Of a DNA stretch of 64,000 nucleotides, positions 1 to 64,000 are shown one piece after another (within the stretch, counting starts at the first letter, position 1; each line of letters begins with the position of its first letter). This DNA comes from Patescibacteria group bacterium (GTDB lineage Bacteria > Patescibacteriota > Patescibacteriia > UBA1558 > GWA2-36-10): contig JAHJQF010000001.1 in the NCBI GenBank assembly GCA_018819405.1, positions 226,097 to 290,096 of the forward strand, written 5' to 3'. The translations under genes were made by a program, and so were the position numbers. The notes below the pieces were generated by a model. It worked only from the letters and a program-made list of their open reading frames with translations. It searched no databases and was not told where the DNA came from.

Positions 1-1
1 T

Positions 2-985
2 GTTTACAGACAAGATAGTAAAATAACTTTGAACAATTCTTCGGACTCTGTCCGTTTGATAAGGCCGGACGGAAAAATTTGGCAGGAAGTAATGTATGAA
101 AAAATACCGGAAGATAAAACTTATGCCTGGGACATGGAAAACAGCGAATGGTTTGTAGCTAGCCCCACACCAGCTAGTCCAAACTTAAATATCCCAGAAC
201 CGGAAATAATGTACCAGGTTTTGGAAATAAAAAATTTGGAAAAAAATAATGATGTTTTGATACAGGGTGTGGTATTAAATAAGGCGGATAAAAATACGCG
301 CAGTGTTTATCTGGCAGATTTTGACGGAGAAAAAATTAATTTTGCTGAGCTTGTAGAAATTTATAATTATTATAAAGACTGGCCAGCCTTATCAGCTGGT
401 CAAGTGGCTACACTAAGAGGACAAATATCCAATCTTGATGATTTGCCACGGATAAAAATAAAATCAGCTGATCAGATCTGGTCCAATGATCAAAAAATAA
501 ACTTTAAAAAACCAGAGCCAATTAGTACAGATGATTTGGACAGTGATTTTTTGGGTAGTTTTGTCAGCGTCAAAGGAATAGTGGTCAAAAAAAGTGGTAA
601 AAATATTTATTTGTCAACAGAAGAAGGTGGCGAGTCAAACATCAGAGTATATACTACTTTTTCTCTAGCGGATTTGGAAATAAAAAAAGGCAGTGAAGTA
701 ATAGCCTCGGGGATATTGTCAGAAACAGACAGTGGTTTTAAGATGACGCCTTTTACTATTGACGATATTTTGGTATCGCAAGAGGTCTTGGGAGAAAAAA
801 TATCCGAGAGTGTAGACGAAGAAATGAGAATTGTCAGCTCGACAAATCAGGCGGTAGTTGATAATAGAGGCAAGAGTGTAAAAAATATTTTATTTTTATT
901 AATAGTAGCTATTTTTATTTTGGGTTTGATAGCTTTTGTCAAAAAGAAAAGAGCGTCCGGTCTGACCGAACGCTCTCACACGTAG
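2..985 (+). CDS. hypothetical protein with C-terminal hydrophobic membrane anchor followed by KKKR; frame is open to window start so may be 5'-truncated
   Basis: ORF 29..985 starts with TTG; no in-frame stop upstream back to position 2; C-terminus ILFLLIVAIFILGLIAFVKKKR looks like a TM anchor. Confidence 0.45.
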   Translation, partial: VYRQDSKITLNNSSDSVRLIRPDGKIWQEVMYEKIPEDKTYAWDMENSEWFVASPTPASPNLNIPEPEIMYQVLEIKNLEKNNDVLIQGVVLNKADKNTRSVYLADFDGEKINFAELVEIYNYYKDWPALSAGQVATLRGQISNLDDLPRIKIKSADQIWSNDQKINFKKPEPISTDDLDSDFLGSFVSVKGIVVKKSGKNIYLSTEEGGESNIRVYTTFSLADLEIKKGSEVIASGILSETDSGFKMTPFTIDDILVSQEVLGEKISESVDEEMRIVSSTNQAVVDNRGKSVKNILFLLIVAIFILGLIAFVKKKRASGLTERSHT

Positions 986-1542
986 CCTTTGAATTTGGAA
1001 AAGACAAAGGCTAGAGTGTCCCAGAAAAGAAAGAGCCAGAAATTGTCCAGCCTTTTTTGTGATCCGTTTCCATAGGCGGATCGGGCTTTGACAACAGCGA
1101 AACTGTAGTCGCTGTTTTTCCAACGTTTCTTGAAAGTGGCTTTGACACGACGGGCGTGCCAGGGGTGGGCAACAACCACGGCTGTTTGCCAGTCGTGAGC
1201 TTGCATGTGCTTGAGAGATTCTGAAGCGTTGAACCAAGTACGGTCAGCAATTTCATCTAGGAAAACGTTACCAGTAGGCACACCTTTTTCCAGAATGACG
1301 GCTATAGCTCTGGCTTCACTGAGCCCCTTGAAGTGGTAGCCTCCTGAAACAAGGATGTTGCGGCCGTAGCCTTGGGAAAAAAGTTCACGACCTTTGTAGG
1401 CCACTTCTCTGGATGAGGGGCTGGCACTGTAGCCGTCTTTGAATACATCGATTCCGATGCAGATGATTACATCGGCCGGTGTAGGGGGTAGTACGTCGTC
1501 GGTAACAGCAAAACGTCTTTCAAACCACTTCCAGAATTTCAT
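976..1542 (-). CDS. YdcF/SanA (DUF218) family protein; high-GC islet
   Basis: ILVSGG...GLSEARAIAVIL..GVP...FLDEIADRTWFNASES matches DUF218 motifs; AGGAGG SD 9 nt upstream of ATG at 1540-1542; local GC well above backbone. Confidence 0.6.
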   Translation of the reverse strand: MKFWKWFERRFAVTDDVLPPTPADVIICIGIDVFKDGYSASPSSREVAYKGRELFSQGYGRNILVSGGYHFKGLSEARAIAVILEKGVPTGNVFLDEIADRTWFNASESLKHMQAHDWQTAVVVAHPWHARRVKATFKKRWKNSDYSFAVVKARSAYGNGSQKRLDNFWLFLFWDTLAFVFSKFKGYV

Positions 1543-1804
1543 GTCTTTCACCTCCTTTCGAGGTCTGGGAAAATATCAAATAGCGAACTGCTTATACTAA
1601 ATCAAAATATTTAATAAGTCAACTAGTTTGACAAAAAAGCCAATAACTTTTAATATGAAAATATGAGTAATTATTTAATGCACAATTTAGCTTGGTGGAA
1701 AGATTTTAGAAGCTGGCGTATCAGTTGATTTTTTGTGTATTTAAAAAGTTTTTGATATCGTCGGTTTCACAGGCGATTTTTTTATTAATTTAAATTATAA
1801 TAAT

Positions 1805-3004
1805 ATGAATAAAAAATATGATATTAATCCCGATAAAAATGGGTATTTTGGCGAGTATGGTGGTCAGATAATTCCTCCAGAGCTTAAGCCAATTTTTGAT
1901 GAAATAGCTGATTTTTATTTAAAGATAAAAGATGAAAAAGATTTTCAGGATGAATTAAAATATCTTTTAAAAAATTATGTGGGTCGTCCTAGCCCAATTT
2001 ACTATGCTAAAAATCTGACTAAAAAAATAGGTGGCGCCCAAATTTACTTTAAAAGAGAAGATCTCAATCACACTGGTGCGCACAAGATAAATCATACTTT
2101 GGGAGAGGCGCTCATTGCCAAACGCATGGGCAAGAAAAAACTATTAGCCGAGACTGGAGCTGGCCAGCATGGAGTGGCACTAGCCACTGCCGCGGCAGTG
2201 CTTGGTATTCCTTGTGAAATACATATGGGGGAAATTGATATTGCCAAACAAGCTCCCAATGTAATCCGAATGAAAATTTTGGGAGCAAAAGTTGTGCCAG
2301 TTAAGATGGGCACCAAGACACTCAAAGATGCAGTAGACAGCGCTTTTAATGAATTTGTTAAAGATCCACAAAATACATTTTTTGGTATTGGTTCGGTAGT
2401 AGGTCCTCATCCTTTTCCAATGATGGTCAGAGATTTTCAGAGAATAGTAGGAGAGGAAGCCAAAGAACAATTTCAAGATTTAGTCGGCAAGGATCCCGAT
2501 GCTCTGGTTGCTTGCGTGGGAGGAGGTAGTAATGCTATTGGTCTTTTTTCGGCCTATCTAGAAGATGAAAAAATTGATATTTATGGAGTAGAGCCAAGCG
2601 GTCGCTCTCTCAATCCTGGCGATCATGCTGCTACCTTGACTCTGGGCAAGCCGGGAAATATCCATGGCATGTATACTTATTTGCTTCAAGATAAAAAAAG
2701 ACAACCAGAGCCAGTTTACTCAATTGCTTCGGGACTTGATTATCCCGGTGTTGGTCCACAACATAGTTTTTTGAAAGATATCAAAAGGATAAAATATGAA
2801 TTGGCTAGTGATAAAGAATGTCTAGATTCTTTTATGGAGCTGTCAAAATTAGAAGGAATTATTCCGGCTCTAGAAAGCGCTCACGCCGTGGCTTTTGCCA
2901 GGAAGCTGTCCAAGCAGCTAGGTAAAGGAAAAAATATTTTGGTTAATCTTTCTGGTCGGGGAGATAAAGATATAGATTTTGTAGTTAAAAAGTTGGGCAT
3001 TTAA
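1805..3004 (+). CDS. trpB: tryptophan synthase beta chain-like PLP-dependent enzyme (TrpB2 type)
   Basis: [34 protein letters not shown]-terminal GRGDKD; TrpB family signatures. Confidence 0.8.
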
Positions 3005-3022
3005 TTTTTGAATAAAAAATAT

Positions 3023-3062
3023 AGGATAGTAGAATTGCTATTGAGCAACTCTACTATCCTAG
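3023..3062. terminator. bidirectional hairpin between convergent genes
   Basis: aggatagtagaattgc...gcaactctactatcct near-perfect 16-bp inverted repeat. Confidence 0.5.
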
Positions 3063-3070
3063 CAGCTTGG

Positions 3071-3616
3071 CTACTGGTAGTAGCCGACGACGGTCATGTT
3101 GTTGATGAAGTTGGTGTTCTCGACCATCTTGGCGATGGTCAAGCCTAGACTGACGTGCATGTAGTGGTAATTTTTCGAACGAGCCTCGTCAGCATCGTTT
3201 AGCATCCAACAGTTGCTGGTGCTAATCCAGCAGTTGTTTTCTCCGAAGCAAATAGTTTCCCATTTGCGTCCCAAGTCGTCGATAATGCTACGCAGCTCCC
3301 TGGCCACCGCCTGGTTGATGTTGCAGTTCACGTAGAACTGCAGGTAGGCGTCGGTGTTGGTGAAGGCAAACCAGGTGAAGGAGTGTTGCTCTCCGCCGGG
3401 GTCGGTCAGTGTACCAGTGCCGTAGCCGAAGCGGGCGGCAAAGGCCTGCGAGAAGTCCTCGCCGTAACGGCCGAGGAACCAGTCTTCGCATTCGCTGATG
3501 AAATTTTCATCGGGCAGGTTGCTCAGCTTGGGCTGGCCAGGTTGTCCTGACTGAGCTAGGGTCGGCAGGGCGGTCAGCAGTAAGCAGACGACAGTGATGA
3601 AAAAGAGCGACTTCAT
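3071..3616 (-). CDS. secreted Cys-rich hypothetical protein; high-GC islet (~60% GC)
   Basis: Signal peptide MKSLFFITVVCLLLTALPTLAQS; AGGAGG SD 8 nt upstream of ATG; GC composition sharply above flanks. Confidence 0.5.
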   Translation of the reverse strand: MKSLFFITVVCLLLTALPTLAQSGQPGQPKLSNLPDENFISECEDWFLGRYGEDFSQAFAARFGYGTGTLTDPGGEQHSFTWFAFTNTDAYLQFYVNCNINQAVARELRSIIDDLGRKWETICFGENNCWISTSNCWMLNDADEARSKNYHYMHVSLGLTIAKMVENTNFINNMTVVGYYQ

Positions 3617-3792
3617 TGGACATTTCCTCCTGAGAGAGTGGACAGTGACACGGGGGAAATCAGAAAAATATATCATAGTATTATATCACAAAATAACTAA
3701 ATTATCAATATTATAATGATATAAAATTATTGACTAAATAGATATATTATTGTAAAATCAGCTTTGTTATTATTATATAATTTATTTTTTGT

Positions 3793-3879
3793 GCCGGGGT
3801 GGTGGAATTGGTAGACACGCTAGCCTTAGGAGCTAGTATCCGAAAGGGTGTGGAGGTTCGAGTCCTCTCCCCGGTACCA
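3793..3879 (+). tRNA. tRNA-Leu (anticodon TAG), long variable arm
   Basis: Cloverleaf: acceptor gccgggg/ccccggt, anticodon stem ctagc/gctag with loop cttagga, T-loop GGTTCGAGTCC, CCA. Confidence 0.8.
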
Positions 3880-3891
3880 TATTGAAATATT

Positions 3892-3968
3892 GGGTGTGTA
3901 GCTCAGCTGGTTAGAGCGCTACATTGACATTGTAGAGGTCAGAGGTTCGAGTCCTCTCATACCCACCA
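3892..3968 (+). tRNA. tRNA-Val (anticodon GAC)
   Basis: Anticodon stem ctaca/tgtag, loop ttgacat; T-loop GGTTCGAGTCC; CCA end. Confidence 0.8.
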
Positions 3969-4404
3969 TTCGACTCCGTTCTACTTTGCAGAACTTCGCT
4001 TATGGTCTTCGACCATAATAATGCATAGAAAAAGCCAAGGTCAAATGCTCCGATCGTAGTTGGGGGATTATATATAGCAGATATTAGGCAGTCTGTTTTT
4101 TGTTTACAAAAAGAAAAGCTCCAGCCAGTAAATGACATTCCCTGGCTAGAGCTCTTTGTCTCGAAGAGATTTGCTATTTCCCTGTTAGGTCACCCCTTCA
4201 TCTGATACCCCGCTCCTTTTTTATAATCAAGCGCACCATTGCGCTTTGAATCTATATTTTGGATTGGTGTTGTGGATTGTACGCTTATATTTTTAGTATA
4301 GCATAATATATAATTATTTTGTTATTTTGTAAAGGGCTCTTTCTTTACAAACATCCTTATAAATCATATAATATAAGTACTTTTAATAGCTTAAAAATAA
4401 AAAG

Positions 4405-4848
4405 ATGCTAAAAAAGAAAAATAAAAAAGAAGTGGAAATTTTGGAAAACCAGGAGCTTGAAGAGGACGATGCTGATTTTGAAGATGTGGAAGATGTTTAT
4501 GATGATGAGTTGGAGGAAGAAGGACAGCTTTCAGTAGATGTCTATCAAGATAGAAATAATATTTACATCAAATCTACAATTGCTGGTGTGGAGCCAGAAG
4601 ACATAGATATTTCTTTTGACAGTGATATGATCACTATCCGTGGGCAAAGGAGAAAGGATAAGACTATTCACGAGCAGGACTATTTTTATCAAGAATGTTA
4701 TTGGGGTAATTTTTCTCGTTCTATTATATTGCCAGTTGATGTTCAGGAAGACAAGATAGAAGCTACAATTAGAAACGGTGTACTGACTATCACCTTACCT
4801 AAAACCAAAGGTAAAGATATAAACATAAAAGTAAAAGACGAAAATTAA
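4405..4848 (+). CDS. Hsp20/alpha-crystallin family small heat shock protein
   Basis: SVDVYQD..IYIKSTIAGVEPEDIDISFD..ITIRGQRR..GVLTITLPK alpha-crystallin domain. Confidence 0.85.
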   Translation: MLKKKNKKEVEILENQELEEDDADFEDVEDVYDDELEEEGQLSVDVYQDRNNIYIKSTIAGVEPEDIDISFDSDMITIRGQRRKDKTIHEQDYFYQECYWGNFSRSIILPVDVQEDKIEATIRNGVLTITLPKTKGKDINIKVKDEN

Positions 4849-4849
4849 A

Positions 4850-5062
4850 ATGTTGGACAATAAAAAAGTATTTTTTGATCATCAGGATAAGGGCAAAAAT
4901 TTTTTTAGGACAGAATCTGGTCAGGAGATATCTATTGATGCCGCACTTTTTTTCAAAGACTTAAAACAAGGTCAGGAATATTTTTTGTCTTTTAGTGAAA
5001 ATAATTTAGCAGATCAAGAAAGTAAAAAGATTTTGAATGATCTTTTAAATGAAGATGAATAA
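4850..5062 (+). CDS. small hypothetical protein immediately downstream of hsp20
   Basis: 70-aa ORF, 1 nt after hsp20 stop, same strand. Confidence 0.35.
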   Translation: MLDNKKVFFDHQDKGKNFFRTESGQEISIDAALFFKDLKQGQEYFLSFSENNLADQESKKILNDLLNEDE

Positions 5063-5067
5063 TTATT

Positions 5068-6930
5068 ATGGAAAAAAAATTTTTTGATAAACAATCCATC
5101 GTCGCAAAAAAATGGTTATGGATTCCCGTAGCTATTTTTATAATTCTAGTTGGTGGAACTTTTGGAGCCTATGCTTATGTGGAAAATAGCTACCAAGGCA
5201 AGATATTAAAAGGTATATCAGTGGCCGGAGTAGATATTGGTGGTATTACTGTAGATGAAGCCAGAGCCAAGCTGGATAAAAGAATTGATTTTGTAAATAG
5301 CCGTGGCTTTGTTTATAAAGCAAATAATAAAGAAGTGACCATATATCCAAATATTGCAGCTATAGATGGAGCCGACAGTTTAGCTTGGCTGGTATCTTGG
5401 GATGTAGAAAAAACTCTCTTGGAAGTGACTAGTTTCCAAAATGATAAAAGCTTTGGTAACTTTTTTAATAAATTGGCAACCTTGACCAAGGGGCGAGACT
5501 TTCCTATTTATTACAAATGGGATAAGGAGCAAAATCAACAGATACTAGAAAATAGTTTTAAAGAATTACTTTTAGAAAAGAAAGAAGCCAGTTATTTTTT
5601 TGAGGAAGATGGTAGTTTAGGTATTACTCAAGAAAGCATTGGACAAACTTTTGATTATCAGCTAGCTCTAGCAGAGACCAAGGATCAGATACAACAGCTG
5701 ATGAGTAGTCAGATAGACCTTTTGGTGATAGCCGATAAGCCAGCTATTAGCAAAGAGGTGCTTGAAAGATACAAGGATAAAGTAGCCAGCACTTCTAAAC
5801 GAGGAGATTTTTATTTGACTTATGAAGAAAGAGATTGGAATATACCAAATGATATTTGGCGCCAGTGGTTAAGATTAAAACAAGGAGCTAATGATTTTTA
5901 TGTTGGACTGGATAATAATCTTTTTGCTGAATATATAAAAGAAGTTGGTATGAAGGATGAAATAGAAATACCGGTGCAAGATGCAAAGTTTAAGTTGGTA
6001 GATGGTAAGGTAGCAGAGTTTGTCAGCAGTCAAGATGGTCTGACCATAAACTTAGAGGATACTCTAAAATCAATGGAAGGGACTTTGAATAATCCGGGAG
6101 AACTAGAGGTGCCATTTGTGGTAGAGGTAGCCGAATCAAAAGTGGATAATCAAGATGTTAATGATTTGGGAATCGTAGAGATTATCGGCATTGGCGAATC
6201 TGATTTTAGTGGTAGTCCTGTCAATCGTATTCATAATATTAGAGTAGGAGCTGATACTTTGAACGGTATGCTTATAAAACCAGATGAGGAGTTTTCTCTC
6301 ATTACTGCTTTGGGAGAAATTGATGGTGAACATGGTTATAGGCAGGAGCTAGTTATAAAAGGTAATCAAACTATTCCTGAATACGGTGGAGGTCTTTGTC
6401 AAATTGGGACAACCGTTTTTCGAGCAGCTTTAGGTACTGGTTTGCCAATCACCGAAAGAAGAAATCATTCATATCGGGTTTCTTATTATGAGCCAGCAGG
6501 AACTGACGCTACTATCTATAGTCCTTGGCCTGACTTTAAATTTAAAAATGATACAGGCAAACATATTTTAATTCAAACTAGGATAGAGGGTACTAAACTT
6601 TATTTTGATTTTTGGGGAACAGAAGATGGTCGTGTAGCTATTGCTACCGAGCCGGAGATATACAATATAGTAGCTCCACCAGAAAAGAAAATAATAAAAA
6701 CTACTGACCTGGAGCCGGGGCAGACAAAGTGTACAGAAAGGGCTCATTATGGCGCTGACGCCAAATTTAATTATAGTGTCCAGTATCCAGAGCAACCAGA
6801 GCCGGTAGAAACTACTTTTTATAGTCACTATATACCTTGGCAAGAAGTCTGTTTACTCGGGGTGACTGAAGAAGAGCTTTTGGCCGAGCAGCAAGAAAAT
6901 CAGACAGCTACCAGTACTCCAGCTGAATAA
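5068..6930 (+). CDS. VanW family protein (N-terminal TM plus VanW domain)
   Basis: EYGGGLCQIGTTVFRAALGTGLPITERRNHSY VanW core; N-terminal TM helix. Confidence 0.75.
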   Translation: MEKKFFDKQSIVAKKWLWIPVAIFIILVGGTFGAYAYVENSYQGKILKGISVAGVDIGGITVDEARAKLDKRIDFVNSRGFVYKANNKEVTIYPNIAAIDGADSLAWLVSWDVEKTLLEVTSFQNDKSFGNFFNKLATLTKGRDFPIYYKWDKEQNQQILENSFKELLLEKKEASYFFEEDGSLGITQESIGQTFDYQLALAETKDQIQQLMSSQIDLLVIADKPAISKEVLERYKDKVASTSKRGDFYLTYEERDWNIPNDIWRQWLRLKQGANDFYVGLDNNLFAEYIKEVGMKDEIEIPVQDAKFKLVDGKVAEFVSSQDGLTINLEDTLKSMEGTLNNPGELEVPFVVEVAESKVDNQDVNDLGIVEIIGIGESDFSGSPVNRIHNIRVGADTLNGMLIKPDEEFSLITALGEIDGEHGYRQELVIKGNQTIPEYGGGLCQIGTTVFRAALGTGLPITERRNHSYRVSYYEPAGTDATIYSPWPDFKFKNDTGKHILIQTRIEGTKLYFDFWGTEDGRVAIATEPEIYNIVAPPEKKIIKTTDLEPGQTKCTERAHYGADAKFNYSVQYPEQPEPVETTFYSHYIPWQEVCLLGVTEEELLAEQQENQTATSTPAE

Positions 6931-7188
6931 CAATTTTGAAATTATTGCAAACTAAAACCCTGCACCGTATGGTGCAGGGTTAATTTTCTTTATATTTTTA
7001 TGATCTTTATTTCCAGACAACTGTGCCCAAGAAAATCATCTCTGGAAAAAATTGAGCCAGAGCCAAATTTAATCTTAGAGATGATCCCCATGCTTGTCGT
7101 GGACACAGTTGCCTGAAAACACAGATTTTTACTGACCAAAATAATTTACTGACTCTGTAACATGGAATAATAGCACATTTATTTATCT

Positions 7189-7218
7189 TTGTCAAGCCGG
7201 TTAAAATATGCTATAATA
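7189..7218 (+). promoter_or_regulatory. sigma70-like promoter P1 upstream of rpmF (TTGTCA-18-TATAAT)
   Basis: Hexamers and spacing read directly. Confidence 0.5.
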
Positions 7219-7255
7219 AAAGCAGTTTTTTGAAATTTGCCCTGATATTTATTTC

Positions 7256-7284
7256 TTGACTAGAGTAGATTTTTGGGCTATTAT
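7256..7284 (+). promoter_or_regulatory. sigma70-like promoter P2 upstream of rpmF (TTGACT-17-TATTAT)
   Basis: Hexamers and spacing read directly. Confidence 0.5.
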
Positions 7285-7312
7285 CATAGACATTAATTTT
7301 TATAAAACATTT

Positions 7313-7510
7313 ATGAGTACACCAACAAAGAAAAGGACAAAATCTCAAGGCGGACAAAGAGCATCACATTTCGCACTAACCAAAAAAATTACTACAAAGT
7401 GTAGCAACTGTGGTCAAAGCATTATGCCTCACCGTGCTTGCCCCAAATGCGGATATTATAAAGGAACAAAAAAAGTAGCTGCCAAAGGCAGAGGAAACAA
7501 ACAAAAATAA
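7313..7510 (+). CDS. rpmF: 50S ribosomal protein L32
   Basis: MSTPTKKRTKSQGGQRASHFAL...CSNCGQSIMPHRACPKCGYYKG; L32 zinc-ribbon; internal Met chosen as start. Confidence 0.85.
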   Translation: MSTPTKKRTKSQGGQRASHFALTKKITTKCSNCGQSIMPHRACPKCGYYKGTKKVAAKGRGNKQK

Positions 7511-7511
7511 A

Positions 7512-8375
7512 ATGGCTAATAGACACTTAGCTCGAACAATTGCTCTTCAAACGCTCTTTCAGTGGGATTTTCTAAAAGGAAAAAAAGACCAGAAAGAGAT
7601 TTTGGAGTATATAAAAAAAGAATTCGCTCCTGATTTTGATGATCAGGGCTTTTCTTTTGAATTGGTAAATGGCATTGTCAAAAATCAAAAAAAGATTGAT
7701 GGCCTAATAGCCCAATTTGCTCCTGAATGGCCAATAGATCAAATCACAATGACAGACAGAAATGTTTTGCGTATTGGTGTTTTTGAATTAAAACTCAAAG
7801 AAGATATACCACCTAAAGTAGCAATCAATGAAGCAATTGAGCTGGCCAAAGCTTTTGGCGGTGACTCAAGTGGTAAATTCGTAAACGGAGTTTTGGGCAG
7901 TATTTACAAAGAAATGGTCAAAAATGGGGAAAAGCAAGATTTGCCCAGCCAAGGTATAAAAGAAGTATCAGCCGGCGGTATGATTTATCGTCAGACAGAC
8001 GATGGTTATTATTTTGTGCTTATCATGGATGCCTATGGCAAATGGACATTCCCCAAAGGCGGTATTGAGCCAGGGGAAAATGAAGAAGAGGCAGCACTAC
8101 GTGAATTGTCTGAAGAAACAGGCTTACAAAATCTAGATAGTAATGGCTATTTGGGTGAAACAGAAGTAAAAGTGCATAAGCCAAATGAAAAACCATATCG
8201 CAAACTCATTAAATATTATTTAGTTGAGACCAAAGACACAGAAATTGTCGTGCCTAAAGTAAGCGAGCTCAAAGATGTAAAATGGTTCCCTTTGTCAGAA
8301 GCATTAGATAGGATAGACTATGAAAATGCCAAAGATATTTTTAATAAAGGTTTGGAAAAAATCGGTTTAAAGTAA
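7512..8375 (+). CDS. nusB: NusB antitermination factor fused to a C-terminal NUDIX hydrolase domain
   Basis: N-terminal ~140 aa are NusB-like (ARTIALQTLFQWDF...DRNVLRIGVFEL...AINEAIELAKAFGG); C-terminal has Nudix box GGIEPGENEEEAALRELSEETGL. Confidence 0.8.
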   Translation: MANRHLARTIALQTLFQWDFLKGKKDQKEILEYIKKEFAPDFDDQGFSFELVNGIVKNQKKIDGLIAQFAPEWPIDQITMTDRNVLRIGVFELKLKEDIPPKVAINEAIELAKAFGGDSSGKFVNGVLGSIYKEMVKNGEKQDLPSQGIKEVSAGGMIYRQTDDGYYFVLIMDAYGKWTFPKGGIEPGENEEEAALRELSEETGLQNLDSNGYLGETEVKVHKPNEKPYRKLIKYYLVETKDTEIVVPKVSELKDVKWFPLSEALDRIDYENAKDIFNKGLEKIGLK

Positions 8376-8379
8376 AAAC

Positions 8380-9072
8380 ATGGAAAAAAATTTATCCGTT
8401 TTGGAAACAAAATTAGACGTAAAATTTAAAGATATTAATTTTTTGAAATCAGCCCTGGTACACAGGTCTTATTTAAATGAGCACAAAAATTTTGGACTTG
8501 ATCACAATGAAAGGTTAGAATTCTTGGGAGATGCGGTTTTGGAGTTGGTAGTAACTGATTATTTATACAACAATTATAGTGAGGCAGAAGGCATATTGAC
8601 CAACTGGCGTTCCTCTTTGGTAAATGGTGATAGGTTGTCTAGTATTTCTGAAGAGCTTGGCGTCCATAGATTTATGTATCTCTCCAAAGGCGAGTCTCAG
8701 GATACCAATAAAAAAGCTAGGCAATATATATTGGCCAATGCCTTTGAGGCTATAGTAGGGGCTATATATTTGGATCGGGGGTATAAAACAGCTGATAAAT
8801 TTATAAAAAAATATTTATTATCACAACTGTCAAAAATTATAAAAGATAAAGAATATATTGATCCCAAAACTAGATTTCAGGAAAAGGCTCAGGAGCAGCA
8901 GGGCGTCACTCCGCATTATCGTGTTATTTCAGAATCCGGACCAGATCATAATAAAAAGTTTGTAGTAGGAGTATATCTAGAAAAAACACTGGTTGCCAAG
9001 GGCGAGGGTTATAGTAAACAAGAGGCTCAAACCACCGCCGCTACAGCGGCCATAAAAAAGAAAAAATGGTAG
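8380..9072 (+). CDS. rnc: ribonuclease III
   Basis: ERLEFLGDAVLELVV RNase III signature; C-terminal dsRBD. Confidence 0.9.
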   Translation: MEKNLSVLETKLDVKFKDINFLKSALVHRSYLNEHKNFGLDHNERLEFLGDAVLELVVTDYLYNNYSEAEGILTNWRSSLVNGDRLSSISEELGVHRFMYLSKGESQDTNKKARQYILANAFEAIVGAIYLDRGYKTADKFIKKYLLSQLSKIIKDKEYIDPKTRFQEKAQEQQGVTPHYRVISESGPDHNKKFVVGVYLEKTLVAKGEGYSKQEAQTTAATAAIKKKKW

Positions 9073-9078
9073 AAACAG

Positions 9079-9103
9079 AGCCCCTGAGCACAGGGGCTTT
9101 TTA
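9079..9103 (+). terminator. rho-independent terminator after rnc
   Basis: agcccctg-agca-caggggct followed by TTTTT. Confidence 0.7.
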
Positions 9104-9124
9104 ATATTTCTATTTTTTGCTATT

Positions 9125-9330
9125 ATTAATATATAATAGATCTTCTCCACAACCGTTGTCAGGATAGGCCTGCAAAACTGAGTCGCTTTGCGGCCTAAGG
9201 ACACCTCCAATCTCACAATCCCCCCCCATCGTCCTACAACGGTTTCTGGTCCTCGGACCTCTCTCGACTGGGTGTTTTTGGCGAAAACATCTAATAATCG
9301 GGAGAGGTCGGGGACCTTTCTTTTTTCTTA
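9125..9330. ncRNA. candidate structured ncRNA (two long GC-rich hairpins) between rnc and smc; identity unresolved (6S/SRP-like size)
   Basis: ~200 nt at ~55% GC in AT-rich intergenic region; hairpin aaccgttgtcagga...tcctacaacggtt and hairpin ggtcctcggacctctctc...gggagaggtcggggacc; spurious ORFs only. Confidence 0.4.
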
Positions 9331-9444
9331 CATCAAATAGCAATAATATTGTTTCCACTTTGCGCTATTTGACGGGGCGAATTTAAAAAAAACAAAATAT
9401 ATGCTAAAATAATAGCGCTAATTCAAGCGTTTTTATTTTATTGT

Positions 9445-11997
9445 ATGTATTTAGAAAAACTGGAAATTCAAGGCTTTAAGTCATTTGCTAATCCGACCAC
9501 TTTAATTTTTAATCGGGACATGACAGCAATTGTCGGTCCAAATGGAAGTGGTAAGTCAAATATTGCTGATGCAGTCCGTTGGGTACTAGGTGAACAAAGT
9601 ATCAAAACTCTTCGGGGTAAAAAATCAGAGGATGTCATATTTGCCGGATCTGATAAGAAAAATAAACTCGGATATGCCGAGGTTAGTTTATATCTTAATA
9701 ATTCTGATCGCCAGGCAGAACTTGATTATGAACAGATTGTTATTACCAGAAAGATAGAGCGAAGTGGCGAGAGTGAATATTTGATAAACAACAATAAAGT
9801 TCGTTTGTTTGACGTCCAATTACTTTTGGCTAAGGCTAACTTTGGTCAAAAAACATATAGCGTGATTGGTCAAGGCATGATTGATTCCATATTGGTGTCA
9901 TCTGGTCAGGAGAGAAAAGAATTTTTTGATGAAGCAACGGGTGTCAAACAATTTCAAATCAAAAAAAATCAGGCTATCAATAAATTGGAAGGCTCCAAAG
10001 AAAATCTTGAACAAAGTGCCAAGATTTTGGCTGAGCTTGATCCACGACTGCGTAGTTTGACTCGTCAGGTAAAGAGGTTGGAAAAAAGAGAAAAGTTGGA
10101 AGAGGAACTCAAAGAAATACAAACAAGCTATTATAGTTTTCTGACCAACAATATCAATGATGACTTAAAAGTTAAAAAAGAAGAATTTGATAAATTACAA
10201 AAAGAAGTAGCAGATTTGAATCAAGAATTAATAGACCTTCAGACCCAGTTGGACAAAGAAGAAAAATCCTCATCTCGTCAGGATAATTTTGAAATATTAC
10301 AAAAAAAATTGGCCCAATCTCAAAGTGAGTTATCTATACTGATAAAAGAAAAAACAATTTTGGAAGGTCAGGCCGATTTAAAATTAATGTCATCTGGTAA
10401 ATCCGACATTGTCTGGCTAAAAGCGAGGATAGAGGAGCTAAAAAATCAGATCAATAATGACAAACTAATTTTGTCAGAAAAACAAACTAGTCTAAAGATT
10501 GCCAAAGACAATCTCCAGCAGTTAGAAGAGAAGCGGCAAGGAATAATGGAAGAGTTTTCCAAGCTGGAAAATAAGCTTTTGAATAATGGTGAGCTTTCTC
10601 CTGAAGAAATGCGTGAAAAATTAGAAGGTATTTTGAGAAAACAGATTAGTTTTCAGGAGCTTTTGGAAAGAATGGAGACTATTGATATTTTGCCAGATTT
10701 GAAAAAGGCCTGCTATCAGGTGACGGAAGCAGTCAACGCTTTATTTAGTAAAATAAAAGTATCCAAAGAAGATAGCCGCAAGATTTGGCAAAACGAGTTC
10801 AATAAAATGCTTTCCAGTAAGGATAATTTGGTAGCGGAAATAAGTGAAGCTCGCACTAGGCTAGCAGTCCTAGAAAGCGAAGATAATAAAATAAAAGAAG
10901 CAATAGAGCGTGCTGAGCAAGAACTAAAAAAATTAGAGTCCGATGCTAAACGATTGGCTGGAGATAAGTCTGATACTTCTAAACAACTGGAAGAAACTGT
11001 CACCAAGATAGAAGATAAAAATAAACAACTCTCAGAAATAGAAAAACAAATCCAAGAGTTTAATAAAATTGAGGAAGACAAAAGGCAATCTTTGGTGCAA
11101 GCCCAAAAAGGATTTCGTGAAGTACAAGCAAACTTTAATGAAAAAAATTCTAAGCTCAATGAAATAAAAGTAGAATTGGCTCGTTTGGAAACCAGACAAG
11201 AAGAGCTTGAGCGTGAGATACGAGAAGAATTCAGTGTTTTTGAACTCAAAAAAACAAACTCAATCAATGTAGAAGAAAGCCGAGAAAAAATAAATAGTTT
11301 AAAAAATCAATTGAGCATTATCGGAGGAATTGATGAAATGGTTTTGGAGGAATATAATGAAGTATCAGAGCGTTATAATTTTTTGAAAGAGCAGAGCGAT
11401 GATTTGCTTCAAGCTATAGATCATTTGGAAAAAGTAATTAAGGATTTGGAAGAGGCTATTTCCAAGCAGTTTGACAAGAGTTTTAGAAATATAAATAATT
11501 TATTTAATCAGTATTTCAAAAAATTATTTAATGGTGGTAAGTCAGAACTTATTTTGGACATCCAAGATGTCAGAGTAAATAAAGCTGGTGAATCAGAAAA
11601 TTCCGAGGAAGAAAATGAGGAAGAAGTAGAAACTAAAAGACAGTATGGTATTGAGATAAAAGCCACGCCGCCAGGTAAAAGATTGGCCAGTATCAATATG
11701 CTTTCAGGTGGAGAAAAGGCACTGACCTCTATTGCTCTTATTTGTGCTATTATTGCCAATAGTCCTTCGCCATTTGTGGTTTTAGATGAGGTAGATGCAG
11801 CCTTAGATGAAGCCAACTCTATGCGTTTTGCAGAAATCTTAGAAGAATTATCGGCCAAAACTCAATTTGTAGCCATTACTCACAATCGAGCCACAATGCA
11901 CAAATCAAAAATTATCTATGGGGTGACTATGGGAGATGATGGAGTATCAAAGTTATTGTCTATGAGTTTTGATCAGGCTGATGAAATAGCTCAATAA
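9445..11997 (+). CDS. smc: chromosome segregation protein SMC (short, 850 aa)
   Basis: MYLEKLEIQGFKSF..GPNGSGKSN Walker A; long coiled coil; LSGGEKALTSIAL signature; VLDEVDAALD Walker B. Confidence 0.8.
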   Translation: MYLEKLEIQGFKSFANPTTLIFNRDMTAIVGPNGSGKSNIADAVRWVLGEQSIKTLRGKKSEDVIFAGSDKKNKLGYAEVSLYLNNSDRQAELDYEQIVITRKIERSGESEYLINNNKVRLFDVQLLLAKANFGQKTYSVIGQGMIDSILVSSGQERKEFFDEATGVKQFQIKKNQAINKLEGSKENLEQSAKILAELDPRLRSLTRQVKRLEKREKLEEELKEIQTSYYSFLTNNINDDLKVKKEEFDKLQKEVADLNQELIDLQTQLDKEEKSSSRQDNFEILQKKLAQSQSELSILIKEKTILEGQADLKLMSSGKSDIVWLKARIEELKNQINNDKLILSEKQTSLKIAKDNLQQLEEKRQGIMEEFSKLENKLLNNGELSPEEMREKLEGILRKQISFQELLERMETIDILPDLKKACYQVTEAVNALFSKIKVSKEDSRKIWQNEFNKMLSSKDNLVAEISEARTRLAVLESEDNKIKEAIERAEQELKKLESDAKRLAGDKSDTSKQLEETVTKIEDKNKQLSEIEKQIQEFNKIEEDKRQSLVQAQKGFREVQANFNEKNSKLNEIKVELARLETRQEELEREIREEFSVFELKKTNSINVEESREKINSLKNQLSIIGGIDEMVLEEYNEVSERYNFLKEQSDDLLQAIDHLEKVIKDLEEAISKQFDKSFRNINNLFNQYFKKLFNGGKSELILDIQDVRVNKAGESENSEEENEEEVETKRQYGIEIKATPPGKRLASINMLSGGEKALTSIALICAIIANSPSPFVVLDEVDAALDEANSMRFAEILEELSAKTQFVAITHNRATMHKSKIIYGVTMGDDGVSKLLSMSFDQADEIAQ

Positions 11998-12011
11998 TAT
12001 ATAGATTTTTT

Positions 12012-12040
12012 AGCCCGCCGCGTTTTACGCGGCGGGCTTT
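12012..12040 (+). terminator. rho-independent terminator after smc
   Basis: agcccgccgcg-tttta-cgcggcgggct + TTT. Confidence 0.7.
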
Positions 12041-12168
12041 ATAATTGACAAAAATTATATTATATGGTTATTATTAAAATTGATTCTGTACATATCTCAG
12101 CTTTTATACTAGAAGCATAAAAACACTCGCCACGATAGGACCCAAAAAAAGAAAGGAAAGTTTTTAAC

Positions 12169-12450
12169 ATGAAAGACAAAGCGGTTGCTAGGGTGATGGA
12201 CGGAGACCTAGTGTTTCTGAGCTTGGAGGATCTGGGTGAAGACTTGTTGGTCCGGCTGGGAAGCAACGGTCAGCTCGACCACATCATGACTTCTGACGGG
12301 GTCAAACTACATATCTTCGATGTCTACTGTGTGGACGGTTTCTCCGTTCAACTCCACAGTGACAGTGATCGTCACAACGCCTTGCTCAAGTCGAGTATCG
12401 GCCACATCGCCGTTTCCCGCTCTTTCCTGCCGCCGGATTTCGCCGGCTAA
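12169..12450 (+). CDS. hypothetical protein; high-GC islet with own SD and terminator
   Basis: AAGGAAAG SD 8 nt upstream of ATG; ~57% GC vs AT-rich flanks; followed by hairpin terminator 12469-12506. Confidence 0.45.
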   Translation: MKDKAVARVMDGDLVFLSLEDLGEDLLVRLGSNGQLDHIMTSDGVKLHIFDVYCVDGFSVQLHSDSDRHNALLKSSIGHIAVSRSFLPPDFAG

Positions 12451-12468
12451 GTCCCATACATGCGAGAA

Positions 12469-12506
12469 CCCCCGCCGAACGTAGTTTGGCGGGGGTCTTT
12501 TTTTGG
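12469..12506 (+). terminator. rho-independent terminator
   Basis: acccccgccgaac...gtttggcgggggt + TTTTTTT. Confidence 0.65.
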
Positions 12507-12512
12507 TTTAGA

Positions 12513-13352
12513 TTATTTTCCGTAAACTCCGCGGACAAGATCAGGATTTTTGCCAGAGTCAGTCAGATACTTTAGATTGATATCGCGGACTGCTTCACAC
12601 ACTTGTTTTTGTTGATCAAGATCTACACTATCAAGCATTTCTATAAAAGCTTCAAAGTCTTTTATAAAACAATGACCGCCAGCACCACGGCCACCTTGGT
12701 GTATGACGTCAAGGTGTGTTGGGCCAATACGCAAATCGTGCTTCATTCCTTCTTTGATAGTTTCAAAATCAAGACCCTTTTTTTCAGCCAGATCATAAAA
12801 CATATTCATAAATACCACCTTGAAATAAAACCAACAGTTACCACCGTATTTGATCATTTCAGCGTTTTCTACTTGCATGACTTTGTTGTAGGGTGCTTTG
12901 GCCAGTACGCTCAAAACTAATTCACCTTTTTGCTTTAATGTTTCATTTTTGATATCAGTGACACCAACAATATTTCTATAAGGATGTTTAGCATCATGGG
13001 CAGCTGTTTTTTCGGTCAAAAACTCTGGACTATGCATTACAATTATATTGGGGTGTTGTGTTTGCATTTTTTTGGTGGTGCCGACTTGGACAGTAGATTT
13101 GATAACGGCAACTTTACCATCACCTATGAGATTTAAAACTTCATCCACTATAGAATCATCAAAACCTTCTGGAGTGGTGGGAGTAGGCACAGCAATAAGC
13201 ACTATGTCACAATTTTTTATCTTATCTTTGTTTTCGGCATAGGTATCTATGTCATAGCGGACAATATTAAAACCGCGATTTTGGAAATCATCGGCATAAT
13301 TTTTGCCTATCCATCCCTGGCCAATAAAGCCAATTAGCAATTTTTTTTCCAT
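12513..13352 (-). CDS. nucleotide-sugar dehydrogenase (UDP-glucose/GDP-mannose dehydrogenase family), unusually short (279 aa)
   Basis: GFIGQGWIGKNYA Rossmann start, IAVPTPT, STVQVGTT, catalytic-Cys motif GGHCFIKD; lacks typical C-terminal domain length. Confidence 0.6.
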   Translation of the reverse strand: MEKKLLIGFIGQGWIGKNYADDFQNRGFNIVRYDIDTYAENKDKIKNCDIVLIAVPTPTTPEGFDDSIVDEVLNLIGDGKVAVIKSTVQVGTTKKMQTQHPNIIVMHSPEFLTEKTAAHDAKHPYRNIVGVTDIKNETLKQKGELVLSVLAKAPYNKVMQVENAEMIKYGGNCWFYFKVVFMNMFYDLAEKKGLDFETIKEGMKHDLRIGPTHLDVIHQGGRGAGGHCFIKDFEAFIEMLDSVDLDQQKQVCEAVRDINLKYLTDSGKNPDLVRGVYGK

Positions 13353-13433
13353 TTTTATTTGATAAAATTTTAAAACTGATTTTTATTATAACAATTTTAA
13401 AAATAAAGTCCAGCTTATTTTTTAATATATGTA

Positions 13434-13462
13434 TTGACATAAGTCCTTAATTATAGTAATAT
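13434..13462 (+). promoter_or_regulatory. sigma70-like promoter for rpsP (TTGACA-17-TAATAT)
   Basis: Hexamers read directly; followed by two short GC hairpins in the leader. Confidence 0.4.
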
Positions 13463-13563
13463 TGACCCCGTTAAATAACCCCGTCAAAACGGGGTTCCCG
13501 CTAAGCGGGATTTAACGGGTAGAGCCCTTCTACTTCAGTAATAATTAACAAGCGAAATATTAA

Positions 13564-13968
13564 ATGTTAGCCATTAGATTGCAAAGAGTCGGACGAAAAA
13601 AACAGCCACTTTATAGAGTGGTAGTTTCAGAAAAATCCAAGGATACCTATGGAAATCACCTAGAAATCCTAGGCAACTACAATCCTCATAAAAAAGAGGC
13701 CGTTTTGAAGGAAGACAGAATAAAACATTGGCTTTCTGTAGGTGCCCAAGCTTCTAATACCGTCAACAATCTTTTTATCAAAGAAGGCGTTATAGAAGGT
13801 AAAAAGGCCAAATCTGTAAGAATTACTAAAACCAGACAAGCCAAACAGAACGAAAAGAACAAGGCAGACACTGAAGCTAAGGCTAAAGAGGCTGAACCAA
13901 AAGTTGAAGAGCAGCCAGTTGTTGAAGAAAAAAACGAAGAAGTTAAAGAAGAGCAAATTAAAGAATAG
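13564..13968 (+). CDS. rpsP: 30S ribosomal protein S16 with Lys/Glu-rich C-terminal extension
   Basis: MLAIRLQRVGRKKQPLYRVVVSEKSKDTYGNHLEILGNYNPH. Confidence 0.9.
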   Translation: MLAIRLQRVGRKKQPLYRVVVSEKSKDTYGNHLEILGNYNPHKKEAVLKEDRIKHWLSVGAQASNTVNNLFIKEGVIEGKKAKSVRITKTRQAKQNEKNKADTEAKAKEAEPKVEEQPVVEEKNEEVKEEQIKE

Positions 13969-14074
13969 TTTTTTGCTTCTTGACCTTATTTGAAAGCAAT
14001 TATATAATATAAAAAGTTATTCTTGCTCATTAAAAGGGTATAACCCGATTTAGAAGATAATTAACCAAAAAGAC

Positions 14075-14398
14075 ATGGAAGATAAAGTATTTTTAGAAAC
14101 AGTTGTTAAAGCTTTAGTCGAAAAACCAGAAGACGTTGTTGTCGAAAGGAATATCGACGAAAGAGGCGTACTTTTGACTTTAAAAGTCAACCCAGAAGAA
14201 ATGGGAAAAATTATCGGTAAGCAGGGTCAAACAGCCCGTGCTCTAAGGACTCTTCTGCGTATCATTGGCAACAAGAATAATTCTTATGTCAATTTGAAGG
14301 TTTACGAACCAGAAAAAGAAGGTAGAGCTCCAAGAGAAGAAGCTCCAAGAGAAGAAGTTTCTAGCTCAGACGCCGATGTAGATGATTTGAAATTATAA
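14075..14398 (+). CDS. KH-domain RNA-binding protein (YlqC/UPF0109-like)
   Basis: GKIIGKQGQTARALRTLL KH motif; conserved position after rpsP. Confidence 0.8.
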   Translation: MEDKVFLETVVKALVEKPEDVVVERNIDERGVLLTLKVNPEEMGKIIGKQGQTARALRTLLRIIGNKNNSYVNLKVYEPEKEGRAPREEAPREEVSSSDADVDDLKL

Positions 14399-14478
14399 TT
14401 TTTGAACATTTATATTATAAAACATTAGACCGCAAACGCGGTCTTTTGTTTTTGTGGAATTTATAATATTATTAGATT

Positions 14479-14907
14479 ATGAAAAAGGGGATTGATTATA
14501 CAGGTATAAGTGTTGTCTATTTTTGTCATGATGGAAATGGCAATTTTATGATGGCCAAAAGATCTAAAGAGTGTCGTGATGAACATGGTCGATGGGATAT
14601 TGGTGGAGGCGGACTAGAATTTGGGCATACTGTGATAGACACTTTACGGAAAGAAATTAAAGAGGAGTATTGTAGTGACGTAATTGAATATGAGTTTTTA
14701 GGTTATAGAGATGTGCACAGAGAGCATGATGGCCAAAAGACGCATTGGTTAGCCCTAGATTTTAAAGTTTTAATAGACAGATCTATTGTAAAAAATGGTG
14801 AGCCACACAAGTTTGACGAAATAAAATGGTATCAATTGAGTAATATACCACAAAATACCCATTCACAGTTTCCTAACTTTTTGAATCTGTACAAAGATAA
14901 ATTATGA
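14479..14907 (+). CDS. NUDIX hydrolase
   Basis: GGGGLEFGHTVIDTLRKEIKEEYC Nudix-like box; position rpsP-KH-X-trmD. Confidence 0.65.
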   Translation: MKKGIDYTGISVVYFCHDGNGNFMMAKRSKECRDEHGRWDIGGGGLEFGHTVIDTLRKEIKEEYCSDVIEYEFLGYRDVHREHDGQKTHWLALDFKVLIDRSIVKNGEPHKFDEIKWYQLSNIPQNTHSQFPNFLNLYKDKL

Positions 14908-14970
14908 AGTTATGAATATTGGCCATGAAGCCGGTAATTTTAAATGGTGATTTAAGTAAAATAATATGTA

Positions 14971-15068
14971 ATTGCGAACGCAGTGAAGCAAGCTAAAATT
15001 TTAGATTGCCACGCCCTTCGACTTGGTTCGAGTTCGCTCACCACAAGTCGTTCAGGGCTCGCAATGAC
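14971..15068. repeat. diverged member of the modular palindromic repeat family seen at 53.5-64 kb (TIR attgcga.../...tcgcaat)
   Basis: gagttcgctcaccacaagtcgttcagggc matches agtccgctcacccaaatcgttctttcgc arm of downstream elements (~20/28); terminal inverted repeats. Confidence 0.4.
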
Positions 15069-15082
15069 AATAAAAATTAGAA

Positions 15083-15751
15083 ATGAAGTTCGACATACTT
15101 ACAATTTTTCCTGATAGTTTAGACAGTTATTTTAATAGCTCTATTTTGGATAAAGCCCAAAAGAAAAAACTAATAGAAATAAATACTCACGACATCAGAA
15201 AACAATCGACTGATAAACATCACAAAGTAGATGATACGCCCTATGGCGGCGGACCAGGCATGGTCATACAGATTGAGCCGGTTTATAAAACTTTGAAAAA
15301 AATCTATCCGCGCAAAAATAAATCTACCAGAGTGATATTGATGTCACCCCAGGGTAAAACTTTTGACCAAAATGAGGTCAAGCGTCTGACCAAATATAAA
15401 AGGCTGATTTTGATAGCGGGGCATTATGAAGCAATTGATTCCAGAGTTGATAATTTTATTGATGAAAAAATATCTTTGGGCAATTTTGTACTTACCGGCG
15501 GAGAGCTGGTCGCTGCCTGTATTATAGATAGTGTGGCTAGATTAGTGCCAGGAGTAGTGGGTAAAGAGGAGTCTATTCAAGAAGAGTCATTTTCTCAATA
15601 TGATAAAAAAACTGAAAAGTTTAATATTGAATATCCTCAATATACCAGACCAGAGGTTTTTAGGGGGTTTAAAGTTCCAGAAATTTTACTTTCAGGGCAC
15701 CATGGTAAAATAGCTAAATGGAGGCAGGAACAGACAAAGTATAGGAAATAA
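15083..15751 (+). CDS. trmD: tRNA (guanine37-N1)-methyltransferase
   Basis: MKFDILTIFPD..DDTPYGGGPGMV..LIAGHYEAID TrmD signatures. Confidence 0.9.
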   Translation: MKFDILTIFPDSLDSYFNSSILDKAQKKKLIEINTHDIRKQSTDKHHKVDDTPYGGGPGMVIQIEPVYKTLKKIYPRKNKSTRVILMSPQGKTFDQNEVKRLTKYKRLILIAGHYEAIDSRVDNFIDEKISLGNFVLTGGELVAACIIDSVARLVPGVVGKEESIQEESFSQYDKKTEKFNIEYPQYTRPEVFRGFKVPEILLSGHHGKIAKWRQEQTKYRK

Positions 15752-15812
15752 CTTAGTTTTTGGGATTTTTATTAGACTATAAGCTAGTTTATTAAATTCT
15801 TATATATTATAC

Positions 15813-15841
15813 TTGACAAATTCCTTTTTTTGCACTATCAT
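15813..15841 (+). promoter_or_regulatory. sigma70-like promoter upstream of 16S rRNA (TTGACA-17-TATCAT)
   Basis: Hexamers read directly ~240 nt upstream of 16S 5' end. Confidence 0.5.
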
Positions 15842-16081
15842 GATGGAGCATTAATTTTAAGGTATAAAACTTTCGTAGCTGATTGAAAACAACCTGAGTT
15901 GCAAATAAAGATAAGACAGTAGTGTCTGAATGTTTCGGACCTTGCTGTTTTTTCTTAATATTGAAAGGTTATTTGACAAGAGAATACCACAAAAATTTAA
16001 TGACTTGGAAGTGACGAGCTTTTAGTCAATTCAATTTTTTATTTTCAATTATTGAGTCAATATGACTCAAATTCTATAGTT

Positions 16082-17568
<1,487 letters not shown>

Positions 17569-17739
17569 TAAGGAGTATAATCAGAACAACTCATCTCACA
17601 ATCAGTTGTTCATAGTCGAACTCCTCCCATATTATGGGATGAGATAGTTGGCTAAAAGTAGTCACTTCTAAGTTATTAAAATAAAAAATCCCTTGCTTGA
17701 TGCAGGGCTTTTTTTGTAAGAAGCTGGTTTGACAAAGGC

Positions 17740-17768
17740 TTGTCAAAAAATCATTTTTCTGGTATTAT
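17740..17768 (+). promoter_or_regulatory. sigma70-like promoter for downstream tRNA cluster (TTGTCA-17-TATTAT)
   Basis: Follows weak hairpin plus T-run after 16S. Confidence 0.4.
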
Positions 17769-17803
17769 CTGACCTGTTGTACTATAAAAGCGTTTGAGTT
17801 GAT

Positions 17804-17880
17804 GGGCATGTAGCTCAGTTGGTTAGAGCACCACACTGATAATGTGGGGGTCGGAGATTCGAGTTCTCCCATGCCCACCA
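17804..17880 (+). tRNA. tRNA-Ile (anticodon GAT)
   Basis: Anticodon loop ctgataa; T-loop GGAGATTCGAGTTCTCC; CCA. Confidence 0.8.
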
Positions 17881-17902
17881 GTTTAAGCGTTTTTAAAAGT
17901 TT

Positions 17903-17978
<76 letters not shown>

Positions 17979-18062
17979 CGATTAATTGTATAATAGTATA
18001 ATTGTTTAATTGAAGAACACTATTAGTCTATTAACCTATTAATCAATTACACTATTATTTAC

Positions 18063-18138
18063 GGGGTGTGGCGCAGTTGGCTAGCGCGCGTCGTTTGGGA
18101 CGATGAGGCCGGAGGTTCGAGTCCTCTCACCCCGACCA
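18063..18138 (+). tRNA. tRNA-Pro (anticodon TGG)
   Basis: Anticodon stem cgtcg/cgatg, loop tttggga; T-loop GGTTCGAGTCC; CCA. Confidence 0.75.
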
Positions 18139-18190
18139 TTTAAAATTTACCTTCGCAGTGGCGGGCCTGCCTCGCCGAAGCGAAGCGTAG

Positions 18191-18266
18191 GCGGGTGTCG
18201 TATAGTGGTTTATTATGTCAGCCTTCCAAGCTGAAGAGGGCGGTTCGATTCCGCTCACCCGCTCCA
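18191..18266 (+). tRNA. tRNA-Gly (anticodon TCC)
   Basis: Acceptor gcgggtg/cacccgc; anticodon loop cttccaa; T-loop GGTTCGATTCC; CCA. Confidence 0.8.
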
Positions 18267-18379
18267 TCCTTCGCTAAAGCTTCTGATGGCACAGCCAGAC
18301 ACAGGGTTTTATAACCTAAATAAAATTCGCCAATTATGGCGTTTTTTTGCTATACTTAAAATATTATTAAAATAATCCA

Positions 18380-18913
18380 ATGATAAAAAATAGCCTAGGC
18401 CTTAGTAAATCAACTTTAGATGCTATAATCAATCAATCAGTAGCTATACTTTGTGATGGCAATAACATAGAAAGAAGTATTCACGATATTTCCAAAAATC
18501 AAAATACTATGATTGATTTTGATAAAGTAATTCCGCGTTTGTTGAACGGTAGAGGACTCAATAGACTACTATATTTTAGAGAAGGCAAATCTATATCTTC
18601 TAAGTTTGCCGAAAGACTGCACGAAAATTATTATGGTTCAGTCATAGCTTGTCATAAATCAGCCGACATTCCATTGACTATCAAAGCCACTCAACTGGCT
18701 TCCAAGGTAGATACTATTATCATCATGTCTGGTGATTCAGATTATATAGATTTAGTGGATCATCTCAAAGGGGAAGGAGTTAGAGTAGAAATAGCCGCTG
18801 TCAAAAAAACAGCTGCCCAAGCTTTGATTGACGAGGCGGATTATTTTTATGAAATCACCAAAGAAGATTGGTTTGTGTACAAAGCTCCTCGCACATATCC
18901 CAGAAAAAAATAA
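18380..18913 (+). CDS. NYN-domain (LabA-like/DUF88) protein
   Basis: VAILCDGNNI ... IIIMSGDSDYIDLVDHLKGEGVRVEI typical NYN/LabA motifs. Confidence 0.6.
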   Translation: MIKNSLGLSKSTLDAIINQSVAILCDGNNIERSIHDISKNQNTMIDFDKVIPRLLNGRGLNRLLYFREGKSISSKFAERLHENYYGSVIACHKSADIPLTIKATQLASKVDTIIIMSGDSDYIDLVDHLKGEGVRVEIAAVKKTAAQALIDEADYFYEITKEDWFVYKAPRTYPRKK

Positions 18914-18945
18914 TTAGTGATTAGAAATTTTGTTATCATAAATTT

Positions 18946-19485
18946 ATGAGTTTTGAAGATAGTTTTCAGGAAAATTTATCAGAAAAAGAATTAAACATAA
19001 GAAAATTAAGGGCAGAAGTTGAAAAAATTACCGATAGTCTTGGTTTTGGTATTGATGAAAATATCAAAGACAGCATAGTTGCTGTTAAGGCTCATGATTT
19101 TTCTACCAGTGCTTCTTGTGAGGGTCATTTGACGGATAAAGAAAACGATAGGTCATTTTTGTATCCCAGTATTGATATAGAAGAGCCAGAACCAGAGGGT
19201 TGGAGAGATGATGAAGAATTGCAAAGGCAATGGAGTGAGGCCAACGCCTTACAAAGAGAGAAAATGCAAAAGCTATTGGATGAATTTTATGCAGACAGAG
19301 ATGTTGACGAAGTTTATAAACTAACAATAAACCCAAGAGGTATTTTTAATGCTTTTGTATTGGCCAGTGCTAAGTATAAAGAAAAGTATTTAAAACCCGA
19401 TGAAAGTGAAGAGAAAGTTTTGCTTCGGGCACAAGCAGAAATGCAGGAGTTTACAAAATTTTTAATGAACAAGTATTATGATTAA
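18946..19485 (+). CDS. hypothetical protein
   Basis: 179-aa ORF, acidic, no recognisable domain. Confidence 0.4.
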   Translation: MSFEDSFQENLSEKELNIRKLRAEVEKITDSLGFGIDENIKDSIVAVKAHDFSTSASCEGHLTDKENDRSFLYPSIDIEEPEPEGWRDDEELQRQWSEANALQREKMQKLLDEFYADRDVDEVYKLTINPRGIFNAFVLASAKYKEKYLKPDESEEKVLLRAQAEMQEFTKFLMNKYYD

Positions 19486-19729
19486 AATAAAAATATCCGG
19501 CGGTGTGGTTCACGCTGTACCTGCAGACTTAAAAAAAGCACTAAGCGCTTCTATAAAAATAGCAACTGCTTGGAACGACCTTACACCATTGGCGCGCAAC
19601 GAATGGATTTGCTGGACTACATCAGTTAAGAAGTTGGAAACAAGAAAACAACACATAGAGCGAGTGTGCGCTGATATGCTCAAAGGTAAACGAAGACCAT
19701 GTTGTTGGCCTGGTTGTCCGCATAGATAA
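19478..19729 (+). CDS. YdeI/OmpD-associated (OmdA) family protein
   Basis: VPADLKKAL...LTPLARNEWICW...KLETRKQHIERVCADMLKGK matches family pattern. Confidence 0.5.
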   Translation: MIKIKISGGVVHAVPADLKKALSASIKIATAWNDLTPLARNEWICWTTSVKKLETRKQHIERVCADMLKGKRRPCCWPGCPHR

Positions 19730-19826
19730 TATAGTTTTAAAAACAGGCTTTTGTGGCTTGTTTTTTATTTTTTCTTTATAAAGAAGGGGGTTTGTCTTTT
19801 TTATAGGCTCTTGCTAAGATTTCTAT

Positions 19827-21035
19827 ATGGCGATTAAAAATCAGACACCCTTAGCTGACAGAATGAGACCCAAAAAATTGGAGCATTTTTTTGGTCAGGA
19901 TAGTATTGTGGGTACTGGGAAAATGCTTCGTCAAGCGATTGAGAGCGACAATGTGCCACCAATGATTTTTTGGGGACCACCGGGTTCGGGCAAAACCACT
20001 CTAGCTCATATAGTAGCTCACTCTACTCATTCTGATTTTGTGCAGATTTCAGCAGTAACTAGCGGCGTAGCAGAATTGAGACAATTTATCACCAGAGCGG
20101 AGCAAAACAAAAGACTAGGTCAACAGACTATCTTGTTTATTGATGAAATCCATCGTTGGAATAAAGCTCAGCAAGACGCACTCCTGCCTCACGTGGAAAA
20201 AGGCACCATAATTCTCATTGGCGCCACTACAGAAAATCCCAGCTTTGAAGTGCGTGGTGCTTTGCTTTCTCGTTGTCGGGTCTTTGTTTTAGAAAGATTG
20301 GACAAAGAGCACATCAAAAAAATAATAGACAATACTTTGAAAGACAAAGAAAATGGTTTGGGCAATTTGAAGCTAAAAATATCTGACAAAGTCAAAAATT
20401 TGATAGCTGATTTTAGTAACGGCGATGCCAGGGCAGCCTTAAATGTTTTGGAATATGCAGCTTCTCTTTCTAAAACTATCAGTCAAGAAACAGTTAAAGA
20501 AGCATACCAGAAATCACACTTACTTTATGACAAGGATGGCGAAGAGCATTACAATATTATTTCTGCTTTGCATAAATCTATGCGCGGCTCAGATGCTAAC
20601 GCTGCTTTGTATTGGCTAGCTAGGATGCTCGAAGCTGGTGAGGATCCAATATATATTGCTCGTCGTTTGGTCAGATTTGCTTCTGAAGATATTGGCTTGG
20701 CCAATTCCCGTGCTCTAGAACAAGCAGTATCTGCTTATCAAGCTTGTTCGTTTATTGGCATGCCAGAGTGTAATGTAATCTTGGCTCAGGCTGTGGTTTA
20801 TATGGCCAAGTGTAAAAAATCCAATGATTTGTATGTGGCTTATAATAAGGCAAAAGCGGACGTCCAAAAGCACGGCAACTTATCAGTGCCACTGCACATT
20901 AGAAATGCTCCGACGGATTTGATGAAAGATTTGGGCTATGGTAAGGGTTATAAGTATAGTCCAGATTTTGATTATCAGGAAGAGCAGGAGTATTTGCCAA
21001 AAGAATTAAAAAATAAAAAATATTTAAAAGATTAA
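19827..21035 (+). CDS. rarA: replication-associated recombination protein A (AAA+ ATPase)
   Basis: MRPKKLEHFFGQD...FWGPPGSGKTTLAHIVA; RarA/MgsA architecture. Confidence 0.85.
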   Translation: MAIKNQTPLADRMRPKKLEHFFGQDSIVGTGKMLRQAIESDNVPPMIFWGPPGSGKTTLAHIVAHSTHSDFVQISAVTSGVAELRQFITRAEQNKRLGQQTILFIDEIHRWNKAQQDALLPHVEKGTIILIGATTENPSFEVRGALLSRCRVFVLERLDKEHIKKIIDNTLKDKENGLGNLKLKISDKVKNLIADFSNGDARAALNVLEYAASLSKTISQETVKEAYQKSHLLYDKDGEEHYNIISALHKSMRGSDANAALYWLARMLEAGEDPIYIARRLVRFASEDIGLANSRALEQAVSAYQACSFIGMPECNVILAQAVVYMAKCKKSNDLYVAYNKAKADVQKHGNLSVPLHIRNAPTDLMKDLGYGKGYKYSPDFDYQEEQEYLPKELKNKKYLKD

Positions 21036-21040
21036 TATTT

Positions 21041-21523
21041 ATGCTCAGCAATAAAGATAAATTTAATTTATTTATTCAAATAACTAAGCGATTAAATAAA
21101 GAACTGTTGGTGAATCCGATTTTATTTGGTTCACTAGGTCTTAGTTTATTATTAGTACAAGAGATTAAAGTTAATGATATTGATATTTTAATACCGAAAA
21201 AGTTATTAGAAAACAAATGGCAACAGATAATTAAAATAATGGAAGATTTTGGTTTTTATTTAAACAATGAAAATGAGCATCAGTTTTTGAAAGACGAGTA
21301 TGAAGTTGCTTTTGCCCAAGAAGATGATTTGGCAAAATTTATCGGTGATGGTGTCAGAGATTTTAAATTAGTCAAACAGGCGGGAGTAAATTATAGGGCA
21401 CTTAGCTTGGAACAATATTTATTGACTTATCAAACTTTACTTAGAGATAATTATCGGCAAGAAAAAAGAGGCACAGCCGATAAGGATAAAATAAAAATGA
21501 TAAAGAAAGCTCTTAATAGTTGA
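21041..21523 (+). CDS. nucleotidyltransferase-domain protein (Pol-beta superfamily)
   Basis: FGSLGLSLL..NDIDILIP hG[GS]...DhD motif. Confidence 0.5.
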   Translation: MLSNKDKFNLFIQITKRLNKELLVNPILFGSLGLSLLLVQEIKVNDIDILIPKKLLENKWQQIIKIMEDFGFYLNNENEHQFLKDEYEVAFAQEDDLAKFIGDGVRDFKLVKQAGVNYRALSLEQYLLTYQTLLRDNYRQEKRGTADKDKIKMIKKALNS

Positions 21524-21558
21524 TTTCTTTTACGTTGTTTTTTTGCTATAATAGAAAA

Positions 21559-22641
21559 ATGCAAAAAATAAAGGCAATAATATTGCCCCTTATCATATAT
21601 ACTCTTATATTTAATCCATTTTCTGTCCGAGCTCAAGAAACTCGAGACATTGTTTTTCCGATTGAAAGCGGCTGGGATTATAATTTTAATGATAGTTATG
21701 GTGATCCTCGCAGCGGTGGTCGCACTCATGAAGGAATAGATATTATGGTAGATCAGATGACACCACTGGTAGCCGCAGTAAATGGTAGAGTGTCATATAT
21801 AGTAGAGAGCGATAAAGGTTGGGGATTGGCAATATATATTGAGGATAGTGAAGGCTATTCATATAGATACTTACATATCAACAATGACACTCCTGGCACA
21901 GATGACGGCAAAGAAATTAGAGTTTATGCTTTTCCAAGTAATATAGTCAGAGGAGCGCAGGTGGCGGCTGGTCAGGTCATTGCTTTTGCCGGAGATAGTG
22001 GCAATGCTGAGTATGCTGGACACCATCTTCATTTTGAAATATGGACACCTAGTAGACAATCTATAAACTCATATCAATCCTTGATGGCGGCTCTTGGTCA
22101 GTCAGTAGCTACAGATGAAACGGAGGTATCTACGCCTACATATCAGTTTTCCAGAGATTTAGAATTGGGTGATGAAGGATTAGATGTCAAAGAACTGCAA
22201 AAATATTTGAATAGCCACGGCTTTGTGGTATCAACATCAGGAGCAGGCTCACCGGGCAATGAAACTATTTATTTTGGTCCGGCCACTCAAGCGGCTCTTA
22301 TAAATTTTCAAAAGGACAATGGTATTAGTCCAGCGGTCGGGTATTTTGGCCCACTGACTAGAAATGTGATAAATAGCAGTCAAGCAATCAGTAATAATAC
22401 AGTTACAGAAAATATTGGCACAATCAGCAATCCAGTAAACAATCAGTATTTGCAGGCTGGTTGGCTGGTCAGAGATAAAATATTGCCAAAAGTATTTTAT
22501 GTAGCTAATAATCTAGAACTACAGTGGATAGTCAGTGAAGAAGTAGCTGTCAGAGAGTTTGGTCCAAACTGGTATCTGACTATAAAATATTTTGATGATT
22601 TGGAGGGTCAAGGCTTTAGTTTTGGTGATTACTTACAATAA
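21559..22641 (+). CDS. M23 family metallopeptidase with peptidoglycan-binding domain; likely leaderless mRNA
   Basis: Signal peptide; GGRTHEGIDIM and HHLHFEI M23 motifs; PG_binding_1-like LGDEGLDVKELQKYLNSHGF; TATAAT ends 7 nt before the ATG. Confidence 0.8.
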   Translation: MQKIKAIILPLIIYTLIFNPFSVRAQETRDIVFPIESGWDYNFNDSYGDPRSGGRTHEGIDIMVDQMTPLVAAVNGRVSYIVESDKGWGLAIYIEDSEGYSYRYLHINNDTPGTDDGKEIRVYAFPSNIVRGAQVAAGQVIAFAGDSGNAEYAGHHLHFEIWTPSRQSINSYQSLMAALGQSVATDETEVSTPTYQFSRDLELGDEGLDVKELQKYLNSHGFVVSTSGAGSPGNETIYFGPATQAALINFQKDNGISPAVGYFGPLTRNVINSSQAISNNTVTENIGTISNPVNNQYLQAGWLVRDKILPKVFYVANNLELQWIVSEEVAVREFGPNWYLTIKYFDDLEGQGFSFGDYLQ

Positions 22642-22789
22642 AACAGCCGCTAGCGGTTGTTTTATTGTTTTGTCTTTACATTGACTAATTCCTTTTTTTG
22701 GGGCAAAATATAGGATATGCGCTTAGTTAGAAATTCTAATATTCTTTCTAATGAGGTGTATAAATTTGTAAATATTAATCTCTAATGAG

Positions 22790-24352
22790 GTGCAAAAGAC
22801 AGTTTTAATCACCGGTGGAGCTGGTTTTATAGGCTCTCATTTATGCGACTATTTTATAAATCAAGGGCACCAAGTAATTTGTGTTGATTCTTTTTTTTCT
22901 GGCAAAAAAGAAAATATTGTTCATCTTTTAGCTAACAAAAATTTTAAACTTATTAGACATAATATTATAGAAGCTATAAGAGAAAAATTTGATAGTCTTG
23001 ATGAGGTCTATAATCTAGCTTGTCCAGCTAGCCCGGTGCAATATCAGTTTGACCCAATTCTTACTATGCGTACTTCAGTTGATGGAACACGCAATATGCT
23101 GGATCTGGCTAGAAAGTATAATGCCAAGTTTTTACAATTTTCTACTTCAGAAGTTTATGGTGATCCACTAGAGCATCCACAAAAAGAAGAATATTTTGGT
23201 AACGTTGATCCACTTGGTAAGCGCTCCTGCTATGATGAAGGTAAACGGGCTGCCGAGTCGCTTTGTAAAGATTATCACGAACAATATGGAGTGGATGCTA
23301 GGATTATCAGGCTCTTTAATGTTTATGGTCCACGTATGATGTTTAATGACGGCAGAGTCATATCAAATTTTATTTTGCAGGCGGCACTTGGTGAAGATAT
23401 CACTGTACATGGTACTGGTCATCAGTCCAGAAGTTTTATGTATATTGATGATCTGATAGTAGCGGTTGACAGGCTTATGGTGTTGCCACAAGAGAGACTG
23501 GGTTTTATGCCAATCAATCTTGGTAATCCAGATGAAAGGACGATTGAAAGTTTGGCACAAAGTGTCAAAGATGCGGCTGGTAGTATTAGTAATATTGTTT
23601 ATATAAATTATGATAGTATTCCGGAGCGTTGGGGTGACCCCCAAAAAAGATGTCCGGACATCAGTCGGGCTAAAAAATTGCTTGATTGGGAACCGCAAAT
23701 TGATTTTGATGAGGGTCTTAGTAAAACCATAGTAGATTTTAAGAGCCGCTTGGGCAATCAGACAAAAGTAGTGGCTTTTGCAACTAGTTATTATCCGGTA
23801 GAAGGACCGGTTGAAAAAGCTGTAAAAAATATTACGGATGACCTTTTGGGTTATGAGGTAGATATGCTCGTTGCCAAAATGAAACCGGGTATAAAAAATG
23901 AAGAAAAGATAGGCAATGTAAATGTCTACAGAATTGGACTGGGTAATAATTTTGATAAATATCTTTTTCCTTTTATTGCGCCATTTCGAGCAATAAAATT
24001 ACATAAAAAAAGAGACTACCAAGCGGCTTGGGGTATTATGGCCAGCTATGGATCATTGGCGGCTGTAATATTTTCTATTTTATCAAATCGAGCTCTTTTG
24101 GTGAGTCTGTATGAAGGAACAATAAAAGATGAACGGGCTTTAAAAAGAAGGGTACTAAAGCCTTTTTACCGTTTGATATTTAAGAGGGCTCATTATATGC
24201 AGGTAGTTGGCGAGCTTAGTCAACAACAGCTGGCCTGGCTGGAGGATGATAGTACTACTGAGGGAGTGGATATGGAAAAAGGTTGGGAGTACGTTGCCAA
24301 AAAAACTAAGGAAAAATTTCAGGAACTTGAAATACTCAGTTCCCGTTTATAA
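22790..24352 (+). CDS. UDP-glucuronate decarboxylase / NAD-dependent sugar epimerase-dehydratase (N-terminal ~310 aa) fused to ~200-aa C-terminal domain of unknown function; GTG start
   Basis: VLITGGAGFIGSHL...YGD...YDEGKR SDR-extended motifs; long C-terminal extension without recognisable motif. Confidence 0.7.
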   Translation: MQKTVLITGGAGFIGSHLCDYFINQGHQVICVDSFFSGKKENIVHLLANKNFKLIRHNIIEAIREKFDSLDEVYNLACPASPVQYQFDPILTMRTSVDGTRNMLDLARKYNAKFLQFSTSEVYGDPLEHPQKEEYFGNVDPLGKRSCYDEGKRAAESLCKDYHEQYGVDARIIRLFNVYGPRMMFNDGRVISNFILQAALGEDITVHGTGHQSRSFMYIDDLIVAVDRLMVLPQERLGFMPINLGNPDERTIESLAQSVKDAAGSISNIVYINYDSIPERWGDPQKRCPDISRAKKLLDWEPQIDFDEGLSKTIVDFKSRLGNQTKVVAFATSYYPVEGPVEKAVKNITDDLLGYEVDMLVAKMKPGIKNEEKIGNVNVYRIGLGNNFDKYLFPFIAPFRAIKLHKKRDYQAAWGIMASYGSLAAVIFSILSNRALLVSLYEGTIKDERALKRRVLKPFYRLIFKRAHYMQVVGELSQQQLAWLEDDSTTEGVDMEKGWEYVAKKTKEKFQELEILSSRL

Positions 24353-24375
24353 TAAAATAAAAAAACAAAAACAAA

Positions 24376-24786
24376 ATGCCATTTAGACACGCTTGGAACT
24401 TTGCCAAAGAAAACAATAAACAAATCGCCAAGTATGCCACAGTTGGTTTGACAGCGGGCGTAGTTGATTTTTCAATTTTATTTATTTTGACTGATTTGGC
24501 AGGCTGGCATTATCTTGTTTCCGCCACATTTTCTTTTATATTGTCAGCTTTGGTAAATTATACTCTCAATCGTATTTGGACTTTTCGATCCAATGGAAAA
24601 CGCCGCAAGCAATTGCCGGTATTTTTTATTATTGCTACTTTAGGACTGCTCATAAACAACAATATGATGTATATATCAGTTGAGCATTGGGGGTTTCATT
24701 ATTTAGTTGCCAAAATTTTAGCTTCAGCTCTGGTTACTTTTTGGAATTTTTTTGGTAATAAATATTTTACTTTCAGGATAAAATAG
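24376..24786 (+). CDS. GtrA family membrane protein (polysaccharide synthesis)
   Basis: KYATVGLTAGVVDFSILFILTD...NYTLNRIWTF GtrA-like. Confidence 0.75.
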   Translation: MPFRHAWNFAKENNKQIAKYATVGLTAGVVDFSILFILTDLAGWHYLVSATFSFILSALVNYTLNRIWTFRSNGKRRKQLPVFFIIATLGLLINNNMMYISVEHWGFHYLVAKILASALVTFWNFFGNKYFTFRIK

Positions 24787-24815
24787 TTACTAGATTATGT
24801 TTGGGTTAAAAAAGA

Positions 24816-24852
24816 GACCCGCGGTCGAGCTAAGCTCGACCGCGGGCTTTTT
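24816..24852. terminator. bidirectional rho-independent terminator
   Basis: gacccgcggtcgagc-taa-gctcgaccgcgggc + TTTTT. Confidence 0.7.
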
Positions 24853-24859
24853 GGGCCTT

Positions 24860-25588
24860 TCAGTCTGGGTGTTGCCAGTCTAGGCTGTGTATGTAGGTGG
24901 CCAGTTGGAGAGAAAATTCTTCCAACTTGGCCTGGAAAAGGTCGCCATTGGGTGGCAACTGTTCGCTCTGGTGGAAGAACTCGACCAAAAGCGGTATAGA
25001 AAATTCGAAGAGCAGCTGCTTGGCCGTAGGATTGGGGGAAATCTGGCTAATCTTCTCGGCGCTATCGCCAAGAACCTTACCGAAGATTGATAAATCCGAA
25101 AGGCTGGTAGCTTCATGAAAAAAGATCAAGAGCTTTTCCTCTATGGATAAGCTCAGCCCATGTAGGCTAGCCTTTTTCTCGGAGCTGGACAACTCCAGCT
25201 TGCCTGGCCCGTATTGGTAATAGATGCGGCAGTAGCTGTAGTAGCTCGTGTCCTCGGCACAGTAGTATCCGTAGAAGGCAAAAGTCTGGGTGGAATCCAT
25301 CTGGGTGGGTATGGGGTAGTAGGGCTTATCCAGCAACCAGACAGCGTAGCTCTGGTCGTGGTAGCGGTTGTGGGCTGATAGTCCAGTCAATTGAGCTAGG
25401 CGGGCGGCATCTGGCCACTCGTTTTTTTCCTGGTGTTCTGCGATTGCTTGCTGGCAGATCGTCCTGGCAATAGAGCCGGTCAAAGCCCCAGCGCTTTCTG
25501 CTTTGCCGAGAGTGATCTTGCTGCTAGTGGCACAGCCAGTCAGCAGGCAGGCCATTATGATGATAAGGAACAGTTTAACACGATTCAT
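24860..25588 (-). CDS. hypothetical lipoprotein; high-GC islet
   Basis: Lipoprotein signal MNRVKLFLIIIMACLLTGC; AAGGAG SD; ~52% GC. Confidence 0.5.
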   Translation of the reverse strand: MNRVKLFLIIIMACLLTGCATSSKITLGKAESAGALTGSIARTICQQAIAEHQEKNEWPDAARLAQLTGLSAHNRYHDQSYAVWLLDKPYYPIPTQMDSTQTFAFYGYYCAEDTSYYSYCRIYYQYGPGKLELSSSEKKASLHGLSLSIEEKLLIFFHEATSLSDLSIFGKVLGDSAEKISQISPNPTAKQLLFEFSIPLLVEFFHQSEQLPPNGDLFQAKLEEFSLQLATYIHSLDWQHPD

Positions 25589-25684
25589 CGGATTCTCCTT
25601 CGTTTGTGGTGTTACAGGGTGAATGGCGATGGGGGAGGAAAACACTTTATATTATACATTAATTATGTTTTTGTCAAAAATAAT

Positions 25685-25715
25685 AAACCCGGCCGCGCTT
25701 GGCGCGGCCGGGTTT
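25685..25715. terminator. bidirectional hairpin terminator
   Basis: aaacccggccgcgc-ttg-gcgcggccgggttt. Confidence 0.65.
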
Positions 25716-25768
25716 ATTATTTATTTTATCTATATCATTTTTTTGAATTCTTCAGCCCTTCGCTACGC

Positions 25769-26740
25769 TCAGGATTTCGCCAATATTTTTTTAAAGTCCT
25801 CAACCATAGGGACCTGTTCGGATTCTAATCCATATCCTTGTGAAGTATAGTAGGCGGCCCAATCAGCTGTCAGGGCACTGGCAAATATTTGAAACCATTT
25901 ATTTTTGCCAGATAGTTTTAGGTTGGTGACAGGTAGTTTCCTTTTTTTGTATAGCTTGTCCATGACCTGCATTCTTTTTTGAATCTGTTTATGGTCATTG
26001 TCATCATGAATAAATATAAAAGAAAAATTTTTGGAAAGACTTTTGGTAGTAGTTGCCACATCAAATCCGGTCATTTCATTGTGGTTCATTTCCGGCAGGA
26101 CATTATAAAAAGCAGGAATTTTTCCGGTTTCATTAAATTTTATTTTCCATAAATAGGCTAATATTTCATTATTGGTAGAGGCATATATCACAGGAACTTT
26201 ATTTTTTAATGATTTAGCCAATTTTTTGCCGCGAGTTTCGTAGCTTTTACCTTTCAAAGTCGTGGCCAAAGTACTGAGCTCTTTATATAATTTGTTTTGG
26301 TTCATAGCTTTGAGCATGGCTAGAGTATTAAAACCCAAGGCGCATCGAGGCTGGATACCAAAATTTGGCATTTGGATATATGGCAAATTATTTTTTTTGG
26401 CAAAAGATATTAATTTACCGCCAGTGGCAATGACTATAATATTTAATTTTTTTTGCTGAGCTTTTTTTAGGCCATCTAAAGACTCCTCGGTATTGCCAGA
26501 GTATGAATTGGCAATTATTAAGTATTGTTTGAGCTCTTTGTCAGACATTGCCGGCAATCCATAGTCTTTGTGAGTAATAATATGTATATTAGGAGCGACA
26601 CTGTTTATAATACCTTGGGCTTGAGCTGAACCACCCATGCCAAGGACGATAAAACGGTCAGATTTTTTGTAAGTTTTTTTATTTTCTATAATGGGTTGAT
26701 ATTCAAATTGTTTTTGAAAATCTAAAAATACTTGGCGCAT
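25769..26740 (-). CDS. bifunctional phosphoglucose/phosphomannose isomerase (SIS domain)
   Basis: IVLGMGGSAQAQ SIS motif; ~320 aa archaeal-type PGI/PMI size. Confidence 0.65.
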   Translation of the reverse strand: MRQVFLDFQKQFEYQPIIENKKTYKKSDRFIVLGMGGSAQAQGIINSVAPNIHIITHKDYGLPAMSDKELKQYLIIANSYSGNTEESLDGLKKAQQKKLNIIVIATGGKLISFAKKNNLPYIQMPNFGIQPRCALGFNTLAMLKAMNQNKLYKELSTLATTLKGKSYETRGKKLAKSLKNKVPVIYASTNNEILAYLWKIKFNETGKIPAFYNVLPEMNHNEMTGFDVATTTKSLSKNFSFIFIHDDNDHKQIQKRMQVMDKLYKKRKLPVTNLKLSGKNKWFQIFASALTADWAAYYTSQGYGLESEQVPMVEDFKKILAKS

Positions 26741-26744
26741 ATAG

Positions 26745-27722
26745 TTATTTTTTTAATATTTTTAAGGCAGCGTTTACTATATTTGGATAACTGAGTCCAT
26801 ATTTATCCCAAAGATCTTTTGGCTCACCAGATTCACCAAAGCTATCACGAACACCTATCATCATAGTGGGTACTGGAAAATTTTCGGCCAACATTTCTAC
26901 TATTGCTGAGCCCATGCCGCCGGCTACTTGGTGATCTTCCACAGTGATCAAATGTTTGGTTTTTTTGACACTACGCAATATAGTGGCTTTATCCAGTGGC
27001 TTGATAGTGTGGCAATTTATTATTTCTACAGAAATATTTTTTTTCTTTAACTCTTTTTCGGCTAAGAGCGCTTCTTCTAAAATTGGTCCACAGCCAACAA
27101 TGGTTAAATCCTTACCAGTTTTAAGTATATTAGCCCGGCCTATTTTAAAAGGAGGATTATTTGAAGTTATCTCAGCACTAGCTTGCCTAGCAAAACGAAT
27201 ATAAACTGGCCCTTTTATTTTGGCCGCCATAATGGTTGCTTTTTTAGTTTCATTGTAATCAGCTGGGGCAAGTACTGTTATATTTGGCAAAACTCTCATC
27301 AAAGCTATATCTTCTAAAGCCTGATGACTAGCGCCATCTTCACCGACTGAAAGTCCGGTGTGAGAGGCAATTATTTTTACATTGGCCTTTGAATAAGCAA
27401 CACTTACTCTTATTTGATCCCAGTTTCTTCCCGGATTAAAAACGCCAAAGCTAGTGGCATAGACTATTTTATCGGAAAAAGATAGCCCAGCGGCTACACC
27501 CATCATATTTTGTTCGGCTACACCCACTTCTACAAAGCGATTAGGATATTTTTTGGCGAATTTATCTACCCTAGTTGATTCAGCTAAGTCAGCTGACACT
27601 ACTATTACATCTTTATTTTTTTTACCTAGTTCTAAAATACCGTCGCCAAAACCGTCGCGAGTGGATTTTTGTTTGATATTTTTTTCTATATATTTGTTTG
27701 GCATAATTATTTTGTTTGGCAC
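26745..27722 (-). CDS. transketolase, C-terminal subunit
   Basis: GVAEQNMMGVAAGLS...; split transketolase arrangement with upstream N-terminal subunit. Confidence 0.85.
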   Translation of the reverse strand: MPNKIIMPNKYIEKNIKQKSTRDGFGDGILELGKKNKDVIVVSADLAESTRVDKFAKKYPNRFVEVGVAEQNMMGVAAGLSFSDKIVYATSFGVFNPGRNWDQIRVSVAYSKANVKIIASHTGLSVGEDGASHQALEDIALMRVLPNITVLAPADYNETKKATIMAAKIKGPVYIRFARQASAEITSNNPPFKIGRANILKTGKDLTIVGCGPILEEALLAEKELKKKNISVEIINCHTIKPLDKATILRSVKKTKHLITVEDHQVAGGMGSAIVEMLAENFPVPTMMIGVRDSFGESGEPKDLWDKYGLSYPNIVNAALKILKK

Positions 27723-27775
27723 TTTCGAGCTAGACCAGATCCCGAGCTCTGAGTGTAGCCTAAGGGTTGGGGGGA

Positions 27776-28600
27776 TTAGATGGCGTTTTTTAATTCTTTT
27801 AAGGCTTTTTGGGCTTCATCTTCCTTAGGTGCTTTACCATGCCACTCATATTTATTTTCCATAAATTTTACACCTTTGCCCAAAGTAGTATGAGCAACAA
27901 TAGCTACCGGCCCTTTGGCTTGCTTAGCTTTTTTTAGAGCGGTTATTATTTGTTTTATATTGTGCCCGTTTATTTCTATTACTTGCCAGCCAAAGGCTTG
28001 GTATTTTTTCTTGAGAGAGCCAAGTGGCATTATATTTTTGGTATAGCCGTCAATTTGTATACCATTATTGTCAATTATAGTGATTAGATTATCTAGCCTG
28101 TATTTATTGGCACTCATTACCGCTTCCCAAAGCTGGCCTTCATTGTGCTCACCGTCAGAAGTGACACAATATATTTGATATTTCAGTTTACCCATTTTAG
28201 CTGCCAGAGCCATACCGACTGCTTGAGATATTCCTTGGCCCAATGGTCCAGAACTTGTCTCTATTCCAGCCAGACTACCATAGTGTGGGTGTCCTTGTAA
28301 TTGTGAATTAATTTTTCTTAGACTTTTTAATTTTACCAGAGGGAAGTAACCGCTCCTAGCTAAACTAGAATAAAGAACTGGCGCTATATGTCCATTGGAT
28401 AATATCAGTCTGTCACGATATGGATAGTCTGGCTGTTCTGGAATATGGTTTAAGATATAAAAATATAATACTGTAAAAATATCAGCCATACCCAAGGATC
28501 CGCCCGGATGACCTGATCCAGCACGATATGTCATCTCTATAATATCCTGACGAATTTGATTAGCTAGAGTTTGTAATTGTTTTATAGTTAGCTTAGCCAT
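27776..28600 (-). CDS. transketolase, N-terminal (TPP-binding) subunit
   Basis: GSGHPGGSLGMADIFTVLY, GHPHYGSLAGIETSSGPLGQGIS. Confidence 0.85.
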   Translation of the reverse strand: MAKLTIKQLQTLANQIRQDIIEMTYRAGSGHPGGSLGMADIFTVLYFYILNHIPEQPDYPYRDRLILSNGHIAPVLYSSLARSGYFPLVKLKSLRKINSQLQGHPHYGSLAGIETSSGPLGQGISQAVGMALAAKMGKLKYQIYCVTSDGEHNEGQLWEAVMSANKYRLDNLITIIDNNGIQIDGYTKNIMPLGSLKKKYQAFGWQVIEINGHNIKQIITALKKAKQAKGPVAIVAHTTLGKGVKFMENKYEWHGKAPKEDEAQKALKELKNAI

Positions 28601-28745
28601 ATTTACCCTGTTAAATAATTTTTAAACAAAGTTTAAAAATTAAATTCAAATTTTTGTAGATTATATTTTATTATAAATTTAGTATATCAAAATTTGAATT
28701 TATTTAACAGGGTAAATTTTATCATATTTGCGTTATTAAATAAAT

Positions 28746-28775
28746 AAAAAAGCCCCGCATTGCGGGGCTTTTTTA
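28746..28775. terminator. hairpin terminator downstream of mscL
   Basis: aaaaaagccccgc-attg-cggggcttttttt. Confidence 0.65.
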
Positions 28776-29159
28776 TTTATTTTTTAATGAATCTCTTATT
28801 TCTCTGAGAAGCAGTATATCTTCTGGAGTTTCTTTGGGTTTGGCCTCTTCTTTTTTCTTTAATTTATTGATTTGTTTGACAGCTATAAATATAGAAAAAG
28901 CAATGATAATAAAATTTACAACTGTATTTATAAACAATCCGTAGTTGAGCGTAATAGCGTTAGAAGTTTCAGTGGCCTTTTTCAAAGTAATAGCCAATTT
29001 GGAAAAATTGACTCCTCCAGTCAGCACACCAATTGGTGGCATGATAATATCATTTACAAAACTAGTGACAATTTTGCCAAAGGCTCCGCCAATAATTACA
29101 CCAACCGCCATATCCATAACATTGCCTCGCATGGCAAATTTTTTGAATTCTTGAAACAT
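28773..29159 (-). CDS. mscL: large-conductance mechanosensitive channel
   Basis: [31 protein letters not shown]...; internal Met taken as start (ORF extends to 29258). Confidence 0.85.
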
Positions 29160-29164
29160 AGATA

Positions 29165-29602
29165 TTAGTTTAATTCTATTTTTTTGTTTTTTAGTAAAAA
29201 TAGTCCGGATATAAATATAAGGGTAGAGGTAAGTGCTGATAGCATACAATACTGGCAAATAGCGTGTATTACAAATATCTGCAAGTAAACTAAATATAGA
29301 GAAAATACAAAAGCTATAATTGGCAGATAACCCAATACTTTAAAAGCTAATATATGTTTAGTATCCAAGTAAAATACGGCTGTCAAAAAAATAAAAAGAT
29401 AATAAGCCGCTCCAAACAGAGCAATAGGCAGACCAAAAATTTCACTGTACGGGCTAACTAGCACTTCCTGGCAGCCGGAAATAACCGAACAGGCAATATC
29501 TCCAGTATAATGCGATACTGTTAGATACAAGGCGTCAGCAAAGCCAATTAGGCCAAGCGTCAAAAAACCGTAGATTAGTTTATTGTTGTTTTTCAAGCTC
29601 AT
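29165..29602 (-). CDS. vitamin K epoxide reductase (VKOR) family membrane protein
   Basis: Four TM segments; CSVISGC and CQYCMLS CxxC motifs; overlaps upstream DsbA gene. Confidence 0.7.
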
Positions 29603-30218
29603 TGTTTATTATTTGTCTAAATTTATCATAGCTCAGGGGATTTGCGATTTTTTGTCCATTTAAGAAAAAAGTGGGTGTGCCTTCTACGAGCGCCTGATTG
29701 CCGCTGATTTCATCATCGCGGATAGCATTTTTTATTTCTCGGCTATCCATGTCATTTTTAAATTTTTCTATGTCTAGACCAAGTTGGTTGGCATAATCTA
29801 CAAAAATTTGTTCTGGTTGTTGGGAGTTTGACCAAGTGGATTGATTTTCAAAAAGCAGGTCATGCATTTGCCAAAATTGTCCTTGTTGGCCAGCAGCTTC
29901 TGCTGCTTGAGCAGACAAATTGGCATAAGGATGAATTTGCTCCAATGGATAATGTCGGTAGATTATTTTTATTCTATCGCCAAATTCTTCGGCTAAAGAT
30001 TTGACATGACTATAGTATACTCCACAAGCGGGGCATTGAAAGTCACTATATTCTATCAAACTGACACTAGCGCTCTCATTACCTTTTATCCATTCTTGAT
30101 CAGTTAGTATTGTTGAACCTTCGTTGTTTGGTTTGGCAATTTGAATGATTATTAAGGTCAAAAAAGTTAATACTACAACAATCCCTGACCAAAAAAAGGC
30201 TCTTTGTTTTCCTTTCAT
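29580..30218 (-). CDS. DsbA-like thiol:disulfide oxidoreductase with N-terminal TM anchor
   Basis: Thioredoxin-fold CPAC active site (DFQCPACGVYYSHV). Confidence 0.75.
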   Translation of the reverse strand: MKGKQRAFFWSGIVVVLTFLTLIIIQIAKPNNEGSTILTDQEWIKGNESASVSLIEYSDFQCPACGVYYSHVKSLAEEFGDRIKIIYRHYPLEQIHPYANLSAQAAEAAGQQGQFWQMHDLLFENQSTWSNSQQPEQIFVDYANQLGLDIEKFKNDMDSREIKNAIRDDEISGNQALVEGTPTFFLNGQKIANPLSYDKFRQIINNELEKQQ

Positions 30219-30379
30219 ATATATAAATAATTTTAATAATAATTAATAAGTATATTTTACCTCGCACTACTTTCTTAGTCAATAAAACGGTACGAGGTAG
30301 CTATAATTTTTTGATAATAAAAAACTCCCCGTCCTTCTATTGTGTTTGGGACGGGGGAGTTTTGAAAAATTAATTTAAT

Positions 30380-31144
30380 TTATTTTAATATAGAATCAAG
30401 TGAAGCTTTTACACTATCAATTGGCAAAGCGCCAGGGATAGGTACTTTTTGGTCACCTGATATTATGATGCTATATGGAGTACCACGACCACCGGCGGCT
30501 TGAGCCTGACGAGATTGGTCTTGTACTTTAGCGGCATATTTTCCAGAATCCAGACAGCTTTGAAAGTCATTAGCATTCAATCCCATGTTGGATACTACAA
30601 CTCCCAAATCAGCAACCTTGGTTCCAGCTGCAAATACTTTATCCAAGAATTCCCAGAATTTATCATTACCACCTTGTTCACCTACGCACTCGGACGCTTC
30701 AGCTTTTTTGGCAGCTTCAGGATGAAGACTGGTTAGTGGGAAATGTCTATAGACCCAATTAACATCATTGCCGTATTCTTTCATTATTTCATTCATAGTG
30801 TCATGAAATCTTTGACAGAATGGGCAATCTATATCGGAAAATTCAATGATAGAGACCTTGGCATTTTTGTTGCCACGTATCCAGTCTTTGTCTTTATCAA
30901 CTGGCTGAATAGTTATAGCAGCGGCAGCAGCATTATCATTGGTGTTGGCATTTGCTATCTGATTGTTATTATTAGAGTTGGTATTTTTTCCTAAAGAAAA
31001 ATCTTTACCGTTGAGCATCATGCCCAATAAAACAAAGAACCCGATAGCAAACATTACTCCCAAGCCTGAAAGCAAGCCAGCTTTAAAAGCAGCCTTTGGC
31101 TTTAAGTTGTCTATTGGACCCTTGTTACTGTGATGTTGTTCCAT
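30380..31144 (-). CDS. second DsbA-like thioredoxin-domain protein (TM anchor, low-complexity linker)
   Basis: DCPFCQRFH CxxC active site; N-terminal TM; poly-N/A linker. Confidence 0.7.
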   Translation of the reverse strand: MEQHHSNKGPIDNLKPKAAFKAGLLSGLGVMFAIGFFVLLGMMLNGKDFSLGKNTNSNNNNQIANANTNDNAAAAAITIQPVDKDKDWIRGNKNAKVSIIEFSDIDCPFCQRFHDTMNEIMKEYGNDVNWVYRHFPLTSLHPEAAKKAEASECVGEQGGNDKFWEFLDKVFAAGTKVADLGVVVSNMGLNANDFQSCLDSGKYAAKVQDQSRQAQAAGGRGTPYSIIISGDQKVPIPGALPIDSVKASLDSILK

Positions 31145-31236
31145 ATTTTTGATTTTAGTTAATTATAAAGGTTTGTATATTATATCAACTTTTATTTTGT
31201 ATTACAAATATATTTTTTAGTTTGGGTTTATAAGGA

Positions 31237-31265
31237 TTGACAAAAATCAAAATTTGTGCTATCAT
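31237..31265 (+). promoter_or_regulatory. sigma70-like promoter (TTGACA-17-TATCAT)
   Basis: Near-consensus hexamers upstream of 31310 gene. Confidence 0.5.
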
Positions 31266-31309
31266 ACTGCAATATCCCACAAAGGGATGTTTTAATTTAG
31301 CCAAATTTT

Positions 31310-31810
31310 ATGACAACAAAACAGCTAAAGAAAACAATTTATAAGTTGGGAAAAAAGTTAAAAAGCTTATTTTTACTGGTATTTTTACTGGTATTTGGTT
31401 TTCCAGAGTTAGCTTTTTCTGAAGATTTTATAAATAATCAACCAGTTGGGCCAATTCCTAATCAAAGCATCAGAGCCTATTATAATGGTCCTACTTTGCC
31501 AGAAATTCCGCTAAGGTCAGCCAGAAAGACTATGTATATCGTAGTTACAGCTTATAATTCTGAACCTGGCCAGACTGACGATACTCCTTTTATTACTGCT
31601 TTTGGTACTCATGTTAGAGACGGTATTGTAGCCACCAATTTCTTGCCAAAAGGCACAATTGTTCGTTTTCCTGATAAATATGGTGATAAAGAATTTGTAG
31701 TAGAAGACCGCATGAATTCCCGATATTATTATCATATGGATATTTGGATGGCCGAAAAATCTGAAGCTATTAATTTTGGTGCCAAATTCTTAAAAATGGA
31801 GATTTTATAA
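31310..31810 (+). CDS. 3D-domain (MltA/RlpA-like) secreted protein
   Basis: N-terminal TM/signal; VVTAYNSEPGQTDDTPFITAFGTHVRDGIVATNFLPKGTIV 3D-domain pattern. Confidence 0.6.
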   Translation: MTTKQLKKTIYKLGKKLKSLFLLVFLLVFGFPELAFSEDFINNQPVGPIPNQSIRAYYNGPTLPEIPLRSARKTMYIVVTAYNSEPGQTDDTPFITAFGTHVRDGIVATNFLPKGTIVRFPDKYGDKEFVVEDRMNSRYYYHMDIWMAEKSEAINFGAKFLKMEIL

Positions 31811-31897
31811 TTTTACCTAAAATTAGAGAAATATTACCATCCTTGCTTCTCCCCCTGATTTAGGGGGAGAAGTGCCTAGGAGACAGGGGCCTGGTAT

Positions 31898-31926
31898 TTG
31901 ACAAGTATTTATTTTTAGTATATAAT
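31898..31926 (+). promoter_or_regulatory. consensus sigma70 promoter (TTGACA-17-TATAAT) ~350 nt upstream of 23S rRNA
   Basis: Perfect hexamers; indicates 23S is transcribed independently of the 16S. Confidence 0.55.
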
Positions 31927-32280
31927 ACGCGTGCTGTAAAAAATTAAACGAAATTATTAGCAAAATAGTAAATGATAGTTAAACTTAAATTCAATAGATA
32001 AAAGGATTTTGGGCAATCAATTTACGTTTGCGTAAAGTCCGCTAACTGCGGATTTTTTAGCACCTTAAAATTAATCGATAGTAAGTAGTTTTTTAAATAA
32101 GTAGGCTTACGCGACTTTTTTAAAAAGCTACTTATTGCCGGTTAAGGCAATTGGACATTGAAAATTGAATAAACAATATCATAAATATCAACAAATGTTT
32201 ATGAGCATCTTTATAAGAAAATATATCTCGTATCCATAAAAAGAGAAAAAATCCATCAAAAGTTTTCAAAATTTTTGATG

Positions 32281-35390
<3,110 letters not shown>

Positions 35391-35596
35391 ATTAAAAATT
35401 TTGGAAGTTTTTGTGGCTTAAGATATATAAAGCTCATGAACATTGATAAACATGCTCGCCTCGCTAAAGCGAGTGCGCAGCGGGCAGGAATGATCAAGAT
35501 AATCTTGATGTTCCTGATCCTGATATTGTTTTTGGGACTGGTAATTTTTATCACTCCCTTAAAACAGTTTGCATAAAACAATACCTAAGAAGAGAG

Positions 35597-35720
35597 TATA
35601 GTTCTCGTGGCATTAGCGGATTGGTTACACCTGATCCCATCCCGAACTCAGTAGTTAAGCAATCCAGCGCTGATGGTAGTAGGACTTGACTCCTGCGAGA
35701 GTAGGCAGTCGCGAGAACTA
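35597..35720 (+). rRNA. rrf: 5S ribosomal RNA
   Basis: CCTGATCCCATCCCGAACTCAG...GCGAGAGTAGG; terminal helix tagttctcg/cgagaacta. Confidence 0.8.
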
Positions 35721-35799
35721 TGCTCTTTTCTATAAAATAGGTGTTGTTTTTTGTTTGTTCAAGTTTTTTTATAAAAAAGCGGGGCGACAACGGTGTCGC

Positions 35800-36110
35800 C
35801 CCAGTGTAGACTGGGATTCTTTAGGTTCCCTTTTCCCGAGCTAGTCTACATAGCTGAATTGACCTGCGAGGTCAACTCTTGTTGTTAACCCCTTAAAGGG
35901 GTGGCTCGAGTCTTCTCAAAGCAGGGTGAACAACAACGAAAGCCCTGTTGCCGGAAGGCTGAGATACCCGCTTGGATCTGCCTTGTTTGCCGACTATCTC
36001 GCATTTACACGAGAAGAGAAGCACCCCTACGGAAGACGGGATTTAGGTGGCCATATCACACATGAGTTTTTTCATTCGTACCCCCTTTCATTAGCTGCAT
36101 GGCCTTTTTT
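35800..36110. ncRNA. GC-rich highly structured ~300-nt region downstream of 5S and upstream of the EndoQ-like gene; candidate ncRNA/leader of unknown class
   Basis: Multiple inverted repeats (tgtagact/agtctaca, ttgacct-gcg-aggtcaa, gttgttaacc...gaacaacaac, cccctt-aaa-gggg); ~52% GC; no ORF. Confidence 0.35.
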
Positions 36111-36164
36111 AGTTTATTATTTATTTGTGTGGACGTCAACTTATAATTTTGCTAAGATAACTTC

Positions 36165-37430
36165 ATGCAAAAAATAATTGATTTTCATATACATTCCAAA
36201 TATGCTAGGGCTACTTCCAAGACTTTTGATCTGGAGGAGATGGTCAAATGGTCAGAAATAAAAGGCGTAGATATTATATCTTGCGCTGATTTTACTCATC
36301 CTCAATGGTTTAAAAATTTGCAAAACAATCTAGAGGAGGATAATAATAGTGGGTTATATAAATTAAAGAATTCAACCTCGAAGGTTAGGTTTATAATATC
36401 TACTGAAGTTTCATGTATATATAGCCAAGGTGGCAAAACTAGGCGGGTTCATCTCTGTATTTTGATGCCTAGCTTGGCCTCAGCCAAAAAATTTAATAAA
36501 TCTTTGGCAGACAGAGGTGCAAAATTGGCTTCTGATGGTCGGCCAATACTGGGCATGAGCGCCAAAGAGATTTTGCAGATAATGTTGGATACAGATAAAA
36601 GAGCGATGATGATACCGGCTCACGTTTGGACTCCTTGGTTTGCGGTCTTTGGTTCTAAAAGTGGTTTTGATAATTTGAAGGAATGTTTTGAAGAATTAAC
36701 ACCGCACATTAGAGCTATTGAAACAGGCCTGTCATCAGATCCGATTATGAATTGGCGTTTATCGGAGCTTGATAATATAACTTTAGTTTCCAACTCGGAT
36801 GCTCATAGCGGACCGCAAATTGGGCGTGAAGCTAATGTCATGAATCTCACATATAATACTTATGATGAAATAATAGACATCATTGCTACTAAAGACAAAA
36901 AAAGATTTCTCTATACTATAGAATTTTTCCCAGAAGAGGGTATGTATCATTATGATGGGCATCGTGAGTGTGGTTTTGTTTCTTCGCCTGAGGCAACAAA
37001 AAAATTAAAAGGTATTTGTCCAAAGTGTAAAAAATCTTTGACTATCGGTGTAGTCAGTCAGATTGAAGATTTGTCAGATATAGCAAAGGACAAAATAAAT
37101 AAATCAAAACATATACCTTATAAAAGTATTGTGCCATTACCAAGTCTTATAGCAGATTATTTTGGTATGGGTAGATCCAGTAAAAGGGTGCAAAATTTAT
37201 TTTTAGATATTATTGGTCAGGCCGGCAATGAATTTAAAGTTTTACTTGATTTGGATTTTAGTGAGTTAAAAAAAATAATGCCGGAAAATTTGGCGCAAGG
37301 TATAATCAGAATGCGACAAAACAAAATAAAACTTAATCCAGGATTTGATGGGCAGTATGGCACTATAGAAGTTTTTTCTGAAGAAGAAAAACAGTCAGCT
37401 AAAAATAATAAACAGACGGCGCTATTTTGA
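36165..37430 (+). CDS. endonuclease Q (EndoQ)-like PHP-domain nuclease with C-terminal zinc ribbon
   Basis: IDFHIHSKYA N-terminal PHP motif; PAHVWTPW; SNSDAHS motif; CPKCKK zinc finger; GFDGQYGTIEV; ~420 aa like archaeal EndoQ. Confidence 0.7.
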   Translation: MQKIIDFHIHSKYARATSKTFDLEEMVKWSEIKGVDIISCADFTHPQWFKNLQNNLEEDNNSGLYKLKNSTSKVRFIISTEVSCIYSQGGKTRRVHLCILMPSLASAKKFNKSLADRGAKLASDGRPILGMSAKEILQIMLDTDKRAMMIPAHVWTPWFAVFGSKSGFDNLKECFEELTPHIRAIETGLSSDPIMNWRLSELDNITLVSNSDAHSGPQIGREANVMNLTYNTYDEIIDIIATKDKKRFLYTIEFFPEEGMYHYDGHRECGFVSSPEATKKLKGICPKCKKSLTIGVVSQIEDLSDIAKDKINKSKHIPYKSIVPLPSLIADYFGMGRSSKRVQNLFLDIIGQAGNEFKVLLDLDFSELKKIMPENLAQGIIRMRQNKIKLNPGFDGQYGTIEVFSEEEKQSAKNNKQTALF

Positions 37431-37559
37431 TTGTCATTGCGAGGAGAAGCAATCTAAAATGTTTTAGATTTCCGTGCTTTGCTCGTAATGAATAGTAATA
37501 CAAAAACCCCCATACTCCACTGGATGTAAAGGGGTTTTCATTTTTGTTTTATGGAAAAA

Positions 37560-37745
37560 CTATTTTTTTCTTCTAGCAGTTTTTCTCTTTTTAGTAGTCT
37601 TTTTGGCTACTTTTTTCTTAGTAGTTTTCTTAGCTACTCTCTTTTTAGTAGTCTTTTTGGCTACTTTTTTCTTAGTAGTTTTCTTAGCTACTCTCTTTTT
37701 AGTAGTCTTTTTGGCTACTTTTTTCTTAGTAGTTTTCTTTTTCAC
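37560..37745 (-). CDS. lysine-rich tandem-repeat basic protein (histone H1-like); GTG start with AGGAGGTGA SD
   Basis: MKKKTTKKK(VAKKTTKKR/K)n encoded by 27/54-bp DNA tandem repeats; strong SD 6 nt upstream on minus strand; plus-strand overlapping ORF is antisense artefact. Confidence 0.5.
   Translation of the reverse strand: MKKKTTKKKVAKKTTKKRVAKKTTKKKVAKKTTKKRVAKKTTKKKVAKKTTKKRKTARRKK
37575..37740. repeat. tandem DNA repeat, 54-bp period (2 x 27 bp), ~3 copies
   Basis: ctttttagtagtctttttggctacttttttcttagtagttttcttagctactct repeated. Confidence 0.8.
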
Positions 37746-37802
37746 TTTACTTCACCTCCTTTCTTTTTTTATATTTTTGTTTTAACGACTTTTATTTTGA
37801 TT

Positions 37803-38108
37803 TTATGTATCTAACTGAGCGCCAAAAATAGCGGTGGCTACCCAACGGACAAATATGCCAGTTAGATCTGTGGCCCACATAAAGCCTGTGATAATGATTA
37901 TTGCTCCAATAATTTTGTAGAACAATCGTGATCCTCCTTCGGTGCCCAAGTGTTGTTCTGCCCAGCCAATTCTTCCAAAATTTATCATCAACCAATTAGA
38001 TTGCCAGACAATTATAAATCCTACAACAGCAATCAATAATCCTAAAATAAAATTTCCAAATGTCATAAATAACTTTTTAAATTTTTTACATCTTTTATTA
38101 TACCACAT
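37803..38108 (-). CDS. small hypothetical membrane protein (2-3 TM)
   Basis: Hydrophobic helices FILGLLIAVVGFIIVW, IIGAIIIITGFMWA; true start may be internal Met. Confidence 0.4.
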   Translation of the reverse strand: MWYNKRCKKFKKLFMTFGNFILGLLIAVVGFIIVWQSNWLMINFGRIGWAEQHLGTEGGSRLFYKIIGAIIIITGFMWATDLTGIFVRWVATAIFGAQLDT

Positions 38109-38259
38109 TTTTAAAAAACTGAGAATAGTTTTTACACAATTTTTTATTTTTTTTAATTAATCGAATTTTTTAAAAATAAAAAAGAGGCCAGCGGAAAAAT
38201 TTTACGCCAGCCAAGGTAAAAGATGCAAGCACCTAGAATTGTCAATGTGACATTTATGT

Positions 38260-39012
38260 TTAAAATAATATTATTTTTAAAGCCATCAACACTACGGCAG
38301 TTATAAATATTCTTTTTACCCAAAGATTACCAGCTTTTATGCCTAAATCAGCTCCTACCCAACCACCTAGTAAGCTAGCGATTAGAACAGCTATGGCAAT
38401 CGGCCAATTGATTAAATTGGCAAAGATAAGCATTACGACCGAAACACTAGCAATGATGGTACCTAAAAATTTTCTAGTACCAGCTGTTTGTAGCATTGTT
38501 AGACCAAAAAATAAAAAAAGATAAGTAAACCATAAACCAGAAGAAGCAAATACACCGCCCATAAAACTAGCCACTACTGTTAATAAAATTCCAATTCTTT
38601 TCCTAGTTTTAGATATTTCAAATTCTTTTAGACCGATATTTTTTTTATAAAATACAAAAGGCAGAGATAAGATTATTACTAGACCTATTATTTTTTGGTA
38701 TAAATTTTGATCAATATTTATTACTACGATGGTTCCTAAAATTGTACCTATCAAGGTAGGTATAATTAGCAATTTTCCTAAAGACCATTTTACTTGTTTA
38801 TCTTGATGAAATCTTATTATAGATAATACATTTCCTGTGGCACCAAATCTATTGGTGGCGATAGCTACAGAGGGTGTCAAACCTAGAGATATCAAAGTAG
38901 GTATTAAAATAAGACCAGCGCCGCCTGTAGTAGCGCTGATTATTCTCACAAAAAAAGTTATCGTAAAGGCTATAATTATTTCACTGGACATAGCTTTATT
39001 ATAACAGAACAA
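38260..39012 (-). CDS. TauE/SafE (DUF81) family sulfite-exporter-like membrane protein
   Basis: ATTGGAGLILIPTLISLGL and second repeat GGVFASSGL..; 7-8 TM. Confidence 0.75.
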   Translation of the reverse strand: MFCYNKAMSSEIIIAFTITFFVRIISATTGGAGLILIPTLISLGLTPSVAIATNRFGATGNVLSIIRFHQDKQVKWSLGKLLIIPTLIGTILGTIVVINIDQNLYQKIIGLVIILSLPFVFYKKNIGLKEFEISKTRKRIGILLTVVASFMGGVFASSGLWFTYLFLFFGLTMLQTAGTRKFLGTIIASVSVVMLIFANLINWPIAIAVLIASLLGGWVGADLGIKAGNLWVKRIFITAVVLMALKIILF

Positions 39013-39077
39013 AAAAGTTTCTGCACTAACAAAATTTTATAAACAAAAAAGCCTAAATTTTATTATAGGTTTTTTGA

Positions 39078-39154
39078 TGGTGGGTGGCAAAGGATTCGAA
39101 CCTATGACCCCTTCGGTGTAAACGAAGTGCTCTAACCAACTGAGCTAGCCACCC
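39078..39154 (-). tRNA. tRNA-Val (anticodon TAC)
   Basis: rc: gggtggctagctcagttggttagagc...cttcg-tttacac-cgaag...ggttcgaatcc...cca. Confidence 0.8.
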
Positions 39155-39318
39155 GTATTTATAATTTATCTAGCCAACTGCTTGCCCGTCCGAAGTCCGG
39201 AGGACGAAGGTGGGAGCTAAGCGCCCTAAACTAATTGTATAATAGCATAATTGACTAATAGATTAATTGAATTGATGCAATTACCCTATTATACTATTAA
39301 TCTATTATTCTATCAGTA

Positions 39319-39395
39319 TGGTGGACCCAAGGAGAGTCGAACTCCTGACCTCCTGCGTGCAAAGCAGGCGCTCTAGCCAACTGAGCTATGGGCCC
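39319..39395 (-). tRNA. tRNA-Ala (anticodon TGC)
   Basis: rc: gggcccatagctcagttggctagagc..cctgc-tttgcac-gcagg..ggttcgactcc..cca; G3:U70 present. Confidence 0.8.
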
Positions 39396-39406
39396 GCGCT
39401 ATATGA

Positions 39407-39498
39407 TGGTGCGGGCGAGAGGATTTGAACCTCCACCCCGAAAAAGCCAGGACAAGGCCCTCAACCTTGCGTGTCTACCAATTCCACCACGCCCGCTA
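39407..39498 (-). tRNA. tRNA-Leu (anticodon GAG), long variable arm
   Basis: rc: gcgggcgtggtggaattggtagacac..caagg-ttgaggg-ccttg..long extra arm..ggttcaaatcc..cca. Confidence 0.75.
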
Positions 39499-39588
39499 AT
39501 TTATCAAAGACAACACAACTATTAAATCTGTAAATAACTACAGTAGCTTTATTTATAATTAAGTCTCGCCACGAGGCAGACTCGCTTA

Positions 39589-39981
39589 TTACAACTTATT
39601 TTCTTTGAGCCTTTTCTTTTGTGTCCTCAGATATCCCAATTTGGCACGTTTTACTCGGGCTTGTTTGATGGGTTCTATGTTGGTAATTAGTGGTGAATTT
39701 ACAGGAAATATTTTTTCTACACCAATTCCACCAGAAGCCTTGCGGACAGTAATAGTAGCTCCGAGTTCTTTATTGTGTTTTTTGGCTATTATAATGCCTT
39801 CAAAGACTTGAACTCTCTCTTTTTCTTCACCTTTGGCATTTTTTTCGCGGATAGTCTCGTGTACTTTGACAGTCATGCCAGGTTTGATTTCTAGAGATTC
39901 TTTGCTTTCTTTGACTTTATTTTCTGATTTTTTCCCCTCAGCCTTGTCTTTGCTCGGGGTCTTTGATTGTTCTTCGGCCAT
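39589..39981 (-). CDS. rplS: 50S ribosomal protein L19 with N-terminal Lys/Glu-rich extension
   Basis: VKVHETIREKNAKGEEKERVQVFEGIIIAKKHN...LGYLR L19 core. Confidence 0.85.
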   Translation of the reverse strand: MAEEQSKTPSKDKAEGKKSENKVKESKESLEIKPGMTVKVHETIREKNAKGEEKERVQVFEGIIIAKKHNKELGATITVRKASGGIGVEKIFPVNSPLITNIEPIKQARVKRAKLGYLRTQKKRLKENKL

Positions 39982-40207
39982 AAAATTTAATATATATTAC
40001 TTATTGAGCCCCATATCAAACCAAAATTATTTTAGTTAATATCCTTCTTTGTTTAAAGTTAGGGGGCGAAATCCTCCGGAGCCCATAAAAATAGCAATTT
40101 AGCTTAAAAAATATCGGCAAAGGAGGATAAAAAAAGTCATTATTGTTTAAATGACTAGTCTATTCTAGCTAAAAATACCTATTTTGTCAACCCTTGGGTT
40201 GATGGGT

Positions 40208-40813
40208 TCATTTAACTGTTTTATTGATAAAATCAGCTACTTTTTGGGCAGCTTGGTCAATAGATAATTTGGTGGTATCCAGTACAAAATCGTAGTTTTT
40301 CTCGTCAGTATAGTCTATTTTGTATACTTTTTTATATCTCTTAATATCCTGGGCTTTTCGATGTTTTTGTTTGGTTATCATCTCCTCTAGAGATTTTATA
40401 TGAGATTCGTTTTGTCTTTCTTTATGTTTATCATTTTTTAGCTGTTGCCAAACTCTTTTGGCAGTTTCATTGATGTCCGCTTTGATAAATAATTTTATAG
40501 ATTCAGGTAAAAATATAAATTGAGTTCGGCCTTCTACTATGACCATAGATTTTTTGGCTAGTTCCCTGGCTTTTTTCGATGCTCTCTTGTCCATTTCAAT
40601 ATCAGCTTTGGGGTGATTGATTACATATTCGTTTAGCTCTTCTAAAGTCATATTTTTTTCGGTGGCTATTTCACGCCAAAGACCGCCTACATAAACACGC
40701 TCAGCTTTGTATTTTTTGAGTAAATTTTTGGCGACAGTACTTTTGCCACTGCCCGGAGTGCCAGAGATGGTGATAATAGGGTTTACCCCGTTAGAAATTT
40801 TAGTAGTTCGCAT
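40208..40813 (-). CDS. cmk: cytidylate kinase
   Basis: ITISGTPGSGKSTVAKNLLKKY P-loop; CMP kinase family layout. Confidence 0.75.
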   Translation of the reverse strand: MRTTKISNGVNPIITISGTPGSGKSTVAKNLLKKYKAERVYVGGLWREIATEKNMTLEELNEYVINHPKADIEMDKRASKKARELAKKSMVIVEGRTQFIFLPESIKLFIKADINETAKRVWQQLKNDKHKERQNESHIKSLEEMITKQKHRKAQDIKRYKKVYKIDYTDEKNYDFVLDTTKLSIDQAAQKVADFINKTVK

Positions 40814-40869
40814 AATAATATTTTTTCTTGTGGGACCCGTATAAAATTGTGAATTTCTAACGGGGTGAA

Positions 40870-41775
40870 TTATTTTAACTTATTTAAAAATTGATCAAGT
40901 AGATGTGGCAGGGGAGATTTGTATTCATGCCAGTTACCTTCTAGGTCTTTGAATTTTAAAAAAGTACAATGAAGAAATATCCTCTGATCCAAAACTTTTT
41001 TCTTTTTTCGGATGTCTTTGGTTTGATACAATTTGTCACCGACTATAGAATGGCCGATGCTATAAAAATGAGCACGGATTTGATGCATGCGGCCGGTTTT
41101 TATCTGGACTTTTACCAGAGTATAATTTACAAATCTTTTTATAATTTGATATGTGGTTAGGGCTATCTTTCCAGCTTCTTTGCCGGACTGGACTTTCATA
41201 AGGCCGGTTTTTTTATCGCGCTCTAGGGGTTGATTGATTTCTCCTTGGTCATTTATAAGCTGGCCGTGAACTAAAGCAGTGTATTCTTTTCTGACTGTGC
41301 GATCGGCAAATTGTCTTTTTAGGCTATCAAAACTATCCTGAGTCAGAGGGATAACCATCAATCCGGATACTTCTCTATCTAGACGATGGACAATACTTGG
41401 CCTGTTTGGGTCTTCACCTATTTTTTGTGCCTGAGGAAATTTTTGCATGACCCAGTCAGCCATAGTGTTTATTTCTCCTTTGTCTGTGGGGTGGGAGAGC
41501 ATATTACTTGGTTTTTCCAAAACAATAAATTCATTATTTTCGTCAACTATTTTTGGCTCAGCCGGAAACTCTGCATTTTTTTCTTCTACTTCTTTGGGCT
41601 GATAAAATATTTTGTCTCCAGGTTTGAGCCAGTGATGGACAGTAGGAGCTTTGTCATTTACTAAAATTTGACCAGATAAAATGAGTTTCTTTATCTGGCT
41701 ACGAGTGATATCTAGTTTGTCTGGCAAATATTTGTCTAGACGTTGTTTGTCTTCTTCTTGATATATAAATTCCAT
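40870..41775 (-). CDS. rluD: RluA-family 23S rRNA pseudouridine synthase (RluD-like, N-terminal S4 domain)
   Basis: S4 domain RLDKYL; catalytic HRLDREVSGLMVI motif. Confidence 0.85.
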   Translation of the reverse strand: MEFIYQEEDKQRLDKYLPDKLDITRSQIKKLILSGQILVNDKAPTVHHWLKPGDKIFYQPKEVEEKNAEFPAEPKIVDENNEFIVLEKPSNMLSHPTDKGEINTMADWVMQKFPQAQKIGEDPNRPSIVHRLDREVSGLMVIPLTQDSFDSLKRQFADRTVRKEYTALVHGQLINDQGEINQPLERDKKTGLMKVQSGKEAGKIALTTYQIIKRFVNYTLVKVQIKTGRMHQIRAHFYSIGHSIVGDKLYQTKDIRKKKKVLDQRIFLHCTFLKFKDLEGNWHEYKSPLPHLLDQFLNKLK

Positions 41776-41871
41776 AGCTATAATTTAACAAAATTTTGAT
41801 TAAAAAGAAAGGGGCGGCGCGCAAGTTGCGAGCCGCCCTCGACACTTCCGTTGTAAGAAGGTGGGTGGCCA

Positions 41872-42090
41872 TTAGGCCAGCTGGAGAATCTGGGCTTCGA
41901 CGACGACGACGTCGCCCGGACCTTCGGAGAGCTGGATGCAGACCAGCTGTCCTTGGTCGTTTTCCCCCTTGGGGTGTGTTCCCCTGACCAGGAAGGGCCC
42001 GGTCAACCGCGGATGGCGGCTGATGAAACCTCTGGCAGCTTCGGCTGCCATGTTGATTTTGACCCGATGGCCAGCTTTGAATTTACTCAT
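41872..42090 (-). CDS. small hypothetical protein; high-GC islet with own SD and terminator
   Basis: MSKFKAGHRVKINMAAEAARGF... ~55% GC; GAGGAG SD; minus-strand hairpin terminator gggcggc...gccgccc at 41812-41838. Confidence 0.4.
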   Translation of the reverse strand: MSKFKAGHRVKINMAAEAARGFISRHPRLTGPFLVRGTHPKGENDQGQLVCIQLSEGPGDVVVVEAQILQLA

Positions 42091-42210
42091 GTTTTCTCCT
42101 CGCGGGTAAAGGGTGGACAGTTGGAGGGAATCAATGATATTAACAATATTAGCAAAATTTGTCAATAACGACAATATAAAAAAACAATCCCCAACAAGGG
42201 ATTATTTTAA

Positions 42211-42286
42211 TGGTGCCCCCACCAGGACTCGAACCTGGGACCGTTTGCTTAAGAGGCAACTGCTCTACCAACTGAGCTATAAGGGC
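42211..42286 (-). tRNA. tRNA-Lys (anticodon CTT)
   Basis: rc: gcccttatagctcagttggtagagc a gttgc-ctcttaa-gcaaa..ccagg-ttcgagt-cctgg tgggggc a cca; two G:U pairs in acceptor. Confidence 0.75.
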
Positions 42287-42543
42287 TTATTTATAATTAA
42301 ATTTTTAATAAACTTTCTTCCGCGTGCACTTTTTAATTCTCTTTCTCTACTAATAGCTTGCTTTCTTTCTGTAAAAAATTCTTTATGAACTAATAACCAT
42401 TGGCCTTTATTTTTTGCAGTAAAGGAGCTTGTTTTATTTGGCAATTTACCATTATGCCTATCCAATCTTTGTTTTAAATTTGCGGTTTGGCCAATGTATA
42501 TTTTGTTTTTATCCTTATTATATATTACGTAAGTAGTGAACAT
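42277..42543 (-). CDS. GIY-YIG nuclease family protein (stand-alone, 88 aa); 3' end runs into tRNA-Lys
   Basis: YVIYNKDKNKIYIGQTANLKQRLDRHN GIY-YIG motif; last 10 nt overlap the tRNA acceptor stem. Confidence 0.75.
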   Translation of the reverse strand: MFTTYVIYNKDKNKIYIGQTANLKQRLDRHNGKLPNKTSSFTAKNKGQWLLVHKEFFTERKQAISRERELKSARGRKFIKNLIINKPL

Positions 42544-42550
42544 ATAATAT

Positions 42551-42607
42551 CAAGCTTTTTGCTTAAGAGTCCGCCAGTTGGCGGATCTACCAACTGAGCT
42601 ATAAGGG
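42551..42607 (-). pseudogene. degenerate partial copy of tRNA-Lys (positions 1-23 and 33-43 conserved; anticodon stem replaced by hairpin tccgccaactggcgga) just upstream of the GIY-YIG gene
   Basis: rc gcccttatagctcagttggtaga|tccgccaactggcggac|tcttaagcaaa vs complete tRNA-Lys 320 bp away. Confidence 0.55.
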
Positions 42608-42655
42608 CAAAAATATAATATGGCATGCCACGTGATGAGCGTAGCGAATTTTACG

Positions 42656-42731
42656 TGGCGCGGCTGGTAGGAGTCGAACCCACAACCCCTTGGTCCGAAG
42701 CCAAGTGCTCTATCCATTGAGCTACAGCCGC
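42656..42731 (-). tRNA. tRNA-Arg (anticodon TCG)
   Basis: rc: gcggctgtagctcaatggatagagc..cttgg-cttcgga-ccaag..gggttcgactcc..cca. Confidence 0.8.
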
Positions 42732-42798
42732 CGACATTTTAAAAAGTAGCTTATTTAAGCTACTGCAGACAGTACAATAACATAATATTCAAAAAAAA

Positions 42799-43755
42799 TC
42801 AATACTTGTTAAAAGGATCAATATATACTTCTTTTACCTGTTTTTGGGCGGATTTTATCTTTTCCAAAGATATTTCTTCAATTGCCGGAGCTACTTGAGT
42901 GGCGATAGCTTCTAGTAGTATTTTATTGTTGTCACTAAAATCTCGACCGTTTTTTTTGTTTCCCAATATGATAAAACCACAGACTCTTTTTTTAATATGA
43001 ATTGGTGTGATAATAACCCGCTGGCATTTATAAATTGAGTTTTCTGATCCTTTGGGCCAGGTGTTGTGATAAAATATGGCAGTATCAGGTTCATTGATAA
43101 GTTGTTTTAATATGTTGTCAGAGTTTATATCAAAATATAAATCATTTTTTATATTTGTATAACCAATGTTTTTTCTAACATGGGCTTTGGTAATGTCAGG
43201 GGAGTAGGTGATAAATAATGCTTTGTCAGAAGGGATTACTCTCAGAATAATTTTTAAAAGATAGTCAGATATATTTTCTAAATTGTCATAGTCACCGATT
43301 ATCTTGCCGCTGGCAAATAAAGTAACCAACTTGTTGTTGGAATGATTAAGTTTATTTTTTAGATCAAGGGCGATGTTTTTATAAATTTTGGTAGCAATTT
43401 GTGGGGATTTTTTAATAATACTAGGCCAGCTTTGGGCTAGTAGCTCCATGGTTTCTAGCTCTTCACTGACTACTCTCAAGTTGTATTGATGGACGCCCTC
43501 TTTTTCAATAATAGTCATTTCACTCATTACATCGCCTTCTTTAAAAAGGGCGATTGTTTGGTGACCCTCTACTTCAGCTTGTAGAGCTACCAAGCCGCTG
43601 GTAATAATAAATATTTTATCTCTGATTTCGCCTTTTTTTAAAAGGATTGCATTTTCTTGGTATTTTTTGCTTACCAAAAAGTTATTGACCAAAGAAAGCT
43701 CATTTTTGTCTAAATCTTTAAAAAGAGGAGCGCTGGCTAAATCAAATTTGGCCAT
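42799..43755 (-). CDS. cyclic-nucleotide-binding domain + GAF domain regulatory protein, co-operonic with pilT
   Basis: N-terminal cNMP-binding-like beta-roll region (LFKDLDKNELSLV...GEIRDKIFIITSG); C-terminal GAF-like region; 1-nt gap to pilT stop. Confidence 0.55.
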   Translation of the reverse strand: MAKFDLASAPLFKDLDKNELSLVNNFLVSKKYQENAILLKKGEIRDKIFIITSGLVALQAEVEGHQTIALFKEGDVMSEMTIIEKEGVHQYNLRVVSEELETMELLAQSWPSIIKKSPQIATKIYKNIALDLKNKLNHSNNKLVTLFASGKIIGDYDNLENISDYLLKIILRVIPSDKALFITYSPDITKAHVRKNIGYTNIKNDLYFDINSDNILKQLINEPDTAIFYHNTWPKGSENSIYKCQRVIITPIHIKKRVCGFIILGNKKNGRDFSDNNKILLEAIATQVAPAIEEISLEKIKSAQKQVKEVYIDPFNKY

Positions 43756-43756
43756 T

Positions 43757-44788
43757 TTAATTTATGTTATTTAGATAAGCTAAGGCGGTAGCTTCTTCTA
43801 TCAAATTTTGAGAAAGTATATCTTTTATATTTTGCTCCATAGAAAACATGCCCTCTTCCGCACTGGTTTGAATGACGCTTTTTATCTGCGGTATTTTGTT
43901 TTCGCGGATGATGTTGGCAACAGCCGGAGTATTGACCAATATTTCACGAGCAGCTACTCGACCACCACCTACGCGAGGCAATAGTTGTTGAGATATAATA
44001 CAGGATAAAGATATAGATAATTGAAGTCTGACCTGAGCTTGTTGATGAGGTGGAAAGACATCAATAATACGGTCAATAGTTTGGGCGGCATTGTGAGTGT
44101 GTAATGTGGCTAGCACCAAATGTCCGGTTTCAGCCAAAGTAATAGTAGCGCTCATTGTCTCTAGATCTCTGACCTCACCAACCATAATAACATTTGGGTC
44201 TTGTCTGAGGACATGGCGCAAGGCATCTTGGAAAGTAATCATATCATTGCCCAATTGTCTTTGTTTGATAATACTTTTTTTTGGTTTATGAATAAATTCA
44301 ATTGGGTCTTCCAAGGTAATTATGTTGGCAAAGCGAAGTTGATTTATTTTTTCTACCATAGCAGCTAGGGTAGTGGATTTACCACAACCAGTCGGACCAG
44401 TGACTAGTACTAAGCCGCTACTTTTTTCTATCATTTCGTTGACAATTGGCGGCATACCTAGATCTTCAAGCACTGGTATATCATTGGAAATGACACGAGC
44501 CACCAAACCGACGTTGTCTTTTTCCCAGTGCAGGTTGACACGATAGCGAGAGAATTTGGCAATTTCGTAAGAAATATCAAGTTCGCGCTCATCAATAAAT
44601 TTTTTCTTTTGTCTTTCTGTCAAAATAGAAAAAACCATAGCCTCGGCAGCGTCTCGAGTGATGTCTGCTTTTTCGGGGATCATTTTTAACTCCCCGTCAA
44701 TTCTGAGTATTGGCGGTTTGCCGACTATAATATGCAAATCAGAAGCTCCTTTTTGAGTGGCTATTTTAAATAGTTCGTTGATGTTCAT
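43757..44788 (-). CDS. pilT: type IV pilus retraction ATPase PilT
   Basis: GLVLVTGPTGCGKSTTLAAM Walker A; VGEVRD; ITLEDPIEF; PilT/PilU family length. Confidence 0.85.
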   Translation of the reverse strand: MNINELFKIATQKGASDLHIIVGKPPILRIDGELKMIPEKADITRDAAEAMVFSILTERQKKKFIDERELDISYEIAKFSRYRVNLHWEKDNVGLVARVISNDIPVLEDLGMPPIVNEMIEKSSGLVLVTGPTGCGKSTTLAAMVEKINQLRFANIITLEDPIEFIHKPKKSIIKQRQLGNDMITFQDALRHVLRQDPNVIMVGEVRDLETMSATITLAETGHLVLATLHTHNAAQTIDRIIDVFPPHQQAQVRLQLSISLSCIISQQLLPRVGGGRVAAREILVNTPAVANIIRENKIPQIKSVIQTSAEEGMFSMEQNIKDILSQNLIEEATALAYLNNIN

Positions 44789-45055
44789 CTCGTTAGAAAT
44801 TAATTTTAATTTATACTTATCTTGTTAGTGTAAGAGTATTCAAATTTTTAATGGGGCTTATTTTATCTTTTTAAATAATTTGCTTTTGTTTTGTTATGAT
44901 GATGAATTTCTAAATCCGTTGAAGCTAAGCTTCTAAACAGGTTTAACTGGGTTTATTATAGCACAAAATAAACCCCGCACCAATTTTAAAAATAAGATTG
45001 GTGCGGGGTAACAAAAGCGCCGAGCTAAGCTCGACACTTTTGTTAATATAATAAA

Positions 45056-45580
45056 TTATTGATTGTTTAGTAGTTTTTTATTTTTTGTCAGTTGTAGTGA
45101 AGCTTCATAAACTCCAAATAGTAATCCGCTATAGAGTAAATTGCTGGCTAGAGTGCTTTTGAAAAAAGGAATAGCCAGATTCAGACATAGTGCCAGGCCA
45201 GCCAGATCATGGCTATACCAAGAGCCAAAATACCAAACAGCCACATTGGTCATTAAGAAGAATAGTAAGGCTGAGGCTAGTGATCCGCTTAGTAAATTGA
45301 GGGTGTTTTTATATTTTTTTATAAATATGCCAATAAAGCCGGTCAGTAGCATAGAAAGATAGACAGAAGCCATAACACCTATTTCATAAAAACCAATAAA
45401 TATATCGGAGATAAATAAAGCAATTAACGGTAAAAATAAAAGTTTTTTGTCTCGACCGTATACACCGGCAAATAAAGCAGCGCTGGCCAGTGGTGAAAAA
45501 TTTGGTATATGCGGAATAAACCTAGCTCCTAAGGCTATTAAGCTGACTATGGCGATGAGAATAAAGTTTGATTTTGTCAT
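45056..45580 (-). CDS. polytopic membrane protein, possible ECF-type substrate-binding (S) component, clustered with cobalamin genes
   Basis: 5-6 TM helices, ~175 aa; position upstream of DUF4430 and cobO. Confidence 0.3.
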   Translation of the reverse strand: MTKSNFILIAIVSLIALGARFIPHIPNFSPLASAALFAGVYGRDKKLLFLPLIALFISDIFIGFYEIGVMASVYLSMLLTGFIGIFIKKYKNTLNLLSGSLASALLFFLMTNVAVWYFGSWYSHDLAGLALCLNLAIPFFKSTLASNLLYSGLLFGVYEASLQLTKNKKLLNNQ

Positions 45581-45607
45581 ATTTCGGCTTTGCTCAATGT
45601 AATTTGT

Positions 45608-46048
45608 TTAAAGTCTAGATTTTTCAAATTTCCATTCTATAAGTTGACCTGGCTGGGGGAAGAATTTGTCGGCAGATATGAGTGGCTGCTCAAAGTCTAC
45701 AAAGTATTGCCAGTATTTTTGGTCAATGCCGTTTTCATGATCTCTTATTTTGGTGACCAAATAGCCCATCTCGCCGTAATCTTCAAAAGAAAAATCCCAG
45801 TTCTGCTCAGCGGATATGTTAGAGGCGATATCTAGGAGACTTTCAGAGGGGTTTCGGTGTGGATATTGTAACTGAACAACATCTTCATTGTCAAATTCAA
45901 ATTTGACTACTATGATTCTGGTGTTTGGTGTTTCTTTTGGCTCAGCAAAATATTGAGGGCCTTGTTTTTGCCACAAAACAATAATAACAAAAACAAATAT
46001 TAGAGGTATAAGGATTTGTAAAATTTTTTTCGGATTTTTTTCGGTCAT
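45608..46048 (-). CDS. DUF4430-like (transcobalamin-like) membrane-anchored protein
   Basis: N-terminal TM; C-terminal YWQYFVDFEQPLISADKFFPQPGQLIEWKF resembles DUF4430; adjacent to cobO. Confidence 0.4.
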   Translation of the reverse strand: MTEKNPKKILQILIPLIFVFVIIVLWQKQGPQYFAEPKETPNTRIIVVKFEFDNEDVVQLQYPHRNPSESLLDIASNISAEQNWDFSFEDYGEMGYLVTKIRDHENGIDQKYWQYFVDFEQPLISADKFFPQPGQLIEWKFEKSRL

Positions 46049-46109
46049 AATATTAAATGTCTATTAATTATTTTATATTATTTATTCTTTTATCTGTTAA
46101 AATAAATTA

Positions 46110-46649
46110 TTAATATTCTATTCCCTGACGAGCATCCAAGCCTTTTTCAGAGTAATGTCGGACAGCTCTTATCTCACTAACCAAGTCAGCTAGTTCAATG
46201 ATTTCATTTGGAGCATAGCGTCCAGTCAAAATAAGCTCCAAGTGTTTAGGTTTTTGTTTTACTAGATTTAGTAGGTCATTTAATTCTAGAAGCTCAGTTT
46301 TTACTGTAGTGTTTATTTCGTCTAGTATGAGCATATCTAAATTAATAGTCATCCACTCTTTGGCACATTGTATAGCTTCTTTGGCTTGATTTATATCTTC
46401 GGGTATATTATCAAAACGAAATCGGCTGCCCATCATACGAGGTAGGCCAAAAGCTTGGTATTTTAGACCATATGGTTCCAATTTGTCCAATATTTTTCTT
46501 TCGCTGTAATATTCTCCGCCTTTATCAAAATAGATAATGCCGACTTTTAAGCCATTGCCAATAGCTCGTATAGCCAGCCCCAGAGAAGCGGTGGTTTTTC
46601 CCTTGCCATCGCCAGTATATATATGTATTTTTCCTATATTTTTAGCCAT
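46110..46649 (-). CDS. cobO: cob(I)yrinic acid a,c-diamide / cob(I)alamin adenosyltransferase (CobO/BtuR type)
   Basis: IHIYTGDGKGKTTASLGLAIRAIGNGLKVGIIYFDKGG P-loop pattern of CobA/CobO. Confidence 0.75.
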   Translation of the reverse strand: MAKNIGKIHIYTGDGKGKTTASLGLAIRAIGNGLKVGIIYFDKGGEYYSERKILDKLEPYGLKYQAFGLPRMMGSRFRFDNIPEDINQAKEAIQCAKEWMTINLDMLILDEINTTVKTELLELNDLLNLVKQKPKHLELILTGRYAPNEIIELADLVSEIRAVRHYSEKGLDARQGIEY

Positions 46650-46833
46650 TTTGTTGACAATATATGAAGTAGCGGTATAAGATAAAAATAAAGCTACTCA
46701 GTTAGCTTAAGTACATCAATTTTACCCTGAAATGAAAGGGAATGCAATGCAAGATAATCAGCAACAAACTGACACTGATGATAGTCCTTAATCCCCGATA
46801 TACCAACACATCCCCCGAGAAAGGCTGGTGAAA

Positions 46834-47112
46834 ATGAATAGGGTCTTAAAAAGCCCCGTTGCTTGGTCACTCTTGGTCATAGTTTTGGAGATAAGCGTCT
46901 TGCTCTTGGTCCCTGACCACTTTCTGAAGAGGCTCATCTCTTTGCTCTTGGCTGCCCCAGCCTTGCTTATTTGGAGGCTGGAAAAATACCAGAGAGAGAT
47001 TCCTTTCAATCGTTATTCCCTGCTAGTGTCCTTGTTGACTGTCTTTATGGTCTTGGCCATTTTTTTGGCCTACAAGAACCTGTGCCAGTGGAATCCGGCT
47101 CATTTTCAGTAA
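46834..47112 (+). CDS. small hypothetical membrane protein; high-GC islet with SD and terminator
   Basis: GAGAAAGG SD 9 nt upstream; three hydrophobic helices; terminator 47144-47190; ~50% GC. Confidence 0.4.
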   Translation: MNRVLKSPVAWSLLVIVLEISVLLLVPDHFLKRLISLLLAAPALLIWRLEKYQREIPFNRYSLLVSLLTVFMVLAIFLAYKNLCQWNPAHFQ

Positions 47113-47143
47113 AGGAGGATGCAGACAGTGTCTTCCCCCGACA

Positions 47144-47190
47144 AAAAACCCACCTGATCATGCCAACGAGGCATAGGTGGGTTTTCTTTT
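47144..47190 (+). terminator. rho-independent terminator
   Basis: aaaaaacccacct...aggtgggtttt + TTTT. Confidence 0.65.
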
Positions 47191-47199
47191 TACAAAAAT

Positions 47200-47493
47200 T
47201 TAGGCAGGGATATTTATCCAAGTGCTCAACATTATAAATAATAGGTTGAGCAGAGTCATAAAAGACATAAAAGACGCCAGCCAAAACATATAACGCTGGT
47301 ATTTTTGGTTGGCGGAATTATTTTTTTCAATACTTTGGTTGAGCCGCACCATATTTTCATACAGCCTATAATTGAGGATCCATTTAGCTAGGTCAGCATT
47401 GGGAGTGTCAAATTGATCATAGATAATTTCTAAGAGGTCAGTATCAGGGCTGTTTAAATAATCTTTTATTTTTTTGCGTTCATTATTATCCAT
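47200..47493 (-). CDS. small hypothetical protein with C-terminal TM helix
   Basis: 97-aa ORF, AT-rich native composition. Confidence 0.35.
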   Translation of the reverse strand: MDNNERKKIKDYLNSPDTDLLEIIYDQFDTPNADLAKWILNYRLYENMVRLNQSIEKNNSANQKYQRYMFWLASFMSFMTLLNLLFIMLSTWINIPA

Positions 47494-47561
47494 TTTTTTT
47501 TAATTAATTTTATATGTTTATATTAGCTTATTTATAATTTTCTGGCAAAATTGACAGAATA

Positions 47562-48458
47562 TTAAAGCATTAGGATTTTATTTTTTATAGCCTCCTCATA
47601 AATATAAAATCTTTTGAGTAGCAGATAAATAGGCCATTTGGTAAAAAATATTTTTAAGTCTCTTTTGCCGTGAGCCAGATATCTAATAAATAAAATTGGT
47701 ATAATAATAGGAAAAATTAAAATATGAAAATATTCTACATAATTTACAAACAGTCCAAATTTTATAGGGGGTTTAAAAATTAAATAATCTTTAGGGTATT
47801 TTTTCTTTAGGATTGGCCAGACCGAGCCGTTGTGTGCAGATTTTAGAAGTGATCTGGTGGTCCAATTATCTGCCTGATGACAGACGACAGCCGTGGGTTG
47901 TTTTTTAAAATCAAAACCATAACTGACAGTACGAATAGCCATTTCCGAATCTTCATTATTATATTTGAAAAATTGAGGATCAAAATATCCGCAAGTATCA
48001 AAAACTTTTTTATGATAAGCAACGTTGGCACCCATCGGCCAGTGGGCCTTGATATTTTGAACCAGGCGCTCAGGAAAATATCCCTTGTAATTTTTGTCAA
48101 TATAAAAAACTTGTCCTATGACCAGGCCGACATTTTCACTGTCAAATCCAGCGACCAATTGGCTCAACCAATTTTTTTCCGGTAGGCAGTCATCATCAGT
48201 AAAGGCTATTATGTCATAATAGGTGTTTTTGATACCAGTATTTCTGGCTACACTTAAACCCAAGTTTTTTTTATGATGAATTATTTTTATTTTAGGATCA
48301 GATAAGCTGTCCAAAAATTCTTTGGTGTCGTCAGTAGATCCGTCATTAACTATGACAATTTCATATTCGGAAAAGTCTTGAGCCAACAAAGCCTCTAGAC
48401 ATTTTTTGAGATAGGCCAGTCGGTTGAAAGTAGATAGCACTATTGAGCAGTTTTTCAT
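47562..48458 (-). CDS. family 2 glycosyltransferase
   Basis: SIVLSTFNRLAYLKKCLEALLAQDF..EIVIVNDGSTDDT; DDD motif region. Confidence 0.8.
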   Translation of the reverse strand: MKNCSIVLSTFNRLAYLKKCLEALLAQDFSEYEIVIVNDGSTDDTKEFLDSLSDPKIKIIHHKKNLGLSVARNTGIKNTYYDIIAFTDDDCLPEKNWLSQLVAGFDSENVGLVIGQVFYIDKNYKGYFPERLVQNIKAHWPMGANVAYHKKVFDTCGYFDPQFFKYNNEDSEMAIRTVSYGFDFKKQPTAVVCHQADNWTTRSLLKSAHNGSVWPILKKKYPKDYLIFKPPIKFGLFVNYVEYFHILIFPIIIPILFIRYLAHGKRDLKIFFTKWPIYLLLKRFYIYEEAIKNKILML

Positions 48459-48703
48459 ATAGTATAATATTATCTTATATATAGTAAGATGTAAATTTTG
48501 ACATATTTTCTGAATATGTTAATATAAAAAGACAGTAAAATTTATGAAACATTTTGCCTTCACAATACAACCGACCCCGAAGTTAACTATGATGGTTAGC
48601 TTCTTCTGCCGTTTTTAAATTTGCTAGACAAAAAAGACACAACAAGCTGATCGTCATGGTGATGGTCAGTTTTTTTGTTCTTTCAATTTGTGGAGGAAGA
48701 CCA

Positions 48704-48928
48704 ATGGCAGTCAAACGTCTTTTTGTGGTAGCTGATAGCCATGATTTGGGAGCTTTGGCCAAAGCTCTTATCTCGGTGGGGGTAGCTGCCGAACAGATTC
48801 ATATCTCCAAGGATCAGCTGAACTCAGAACTTACCAGCCTGGGCGTCCGGGCCGATGTGCCCTCCGGTGAGCTGGAAGTCAGTTCTCGCTACAAGATTGA
48901 TACGGCCTCGCAAATGGGCGTGCCCTAG
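48704..48928 (+). CDS. small hypothetical protein; high-GC islet (~55% GC) with GGAGGA SD and own terminator
   Basis: MAVKRLFVVADSHDLGALAKAL...; SD 6 nt upstream; terminator 48947-48984. Confidence 0.4.
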   Translation: MAVKRLFVVADSHDLGALAKALISVGVAAEQIHISKDQLNSELTSLGVRADVPSGELEVSSRYKIDTASQMGVP

Positions 48929-48946
48929 GCTTGGCGCTGGTCAATC

Positions 48947-48984
48947 AAAAGGGCGTTCGAATTTTTCGAACGCCTTTGTTTTTT
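48947..48984 (+). terminator. rho-independent terminator
   Basis: aaaagggcgttcgaa-ttttt-cgaacgcctttg + TTTTTT. Confidence 0.65.
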
Positions 48985-49001
48985 CATTAGCCAAGGAAAA
49001 A

Positions 49002-49628
49002 GCTATGTGTTATTATATAAATAATAAAACAATATATATGGGAAAAATACAAGATTTACCAACAGGTCAGGGCTTTAGTTCCAAGCGTTGGGACAAAGGA
49101 TTTAAATCCAGCACCAGATTTGGGGACTTAAGTTCTTTGCGTGACAATCAAGAGGCTCTTAGTGAGGTTGCCAAAAAAAGGCAGTCGGCTATAAGGCGTG
49201 GTAGTTATGACAGTAGTAGTCGAAGATCGGATTATCAAGAGATACTCAAAATGGATCAAAGTCTTACTAGTCGGGATAAAAAATATGTAAGGGATATTTT
49301 GGATCACTGGTCCAATCCTCCTAAACCGGAAAACAAAACTCCTGAAGTAAAAAAAACTATTTCCAAAAAAATTAGCCCCAGAAGAAAGTATGAAAGAGAA
49401 TTACCCAGTTTCTTGCAGACAGGAAATAAGCCAGGTTCTTTTGGTAAGAATGATACTAAAAATAGTAGTCCCTATGGATCACCAAGTTTCAATACTTTAA
49501 GCCCAGGGCAGGGCAAAAATGCTAATGTCTCTAGTAGCCCATATAAAGGTGGATCGTCTTCTTTACCAAGCTCTTCCGGATCATTAGGTGGATCATCTGG
49601 GGCATTTCGTCGGCCAAAATTATTTTAA
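49002..49628 (+). CDS. low-complexity Ser/Lys/Gly-rich hypothetical protein
   Basis: ORF after terminator; start chosen at ATG 49002 (alternative 49040). Confidence 0.35.
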   Translation, partial: AMCYYINNKTIYMGKIQDLPTGQGFSSKRWDKGFKSSTRFGDLSSLRDNQEALSEVAKKRQSAIRRGSYDSSSRRSDYQEILKMDQSLTSRDKKYVRDILDHWSNPPKPENKTPEVKKTISKKISPRRKYERELPSFLQTGNKPGSFGKNDTKNSSPYGSPSFNTLSPGQGKNANVSSSPYKGGSSSLPSSSGSLGGSSGAFRRPKLF

Positions 49629-49668
49629 AACAGATATTTTAAAACCCGTATGATTACGGGTTTTAAAT

Positions 49669-50193
49669 TTATTTTATTATAGTTATGTCTTTTGGCAGAC
49701 CTTGAATGATTATGTCTAGATCATGTTGAGAATAATTATTACCAGATAAATTGAGTGCTTTTAGATTTTTTAAATTTGCCAATTCATTAGGTAGGCCAGT
49801 CAGTTGATTGTTGGATAAATCTAATATTTCTAGTTTGGATAGTTGACCAATCTCGGCCGGTACGCCAGTCATCTGATTGTTGCTGGCATTGAGGACACGT
49901 AGATTTTGCAAATGCCTTATCTCAGCCTGGATAGAGCCGGTCAAATTATTGCCGGAAACATTAAGGCTTTCCAACTTTGTCTGAGAAAAAACATATTCTG
50001 GTATTTTGTCTAATCCCTGATTACTTAGATTTAGATTGTTGTTGCCAATGTCAACTTCATTAGTATCGGAGTTTACTTCGCTGTTTGTGTTGGTATTTTC
50101 ATTAGTATTGTTGGTATTGGTAGCTGGTTTTGTGATAGTGCATCCTGTGACCAAAAAAGCAGTTACAAGCACTATAAAAGCTATATTTTTCAT
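49669..50193 (-). CDS. leucine-rich-repeat lipoprotein
   Basis: Lipobox LVTGC; repeated LxxLxLSNNQLTGLP LRR units. Confidence 0.7.
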   Translation of the reverse strand: MKNIAFIVLVTAFLVTGCTITKPATNTNNTNENTNTNSEVNSDTNEVDIGNNNLNLSNQGLDKIPEYVFSQTKLESLNVSGNNLTGSIQAEIRHLQNLRVLNASNNQMTGVPAEIGQLSKLEILDLSNNQLTGLPNELANLKNLKALNLSGNNYSQHDLDIIIQGLPKDITIIK

Positions 50194-50337
50194 ATATTTG
50201 TTGTTTACTTATAATACCTGTAGTGTAGCCTATATAGTTAACTGTGTAAATGAAAGAGCCCTCGTCGCTTTTGGCGACGAGGGCTGCCCCTGGCTAGTAA
50301 TGGCGAGAGCCAGTTCGTTTGCGCAGAGTGATCTCGG

Positions 50338-50523
50338 CTACTTTTTATCGGTCGGCAAGTTGCCGGCCTTGATGGCCTCGTAGATCTCGTGCCGATGCAC
50401 GGGGATGGAGCGAGGGGCGTCGATGCCGACTTGGACTTGGTCGCCACGGATGTCGACAATAATAATGGCGATGTCATCGCCGATCATGATTCTCTCGCTT
50501 CTTTTGCGACTGATGATAAGCAT
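50338..50523 (-). CDS. csrA: carbon storage regulator CsrA; high-GC islet
   Basis: MLIISRKRSERIMIGDDIAIIIVDIRGDQVQVGIDAPRSIPVHRHEIY matches CsrA; ~52% GC; minus-strand hairpin terminator at 50256-50290. Confidence 0.8.
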   Translation of the reverse strand: MLIISRKRSERIMIGDDIAIIIVDIRGDQVQVGIDAPRSIPVHRHEIYEAIKAGNLPTDKK

Positions 50524-50664
50524 GTCTTCCTCCCTGAAGAGTGAGTCATCCTTGAGTAGTCTGTCTAGCTATAGAGCTAGGGTGAAAATGAACCGCAATT
50601 ATTTTAGGGTTTTTAGGGGTTTTTGTCAATAATAAAACCCCGCTCAAAAAGCGGGGTAAGATAT

Positions 50665-51438
50665 TTATGAGACTAGTGGAAAAAATATAGCATGGAGCAT
50701 TATATCAGCACAGAAGTGGGCAATTATGGCTGACTCCAAACCTTTTTTCCAATATAGCCAGCCAAAGATTATTCCACCTACACCATTTAAGACTAGAGCC
50801 CGAATTAGTACCAGAGGAGTGATAGCTGTGACAGCCGCTGTGACTGGCAGGTGGCCTAGACCAAACAAAATAGAAGAAAGTATAATTGCTGTCCAAACAA
50901 GCCAATTTTTTTCCAGTATTTTGTCTTGGCTTTTGCTAATCTTGGCAAGCAGCCAGATTATAAAAGTCATAAAAAACAATCTCATCACAATCTCTTCGCT
51001 AATGCCGCCATAAAAAGAGGCCAAAACACCTTGCCAGACTGGGGCAGATATCTGCTCGCCGACACGGACACCTAGTTTGATAAACAAAAATTCCAAAATT
51101 ATGATAGCTAGGGCGGCTACTATACCAAGTAGAATAGATATTTTGATAGTATCTTTGATATTTATTTCTATTTTTTGTTTAGCAAGATAGTTTTCAATAA
51201 TAGGTATTTGTAGGCCGATTTTTTTTGAGAGTATTAATCCAATAAATAGCAAAACACCTATCAAGACAGTACTTTGAATTATAGCTAAAGATATTACTAG
51301 AGGTAGTGGTAGAGGAGATTGTTTCAAAATATCACCCTGCACCGACATTATATAGGGCATGATAAGGATGATAGAAAAAAGGCTAGCTAGCAATAGGACA
51401 AAATATAGTTTCCAGTTGATTAAATTTTTTAGTTTCAT
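50665..51438 (-). CDS. CPBP family (CAAX/Abi) intramembrane metalloprotease
   Basis: EEIVMRLFF, FGLGHLP, HFCADIM motifs in multi-TM protein. Confidence 0.75.
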   Translation of the reverse strand: MKLKNLINWKLYFVLLLASLFSIILIMPYIMSVQGDILKQSPLPLPLVISLAIIQSTVLIGVLLFIGLILSKKIGLQIPIIENYLAKQKIEINIKDTIKISILLGIVAALAIIILEFLFIKLGVRVGEQISAPVWQGVLASFYGGISEEIVMRLFFMTFIIWLLAKISKSQDKILEKNWLVWTAIILSSILFGLGHLPVTAAVTAITPLVLIRALVLNGVGGIIFGWLYWKKGLESAIIAHFCADIMLHAIFFPLVS

Positions 51439-51644
51439 ATTTTTATTATAAAGCTTTATATTTTTTCAAAAAAAGCCCCCTAGTCCATGCACTTGGGGAC
51501 TCCGACACGGACGGGGCAGCCAATCCCTTTTCAGTTCTTCCTTATTTCTGATAGTAAGTTTATACCTGCGTGTCTACTTATGGAACGACCAGCTTGGCTG
51601 ATGTGGTCGTGATGCAGCTAGTTTTTATTTCTAGCGGCCTTATT

Positions 51645-52268
51645 CTAATTGAGTTTGAAGCTATTATAAAATTTATCAAATAAATCGCTTTTGATAGCGC
51701 CGTTATTTATTAAATAACTGTAATTACCATTTTCTAATACGATTACTTCATAAATCCAACTCGGAGTAGATGGCGTAGTGATTGTGACCTTGACTGCAGA
51801 AACACCATTGACTGTTATGTTTTCCCTTTTCTCTTGTCTATCACTAAATTGTGTACCTACATTTTTTATTGGCGTCTCAGTGTCAGCTGTTTTTTTGTCA
51901 TATACGGAAATAAATAATTCCCCGTCATATCCATTGCCTCTGGTTCCATCACCAAAAGAAACATTTAATAATACTGCCGATGGACGATTGAGATCTTTGG
52001 CATTGACTTCATTGACGATTTCCCAATTCTGCGGATATTTAATTTCAAAGCCGTAATCACCTTGGTATATTTGCCAAGATAAAGTCTCATCAGTTGCTGG
52101 TGCTGGTTGTTTTGCAACAGCTGAAGTTTCTGCCTGATTGGTGTTTTTGTTGATTTCGGTCGTTATTTGATTAGCATTTTCGTTTGTAGTGGCCGTTTGT
52201 TGCGTAGTACACCCTGCTATAAATATGACTCCTATTGACAAGACACTCAATGTAATTATTTTTTTCAT
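51645..52268 (-). CDS. hypothetical secreted lipoprotein
   Basis: Signal/lipobox IFIAGCTTQQ; no recognised domain. Confidence 0.5.
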   Translation of the reverse strand: MKKIITLSVLSIGVIFIAGCTTQQTATTNENANQITTEINKNTNQAETSAVAKQPAPATDETLSWQIYQGDYGFEIKYPQNWEIVNEVNAKDLNRPSAVLLNVSFGDGTRGNGYDGELFISVYDKKTADTETPIKNVGTQFSDRQEKRENITVNGVSAVKVTITTPSTPSWIYEVIVLENGNYSYLINNGAIKSDLFDKFYNSFKLN

Positions 52269-52536
52269 AAGTTTTATTTATTAATAAATTATATTGTCTA
52301 AATGAATATTTGTAATAATTATATCATCATGGTCATGAGGAAGCAATGCAGGTAAATTGTAAATGTGGTGTCGTATGATGTTGAATTTTTTAGTTAAAAT
52401 CTATTATTTAAGGGAATTTTTTGGGTATTTTTTAACCTTGACATAATGTAGTATTCATGATATAATATAGCATTAACCAAAAATAGGTCAATTCTGGCCA
52501 CTGGTTGTGTACCTGTCATCAGAAGAGAGGTGTGTA

Positions 52537-52707
52537 ATGAGTGTTTGGAGATATGTCGCAAAAGTCCTCAACATCTGGTCTGCCGCATTGGGATTGATCG
52601 GATTGATTGTAATCCGCAAAGATCCCACGAGTAGTTACTATCTGCTCGGTGTGGTAGCCTTGTCCCTGTTGGTTGCCATCAACTGCAAACTCAACTCCCC
52701 GAAGTAG
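52537..52707 (+). CDS. small hypothetical membrane protein; high-GC islet
   Basis: AGAGAGGTG SD; 2 TM; terminator gagaccc...gggtctc at 52722-52754. Confidence 0.35.
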   Translation: MSVWRYVAKVLNIWSAALGLIGLIVIRKDPTSSYYLLGVVALSLLVAINCKLNSPK

Positions 52708-52852
52708 TGTGGAAACCCATTGAGACCCGGGTTAGAATAGGGTCTCTTTTTTTGTTATTTTTGCTATTGACAAAATAGTAAAAATATGATATAATTGTCA
52801 GTTAACGATAGGGCTTTACCCTATAAACAGTTCTTAAACAAAGGGGTTTCCC

Positions 52853-53458
52853 ATGTACGGAATTAGTGTCTTAGTTGCCACTGTGCTCTTGATTGTTTCA
52901 GGTCTGGACTATGTTCGTCGGGCCTGGATTGGTCAGACTAGCCCTGTTCCAGCCACCTGGATTCTGATTCAGGTCACTCTGACATTGTCCTTCTGGATGT
53001 ATTGGAATAGCCCAGAGAAATCTTGGACTGCCAACATCGCTGTTACCGCTGGTCTTGTCAATGCCAGTATTATCTTCTTCGGGGTGATGGCTTCTCATAT
53101 CCGTCACCGTACCTTGAGGGTAGCTTTCAACAAATTGCAGGCCTGGTGTTTGGTTGGCGGTGGCGTGATCGTCATCTTCTGGCTGATCAGTCGTCGGCCG
53201 TTGACTTCCTACATATTGGTTCAGTGCATCGCTTTGGTGGCCTACATTGGTACGGTCAAGAAGCTTTGGACGGCCAAGGGAAGTAGTGAACCGCTGTTCC
53301 TTTGGGCTGCCGTGTTGTCGGCAAGTGTCATTGCGATTTACCCTGCTTGGGTAAAACACGACATCTTTTCATGGGTTTACATAATCAGGGCTGTGCCTTC
53401 CACAAGTTTTGTGATCTACTTGATCAGCAGAGCCAAAGCTAGGAATGTACACACTTGA
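52853..53458 (+). CDS. hypothetical multi-TM membrane protein; high-GC islet
   Basis: ~52% GC; 5-6 TM; terminator gaaccgcc...ggcggttc at 53462-53495. Confidence 0.45.
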   Translation: MYGISVLVATVLLIVSGLDYVRRAWIGQTSPVPATWILIQVTLTLSFWMYWNSPEKSWTANIAVTAGLVNASIIFFGVMASHIRHRTLRVAFNKLQAWCLVGGGVIVIFWLISRRPLTSYILVQCIALVAYIGTVKKLWTAKGSSEPLFLWAAVLSASVIAIYPAWVKHDIFSWVYIIRAVPSTSFVIYLISRAKARNVHT

Positions 53459-53547
53459 TTCGAACCGCCAATATACCGAAAGGTTGAGGCGGTTCTTCTT
53501 TTTTCTCCAAAAAATTCTCCAAACAAAAAACAATCTCAAATTTCTTT

Positions 53548-53578
53548 CTTGCGAAACCAGATACGCGGCGCTGTGAAT
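53548..53578. repeat. cassette-array repeat family, minimal (~35 bp) form (element A)
   Basis: gcgaaaccagatacgcggcgctgtgaat ~ consensus agtccgcgaaccgcatacgcggtgttgtgcgat. Confidence 0.6.
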
Positions 53579-53583
53579 AAAAA

Positions 53584-54453
53584 TTATATATTTATTTTAA
53601 CTTCTTTAATATTGGAAGCAAGCCCGCCGATTTTAATTTCGATAATGCTGTTATTTTTGATTTTTAGATTGGCCAATATTTTAGAAGGTCTTTTCATTGA
53701 ATATCCTTGTTCAAAAGTCAAATTGTTTATTTGTTTTTTTAAGATTTTTCCATATTTAAATAAATAACAAGCCAGAGCACCAGTAGCGGTTCCAGTGGCT
53801 GATTCTTCAGAAATACCATATAGTGGAGCAAAATTTCTACAGTAGGCGTTTGAATTATATTTTGTCTCCAAAGTAAATAAATGATAGCCAATAGCTTTAT
53901 GTTTTTTAGCAATATTAGAAATGGAGTTGATATTTGGTTTTATTTTATCTAAAGCGTCAATAGATTTGATAGGTATAAGAATGTCCTTTAAACCAGTTGA
54001 TACAATTTGAATAGGTAAATCATTGGGAATTATTTTCTCTGGGATGTTCAATGATTTCGCTATTTCTTTTTTTTCGAGTTTATTTAAAAACTTTGGTAAG
54101 TTTTGGTTCATGAAAATGGCCTTATCTTTCTTAATTTCAATATTAAGAATCCCAGATTTTGATTCCAAAGTATAATGACCTGGCTTTAAAAGCTTTTTTT
54201 TAGCCAATAAATAAAAAGTAGCAATCGTTGCATGGCCACATAAATTGATTTCCTTATTTGGAGTAAAGAATCTTATTTTGAGAGTAGCTTTGTTTGATTT
54301 TTGAACAAAAGCGGTTTCAGAAAAAGCCACTTTTTTTGCGATTAATGACATCTGTTTTGTGGAAAGATTGTCTGAATTCAAAACTACTCCGGCAGGGTTA
54401 CCACCATTGGTTATTTTAGAAAATGCATTGAGTGTAAAGACTTTGATGTTCAT
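53584..54453 (-). CDS. PhzF family (phenazine biosynthesis-like) isomerase
   Basis: GNPAGVVL...SETAFV...CGHATIATF PhzF/DapF-fold motifs; internal Met chosen as start. Confidence 0.7.
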   Translation of the reverse strand: MNIKVFTLNAFSKITNGGNPAGVVLNSDNLSTKQMSLIAKKVAFSETAFVQKSNKATLKIRFFTPNKEINLCGHATIATFYLLAKKKLLKPGHYTLESKSGILNIEIKKDKAIFMNQNLPKFLNKLEKKEIAKSLNIPEKIIPNDLPIQIVSTGLKDILIPIKSIDALDKIKPNINSISNIAKKHKAIGYHLFTLETKYNSNAYCRNFAPLYGISEESATGTATGALACYLFKYGKILKKQINNLTFEQGYSMKRPSKILANLKIKNNSIIEIKIGGLASNIKEVKINI

Positions 54454-54489
54454 ATTTGGCACGACCCGTTCCAACTGGTCAAAGCTATT

Positions 54490-54864
54490 TTAGTCATCAT
54501 TGGCCACACATTGGCCATTTTGGCACTTTACTGTTAATCCGACATTATAGCAATCAAATTCTACCGGCGGGCAATTCTTATAATTGTAGTCTTTTGTTAG
54601 TTGTTTTATAGGCGCCTCATCGGCATCTTTATTTGCTAAATAGTAGCAACCAAAAAGATAGTCCTCTACAATCAGACAATCAGAATCAGATTCACAATAA
54701 TTCATAGCTGCTGTTATTTTATAGGATTTCTTGAATAAATCATTGCAACTTAATTCGTTATTATTTATGGTAGGAACCTGCTCAGAATTTTCTTTATTGA
54801 TACTAGAACAGCCTGTTAATAAAAGCACAAAAATAATTAAAAAAATGTTAATGTTTTTTTTCAT
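54490..54864 (-). CDS. small Cys-rich lipoprotein
   Basis: Lipobox LLTGCSS; multiple Cys pairs. Confidence 0.5.
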   Translation of the reverse strand: MKKNINIFLIIFVLLLTGCSSINKENSEQVPTINNNELSCNDLFKKSYKITAAMNYCESDSDCLIVEDYLFGCYYLANKDADEAPIKQLTKDYNYKNCPPVEFDCYNVGLTVKCQNGQCVANDD

Positions 54865-54920
54865 AGTTTTATATTATTCATTAAATTTTTATATATTTTT
54901 GTAATATCTCTTTCAGTTAA

Positions 54921-55030
54921 TAGGTCAGTATATGCGAAGTCGTGATTGAGCGAATATGATATAACAGTGAGTTTGTTGCACCGGCATATTTGAGAAAGAA
55001 CGTTTTGCCTTAGCGGACGTGAAAAATAAA
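54921..55030. repeat. cassette-array repeat family, long form (element B)
   Basis: tatgcgaagtcgtgattgagc...palindromic core...gaaagaacgttttgccttagcggac...aaataaaattatt. Confidence 0.7.
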
Positions 55031-55031
55031 A

Positions 55032-55736
55032 TTATTGTTCAGTAGGAGGACAATAGTGATATTGATTTGCTTCGCACTTGTAAGTCCCATCAGCATAACC
55101 AACTAATAAACTATCTAGATTGGATCCATTCCATTTGTGACCATCAAATGTTCGAGTATTTTTTTTAATGCAAGCAAATCCTTTTAGGCATATTGGGTCG
55201 TCTTTTAAAAATTCGCCAGCCTGACAAATTCCTCCTTTTTTAGCATAATCAATAGAAAGATTTATGCATCCTTGTAAGTCACCAGTTTTTTCATTTACTG
55301 TGTTTGCGCAACGGTCTATATAATATGTCATGTCGGCGCATTCTTTATAAGAGTTGGCATTTTTAGATAACTCGTATTCTTGTTTTTTTAATCTATTTAT
55401 TGAAATTTCACTTCTAACGTCTATTAATACGTATAATGCAAAATTAAATAAAATTAATTCAGCAATAATTGCCATTATCGAAATAATAAAGAACCCTTTT
55501 TTATCTTTACTTTTTCCGCCTTTTATTATAATCATTAATATAGTTATAAATATTGGGAAAATAATAAATAGCCAAAGAGGTATCACAAAAGCATCAAATC
55601 CTTCGAGTACACCTTCCTTTAATCCAATATATAGTAGATATATGGTAAGAATATAGAAGGCGACACCTAGTGATGAATAAATAATAAGAATTGTCCTAAA
55701 CATTTTTTTATTAATTTTTTGGTTATTAATTTTCAT
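55032..55736 (-). CDS. hypothetical membrane protein with C-terminal Cys-rich extracytoplasmic domain
   Basis: 4 TM helices then Cys-rich ~110-aa domain. Confidence 0.45.
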   Translation of the reverse strand: MKINNQKINKKMFRTILIIYSSLGVAFYILTIYLLYIGLKEGVLEGFDAFVIPLWLFIIFPIFITILMIIIKGGKSKDKKGFFIISIMAIIAELILFNFALYVLIDVRSEISINRLKKQEYELSKNANSYKECADMTYYIDRCANTVNEKTGDLQGCINLSIDYAKKGGICQAGEFLKDDPICLKGFACIKKNTRTFDGHKWNGSNLDSLLVGYADGTYKCEANQYHYCPPTEQ

Positions 55737-55770
55737 GACTTTATGTTTGTTAAAAATAATTTTGTTCTTA

Positions 55771-55872
55771 GATCACGAACCGCATATGGGGTGTTGCTCG
55801 CCTGCCAAAGCCCCGTCTGCCATGACTGGCATGTCGGGCAGGTACACTTGGCGTAGCGGACGAGTGCTATGT
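55771..55872. repeat. cassette-array repeat family, composite form (element C)
   Basis: gatcacgaaccgcatatggggtgttgctcgcc + nested palindrome + ggcgtagcggacgagtgc. Confidence 0.6.
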
Positions 55873-55963
55873 ATCGTTCACTTTAACAAATATTTTTAGG
55901 AATAGGGGATTGTCTCGTAAGATCAATCCCCGAAAGAGGCTGGTTTTAGTTGTGTTGGGCTCG

Positions 55964-56134
55964 TTATTTAGAGCCTTCTTTTGCCTGGCGAAGCATAGTA
56001 TCAGCCGTCATTCGAAGTGCGTGTCTGTAATCTTCGATGTAGGTGGGTAGGAATCTAGTGTGGTGTTCACCGGGCTTTGTTGGTCTTGATATAGACTTAC
56101 CTTTCAATAGTTCTCTTGCGTCGATGCATCTCAT
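55964..56134 (-). CDS. small (56 aa) hypothetical protein; high-GC; possible HicA-like toxin (weak)
   Basis: AGGAGGTGG SD 5 nt upstream of ATG; not in ORF track (<60 aa); ~48% GC; sits alone between two repeat elements. Confidence 0.35.
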   Translation of the reverse strand: MRCIDARELLKGKSISRPTKPGEHHTRFLPTYIEDYRHALRMTADTMLRQAKEGSK

Positions 56135-56228
56135 ATCCACCTCCTTTCAGCCTCCTAAAAGTATTTGTTAAAGAAACATTAATATATAATCTTAGTTATT
56201 AAATATTCTCTTGTCAATTTAGAGCGAT

Positions 56229-56337
56229 ATTTCATCTAACAGGACAGCGTATGCGAAGTCGTGATTGAGCCTATGTGGTAAGATTCGCGTAGCGACCACA
56301 TAGGTGAAAGAACGATTTGGCCGAGCGGACTGCAAAA
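56229..56337. repeat. cassette-array repeat family, long form (element D)
   Basis: atttcatctaacaggacagcgtatgcgaagtcgtgattgagc-ctatgtggt..accacatag-gtgaaagaacgatttggccgagcggactgc; abuts NUDIX stop codon. Confidence 0.75.
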
Positions 56338-56877
56338 TTAATAATTTTTATTACACAGAAATATATTTAAGGCAGCTACACTAATGCCGCAGTTTATTTC
56401 ACCTTTTTCAGTCATATTTTTTACTTTGGCTATTTTTATGTTTTTTATTTCAGAAATATCTTCATCACCCCCTTTAAAGTCTAGGCCTATTTTTGACTTG
56501 TCTAAGTTGGTGGCTAAAAGTACATGAACAAAAGTGTCTTCATGACCAGGAGCAATGAAAAAGCCACCTATTTTTTTTATGTTTTTTGCTTTTAGTCCTG
56601 TTTCTTCAAATAATTCTTTTTTGCCCTCTTTTAAGATATTTTTCCCTTCCATTGAGCCGGCTGGTAATTGCCACACTTTTTTATTTATTGGGTATCTGTA
56701 TTCTTTGGTAAAAAATATAGATTTGTCATCATCTAAAGCTATTATTACTACACCAGAAGATTTTTTCAAAAAACTGTATATCCCTTTTTTACCATTTGGC
56801 CTTATTACAGTATGGTCTTCTATTTTAAACCAGGGGTTTTTATAGGATATTTTTGATTTTATTTTTTTATATCTCAT
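56338..56877 (-). CDS. NUDIX hydrolase (ADP-ribose pyrophosphatase-like)
   Basis: Nudix box GSMEGKNILKEGKKELFEETGL. Confidence 0.75.
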   Translation of the reverse strand: MRYKKIKSKISYKNPWFKIEDHTVIRPNGKKGIYSFLKKSSGVVIIALDDDKSIFFTKEYRYPINKKVWQLPAGSMEGKNILKEGKKELFEETGLKAKNIKKIGGFFIAPGHEDTFVHVLLATNLDKSKIGLDFKGGDEDISEIKNIKIAKVKNMTEKGEINCGISVAALNIFLCNKNY

Positions 56878-56892
56878 ATTTTTATATAAATA

Positions 56893-56927
56893 GTGCTCGG
56901 TATACCATTTGTAGATGTACCGAGCAC
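56893..56927. repeat. simple 12-bp-stem palindrome between cassettes
   Basis: gtgctcggtata-ccatttgtaga-tgtaccgagcac. Confidence 0.5.
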
Positions 56928-56939
56928 AGAATAGTTTTA

Positions 56940-57353
56940 TTACACATGTAATTCTTCATCACAATTTATGCAGCGCAATTTTTTCTTACCAGCCTTTTCA
57001 TCAACTACAGCGTAGAGATGATTACATTGTATACCTCTACGCAAGTGAAAGTGGCTGATCATTGCTCCCATCAGAGCGTAGTTAGCGATATCTAGAAAGT
57101 CTTCTACTATACTTTCATCAGCGATGGTTTCATCATCTGAAAAAAGTCTAGCTAGTTTGTCACGTATCCTTACGAATATTCCTACAACTCCATACTCTAC
57201 AAAAACACTTTTATAGGCGTTATTTTTTTCTATGAAAAGACCCAGTGCTTCTCTCAAAATGGCCTGATACCTTTTGGTCATGGGAGGATCTTCAGGCTTG
57301 GGCAATTCTTTGTCAGCGAACTTCAAGGTGTAGCTGCCTTTTTTCCTAGTCAT
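56940..57353 (-). CDS. hypothetical protein, possible MazG-like all-alpha NTP pyrophosphohydrolase with C-terminal zinc ribbon
   Basis: EALGLFIEKNNAY...ESIVEDFLDIANYALMGAMI resembles MazG EExxE/D helices; CNH...CINC ribbon; low certainty. Confidence 0.3.
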   Translation of the reverse strand: MTRKKGSYTLKFADKELPKPEDPPMTKRYQAILREALGLFIEKNNAYKSVFVEYGVVGIFVRIRDKLARLFSDDETIADESIVEDFLDIANYALMGAMISHFHLRRGIQCNHLYAVVDEKAGKKKLRCINCDEELHV

Positions 57354-57444
57354 TTTTGACTCCCCTTAGCTTGATGGTGGTAGATTATTTAAGGAACTAT
57401 TTCTAGTAAAGTTATACCATTATGCTTAGTGTATGTCAATTTTT

Positions 57445-57479
57445 CAGTCCGCGAATCAGATACGCGGTGTTGGGCGATG
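57445..57479. repeat. cassette-array repeat family, minimal form (element E)
   Basis: cagtccgcgaatcagatacgcggtgttgggcgatg. Confidence 0.65.
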
Positions 57480-57501
57480 TAAAAATAAATTCCTTTTTTA
57501 T

Positions 57502-57840
57502 TTAATTTGTTGCAATTCCAAAGTATAAAAATTTTACATCCAAATCAAATGGATTAGTTTGAAAATGTTTTTCATTTGGTTCAATTGTAATGCAGTCGCC
57601 CTCACTTACTTCTGTTTCATTATTATTGATATTAAAGATAGCCTTACCTGATATAATAAAAAATACCTCATACATTGTATCATGCGCATGACTTTGAGAA
57701 GATTGGCCTGGTTTTAAAATAGCCTTGCTAAATGTCATTAGTTGTGGAATTTCTCCTTTGGCTATTAAAATTTTCTTTTTTATTTCTGGATTATGGGAAA
57801 CACTATCTCCAGGAATATTTTTTATACTTACTATTTTCAT
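57502..57840 (-). CDS. cupin-domain protein
   Basis: HAHDTMYEVFFIISGKA...EVSEGDCITIEPNEKH cupin motifs. Confidence 0.7.
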   Translation of the reverse strand: MKIVSIKNIPGDSVSHNPEIKKKILIAKGEIPQLMTFSKAILKPGQSSQSHAHDTMYEVFFIISGKAIFNINNNETEVSEGDCITIEPNEKHFQTNPFDLDVKFLYFGIATN

Positions 57841-57859
57841 AATATAGGAATTTATTTTT

Positions 57860-57990
57860 ATTTCATCTAACGTTCATGACTATGCGACGTTTGCCAGTGG
57901 TAAAATGCGCTGAAAGCGTACCACTGGCAAATGTGGGAGAATGACTGAGCGAAGCGAAGGAATGAACCGCGTAGTCATTGTTAGGCGATG
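57860..57990. repeat. cassette-array repeat family, long TIR-bounded form (element F)
   Basis: atttcatctaacgttcatgactatgcgacg - perfect 13-bp palindrome tttgccagtggta...taccactggcaaa - ...gaaccgcgtagtcattgttaggcgatg. Confidence 0.7.
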
Positions 57991-58003
57991 TTACTTAAAA
58001 ATT

Positions 58004-58738
58004 TTACTTTATGCACTTAATAAGTAATCTTGCTTTAAAGAATTTTCCAATTATTGGTAAATAACTTATAAAATGAAAAACAGATAAGAGTTTTATATAA
58101 TGGGGCAAATAATAGATTACTATATTTTTGAATCCAACTTTCTCCAATAAATTGATATGTTTTTTTACATTTCTTATCCCAATATGTCCTACCGACTGTT
58201 TTAGAATTCCATTTTTTTTGCATAACTCAAGAAAATAATCCCCATTTGGAGTATGGAGATAGAGCTTCCCGTTTGGCTTTAATGTATTTCGAATGGCTGT
58301 AAAAATAGAAATGAAATCATCGTCATAAACATGTTCACTGAAGTCCATAGAAAAAGCTTGATCGAATTCATTATCGTGTTCTTCTGAAAATTTGATTATA
58401 TCATTACAGTTGAACCGAGTATTTCTAATATTAAGTGCTTTATGTCTTCTTTTTGCAAGATTTATGAATTGTTCTGAAAAATCTACACCAGTATAGGATT
58501 TTACTCTATTGTGAATCAGCTCACCCCAAAGACCATTTCCGCAACCGTATTCGACAACACGAAAATCTGAATTGAATTTAATGGGCTTTAGTAAATTTTC
58601 AAGTCGCTTTTTTTGTCGAAGATAAGTTTTAAAATAGGGATTATTTTCTTCTCCACTATTAATTAACTCCATCCATTTATGGGGTGCATCTAGCTGGTAA
58701 ATATCTTTTAATTGTTTTTTTGATAATTTGTTTTTCAT
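58004..58738 (-). CDS. class I SAM-dependent methyltransferase
   Basis: Motif I VVEYGCGNGLWG; motif post-I/II spacing typical. Confidence 0.75.
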   Translation of the reverse strand: MKNKLSKKQLKDIYQLDAPHKWMELINSGEENNPYFKTYLRQKKRLENLLKPIKFNSDFRVVEYGCGNGLWGELIHNRVKSYTGVDFSEQFINLAKRRHKALNIRNTRFNCNDIIKFSEEHDNEFDQAFSMDFSEHVYDDDFISIFTAIRNTLKPNGKLYLHTPNGDYFLELCKKNGILKQSVGHIGIRNVKKHINLLEKVGFKNIVIYYLPHYIKLLSVFHFISYLPIIGKFFKARLLIKCIK

Positions 58739-58763
58739 TTTAATTGGTTAAAATTTTTAAGTA

Positions 58764-58875
58764 ATTTCATCTATCAGACAAGCGTATGAAAAGTCGTGAA
58801 CGAGTAGCGTGCTACAATTTCTGCGAAGCAGAGCACGCTAGGAGTCGAAGGGTTTGGGTGAGCGGACAAATAAAA
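58764..58875. repeat. cassette-array repeat family, long form
   Basis: atttcatctatcagacaagcgtatgaaaagtcgtgaacgag - tagcgtgct..agcacgcta - ggagtcgaagggtttgggtgagcggacaaataaaattatt. Confidence 0.75.
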
Positions 58876-59415
58876 TTATTCTAAGACATACTCCCAGCCA
58901 GGTTGCCAAGATTTGGTATTTCTCCAATCTTCATCAATAGCTTCTTGCCAAGTTTTCCCTTTAGTTAACACCTCTAAGGCTAATTGAGGAGCTTTGTGTG
59001 CCATGATGGCTATATGTTTATTATTATAGTTTTCTTTCAAAAAGTCCAGAAAGTCTTTTATTCTATCTTCTACATTTTTTAGACTCTCGCCATTAGGAAA
59101 TGGAGTGTCTACATATTTTTTGTAATCAACATTTTTTTCATTAGATTGATTGAAATCTCCATAGTTGCATTCTCGTAATCTTTTATCTTGAGCAATTTCA
59201 TATTTACCTTCAAATCCTAAATTAGCAGAGTCTACCGCTCTTTTTAGGTCTGAACAAAACATAATATCAAATTTTTTATTGGCAACCTGGCTTCCTAAGT
59301 CTTTGGCTTGCTGTATTCCTAATGCTGACAACTCTCCTGGCGCCCAACCAGTGCTGAGATTTTTTTCATTGTCGGCTGTTGTTCCATGAACAAAATATGT
59401 TATTTTTACACTCAT
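58876..59415 (-). CDS. histidine phosphatase superfamily (phosphoglycerate-mutase-like) protein
   Basis: N-terminal ITYFVHGTTADN (RHG-like catalytic motif variant), ...AIMAHKAPQLAL.. Confidence 0.6.
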   Translation of the reverse strand: MSVKITYFVHGTTADNEKNLSTGWAPGELSALGIQQAKDLGSQVANKKFDIMFCSDLKRAVDSANLGFEGKYEIAQDKRLRECNYGDFNQSNEKNVDYKKYVDTPFPNGESLKNVEDRIKDFLDFLKENYNNKHIAIMAHKAPQLALEVLTKGKTWQEAIDEDWRNTKSWQPGWEYVLE

Positions 59416-59427
59416 ATAATTTTATTT

Positions 59428-59461
59428 AGTCCGCGAACCGCATACGTGGTGATAGGTGATG
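59428..59461. repeat. cassette-array repeat family, minimal form
   Basis: agtccgcgaaccgcatacgtggtgataggtgatg. Confidence 0.65.
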
Positions 59462-59578
59462 TACATTTTTTCTTAAACTTTGGAGAATTTTATTTCTTAA
59501 AAGTAGAATTTGATTTTTATCAATTTTGGCGAGGGCGCAGAGGGGGTTAGGGGGTGAATGCGCCCGAGCCGAAAAAGA

Positions 59579-60871
59579 TTATTTTAATAAGTCGTCTAAT
59601 CCACAGGAAAGAAGAGCAGCTTTGTTTAGTAATATTTGTTCTTTTTGATTTAAATTATCAGCAGTCATTCGAATTACTTTAGTAGTTATGATTTCGCCTA
59701 ACATTATATGGTTGGTTTTTTTAAAATATTCTTCAATTTTTTTATAGAATAATTCTGCATATTGCATTAATTTTTCCTGTGAAGGAGGATTACTAGTCCA
59801 GCCATTGCTATTAAATTTAAATAGTTTTTTTATTTTTTCACTAGTTTCAATTAATAAATTTCCTTCGCCGAAATCAATCCAGTAATCACTAATGCGAAGT
59901 ATAATCTTAACTTGTTTATTTTCAGTGGTGTTATACTGATACATAAAAGAGAATATATCTGTATGAAAATCTTGGTATACATTTATTTTTTCGAGAGTAG
60001 TTACCGTGTAGATTTTATATTCTTCTAGTGATCGTAAATAGCTAGTTCGCCAATTAGCAAGCCAATTGTTTATGAATGTTTGATCTATAAATAGAGGTGT
60101 TAAATCTTGTTTCAAGTTATCGTCAGTTTTTTCATTATTTAATATCTTGATAGTTATTTTATTAAAGAGTTCTTTAGGATCAGCAAACTTAATATCTTTC
60201 GCTGCCAGATAGTCTAAATCTGGTATAATTTTTTTTGACATGTACCATAGTAAATCATAAATATCACGTCCTTTTTCTTCATATATACTTTTGTCAACTC
60301 CACGTTGCCCACGTAAAAAAATAGCGGCAATTTTGCTGGCCATAAGAGCCGATAGATTATATGTTTTTATGGCAAAAGAGAATTGGTCTTTATTTTTTGG
60401 TATGTTTTCGGTGACTACTGTTTTAGGAGGAACAAAATGGTTTAAATCAATTTTAATGTGTACTTGTTTAGAGGAGAAATCCAACCCTAACTCTTCACCT
60501 ATATGAAATTTTAGTGTGAGGCCTCTATTGTTAGTAACCCCAATTGTTAGAAAATCAGTGTCAATATTATAAACGTTTTTAAAATGAGCTACGATTTCTT
60601 CCTTTAATTTATCTAAGAAGTCATTTGTGATTGCATGGTCTACTTCGAAATCTAAATCGACCGACATTCTGTTTAGTTCATGACATATGCGAAGTGCAGA
60701 GCCACCATACATAATCCAATCGCTATATTTTGGGTGATGATATATAAAATTTAGTACATAAAATTGTAGCTCTTCTTTTATAGCATTACGTTGCGTCTCC
60801 GCAGTGGCGCCTCCATATGCAGATATTTCTTCTAGCTTTTTTTTAAGCGCTATAATAATTTGATTATTCAT
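59579..60871 (-). CDS. AbiEii/AbiGii-like nucleotidyltransferase toxin (DUF1814), unusually long (430 aa)
   Basis: YGGSALRICHELNRMSVDLDF matches AbiEii GG(T/S)AL...R.S.DLDF motif; overlaps upstream partner gene by 8 nt. Confidence 0.6.
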   Translation of the reverse strand: MNNQIIIALKKKLEEISAYGGATAETQRNAIKEELQFYVLNFIYHHPKYSDWIMYGGSALRICHELNRMSVDLDFEVDHAITNDFLDKLKEEIVAHFKNVYNIDTDFLTIGVTNNRGLTLKFHIGEELGLDFSSKQVHIKIDLNHFVPPKTVVTENIPKNKDQFSFAIKTYNLSALMASKIAAIFLRGQRGVDKSIYEEKGRDIYDLLWYMSKKIIPDLDYLAAKDIKFADPKELFNKITIKILNNEKTDDNLKQDLTPLFIDQTFINNWLANWRTSYLRSLEEYKIYTVTTLEKINVYQDFHTDIFSFMYQYNTTENKQVKIILRISDYWIDFGEGNLLIETSEKIKKLFKFNSNGWTSNPPSQEKLMQYAELFYKKIEEYFKKTNHIMLGEIITTKVIRMTADNLNQKEQILLNKAALLSCGLDDLLK

Positions 60872-61499
60872 GACGTATATAATTATTTATCATTAAGTAG
60901 AATTTATTTTTTTCCTCTTCATCCATTTCATTTATGTCAATACGTAGATCATTAATTATTGAGTCAACATCTTTAATCTTTATGCCTCGGAATTGTTTAG
61001 TTTTGAAGTAAAGTAGATCAAATAGAGCTTTAGATGGAGGGGCAATAAAAAATTCAAACTTATCTTTTATTAAAGAAAAATTTGAGAATAAATCTTTTTT
61101 TAAAGATCGATATGAAAAAGTACCTATCTTAGTTTTGTAGTTTCTAGTGACCTTTGGTGTGACTGATATTGTGGTGTGTATTATTTCAGTAGAAAGATTA
61201 TAATACTGGAGTGCTGTCCACGAGCTTATATAAGATGGTTTTTTAATGATATTAGCAAGGAAGAAAGAATAGGATAGATTATTTTTATTACTATTATAAA
61301 AATGCGTTGATACATATAAGCCCCTTTTGAGAGGAATAATTTCTTTATCTTTTAAGAAGCGACTTATATATGTGTTAAGAGTGCTATCTTTTAGATTGTA
61401 GCTTTTTTCATTTTTGCCTAATTGGTAAATACGCTCTTTACTGAAATATGGTAAAGATTTTAATTCTTCAAGTAGATTGTTTTTTGATTTACGTTTCAT
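60864..61499 (-). CDS. AbiEi-like antitoxin / transcriptional regulator (type IV TA partner)
   Basis: YISSWTALQYYNL resembles AbiEi S.ESAL..HGL motif; N-terminal basic wHTH-like region; operonic with AbiEii-like gene. Confidence 0.5.
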   Translation of the reverse strand: MKRKSKNNLLEELKSLPYFSKERIYQLGKNEKSYNLKDSTLNTYISRFLKDKEIIPLKRGLYVSTHFYNSNKNNLSYSFFLANIIKKPSYISSWTALQYYNLSTEIIHTTISVTPKVTRNYKTKIGTFSYRSLKKDLFSNFSLIKDKFEFFIAPPSKALFDLLYFKTKQFRGIKIKDVDSIINDLRIDINEMDEEEKNKFYLMINNYIRHE

Positions 61500-61663
61500 A
61501 TGTATGACATAATTGTATTATATCTGAAATACCATGTCAATAGATATATATTAATTTGTCTAATATTAGGTAAAATACCATAAACCCCCTAACTAAAATA
61601 AATAAAAATCAAATTCGTATCGTTATCAAAAAAGCTGGTCTAAAACCAGCAAGGAAAAATGTA

Positions 61664-61775
61664 TTTCATCTATCAGACGTGCGTATGCGAAGTCGTGATT
61701 GAGCAAATATGATAAAATTATTTGAAATCATATTTGCGAAAGAACGATTTGGGTGAGCGGACTAAATTATTTGCC
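61664..61775. repeat. cassette-array repeat family, long form
   Basis: atttcatctatcagacgtgcgtatgcgaagtcgtgattgagc - aaatatgat..atcatattt - gcgaaagaacgatttgggtgagcggactaaattatt. Confidence 0.75.
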
Positions 61776-61843
61776 AAGTATTATTAAATGGATGAGAGGA
61801 CGACGGGATGCCGTCCTCTCTAGATTCTTGAGGTACACGATGT

Positions 61844-62083
61844 CTATTTTCCGGAAGACTTAGTAGGCCGATTGGGTATTCGTGATATCTGCCAGAGGCA
61901 GAATGCGGTGCCAAGTACCACCACTGCTACCAACACAGGCAGTACTTTGATACTTTCCAGCAAGTAGGAAAGTACTTGTCCTCGCTGTTCGGCACCCATG
62001 ATTGCCAGTAGCACGATCGTCAAGACGATCAGCGTGCCAAGAAACAGCCAGAAAGGACGGCTACTTTTCTTCTCGGTTTTCAC
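61844..62083 (-). CDS. small hypothetical membrane protein; high-GC
   Basis: 2 TM helices; ~52% GC; between repeat elements. Confidence 0.4.
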   Translation of the reverse strand: MKTEKKSSRPFWLFLGTLIVLTIVLLAIMGAEQRGQVLSYLLESIKVLPVLVAVVVLGTAFCLWQISRIPNRPTKSSGK

Positions 62084-62165
62084 CTCGTTACCTCCTAGTT
62101 GAAGAACAGTGACTTTAGCTCACTTTTAAAGTATATTTCAAATTTATTTATAGGGCAAATAATTT

Positions 62166-62199
62166 AGTCCGCGAACCGCATACGCGGTGTTGTGCGATC
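62166..62199. repeat. cassette-array repeat family, minimal form
   Basis: agtccgcgaaccgcatacgcggtgttgtgcgatcg. Confidence 0.7.
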
Positions 62200-62227
62200 G
62201 TGTGATTTGTGTTATTTTAGTAATATT

Positions 62228-62866
62228 ATGGCTTTATTTAAAGGGAAGAAAAAATCCGAATTATCAGTAAAATCTACAAAAATTGCAGTTTTTATAGATG
62301 CAGGAAATTTATGGGAAGTCTATAAAAAAATTGGGAAAATGATTGAAGTTAATAAACTTGAATCTTTTTTCAAAGAAAAATTTTCAGGGGATATTTTCAA
62401 GATTTTTTATTATGTTGCCTATCCAGAAGACGGGACTAGACCTCAGGTGCAGATTGATAAAATTCATAAATTTTTAACATATTTGAAAAAAGGATTGGAA
62501 TTTGAAGTTATAAAAAAACCATTAAAAACAATCAACCTGAGGGATAAAAAAGGAGAGCTTATTTATGATCAAGATACCGGAGAAATAAAAACAAAAGAAA
62601 AGGGTAATCTTGATGTAGAGTTTACGATAGATGTAATTAAATATTCCACAGCATATGATATAGCGGTATTTGTTACTGGTGATTCGGATTTTTTGCCATT
62701 GATTAGTTATTTAAGAAATCTGGGTGGTAAGGCTAAAAAAGTATATATATTTTCTACAGAAGGATGCATATCAAACGAACTCAGGACTGGTGGTGATGGG
62801 TATTTTGATCTTAAAAATTGTGTAGAGATACATGGTTGTGATCTTAAGAATCAAGAGGATAGATAA
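62228..62866 (+). CDS. NYN-domain (LabA-like) protein; inverted (plus-strand) cassette
   Basis: IAVFIDAGNL...IAVFVTGDSDFLPLISYLRNLGGKAKKVYIFS NYN motifs; followed by hairpin terminator. Confidence 0.65.
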   Translation: MALFKGKKKSELSVKSTKIAVFIDAGNLWEVYKKIGKMIEVNKLESFFKEKFSGDIFKIFYYVAYPEDGTRPQVQIDKIHKFLTYLKKGLEFEVIKKPLKTINLRDKKGELIYDQDTGEIKTKEKGNLDVEFTIDVIKYSTAYDIAVFVTGDSDFLPLISYLRNLGGKAKKVYIFSTEGCISNELRTGGDGYFDLKNCVEIHGCDLKNQEDR

Positions 62867-62897
62867 TAAAGTAAAAAGATAATATAGATATACAAAA

Positions 62898-62926
62898 CAC
62901 CCTCGTGCAGAGCACGAGGGTGTTTC
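62898..62926 (+). terminator. rho-independent terminator
   Basis: acaccctcgtgc-aga-gcacgagggtgt + TTT. Confidence 0.65.
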
Positions 62927-63051
62927 TATGGTGTTTTAACCCCTTAAGTTTTATGGCTAAAACCCAAGGACATTATTAGTTTATATAATATGCCAAAATT
63001 TGTCAATACTTATGAAAAATGGCATAATTTTTAGTCACAAATCACATGTCG

Positions 63052-63188
63052 TACAACAGGCCAGCATTTGCGACGTTGCCGACGAAATAGCCGTGATAAA
63101 ATTATTATATCATCACGGATATTAGGAGGCAATGTAGGTGAAGCGACGAGGCACGAGGAGTGGAACCGCAAATGCGGTGTTGTGTGAT
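63052..63188. repeat. cassette-array repeat family, long TIR form (element H1); contains SD + ATG-TAG mini-frame
   Basis: acaacaggccagcatttgcgacg ... ccgtgat-aaaattattat-atcatcacgg ... aggaggcaatgtag ... ggaaccgcaaatgcggtgttgtgtgat; near-identical to H2. Confidence 0.75.
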
Positions 63189-63313
63189 ATTAAATTTTTC
63201 TTGATTTGATAGGAGCTTGTGTTGACGGAATAAGCGAAATATTATATATTATTATGAAAACCAAAAATTGAGCAATTCAGCTCATTGGTTGTTCTTACAG
63301 AAGGGAGAGCGAG

Positions 63314-63688
63314 ATGATTAAGAATTGGATGCTTTACAGTCTGTGGCTGTTATTGGCCACAACCAACGTCGTGATGATTTCCTATCACACCATTCCTTCG
63401 GCCATGATAGTGGGTCTGTGTGTCGGCGTATTACTAGCCGCAGCTATGGAAGCAGAAAGTCCCACCGAAGCTGGTGATCTTTACCTGGGTTTTGTGGTGA
63501 GCTTCATTTTTGGAGCTTTCGTTTTCCTGAACTTTCTGCTCGGCTGGAACCTGGTCGAAAAGGTGAGTGGCGAATACGCCAAAGAGTTGCACATGGGGAT
63601 ATTGATCCCCTTGAGCTATTTCAGCACCTTGTTGACGGCATCAATTAACAAGTTTTCATCTCTGCATCGTCAGGTGTCTGTCGGATGA
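63314..63688 (+). CDS. hypothetical membrane protein; high-GC; flanked by direct repeats H1/H2
   Basis: 3-4 TM helices; ~52% GC. Confidence 0.45.
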   Translation: MIKNWMLYSLWLLLATTNVVMISYHTIPSAMIVGLCVGVLLAAAMEAESPTEAGDLYLGFVVSFIFGAFVFLNFLLGWNLVEKVSGEYAKELHMGILIPLSYFSTLLTASINKFSSLHRQVSVG

Positions 63689-63830
63689 TCTTCCGACATA
63701 GTGAATGTACATTTCCATCGTTTGGGGACGGAGTTTCAGAAAGCTTCGTCCCTTTTCATTTTGTATAAAATAAAAAAATCTCATTGGAGATTATGTGAGT
63801 AAAGAAAAATTTAATTTCATACAACAGGAC

Positions 63831-63958
63831 AGCATTTGCGACGTTGCCGACGAAAAAGCCGTGATAAAATTATTATATCATCACGGCTATGAGGAGGCAA
63901 TGTAGGTGAAGCGACGAAAGAATAGAGGAGCGGAACCGCAAATGCGGTGTTGTGTGAT
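63831..63958. repeat. cassette-array repeat family, long TIR form (element H2)
   Basis: ~90% identical to H1 over ~130 bp. Confidence 0.75.
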
Positions 63959-64000
63959 GTCGAATTTTTTTTAGGTATTCATTATTATTTAGGGGAATTT

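Follow-up and report, generated by a model that had tools for sequence, protein, structure and literature searches.

Introduction

Why should an AT-rich patescibacterial genome carry short, GC-rich single genes scattered among its own? The question concerns a window of 64 kb, the whole stretch of DNA analysed here, from a 1.04 Mb Patescibacteria MAG, and it was addressed within these 64 kb and three relatives. An initial annotation had read the islets as repeated acquisitions from a high-GC donor. They are named below by the first position of their coding sequence (Table 1).

Composition and Codon Usage

The GC content of the window is 37% and that of the backbone about 35-37%, somewhat above the ~33% first estimated. 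All 12 intervals originally listed (13 genes) proved to be GC-rich when GC, GC3, and codon usage were compared. The islet segments have a GC of 0.44-0.59, compared to 0.30-0.41 in their 500-nt flanks, and the GC3 of the 13 islet genes is 0.40-0.77, compared to 0.29 ± 0.05 for about 60 native genes. C occupies the third position at a frequency of 0.376 in islets and 0.152 in native genes; the share of TAC is 83% versus 18%, and that of TTC 64% versus 12%. Islet codon usage thus differs from the native one in kind, and the amino-acid composition is shifted as well, with Lys, Asn, and Glu halved. The dichotomy is confirmed as real and far beyond chance, islet 55964 being a marginal member with weak codon periodicity. 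Ribosomal-protein genes lack such a preference, so that the islet codons cannot be put down to ordinary translational selection. Among the family labels given initially, YdcF/DUF218 (Pfam DUF218, E 5.9e-16) and CsrA stood, and these were the only Pfam or NCBIfam matches among the islets.

Table 1. Coordinates of the islet units and associated features in the window
Feature	Position	Strand	Coding sequence and elements	GC	GC3
YdcF/DUF218 unit	947..1622	-	CDS 976-1542 (188 aa); promoter TTGACT-17-TAGTAT, leader, SD GAAAGGAGGTGAA, terminator	0.49	0.52
Cys-rich secreted protein unit	3014..3708	-	CDS 3071-3616 (181 aa, signal peptide); promoter TTGATA-17-TATAAT, C-rich leader, SD CAGGAGGAAA, terminator		0.77
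ORFan unit 12169	12045..12504	+	CDS 12169-12450 (93 aa); weak SD AAAGGAAAG, strong terminator; GC1/GC2 0.61/0.33		0.67
16S rRNA 3' tail	17553..17567	+	intact anti-SD GGAUCACCUCCUUUCU, read directly		
Lipoprotein unit	24808..25677	-	CDS 24860-25588 (242 aa, lipobox LTGC); promoter TTGACA-17-TAATAT, C-rich leader (39% C), SD GAAGGAGAA, terminator		0.65
ORFan unit 41872	41802..42165	-	CDS 41872-42090 (72 aa); promoter, SD GCGAGGAGAAA, terminator	0.59	0.70
Small 2-TM protein unit 46834	46654..47191	+	CDS 46834-47112 (92 aa); leader about 146 nt, SD duplex -14.7 kcal/mol		0.63
ORFan unit 48704	48498..48984	+	CDS 48704-48928 (74 aa); structured leader about 170 nt (fold -51.6 kcal/mol), SD GTGGAGGAAGA	0.54	0.57
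csrA unit	50253..50629	-	CDS 50338-50523 (61 aa); promoter TTGACA-17-TAAAAT, 71-nt leader with CAAGGAUG and CAGGGAGGA, hairpin terminator		0.74
Small 2-TM protein unit 52537	52438..52753	+	CDS 52537-52707 (56 aa); perfect promoter TTGACA-17-TATAAT		0.63
7-TM PQ-loop/SWEET/KDEL-receptor-like protein unit	52767..53504	+	CDS 52853-53458 (201 aa); perfect promoter		
Integron-like array of small, mostly minus-strand genes	54903..63975	.	from repeat analysis		
Marginal islet 55964	55904..56217	-	CDS 55964-56134 (56 aa); double SD AGGAGG...AAGGAGGTG, hairpin without T-run	0.44	0.40
Mobile module of islet 61844	61573..62198	-	CDS 61844-62083 (79 aa, 2 TM)		
Small TM protein unit 63314	63222..63762	+	CDS 63314-63688 (124 aa)		0.58

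Architecture of the Islet Units

The anti-Shine-Dalgarno (anti-SD) sequence of the 16S rRNA, read directly, is intact (CACCUCCUUUCU). An SD-anti-SD duplex of -6 kcal/mol or lower precedes 12 of 12 genes with a GC3 of at least 0.45 but only 3 of 61 others (Fisher p = 2.5e-11), in excellent agreement with the earlier claim that islets have strong SDs and native neighbours mostly lack them; one of these three low-GC3 genes is the marginal islet 55964. Every islet SD is correctly spaced from its start codon, and the ribosomal-protein genes for L19, S16, and L32 are without SD. Upstream, at 30-220 nt, 11 of the 13 islets have a promoter matching at least 10 of the 12 positions of TTGACA-N16-18-TATAAT; given the 67 sites of this kind that the window contains, about 1.3 islets would be expected to have one. 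Terminators are present at 9 of 13 islets by a strict rule and at 12 of 13 by a relaxed one; however, they are not the islet-specific feature first described, as similar GC-rich hairpins close native operons (16 of 58 native genes). With a near-consensus sigma-70 promoter, a leader of 40-170 nt, an SD ahead of the ORF, and in most cases a terminator, each islet is predicted to be its own transcription unit.

The individual units are otherwise diverse. The Cys-rich unit adjoins tRNA-Leu/Val and islet 41872 adjoins tRNA-Lys. The Cys-rich protein has just two distant homologues beyond a syntenic orthologue, and islet 46834 has two at 35-43% identity. The lipoprotein model (pLDDT 78.6) is without a PDB match. 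The model of islet 52853 (pLDDT 94.1) was matched by Foldseek to cystinosin, the KDEL receptor, and SWEET13 with probabilities of 0.99-1.0 and TM-scores of 0.57-0.61, yet with weak E-values (at least 0.06). Its 7-TM family, with >100 representatives, is patchy and frequently GC-elevated in other AT-rich hosts, and one clade comes from hosts of 64-67% GC. Islet 52537 is preceded by repeat D8/D2; its leader and the leader of islet 63314 are homologous and differ by compensatory changes in a hairpin. Variants of islet 63314 (93% identity; 104 aa) occur in other assemblies. Separately, a GC-rich ncRNA/sRNA candidate with an anti-SD-like CACCUCCA was observed at 9140-9330.

Transfer of csrA and of a Cassette-Like Module

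csrA is the sole islet with an identified GC-rich donor lineage. Its product shows a full-length CsrA-domain match above curated cutoffs (Pfam E 5e-23; NCBIfam equivalog 84.3 bits against a 73-bit cutoff). The best 120 relatives are 77-88% identical in amino acids, and the taxon-named matches are all Krumholzibacteria or Krumholzibacteriota, with one more labelled just 'bacterium'. Against Krumholzibacteriota-type csrA of flagellar operons, the identity is 82-88% for amino acids and 78% for nucleotides. The closest relatives are FliW-partnered; in all five loci fetched (61-65% GC), csrA lies inside a native FliW-CsrA flagellar operon, whereas the islet gene stands alone, GC-rich, with no fliW or flagellar gene within the window, and its product lacks the C-terminal tail of the closest relatives (70-107 aa). 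Its GC3 falls in the range of the GC-rich relatives (0.73-0.85). These comparisons are best explained by transfer from a Krumholzibacteriota-like GC-rich bacterium.

Islet 61844 is a mobile module, because a closely similar one occurs in the array of another genome with different neighbours: it shares 89.2% nucleotide identity over 630 bp with positions 9886-10510 of contig L051, and the adjacent genes are unrelated. The module is bounded by a short site S (62166-62192) and a long site S' (61662-61763), and also by a 19-bp perfect inverted repeat, GCGGACTAAATTATTTGCC. Each gene of the surrounding array lies between alternating inverted sites S and S'; islets 55964 (sites at 55768 and 56228), 61844, and 63314 are inside, the last flanked by gene-less palindromic sites at 63035-63205 and 63803-63975 (fold z -3.6 and -4.4). 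The promoterless-looking cargo includes NUDIX, cupin, methyltransferase, toxin-antitoxin, and other genes, and L051 carries a 20-kb same-strand array with sites of the same family.

The attC sites of integrons have the core consensus RYYYAAC/GTTRRRY. The likeness consists of small same-strand cargo genes split by imperfect palindromes, whose core-like ends (ATCTAAC/GCCCAAC ... GTTAGGC) match this consensus, and of one module being present in two different arrays. However, the sites here alternate as two half-types, so that every gene lies between inverted sites and, were the sites read as attC, the loop of a palindrome would enclose every second gene; such alternation resembles that of the pdif (XerC/D) modules of Acinetobacter plasmids. 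Also unlike integron arrays, most islets (8/13) are outside the array. Neither an integron integrase nor a Xer gene was seen within the window.

Syntenic Orthologues and Non-Amelioration

Two Patescibacteria of 36-37% GC, L004 and L026, carry GC-elevated, SD-led copies of three islets. In L004, the YdcF orthologue is syntenic (70% amino-acid identity, GC3 0.47; leader and SD conserved), as is the Cys-rich orthologue at 7871-8452 (55%, GC3 0.85; SD and promoter retained). Between the window and L004, the blocks of promoter and SD are kept where the leader around them has diverged. The lipoprotein orthologue lies between PGI and GtrA in L026 (51%, GC3 0.44, SD GAAAGGTGGT), and a further islet orthologue sits just upstream of the window. 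Native proteins are 78-90% identical to those of L004 and 49-70% to those of L026. Native 4-fold sites are near or at saturation, with a pooled identity of 0.437 for L004 (0.297 expected at saturation) and 0.368 for L026 (0.303 expected). The syntenic copies indicate that the YdcF, Cys-rich, and lipoprotein islets predate the divergence of related Patescibacteria lineages.

Most of these copies stay GC-rich at third positions (GC3 0.44-0.85). It follows from the native 4-fold identities that neutral decay, even from an ancestor of 100% GC3, would leave at most 0.61 (L004) or 0.51 (L026), a bound that presumes an F81-like process and rests on 37-49 four-fold sites per islet pair. Three values exceed it (0.77, 0.85, and 0.65; p 3e-6, 2e-13, and 8e-6), and the L026 lipoprotein copy is inside it. 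Relatives of YdcF are nearly confined to Patescibacteria; the GC of some copies equals that of the host, and in genomes L017/18/21/23 (0.416 GC) the gene has a GC of 0.57, with SD and terminator. An endogenous origin of this subfamily is possible.

The initial annotation had held that closest homologues all from AT-rich CPR genomes, with the same GC, would speak against transfer, and such orthologues are what was found for YdcF, the Cys-rich protein, and the lipoprotein. Its acquisition reading holds for csrA, for the 61844 module, and for the patchy 52853 family. An actinobacterial donor, a host of the bacterium as donor, or any single donor found no support among the islet relatives.

Origin and Maintenance of the Islets

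At about even odds, we consider the islets to be accessory genes that are foreign in origin, differ in age, and depend on an SD, and whose high GC is actively maintained. They would be autonomous monocistronic genes of higher-GC ancestry amid native genes that start without SD. An ordinary host-type sigma-70 promoter would drive each unit, and the leader, often C-rich, would end in an SD pairing with the intact anti-SD, which could permit initiation on GC-rich, structure-prone mRNA without the A/U-rich start region of native genes; the hairpin terminator would insulate the unit from its neighbours. Capture may have differed in time and route: csrA from its Krumholzibacteriota-like source, islet 61844 as a site-flanked recombination module in the cassette-like array, and the YdcF, Cys-rich, and lipoprotein units as residents before the related lineages split. 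In these old islets, GC-rich codons, SDs, and promoters have been conserved while native synonymous sites turned over, which argues for a gene-class-specific force and not merely recent arrival. This force most probably consists in selection acting on properties of the mRNA or its translation; we infer selection, not biased gene conversion. The conservation of the SD across relatives suggests that it makes islet mRNAs translatable, and composition suggests that the three homologue-less islets are also foreign.

A purely endogenous regulon, SD-dependent and separately regulated, with codons selected for mRNA stability, structure, or translation rate and no horizontal transfer, is rather unlikely. 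It would account for syntenic orthologues having kept their GC3, SD, and promoter over long times and for native genes lacking SDs although the anti-SD is kept, as in Bacteroidia (PMC7797042, PMC9976891, PMC13000453), and CsrA and the sRNA candidate with CACCUCCA might be its dedicated regulators. However, csrA is clearly xenologous, the 61844 module is mobile between arrays, the distribution of the families is patchy, with some clades from GC-rich hosts, and neither the shift in amino acids nor the ordinary codons of ribosomal-protein genes is expected under this reading.

Recent, independent acquisition of all islets from a high-GC donor, perhaps the host of an episymbiont, with amelioration still to come, is less probable again. 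csrA fits, as do the foreign-looking codon usage and SD common to all islets, the two tRNA-adjoining islets, and the mobile module. Nevertheless, four islets have syntenic orthologues in relatives near or at synonymous saturation, GC3 lies above the neutral decay bound, and the relatives of YdcF are Patescibacteria; for YdcF, the Cys-rich protein, and the lipoprotein the idea is already contradicted. Moreover, no clusters of at least 90% identity to the islets were found outside this genome, and the spread of GC3 among islets (0.40-0.77) is unlike one donor.

GC-rich islands in AT-rich genomes are frequently structured non-coding RNAs. That some islets, chiefly 12169, 41872, 48704, and the marginal 55964, are such RNAs is nonetheless very improbable. 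The first three have zero homologues among 1.84 billion representatives (an exhaustive search that left out islet 55964), GC-rich DNA yields long chance ORFs, a GC-rich ncRNA candidate is present at 9140-9330, and periodicity in 55964 is weak. Against this, in most islets, 12169 among them, only the annotated frame is open and the other five are closed (41872, 50338, and 52537 each possess one more frame without stops); coding-type periodicity, GC1>GC2<GC3, is seen in 12169 and 41872, and in 48704 GC2 is lowest but GC3 is below GC1; all have a correctly spaced SD, and an Rfam search of the islets gave zero matches.

Finally, chimeric assembly or binning, with GC-rich fragments of other organisms spliced in, as the initial annotation had cautioned, might suit the sharp composition borders of a metagenome-derived genome but can practically be dismissed and is excluded for the tested borders, since Logan assemblies of two other runs reproduce these exactly (contig L001 of SRR10598174 runs through the 3' border of islet 24860 at 100% identity; in L003 of SRR6514730, a second sample, islet 12169 lies within 12.4 kb matching the window, bar its 16S-end edge), the NCBI, ENA, and JGI assemblies give the same 1.04 Mb contig, islet borders coincide with host-type promoters and terminators, and orthologous islets occupy the same loci in other genomes.

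Comparison with Known Systems and Conclusions

Compositionally atypical, horizontally acquired genes reportedly follow the amelioration model of Lawrence and Ochman. The islets resemble such genes in their atypical GC, GC3, and codon usage, in their accessory, often envelope-related cargo and patchy families, and in one identifiable distant donor, that of csrA. They differ in being single genes of 170-730 bp rather than multi-gene islands, in the direction from GC-rich into AT-rich, in the lack of integrases or direct repeats at most sites and, mainly, in that several are ancient at their locus yet unameliorated, against the central expectation of the model. Phage 'morons' are said by Hendrix and colleagues to be extra genes with their own promoter and terminator and deviant base composition, and an islet is likewise one extra self-contained gene of deviant composition between resident genes. 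However, the islets are not in a prophage but between core cellular genes, conserved across species, and viral-contig relatives were absent for the two families tested.

Bacteroidia show SD-blind translation, with sequestration of the anti-SD by bS21/bS18/bS6, and rpsU is among the few regulated genes there that bear an SD (PMC7797042, PMC9976891, PMC13000453). Here, too, the anti-SD is kept and native genes are nearly all without an SD, and the small minority with a strong, conserved SD could form a separately controlled class. The phylum is different, though, and the SD-bearing set consists of GC-rich accessory genes instead of a ribosomal-protein gene; SD conservation in the islets argues that it is read. 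If a force maintaining the islets exists, high GC3 would neither date nor prove transfer, and the argument from composition would be weaker for every islet except csrA and 61844.

Composition, Shine-Dalgarno sites and unit anatomy

The thirteen small genes that the initial annotation had singled out (islets, named by the start of their coding sequences) are GC-rich in every listed interval, with a GC content of 0.44-0.59 compared to 0.30-0.41 in the flanks, and this part of the observation is statistically overwhelming. The base composition and codon usage of the islets are atypical for the genome. The excess is concentrated at third codon positions, at which islet GC (GC3) is 0.40-0.77, compared to 0.29 ± 0.05 in about 60 native genes, and the third-position C is 0.376 in islets and 0.152 in native genes. 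C-ending codons are 2-5 times commoner in islets than in native genes, and the codon shares differ strongly for TAC (83% vs 18%), TTC (64% vs 12%), and ATC (56% vs 16%). In the encoded proteins, Lys, Asn, and Glu occur at about half the native frequency.

A strong Shine-Dalgarno (SD) sequence was said to precede the islets and to be mostly missing from native genes, and this was borne out. An SD-antiSD duplex of ≤ -6 kcal/mol is found in all 12 genes with GC3 ≥ 0.45 and in 3 of the 61 others (Fisher p = 2.5e-11). The remaining 58 native genes have no SD, the mean native duplex energy being -0.9 kcal/mol, and the ribosomal-protein genes L19, S16, and L32 also lack one. As in SD-blind translation systems of the Bacteroidia type, the window thus combines native genes that are almost all devoid of an SD with a 16S 3′ tail that keeps the canonical anti-SD CACCUCCUUUCU. 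The GGA motif is present in every islet SD, and native genes have none. An automated survey of SD and GC3 in 20 fetched loci was set aside because its start-codon choice favoured internal starts preceded by an SD, which inflated the SD calls.

Terminators are located downstream of nine islets under a strict rule and of twelve under a relaxed one. They are not private to the islets as had been proposed, because native operons end in the same type of GC-rich hairpin. Near-consensus promoters (TTGACA-N16-18-TATAAT) lie 30-220 nt upstream of 11 of the 13 islets, whereas about 1.3 would be expected given the 67 such sites in the window; each islet is thus a complete monocistronic unit. Such a unit consists, in order, of a host-type AT-rich promoter, a leader of 40-170 nt that is often C-rich, an SD, a GC-rich ORF, and a terminator. 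Eight islets lie outside 52-64 kb, and a search around them for flanking inverted or direct repeats or array sites (described below) detected none. The leaders of islets 52537 (52470-52536) and 63314 (63250-63313) are homologous, sharing the arrangement AACCAAAAAU-hairpin-UGGUUGU; their hairpin shows compensatory changes (GGUCAAUUCUGGCC vs GAGCAAUUCAGCUC), and the same repeat (D8) precedes both.

Old syntenic orthologues and resistance to amelioration

Orthologues were found in two contigs of related AT-rich Patescibacteria. The first, L004 (ENA NODE_30 of ERZ23510489, 37% GC), is syntenic with the window over 1-12 kb, and its native proteins are 78-90% identical. At the same positions it carries orthologues of the YdcF islet (70% amino acid identity, GC3 0.47, identical SD GAAAGGAGGTGAA) and of the secreted Cys-rich islet (55%, GC3 0.85), and it has more GC-rich SD-led genes, one of which has an orthologue just upstream of the window. 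The second, L026 (36% GC; native identity 49-70%), carries an orthologue of the lipoprotein islet between PGI and GtrA (51% amino acid identity, GC3 0.44, SD GAAAGGTGGT). YdcF, the Cys-rich gene, the lipoprotein, and one further islet are therefore present at the same loci in L004 or L026, instead of being absent as expected for a recent gain.

At native 4-fold sites of conserved residues, third-base identity is 43.7% for L004, compared to 29.7% expected at saturation, and 36.8% for L026, compared to 30.3%. With decay treated as an F81-type process, the per-lineage memory is about 0.45 (L004) and 0.31 (L026), so that the neutral maximum of GC3 today would be 0.61 and 0.51, respectively, even from an ancestor with 100% GC3. 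The Cys-rich pair exceeds this bound (0.77, p = 3e-6, and 0.85, p = 2e-13, vs 0.61), as does the window lipoprotein (0.65, p = 8e-6, vs 0.51), whereas the L026 lipoprotein (0.44) and YdcF (0.47-0.52) are inside it. For the Cys-rich pair and the window lipoprotein, composition has accordingly not decayed toward that of the host. The 4-fold sites of the islet orthologues are about as diverged as native ones, indicating that these orthologues are old and not recent exchanges. Promoter boxes and SD blocks have been retained in both the window and L004, and the rest of the leader has diverged. Collectively, the GC3 values beyond the neutral bound, the age of the orthologues, and the conserved promoters and SDs indicate that the high-GC, SD-led state is maintained. 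Simple horizontal transfer is refuted for the islets with syntenic orthologues by an observation that the initial annotation had itself named as refuting, namely, closest homologues in other AT-rich CPR genomes with the same GC.

Immediately upstream of its -35 box (window 3709-3760; L004 7720-7775), the Cys-rich islet has some 45 nt, AACAAAGCTGATTTTACAATAATATATCTATTTAGTCAATAA, that are nearly the same in both genomes although synonymous divergence between them is saturated; this block may be a regulator-binding site.

Public records handle these genes poorly. A 293-aa ORF (L004 7670-8551, -) that spans the Cys-rich orthologue is annotated on the wrong strand, islet 12169 (12169-12450) is uncalled in the ENA and Logan records, and the starts of several islets are placed too far upstream, giving 201 instead of 181 aa and 261 instead of 242 aa. 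Because gene callers miss or mis-call its members, the islet class is probably under-annotated in CPR genomes.

A transferred csrA

The product of islet 50338 is a full-domain match to CsrA (PF02599/TIGR00202), scoring 81.2 bits in Pfam (cutoff 27) and 84.3 bits for NCBIfam NF002469 (cutoff 73). Its best 120 relatives are 77-88% identical; all of those with a taxon name are from Krumholzibacteria/-ota, and one more is named just 'bacterium'. In five fetched loci, on DNA of 61-65% GC, the gene resides within a native FliW-CsrA flagellar operon; the window gene shares 78% nucleotide identity with them and has a similar GC3 (0.74 vs 0.73-0.85). It differs in having no fliW neighbour and in encoding 61 aa, whereas the listed relatives have 70-107 aa with a C-terminal tail. 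The expectation that the closest islet homologues would lie in a distant taxon thus holds for csrA (Krumholzibacteria-type, 82-88% amino acid identity) but not for YdcF, whose relatives are Patescibacteria. Judged from sequence comparison, csrA is a clear transfer.

The csrA leader (50524-50600, - strand) holds CAAGGAUG, close to the CsrA-binding consensus, and its SD, CAGGGAGGA, contains GGA; together, the two motifs suggest autoregulation. The ENA analysis accession of one contig with a Krumholzibacteria-type csrA (ERZ27252294) neighbours that of the window (ERZ27247117), and contigs are named in the same style in both records. Both may derive from one study or habitat, as would be in keeping with co-occurrence of donor and recipient.

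A site-flanked module array

The 630-bp unit around islet 61844 has a counterpart of 89% identity in L051, a JGI contig of 35% GC (window 61573-62198; L051 9886-10510), and the neighbouring genes are unrelated. As the same cassette occurs in two array contexts with different neighbours, islet 61844 is a mobile module. From about 54.9 kb to the end of the window, and continuing past it, one of two alternating inverted sites, short (S) or long (S′), is located between nearly all adjacent genes (see the table). Most sites are split into alternating halves around genes; three gene-less contiguous palindromes of 130-150 nt, with the cores ATCTAAC/GTTAGGC, fold as single strands (z -3.6 to -4.6). 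The cargo, which includes NUDIX, cupin, methyltransferase, histidine phosphatase, AbiEii toxin-antitoxin, and NYN genes, is typical cassette content. L051 (1-15300) carries the same site family in an array, within a 20-kb stretch of small genes, more than 30 in number and mostly on the same strand, among which GC-rich SD-led genes again occur occasionally. A large serine recombinase is encoded 4.5 kb past its last site; no recombinase is present in the 64-kb window. The ends of the sites resemble the integron attC cores RYYYAAC/GTTRRRY, but their alternation is like that of pdif modules. A full-text literature search yielded no description of such arrays in Patescibacteria, and the array may be a previously undescribed cassette system in this group.

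Coordinates and descriptions of the array sites, the candidate sRNA, and the rRNA genes in the window
Feature	Coordinates	Strand	Description
Candidate sRNA	9140-9330	+	GC-rich non-coding, ~185 nt, between RNase III and SMC
16S	16082-17567		
23S	32279-35393		
5S	35603-35717		
Array sites	52314-52393 and 54903-63975		At 54909, 55768, 56228, 57444, 57859, 58763, 59426, 61662, 62164, 63039, 63807
Short site S			GCCCAAC-ACCGCGTATCTGG-TTCGCGGACT; also written CAACACCGCGTATGCGGTTCGCGGACT
Long site S′			AGTCCGC - variable hairpin - CAGATACGC...GTTAGGC

Islet products and candidate RNAs

Besides CsrA, DUF218/YdcF (PF02698; 59 bits, cutoff 27.6) is the only family match among the islet proteins, and signal-peptide or TM-like segments occur in 8 of the 13. 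Islets 12169, 41872, and 48704 had no homologue in an exhaustive phmmer search of 1.84 billion representatives. In this search, the Cys-rich protein and 46834 had two distant homologues apiece, 61844 and 63314 had only close variants, the lipoprotein had a small family, and the 201-aa membrane protein (52853) had more than 100 family representatives. The latter is predicted to form a 7-TM bundle (pLDDT 94), the model resembling PQ-loop/cystinosin, KDEL receptor, and SWEET proteins (TM-score ~0.6); for the lipoprotein model, a PDB search found no structural neighbour. Members of the 7-TM family, which include a clade from hosts of 64-67% GC, have a flank GC of 0.36-0.67, and roughly every second AT-rich host has a GC-elevated copy. 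The YdcF subfamily covers 14 GTDB species, almost all of them Patescibacteria (Torok-, Kerfeld-, and Doudnabacteria, Paceibacter, and Saccharibacteria), in which it is sometimes an islet (GC 0.57 in genomes of 0.416 GC, with SD and terminator) and elsewhere has the host composition. Viral contigs contain no relatives of the YdcF and lipoprotein families.

Of the six frames, only the annotated one is open in most islets, a second stop-free frame being present in 41872, 50338, and 52537; coding-type periodicity is seen in most islets and is marginal in 55964; and no Rfam family matches any islet at gathering and E-value thresholds. That some of the ORFan islets are non-coding RNAs is very improbable.

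The candidate sRNA between RNase III and SMC has its own promoter (TTGCTA-N17-TATAAT) and terminator, is conserved at L004 2365-2545 (-) with nine compensatory base pairs from two sequences, and has no Rfam match. It bears a conserved ACACCUCCA that resembles the 16S anti-SD; this motif is only a lead because CACCTCC is no more frequent in the window than expected by chance. In L004, a second GC-rich unit of about 330 nt adjoins its counterpart. Three intergenic stretches of elevated GC (0.35-0.44) with hairpins, at 35718-36164, 51439-51644, and 3969-4404, contain no ORF or Rfam match and may be additional ncRNAs or long UTRs. At 37584-37745, a strongly T-rich tandem repeat (AT skew -0.52) with a 27-nt period (54-nt super-unit, ~6 copies) lies inside overlapping small ORFs on both strands.

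Genomic setting and assembly integrity

The window (37.3% GC) belongs to a 1.04 Mb single-contig MAG (locus tags KKH39_*) and contains 11 tRNA genes. Its rRNA genes are unlinked: 16S is followed by tRNA-Ile, Phe, Pro, and Gly (16082-18266), and the 23S-5S pair lies 15 kb away (32279-35717). The 23S match spans 3115 nt compared to the 2925-nt model, implying insertions of about 190 nt. The same contig was obtained by independent assembly in NCBI, ENA (ERZ27247117), and JGI. Logan contigs from two other runs, L001 (SRR10598174; window 24568-25588) and L003 (SRR6514730; window 3912-16323, with islet 12169 inside), reproduce the tested islet borders base for base, which excludes chimerism there; the strain in SRR6514730 is identical to the window sequence and hence provides no polymorphism data. 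With no chimera among the checkable borders, an origin of the islets by misassembly can be discounted almost entirely.

Competing explanations and possible mechanism

The best supported account, which we give an even chance, is a mixed one: the islets are accessory genes of foreign type that depend on an SD and differ in age, and their composition is not relaxing. A purely endogenous SD regulon would be consistent with the maintained SD-led state of the old orthologues, but csrA and the 61844 module speak for transfer, and this reading is rather unlikely. Recent horizontal acquisition, the original interpretation, fits those same two genes and fails for YdcF, the Cys-rich gene, and the lipoprotein; as a general explanation, it is improbable.

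Under the mixed account, GC3 could be held up by selection acting on the stability or structure of mRNA or on decoding, by biased gene conversion, or by recurrent allele replacement. The ribosomal-protein genes do not share the islet codon preference, which makes ordinary translational selection unlikely. The link between GC-richness and SD has a plausible mechanical basis: native genes start on A/U-rich, SD-free sequence, and a GC-rich islet mRNA without such a start context would need anchoring by SD-antiSD pairing, for which the anti-SD is intact. SD-free, A/U-rich native starts are found in Bacteroidia (PMC7797042, PMC9976891, PMC13000453). In that system the anti-SD is sequestered by bS21/bS18/bS6, so that the SD is not read, whereas the conservation of islet SDs across saturated divergence argues that they are read and counts against membership of the Bacteroidia-type, SD-blind class. 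None of these three ribosomal proteins is encoded in the window.

A more far-reaching proposal is that two expression regimes coexist in one genome: an AT-rich SD-independent core and conserved, selectively maintained GC-rich SD-dependent single-gene units, mostly for envelope proteins, with post-transcriptional 'xenogeneic' control of foreign-type genes and gene-specific resistance to amelioration. We regard it as distinctly unlikely. As GGA/GGAGG is found at the start site only in the islet class, the class could be controlled as a block. CsrA binds GGA in SD regions, and candidate controllers would be the horizontally acquired tail-less CsrA and the conserved candidate sRNA with its anti-SD-like ACACCUCCA.

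The islets share with phage morons their own promoter, terminator, and distinct composition. However, morons lie in (pro)phages, whereas the islets adjoin core genes such as those for TrpB-like PALP, SMC, PGI, transketolase, RluD-like protein, and tRNAs. What is unusual compared to known compositional islets and morons is the near-perfect link between GC-richness and SD in an otherwise SD-free genome, together with the resistance to amelioration.

Anomalies of GC content and codon usage are routinely taken as signs of recent horizontal transfer. In the window, such anomalies are found both in one clear transfer, csrA, and in genes that were resident before species- or family-level splits, and compositional islets can thus be stable states and not just decaying relics. 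The link between GC-richness and SD makes it testable how ultra-small episymbionts start translation and how foreign genes become expressible in an SD-free genome.

What the first reader, a model, noticed from the sequence alone, without database searches (positions are those of the whole stretch)
53548..64000. Cassette array: 12+ single-gene units each followed by a modular 100-150 bp palindromic repeat (attC-like / integron- or CALIN-like organisation)
From ~53.5 kb to the window end almost every gene is a compact minus-strand unit whose stop codon abuts a member of one repeat family. The long form reads ATTTCATCTAACAGGACAGCGTATGCGAAGTCGTGATTGAGC, then a variable 30-45 bp core that is itself a perfect or near-perfect palindrome and differs in every copy, then GAAAGAACGATTTGG(G/C)(T/C)GAGCGGAC(N)AAATAAAATTATT. 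About 35-bp minimal forms (AGTCCGCGAACCGCATACGCGGTGTTGTGCGAT) are a precise internal deletion or fusion of the two conserved ends. Some copies (F, H1, H2) have terminal inverted repeats (CA.GCGTATGCG / CGCATACGCGGTG). The modules recombine between copies, as expected if recombination happens at the conserved ends. Two plus-strand units (NYN; GC-rich membrane protein flanked by 90%-identical direct repeats H1 and H2) look like inverted cassettes. Cargo is typical of sedentary chromosomal integron arrays: AbiEi/AbiEii toxin-antitoxin, NUDIX, possible MazG-like, cupin, SAM methyltransferase, histidine phosphatase, PhzF, and small lipoproteins and membrane proteins, several with foreign (high) GC. 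No integrase or recombinase is in the window; the array runs off the 3' edge, and the cassette orientation predicts an attI/intI-like end beyond 64 kb. Canonical GTTRRRY core sites are only weakly supported (GTTAGAT in elements D and F), so this may be a non-integron cassette system or a MITE-driven island. It is the most unusual organisation in the window.
Basis: partly seen in the sequence, partly recalled or inferred. Interest (0 to 1): 0.88.

Follow-up and report, generated by a model that had tools for sequence, protein, structure and literature searches.

The report
Non-canonical integron array in a CPR bacterium
The repeats mark the far end of a real integron-type gene-cassette array in a Patescibacteria (CPR) chromosome, but its integrase lacks the domain thought to define integron integrases and about 40% of its recombination sites carry whole genes inside them.

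Summary
The repeat family is real, lies only at 52.3-64.0 kb, and is an attC family. They are the two arms of single attC sites split by one or two genes that sit in the loop of an internal hairpin.

The window holds 7 complete sites (4 gene-bearing) and 3 remnants. The canonical top strand is the minus strand.

The integrase is not in the window. A short assembly contig from the same sample shows it next to a conserved attI ending in GTTRRRY.

In 55 related loci, 94 of 95 arm matches lie upstream of the integrase, all in one orientation. L boxes covary within a site. Outer R boxes match the neighbouring site, which is the integron cassette-boundary signature.

Differences from classical integrons:
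- The integrase (288-305 aa, nearest VchIntIA and archaeal XerA) lacks the IntI-specific I2 region.
- The L stem has no extrahelical bases.
- Sites are Y-shaped and 92-286 nt long, with a conserved unpaired purine-rich junction motif.
- 31 of 81 sites enclose an ORF.

Verdict: a new variant of a known kind.

The parts
52290..52385 (-). X0: a degenerate remnant of a J/K-type attC at the distal end of the array. It keeps the 3' arm of the central hairpin, the junction motif and a decayed R''-L'' arm. The left half is lost.
   Evidence: Direct-repeat families D1 and D6; sequence.
52386..53458 (+). Promoter/leader module (52386-52512, TTGACA-17-TATAAT) followed by two inverted (plus-strand) cassette genes: 52507-52707 (small membrane protein) and 52853-53458 (201 aa membrane protein).
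   Evidence: Sequence; similarity to 63241-63292 and 63967-64000 (D10 and D19) and to L025 4013-4156; Pfam hits weak or absent.
53550..53578 (-). S0: an orphan R''-L'' arm (GCGAAACCAGATACGCGGCGCTGTGAAT) with no partner arm.
   Evidence: Sequence; fuzzy match at S53557.
53584..54864 (-). Cassette genes PhzF-like (53584-54474) and a 124-aa protein (54490-54864; its lipoprotein character is read from the sequence, not tested).
   Evidence: Pfam PF02567, E = 3e-61; ORFs.
54912..55803 (-). Gene-bearing attC A/B. It has an R'-L' arm, central hairpin and junction motif (54912-55020), a nested 234-aa membrane gene (55032-55736), and an R''-L'' arm (55768-55803). The R' box is degenerate (AAT in place of AAC).
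   Evidence: The L boxes show a compensatory A:T pair specific to this site (rows; sequence).
55804..56173 (-). Armless attC remnant (hairpin plus junction motif, 55804-55866), followed by a 58-aa ORF (55964-56140). A 21-nt inverted repeat flanks the ORF (55881-55901 and 56153-56173).
   Evidence: element B; I24.
56231..57478 (-). Gene-bearing attC C/D. It has an R'-L' arm, hairpin and junction motif (56231-56332), two nested genes (NUDIX 56338-56877; 137 aa 56940-57353), and an R''-L'' arm (57444-57478). The L boxes are only partly complementary (GCG against CAG), so this may be a recombinant site.
57502..57840 (-). Cupin cassette gene.
   Evidence: PF07883, E = 6e-15.
57862..57990 (-). Unsplit attC E. 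On the minus strand R'' = GCCTAAC and R' = GTTAGAT. The L stem is 11 bp.
   Evidence: DNA fold -27 kcal/mol with R, L and central stems; sequence.
58004..58738 (-). Class I SAM methyltransferase cassette gene (MBU1202691.1).
58766..59460 (-). Gene-bearing attC F/G. It has a left arm, hairpin and junction motif (58766-58869), a nested His-phosphatase gene (58876-59415) whose start and stop abut the flanking inverted repeat GCGGAC(T)AAATAAAATTAT, and a right arm (59427-59460). The R boxes are ATCTATC / GATAGGT, a compensated variant.
59579..61499 (-). AbiEii toxin (59579-60871, MBU1202693.1) and its 211-aa partner (60864-61499). Together they form a two-gene toxin-antitoxin cassette.
   Evidence: PF08843, E = 9e-26.
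61665..62198 (-). Gene-bearing attC H/I. It has a left arm, hairpin and junction motif (61665-61764), a nested GC-rich 79-aa membrane gene (61844-62083) flanked by a perfect 19-nt inverted repeat GCGGACTAAATTATTTGCC, and a right arm (62164-62198).
   Evidence: I17. The same core plus nested gene occurs in L029 at 89% identity.
62192..62866 (+). NYN-domain gene, in the inverted cassette orientation.
   Evidence: PF01936, E = 8e-17.
63048..63194 (-). Unsplit attC J. On the minus strand R'' = ACACAAC and R' = GTTGTAC.
   Evidence: Fold -27.1 kcal/mol; nhmmer arm hits.
63314..63688 (+). A 124-aa GC-rich membrane protein gene, in the inverted cassette orientation with its own promoter/leader.
63816..63964 (-). 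Unsplit attC K, 90-92% identical to J.
   Evidence: D4.
63965..64000 (+). Start of another promoter/leader module. The array continues past the window edge.
   Evidence: L001 extends 110 nt beyond the window and shows TTGACA...TATACT, a leader and an RBS.

Best explanation
Window 52.3-64.0 kb is the integrase-distal part of a complete chromosomal integron-type element in a Patescibacteria genome. Cassettes are read on the minus strand.

Anatomy of a site. Each cassette ends in an attC whose two arms pair: R''-L'' next to the gene's stop codon, and L'-R' at the far end. Pairing gives a Y-shaped single-strand structure made of an R stem, an unpaired central spacer (3 nt against 6 nt), a 9-bp L stem, and then two apical hairpins. 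A conserved unpaired purine-rich motif joins the two hairpins.

How it works. A tyrosine recombinase about 22 genes beyond the window end recombines these sites with each other and with an attI beside its own promoter. The attI resembles the R'-L' arm and ends in G|TTRRRY. Strand exchange falls in the R' box.

Differences from classical integrons.
- The recombinase has no I2 / additional domain.
- The L stem has no extrahelical bases.
- Either apical hairpin can carry a whole gene in its loop. A cassette therefore has two gene slots: one before the attC and one inside it.

Basis of each step.
- Shown from sequence: the anatomy, covariation, polarity, attI, placement of the integrase on the window's contig, and absence of I2.
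- Inferred: recombination activity, use of folded single strands, and the way a second strand exchange is avoided. One possibility is a hairpin that mimics a duplex core site with an unpaired centre, as CTX phage does with XerC.
- Not explained: how genes enter the hairpin loops.
For: (1) Local anatomy. The P (R'-L') and S (R''-L'') arms alternate strictly. The unsplit sites E, J and K fold as long imperfect hairpins.

(2) Covariation in 66 sites. The L helix is 98.8% paired and 7 of 9 pairs show compensatory changes. No shuffle out of 500 reaches the observed scores.

(3) Partner tests. The L box matches its own partner rather than the neighbour's in 25 cases against 4 (p = 3e-5). This holds across gene-sized inserts, 8 against 2. 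The outer R box matches the neighbouring site rather than its own in 27 cases against 10 (p = 8e-4). That is the classical rule that a cassette starts with TTRRRY complementary to its own R''.

(4) Integrase. IntI-like genes sit beside such arrays in L020, L025, L048 and L052, and 52 more loci carrying the integrase came from metagenomes. Of 95 arm hits, 94 lie upstream of the integrase, all in one orientation, and 1 lies downstream. The searched sequence was 152 kb upstream and 273 kb downstream.

(5) attI. A conserved ATTTC-RYYYAA|C box plus about 90 nt containing the integrase promoter lies directly upstream of almost every integrase examined.

(6) Same genome. P0003 = MBU1202720.1 and the first cassette protein MBU1202719.1 share the 1,035,872-nt contig with the window's MBU1202691.1 and MBU1202693.1. 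L107 shows attI, the first cassette and a gene-bearing attC.

(7) Integrase features. The catalytic R-K-H-R-H-Y residues are invariant. The best structural matches are VchIntIA 2a3v (E = 7.5e-16) and XerA. About 41 residues of the IntI additional domain are missing.

(8) Cassette content. Only one of the 16 window cassette ORFs recurs in about 0.7 Mb of related arrays.
Against: - No recombination was observed. No excised circles or alternative junctions were looked for.
- The integrase scores below NCBIfam's integron-integrase cut-off (206-227 against 265) and above the XerA cut-off, so a Xer-type duplex mechanism is not excluded.
- Several window sites are decayed (X0, S0, B remnant, degenerate R' in A, mismatched C/D). 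This distal part may be largely frozen.
- Folding across loops of 0.4-1.2 kb is expected to be inefficient.
- One attC core with its nested gene is linked to different outside genes in two genomes. Exchange at R' alone does not predict this.
- Physical contiguity between the window end and L107 rests on consecutive protein accessions and a shared contig length, not on read-through sequence.
Confidence: 0.85

Rival explanations
1. A MITE or REP-like palindromic repeat family that spread through an island of accessory genes, unrelated to any site-specific recombinase.
For: The repeats are palindromic, intergenic and modular. The nested genes are flanked by inverted repeats.
Against: - There are no copies elsewhere in the 64-kb window.
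- In 55 loci, 94 of 95 copies lie on one side of a tyrosine recombinase gene, all in one orientation.
- The partner-specific covariation of L boxes and the neighbour-specific match of R boxes are not expected for transposing MITEs.
- The flanking inverted repeats differ in sequence from site to site, so one transposase could not recognise them all.
Confidence: 0.03
2. A fossil array. The sites are true attC descendants and an integrase gene exists, but the element no longer recombines. The gene-bearing sites are dead sites disrupted by unrelated insertions.
For: There are decayed remnants in the window (X0, S0, B remnant, A with AAT, C/D mismatch). A site with a 0.4-1.2 kb loop should fold poorly. 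The integrase lacks the domain needed for single-strand recombination in IntI1 and VchIntIA.
Against: - Catalytic residues are invariant across the clade.
- attI and the arms are conserved across genomes whose integrases are only 52-58% identical.
- Array contents differ almost completely between related genomes.
- The inverted repeats that clamp the nested genes show compensatory changes: GCGGAC/GTCCGC, GCGAGC/GCTCGC, GCGAGT/ACTCGC and GCGAGGAC/GTCCTCGC. L boxes still covary across the inserts. Both suggest that pairing is maintained.
Confidence: 0.12
3. The nested genes were brought in by a separate mobile system that targets the loop of the attC hairpins, or by illegitimate insertion. On this view they are not an intrinsic feature of the cassette system.
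For: - Many inserts share the same ends, GCGGAC(T)AAATAAAATTAT.
- No empty version of that hairpin was found among 12 occurrences.
- Classical attC sites are known targets of IS1111-attC elements and group IIC-attC introns (own knowledge).
Against: - No transposase, reverse transcriptase or other mobility gene lies in any insert. The ORF fills each insert.
- Other inserts have unrelated flanking repeats.
- Insertion can also lie in the other hairpin (L107 21-411).
- 25 of 31 nested ORFs are in the cassette orientation.
Confidence: 0.25
4. The recombinase is the cell's XerA-type chromosome-dimer resolvase, and the array merely sits next to it.
For: It passes NF040815 (recomb_XerA_Arch) at 231-235 bits against a cut-off of 220. 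Its best sequence match in the PDB is P. abyssi XerA.
Against: - The adjacency, divergent orientation and conserved attI (shaped like an R'-L' arm) recur in dozens of genomes.
- The C-terminal IRSPL(D) tail aligns with the VchIntIA tail, whereas the XerA alignment stops short of it.
- VchIntIA is the top structural match.
Confidence: 0.05

Closest known systems
Sedentary chromosomal integrons of Proteobacteria (e.g. the Vibrio cholerae superintegron with VCR attC sites and VchIntIA)
   Same: - A tyrosine recombinase divergent from a long array.
- An attI ending in GTTRRRY next to the integrase gene.
- Cassettes of mostly one promoterless gene followed by an imperfect-palindrome site with RYYYAAC...GTTRRRY, L''/L' pairing and a variable terminal structure.
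- An array-wide homogeneous attC family.
- Toxin-antitoxin and inverted cassettes with their own promoters.
- The cassette-boundary complementarity rule.
   Different: - The integrase lacks the I2 / additional domain.
- There are no extrahelical bases in the L stem. The 3-nt surplus lies in the central spacer of the R'-L' arm, not on the R''-L'' arm (Bouvier 2009, PMC2727003).
- Sites are longer (92-286 nt) and Y-shaped, with a conserved unpaired motif.
- 38% of sites enclose genes.
- The host phylum is Patescibacteria.
Archaeal integrons (Ghaly et al. 2022, PMC9668308)
   Same: Integrons found outside the classical bacterial hosts by genome-resolved metagenomics, including in small-genome symbiont lineages.
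   Different: Archaeal IntIs are reported to keep the IntI-specific additional domain, and their attCs the classical fold. Here both are altered.
XerA / XerC-type recombination of folded single-strand hairpins (CTX phage integration at dif)
   Same: A recombinase without I2. The site is a hairpin that mimics a duplex core of two arms around an unpaired centre. This may be how a second strand exchange is avoided (discussed in Escudero 2020, PMC7790495).
   Different: CTX phage integrates one element at one chromosomal site using host Xer proteins. Here a dedicated recombinase sits next to its own attI, with arrays of many cassettes.
IS1111-attC insertion sequences and group IIC-attC introns (elements that insert inside attC sites)
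   Same: Foreign DNA lies inside an attC (own knowledge).
   Different: Those elements carry their own transposase or reverse transcriptase and disrupt the site. Here the inserts are ordinary cargo genes (NUDIX, His phosphatase, membrane proteins). They sit exactly in the apical loop of a hairpin whose arms remain paired.

Membership tests
Integron (IntI + attI + attC cassette array) | A tyrosine recombinase gene at one end of the array, transcribed divergently from the cassettes | tested here: met
   MBU1202720.1 is on the same contig, at higher coordinates than the window's cassettes. The same layout is seen in L020, L025, L048 and L052 and in the metagenome loci.
Integron (IntI + attI + attC cassette array) | The IntI-specific additional domain (I2 helix region near patch III; Messier & Roy 2001) | tested here: not met
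   The alignment to VchIntIA is split. Query 193-222 stands in for IntI4 171-241, so about 41 residues are missing. TIGR02249 is matched in two stretches. The AlphaFold model has no helix between residues 195 and 213. The clade is 283-339 aa long. In the five longer members aligned, the extra length is N-terminal, C-terminal or a low-complexity loop insert.
Integron (IntI + attI + attC cassette array) | Scores as an integron integrase in a curated model (TIGR02249 cut-off 265 bits) | tested here: not met
   206 and 227 bits. NF040815, 'tyrosine recombinase/integron integrase', is passed at 231-235 bits against a cut-off of 220.
Integron (IntI + attI + attC cassette array) | An attI next to intI that ends in a GTTRRRY core where cassettes are inserted | tested here: met
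   A conserved ATTTC-RYYYAA|C box (the reverse complement of G|TTRRRY) plus about 90 nt lies directly upstream of the integrase in at least 20 loci, including this genome's L107.
Integron (IntI + attI + attC cassette array) | attC sites: imperfect inverted repeats R''-L''...L'-R' with RYYYAAC / GTTRRRY and structure conserved over sequence | tested here: met
   Covariation analysis, folds and core sequences.
Integron (IntI + attI + attC cassette array) | Extrahelical bases on the R''-L'' arm that set strand choice (Bouvier 2009) | tested here: not met
   The L helix is 98.8% paired with no bulge. The spacer is 3 nt on the R''-L'' arm and 6 nt on the R'-L' arm.
Integron (IntI + attI + attC cassette array) | Cassette boundary in R': the first bases of a cassette are complementary to the R'' of its own attC | tested here: met
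   The outer R box matches the neighbouring site in 27 cases against 10 (p = 8e-4), and L boxes match their own site in 25 against 4. This test alone cannot say which R box is cut. attI settles that.
Integron (IntI + attI + attC cassette array) | Integrase-catalysed excision and insertion of cassettes | not testable with these tools
   Only indirect evidence is available: array contents differ almost completely between relatives.
CALIN (cluster of attC sites lacking an integrase) | No integrase associated with the array | tested here: not met
   The window alone would look like a CALIN. The array continues to an integrase about 22 genes further on.
MITE / REP repeat family | Copies dispersed around the genome, independent of a recombinase locus | tested here: not met
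   There are no copies in window 1-52,000. One of 95 copies lies outside the upstream side of the integrase.
Xer/dif chromosome-dimer resolution (XerA type) | A single recombinase acting on one duplex dif site | tested here: inconclusive
   The sequence passes the XerA model, but the context is an attI plus a cassette array. No dif site was searched for.

The most novel reading that the evidence does not exclude
Patescibacteria carry a distinct, active class of integron. Its integrase never had, or has dispensed with, the I2 helix, and its attC sites have no extrahelical bases. Strand choice and the block on the second strand exchange would rest on other features: the asymmetric unpaired spacer and a conserved purine-rich junction motif.

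These sites tolerate, and are selected to fold around, whole genes in their terminal hairpins, giving two cargo slots per cassette. They may also exchange at both R boxes.

Such a system would be the missing natural intermediate, or an alternative solution, between Xer-type recombinases and classical integron integrases.
Probability: 0.4. Interest if true: 0.9.

Novelty: new variant of a known kind. Interest (0 to 1): 0.78.

Why it matters
Current accounts hold that integron integrases became able to recombine folded single-stranded attC sites by acquiring the I2 helix, which docks the extrahelical bases and blocks the second strand exchange. Escudero et al. 2020 (PMC7790495) state that natural intermediates are lacking. 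Here a large clade of I2-less, IntI/XerA-like recombinases sits beside attI sites and arrays of hairpin sites that show the integron cassette-boundary signature yet lack extrahelical bases. That makes the origin and the minimal requirements of integron recombination directly testable.

It also matters in three other ways:
- It places integrons in the CPR. No paper in the searched library reports integrons there.
- Tools that require the IntI C-terminal signature would probably score these elements as CALINs or miss them (inference; not tested here).
- It shows attC sites that carry genes inside their variable terminal structure. This bears on how cassettes are built and how large an attC can be.

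Tried and rejected
- Extending the contig. The look-up of encoding contigs on window proteins returned only short Logan contigs, L001 and L002. The window's own contig (over 1 Mb) is never returned. The link to the integrase was made instead through a homologue search and exact-sequence accession look-up.
- Viral contigs. A scan with the arm pattern gave 10 single hits, about what chance predicts. I did not follow them up.
- Polarity. I first took the + strand as the top strand, because the longer arm (6-nt spacer) is on the left and classical extrahelical bases lie on the R''-L'' arm. I rejected this because gene orientation, integrase position and the P-type box at attI all put the top strand on the minus strand.
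- Long form as a complete attC. Its 3' end (…GAGCGGAC) does not pair with its 5' arm, and the folds are weak and inconsistent.
- Short form as an inverted, internally deleted long form. All short forms have the S-type 3-nt spacer and all long forms the P-type 6-nt spacer.
- Rfam. It finds only rRNA and tRNA in the window.
- Literature. Searches for integrons in Patescibacteria, CPR, Parcubacteria or Saccharibacteria found no relevant report.
- Empty hairpins. A search for an empty GCGGAC-type hairpin found none.
- Phylogeny. I did not attempt a tree to decide whether the absence of I2 is ancestral or derived. I judged it unreliable with the sequences at hand.
- Caveat. Their result was confirmed independently by NCBIfam, PDB and fold searches.

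Full report
**Setting**

The window is a low-GC (about 37%) chromosome segment. Its rRNA genes are unlinked (16S 16082-17567; 23S 32279-35393; 5S 35603-35717) and it has 11 tRNA genes. Exact-sequence look-ups name its proteins 'Patescibacteria group bacterium' and place them on a 1,035,872-nt contig.

**Observation**

The repeat family is real.
- Two conserved pieces give 6 and 3 matches where 0.01 and 0 are expected. All are on the + strand and all lie in the last 12 kb.
- Profile searches with both arms find nothing in the first 52 kb.
- The compact minus-strand genes and their annotations hold up: PhzF, NUDIX, cupin, SAM methyltransferase, His phosphatase, AbiEii with a partner, and NYN.
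- The array begins earlier than the finding states, at about 52,290. There it has a decayed site and two plus-strand genes driven by a promoter/leader module that recurs after sites J and K.

**Anatomy**

Read on the + strand, a full element has four parts.
1. P: ATTTC-ATCTAAC-6 nt-GCGTATGCG.
2. A variable hairpin, V.
3. A junction motif: AT(T/G)T(G/A)GG(T)G(A/G)(A/G).
4. Usually a second hairpin (stem 2), then S: GAA-CGCATACGC-GGT-GTTGTGC-GAT.

E, J and K are such full elements and fold as long imperfect hairpins.

The short forms are S. They alternate strictly: A, B, C, D, then F, G, H, I. The 9-bp L box of each long form pairs with the next short form, including site-specific compensatory changes. 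Long plus short is therefore one site interrupted by one or two genes. The short form is not a deletion derivative, because every S has the 3-nt spacer and every P the 6-nt spacer.

The window holds 7 complete sites, 4 of them gene-bearing, plus 3 remnants.

**Relatives**

One scan of species-representative genomes with an S-arm pattern found arrays of the same family in several Patescibacteria MAGs. It also found them in three MAGs titled Gammaproteobacteria. A tblastn with IntI1 found IntI-like genes beside those arrays, on the side and strand an integron predicts. An alignment of four of them retrieved 52 metagenome loci.

Across 55 integrase loci, 94 arm hits lie upstream of the integrase, all in one orientation. 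None are in the other orientation and 1 lies downstream, although more sequence was searched downstream (273 kb against 152 kb). About 23 contigs break within 150-500 nt upstream of the integrase, as expected at repeats.

**attI and polarity**

Directly upstream of almost every integrase examined there is a P-type box, ATTTC-RYYYAA|C. It is followed by about 90 conserved nt containing TTGACA and the integrase start. The segment after the box (…GTATATGCG…) resembles the L part of the P arm. attI therefore looks like a duplex copy of the R'-L' arm.

It follows that the canonical top strand is the window's minus strand, that R' (G|TTRRRY) is the reverse complement of the P box, and that the cassette genes face away from the integrase. 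A promoter-like TTTACA-17-TACGAT pointing into the cassettes overlaps the integrase promoter. This is only a consensus match.

**Recombination signature**

On 66 distinct sites the L helix is 98.8% paired, with compensatory changes at 7 of 9 pairs. The R helix is 81.5% paired. No shuffle out of 500 reaches the observed values.

There is a double dissociation.
- L boxes match their own partner rather than the neighbouring site's in 25 cases against 4 (p = 3e-5). For gene-bearing sites alone it is 8 against 2.
- The outer seven bases of the R box match the neighbouring site across the intervening gene rather than their own partner in 27 cases against 10 (p = 8e-4).

This is the classical property of integron cassettes, whose first bases derive from, and pair with, the R'' of their own attC.

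Array contents are almost entirely different between relatives. Only one of the 16 window cassette ORFs recurs in about 0.7 Mb of related arrays.

**The integrase of this genome**

The closest large-contig homologue, P0003 (80% identical to the L025 enzyme), is MBU1202720.1. It is on the same 1,035,872-nt contig as the window's MBU1202691.1 (methyltransferase) and MBU1202693.1 (AbiEii).

A 26-kb Logan contig from the same sample (L107) shows, in order:
- a P arm;
- an 81-aa gene nested in the V hairpin;
- the junction motif, stem 2 and S;
- the first cassette gene (MBU1202719.1);
- attI;
- the integrase;
- ribonucleotide reductase and other housekeeping genes.

Accession numbers rise with window coordinates. 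About 22 further genes therefore lie between the window end and the integrase. This is an inference from numbering, not from read-through sequence.

**How it departs from classical integrons**

1. Integrase. The clade passes the 'XerA / integron integrase' NCBIfam model but not the integron-integrase model. Its alignment to VchIntIA is split, and about 41 residues covering the IntI-specific additional domain are absent. The AlphaFold model (pLDDT 82.7) has no helix there. Even so, the best structural match is VchIntIA, followed by archaeal XerA. The C-terminal IRSPL(D) tail aligns with the VchIntIA tail, where the XerA alignment stops short. Catalytic residues are invariant. In the five longer clade members aligned, the extra length is N-terminal, C-terminal or a low-complexity insert in that loop.
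2. Extrahelical bases. Classical extrahelical bases lie on the R''-L'' arm (Bouvier 2009). Here the L stem has none, and the only asymmetry is a 6-nt against 3-nt unpaired spacer, with the surplus on the R'-L' arm.
3. Shape and size. Sites are 92-286 nt (median about 200) and Y-shaped. A conserved unpaired purine-rich linker is present in 68 of 81 sites.
4. Nested genes. 31 of 81 sites enclose an ORF that fills the insert, and 25 of the 31 are in the cassette orientation. In the 25 stem-2 inserts tested, the insert lies exactly between the junction motif and S. Each of these is flanked by a 9-27 nt inverted repeat anchored at the junction (own-pair score 14.8 against 8.2 for cross-pairs; p = 6e-13). 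The repeat sequences differ between sites and include compensated variants, so the arms evidently remain a helix. No empty version of the commonest (GCGGAC) helix was found.

**Mechanism**

Most likely this works as an integron. Folded attC strands recombine with attI, or with each other, at the R' box, adding, removing and reordering cassettes.

Without I2 and extrahelical bases, two things must rest on other features: the choice of strand, and the avoidance of a second, chromosome-breaking exchange. I suggest the asymmetric unpaired spacer and the junction motif, by analogy with CTX-phage hairpins used by XerC (Escudero 2020). This is inference.

How genes enter the hairpin loops is unexplained. 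A separate targeting element is possible, but no mobility gene is present in any insert.

One observation does not fit exchange at R' alone. The same attC core with its nested 79-aa gene is joined to NYN in the window and to a 356-aa gene in L029. Either the R'' box is also used, as in depolarised sites lacking extrahelical bases, or homologous recombination in the conserved arms reshuffles modules.

**Known or new**

I found no report of integrons in Patescibacteria/CPR, nor of I2-less integrases with attC arrays, in the searchable library. Database names for these proteins are generic, such as 'tyrosine-type recombinase/integrase' and in one case 'site-specific tyrosine recombinase/integron integrase'. 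The library is incomplete, so prior description elsewhere cannot be excluded.

I class this as a new variant of a known kind. It works like an integron but fails two defining membership features: the IntI additional domain and the extrahelical bases.

Noticed in passing
window 52386-52512, 63195-63300, 63965-64000 (continues in L001 1800-1948); L025 4013-4156: A promoter/leader module of about 125 nt (TTGACA-17-TATAAT plus a conserved leader) is repeated after attC sites. Each time it faces a plus-strand (inverted) cassette gene. In L025 a copy lies between the last attC and the integrase.
   Followed up: partly
window 59448-59576: A GC-rich hairpin segment downstream of AbiEii is shared at 78-85% identity with L029, L040 and L022. 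A related motif, AAATCGTTTCCGGAGCG.AGCGGAGGAAACA, occurs near attI in several metagenome loci (L059, L074, L076, L103). Its function is unknown.
   Followed up: no
window 61573-61664: A 90-nt segment just outside the R' box of site H, containing the hairpin GCTGGTCTAAAACCAGC, is conserved with L029 and L022 although the adjacent genes differ.
   Followed up: no
window 16082-17567, 32279-35393, 35603-35717: The rRNA genes are unlinked, with 16S and 23S 14.7 kb apart and tRNAs after 16S. The 23S match spans 3115 nt against a 2925-nt model, which suggests an insertion.
   Followed up: no
window 55804-56173: An attC remnant without either arm (hairpin plus junction motif) is followed by a 58-aa ORF bracketed by a 21-nt inverted repeat. 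It looks like a decayed gene-bearing site.
   Followed up: partly
window 56231-57478: Site C/D has mismatched L boxes (GCG against CAG) and two nested genes. It may be a fusion of two gene-bearing sites.
   Followed up: partly
L019, L053 (CAYOCJ010000001.1), L036, L052 (CAYHYG01), L020 (CAZWYP010000001.1): Three MAGs titled 'Gammaproteobacteria' carry the same attC family, and two of them the same integrase clade. One has at least 16 kb of unsplit sites of about 200 nt. Every named homologue of the integrase is from Patescibacteria, so the titles may be wrong. If they are right, the family crosses phyla.
   Followed up: partly
L028 7371-7943 (-): The C-terminal part of a large serine recombinase (zinc-ribbon region) lies beyond the distal end of the JBAZKN010000003.1 array.
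   Followed up: no
L055, L076, L077, L078, L103 just upstream of attI: There are ORF-less first cassettes, and a mini-palindrome GATAAGTGGAAA...TTTCCACTTATC made of R boxes only, next to attI.
   Followed up: no
P0038, P0040 (alignment A4): Two clade members have 17-28 aa low-complexity insertions in the loop where IntIs carry the I2 domain. This loop tolerates insertions.
   Followed up: partly
window 61844-62083, 63314-63688, 55964-56140: Several small cassette ORFs are clearly more GC-rich than the surrounding array, which suggests recent foreign origin.
   Followed up: no
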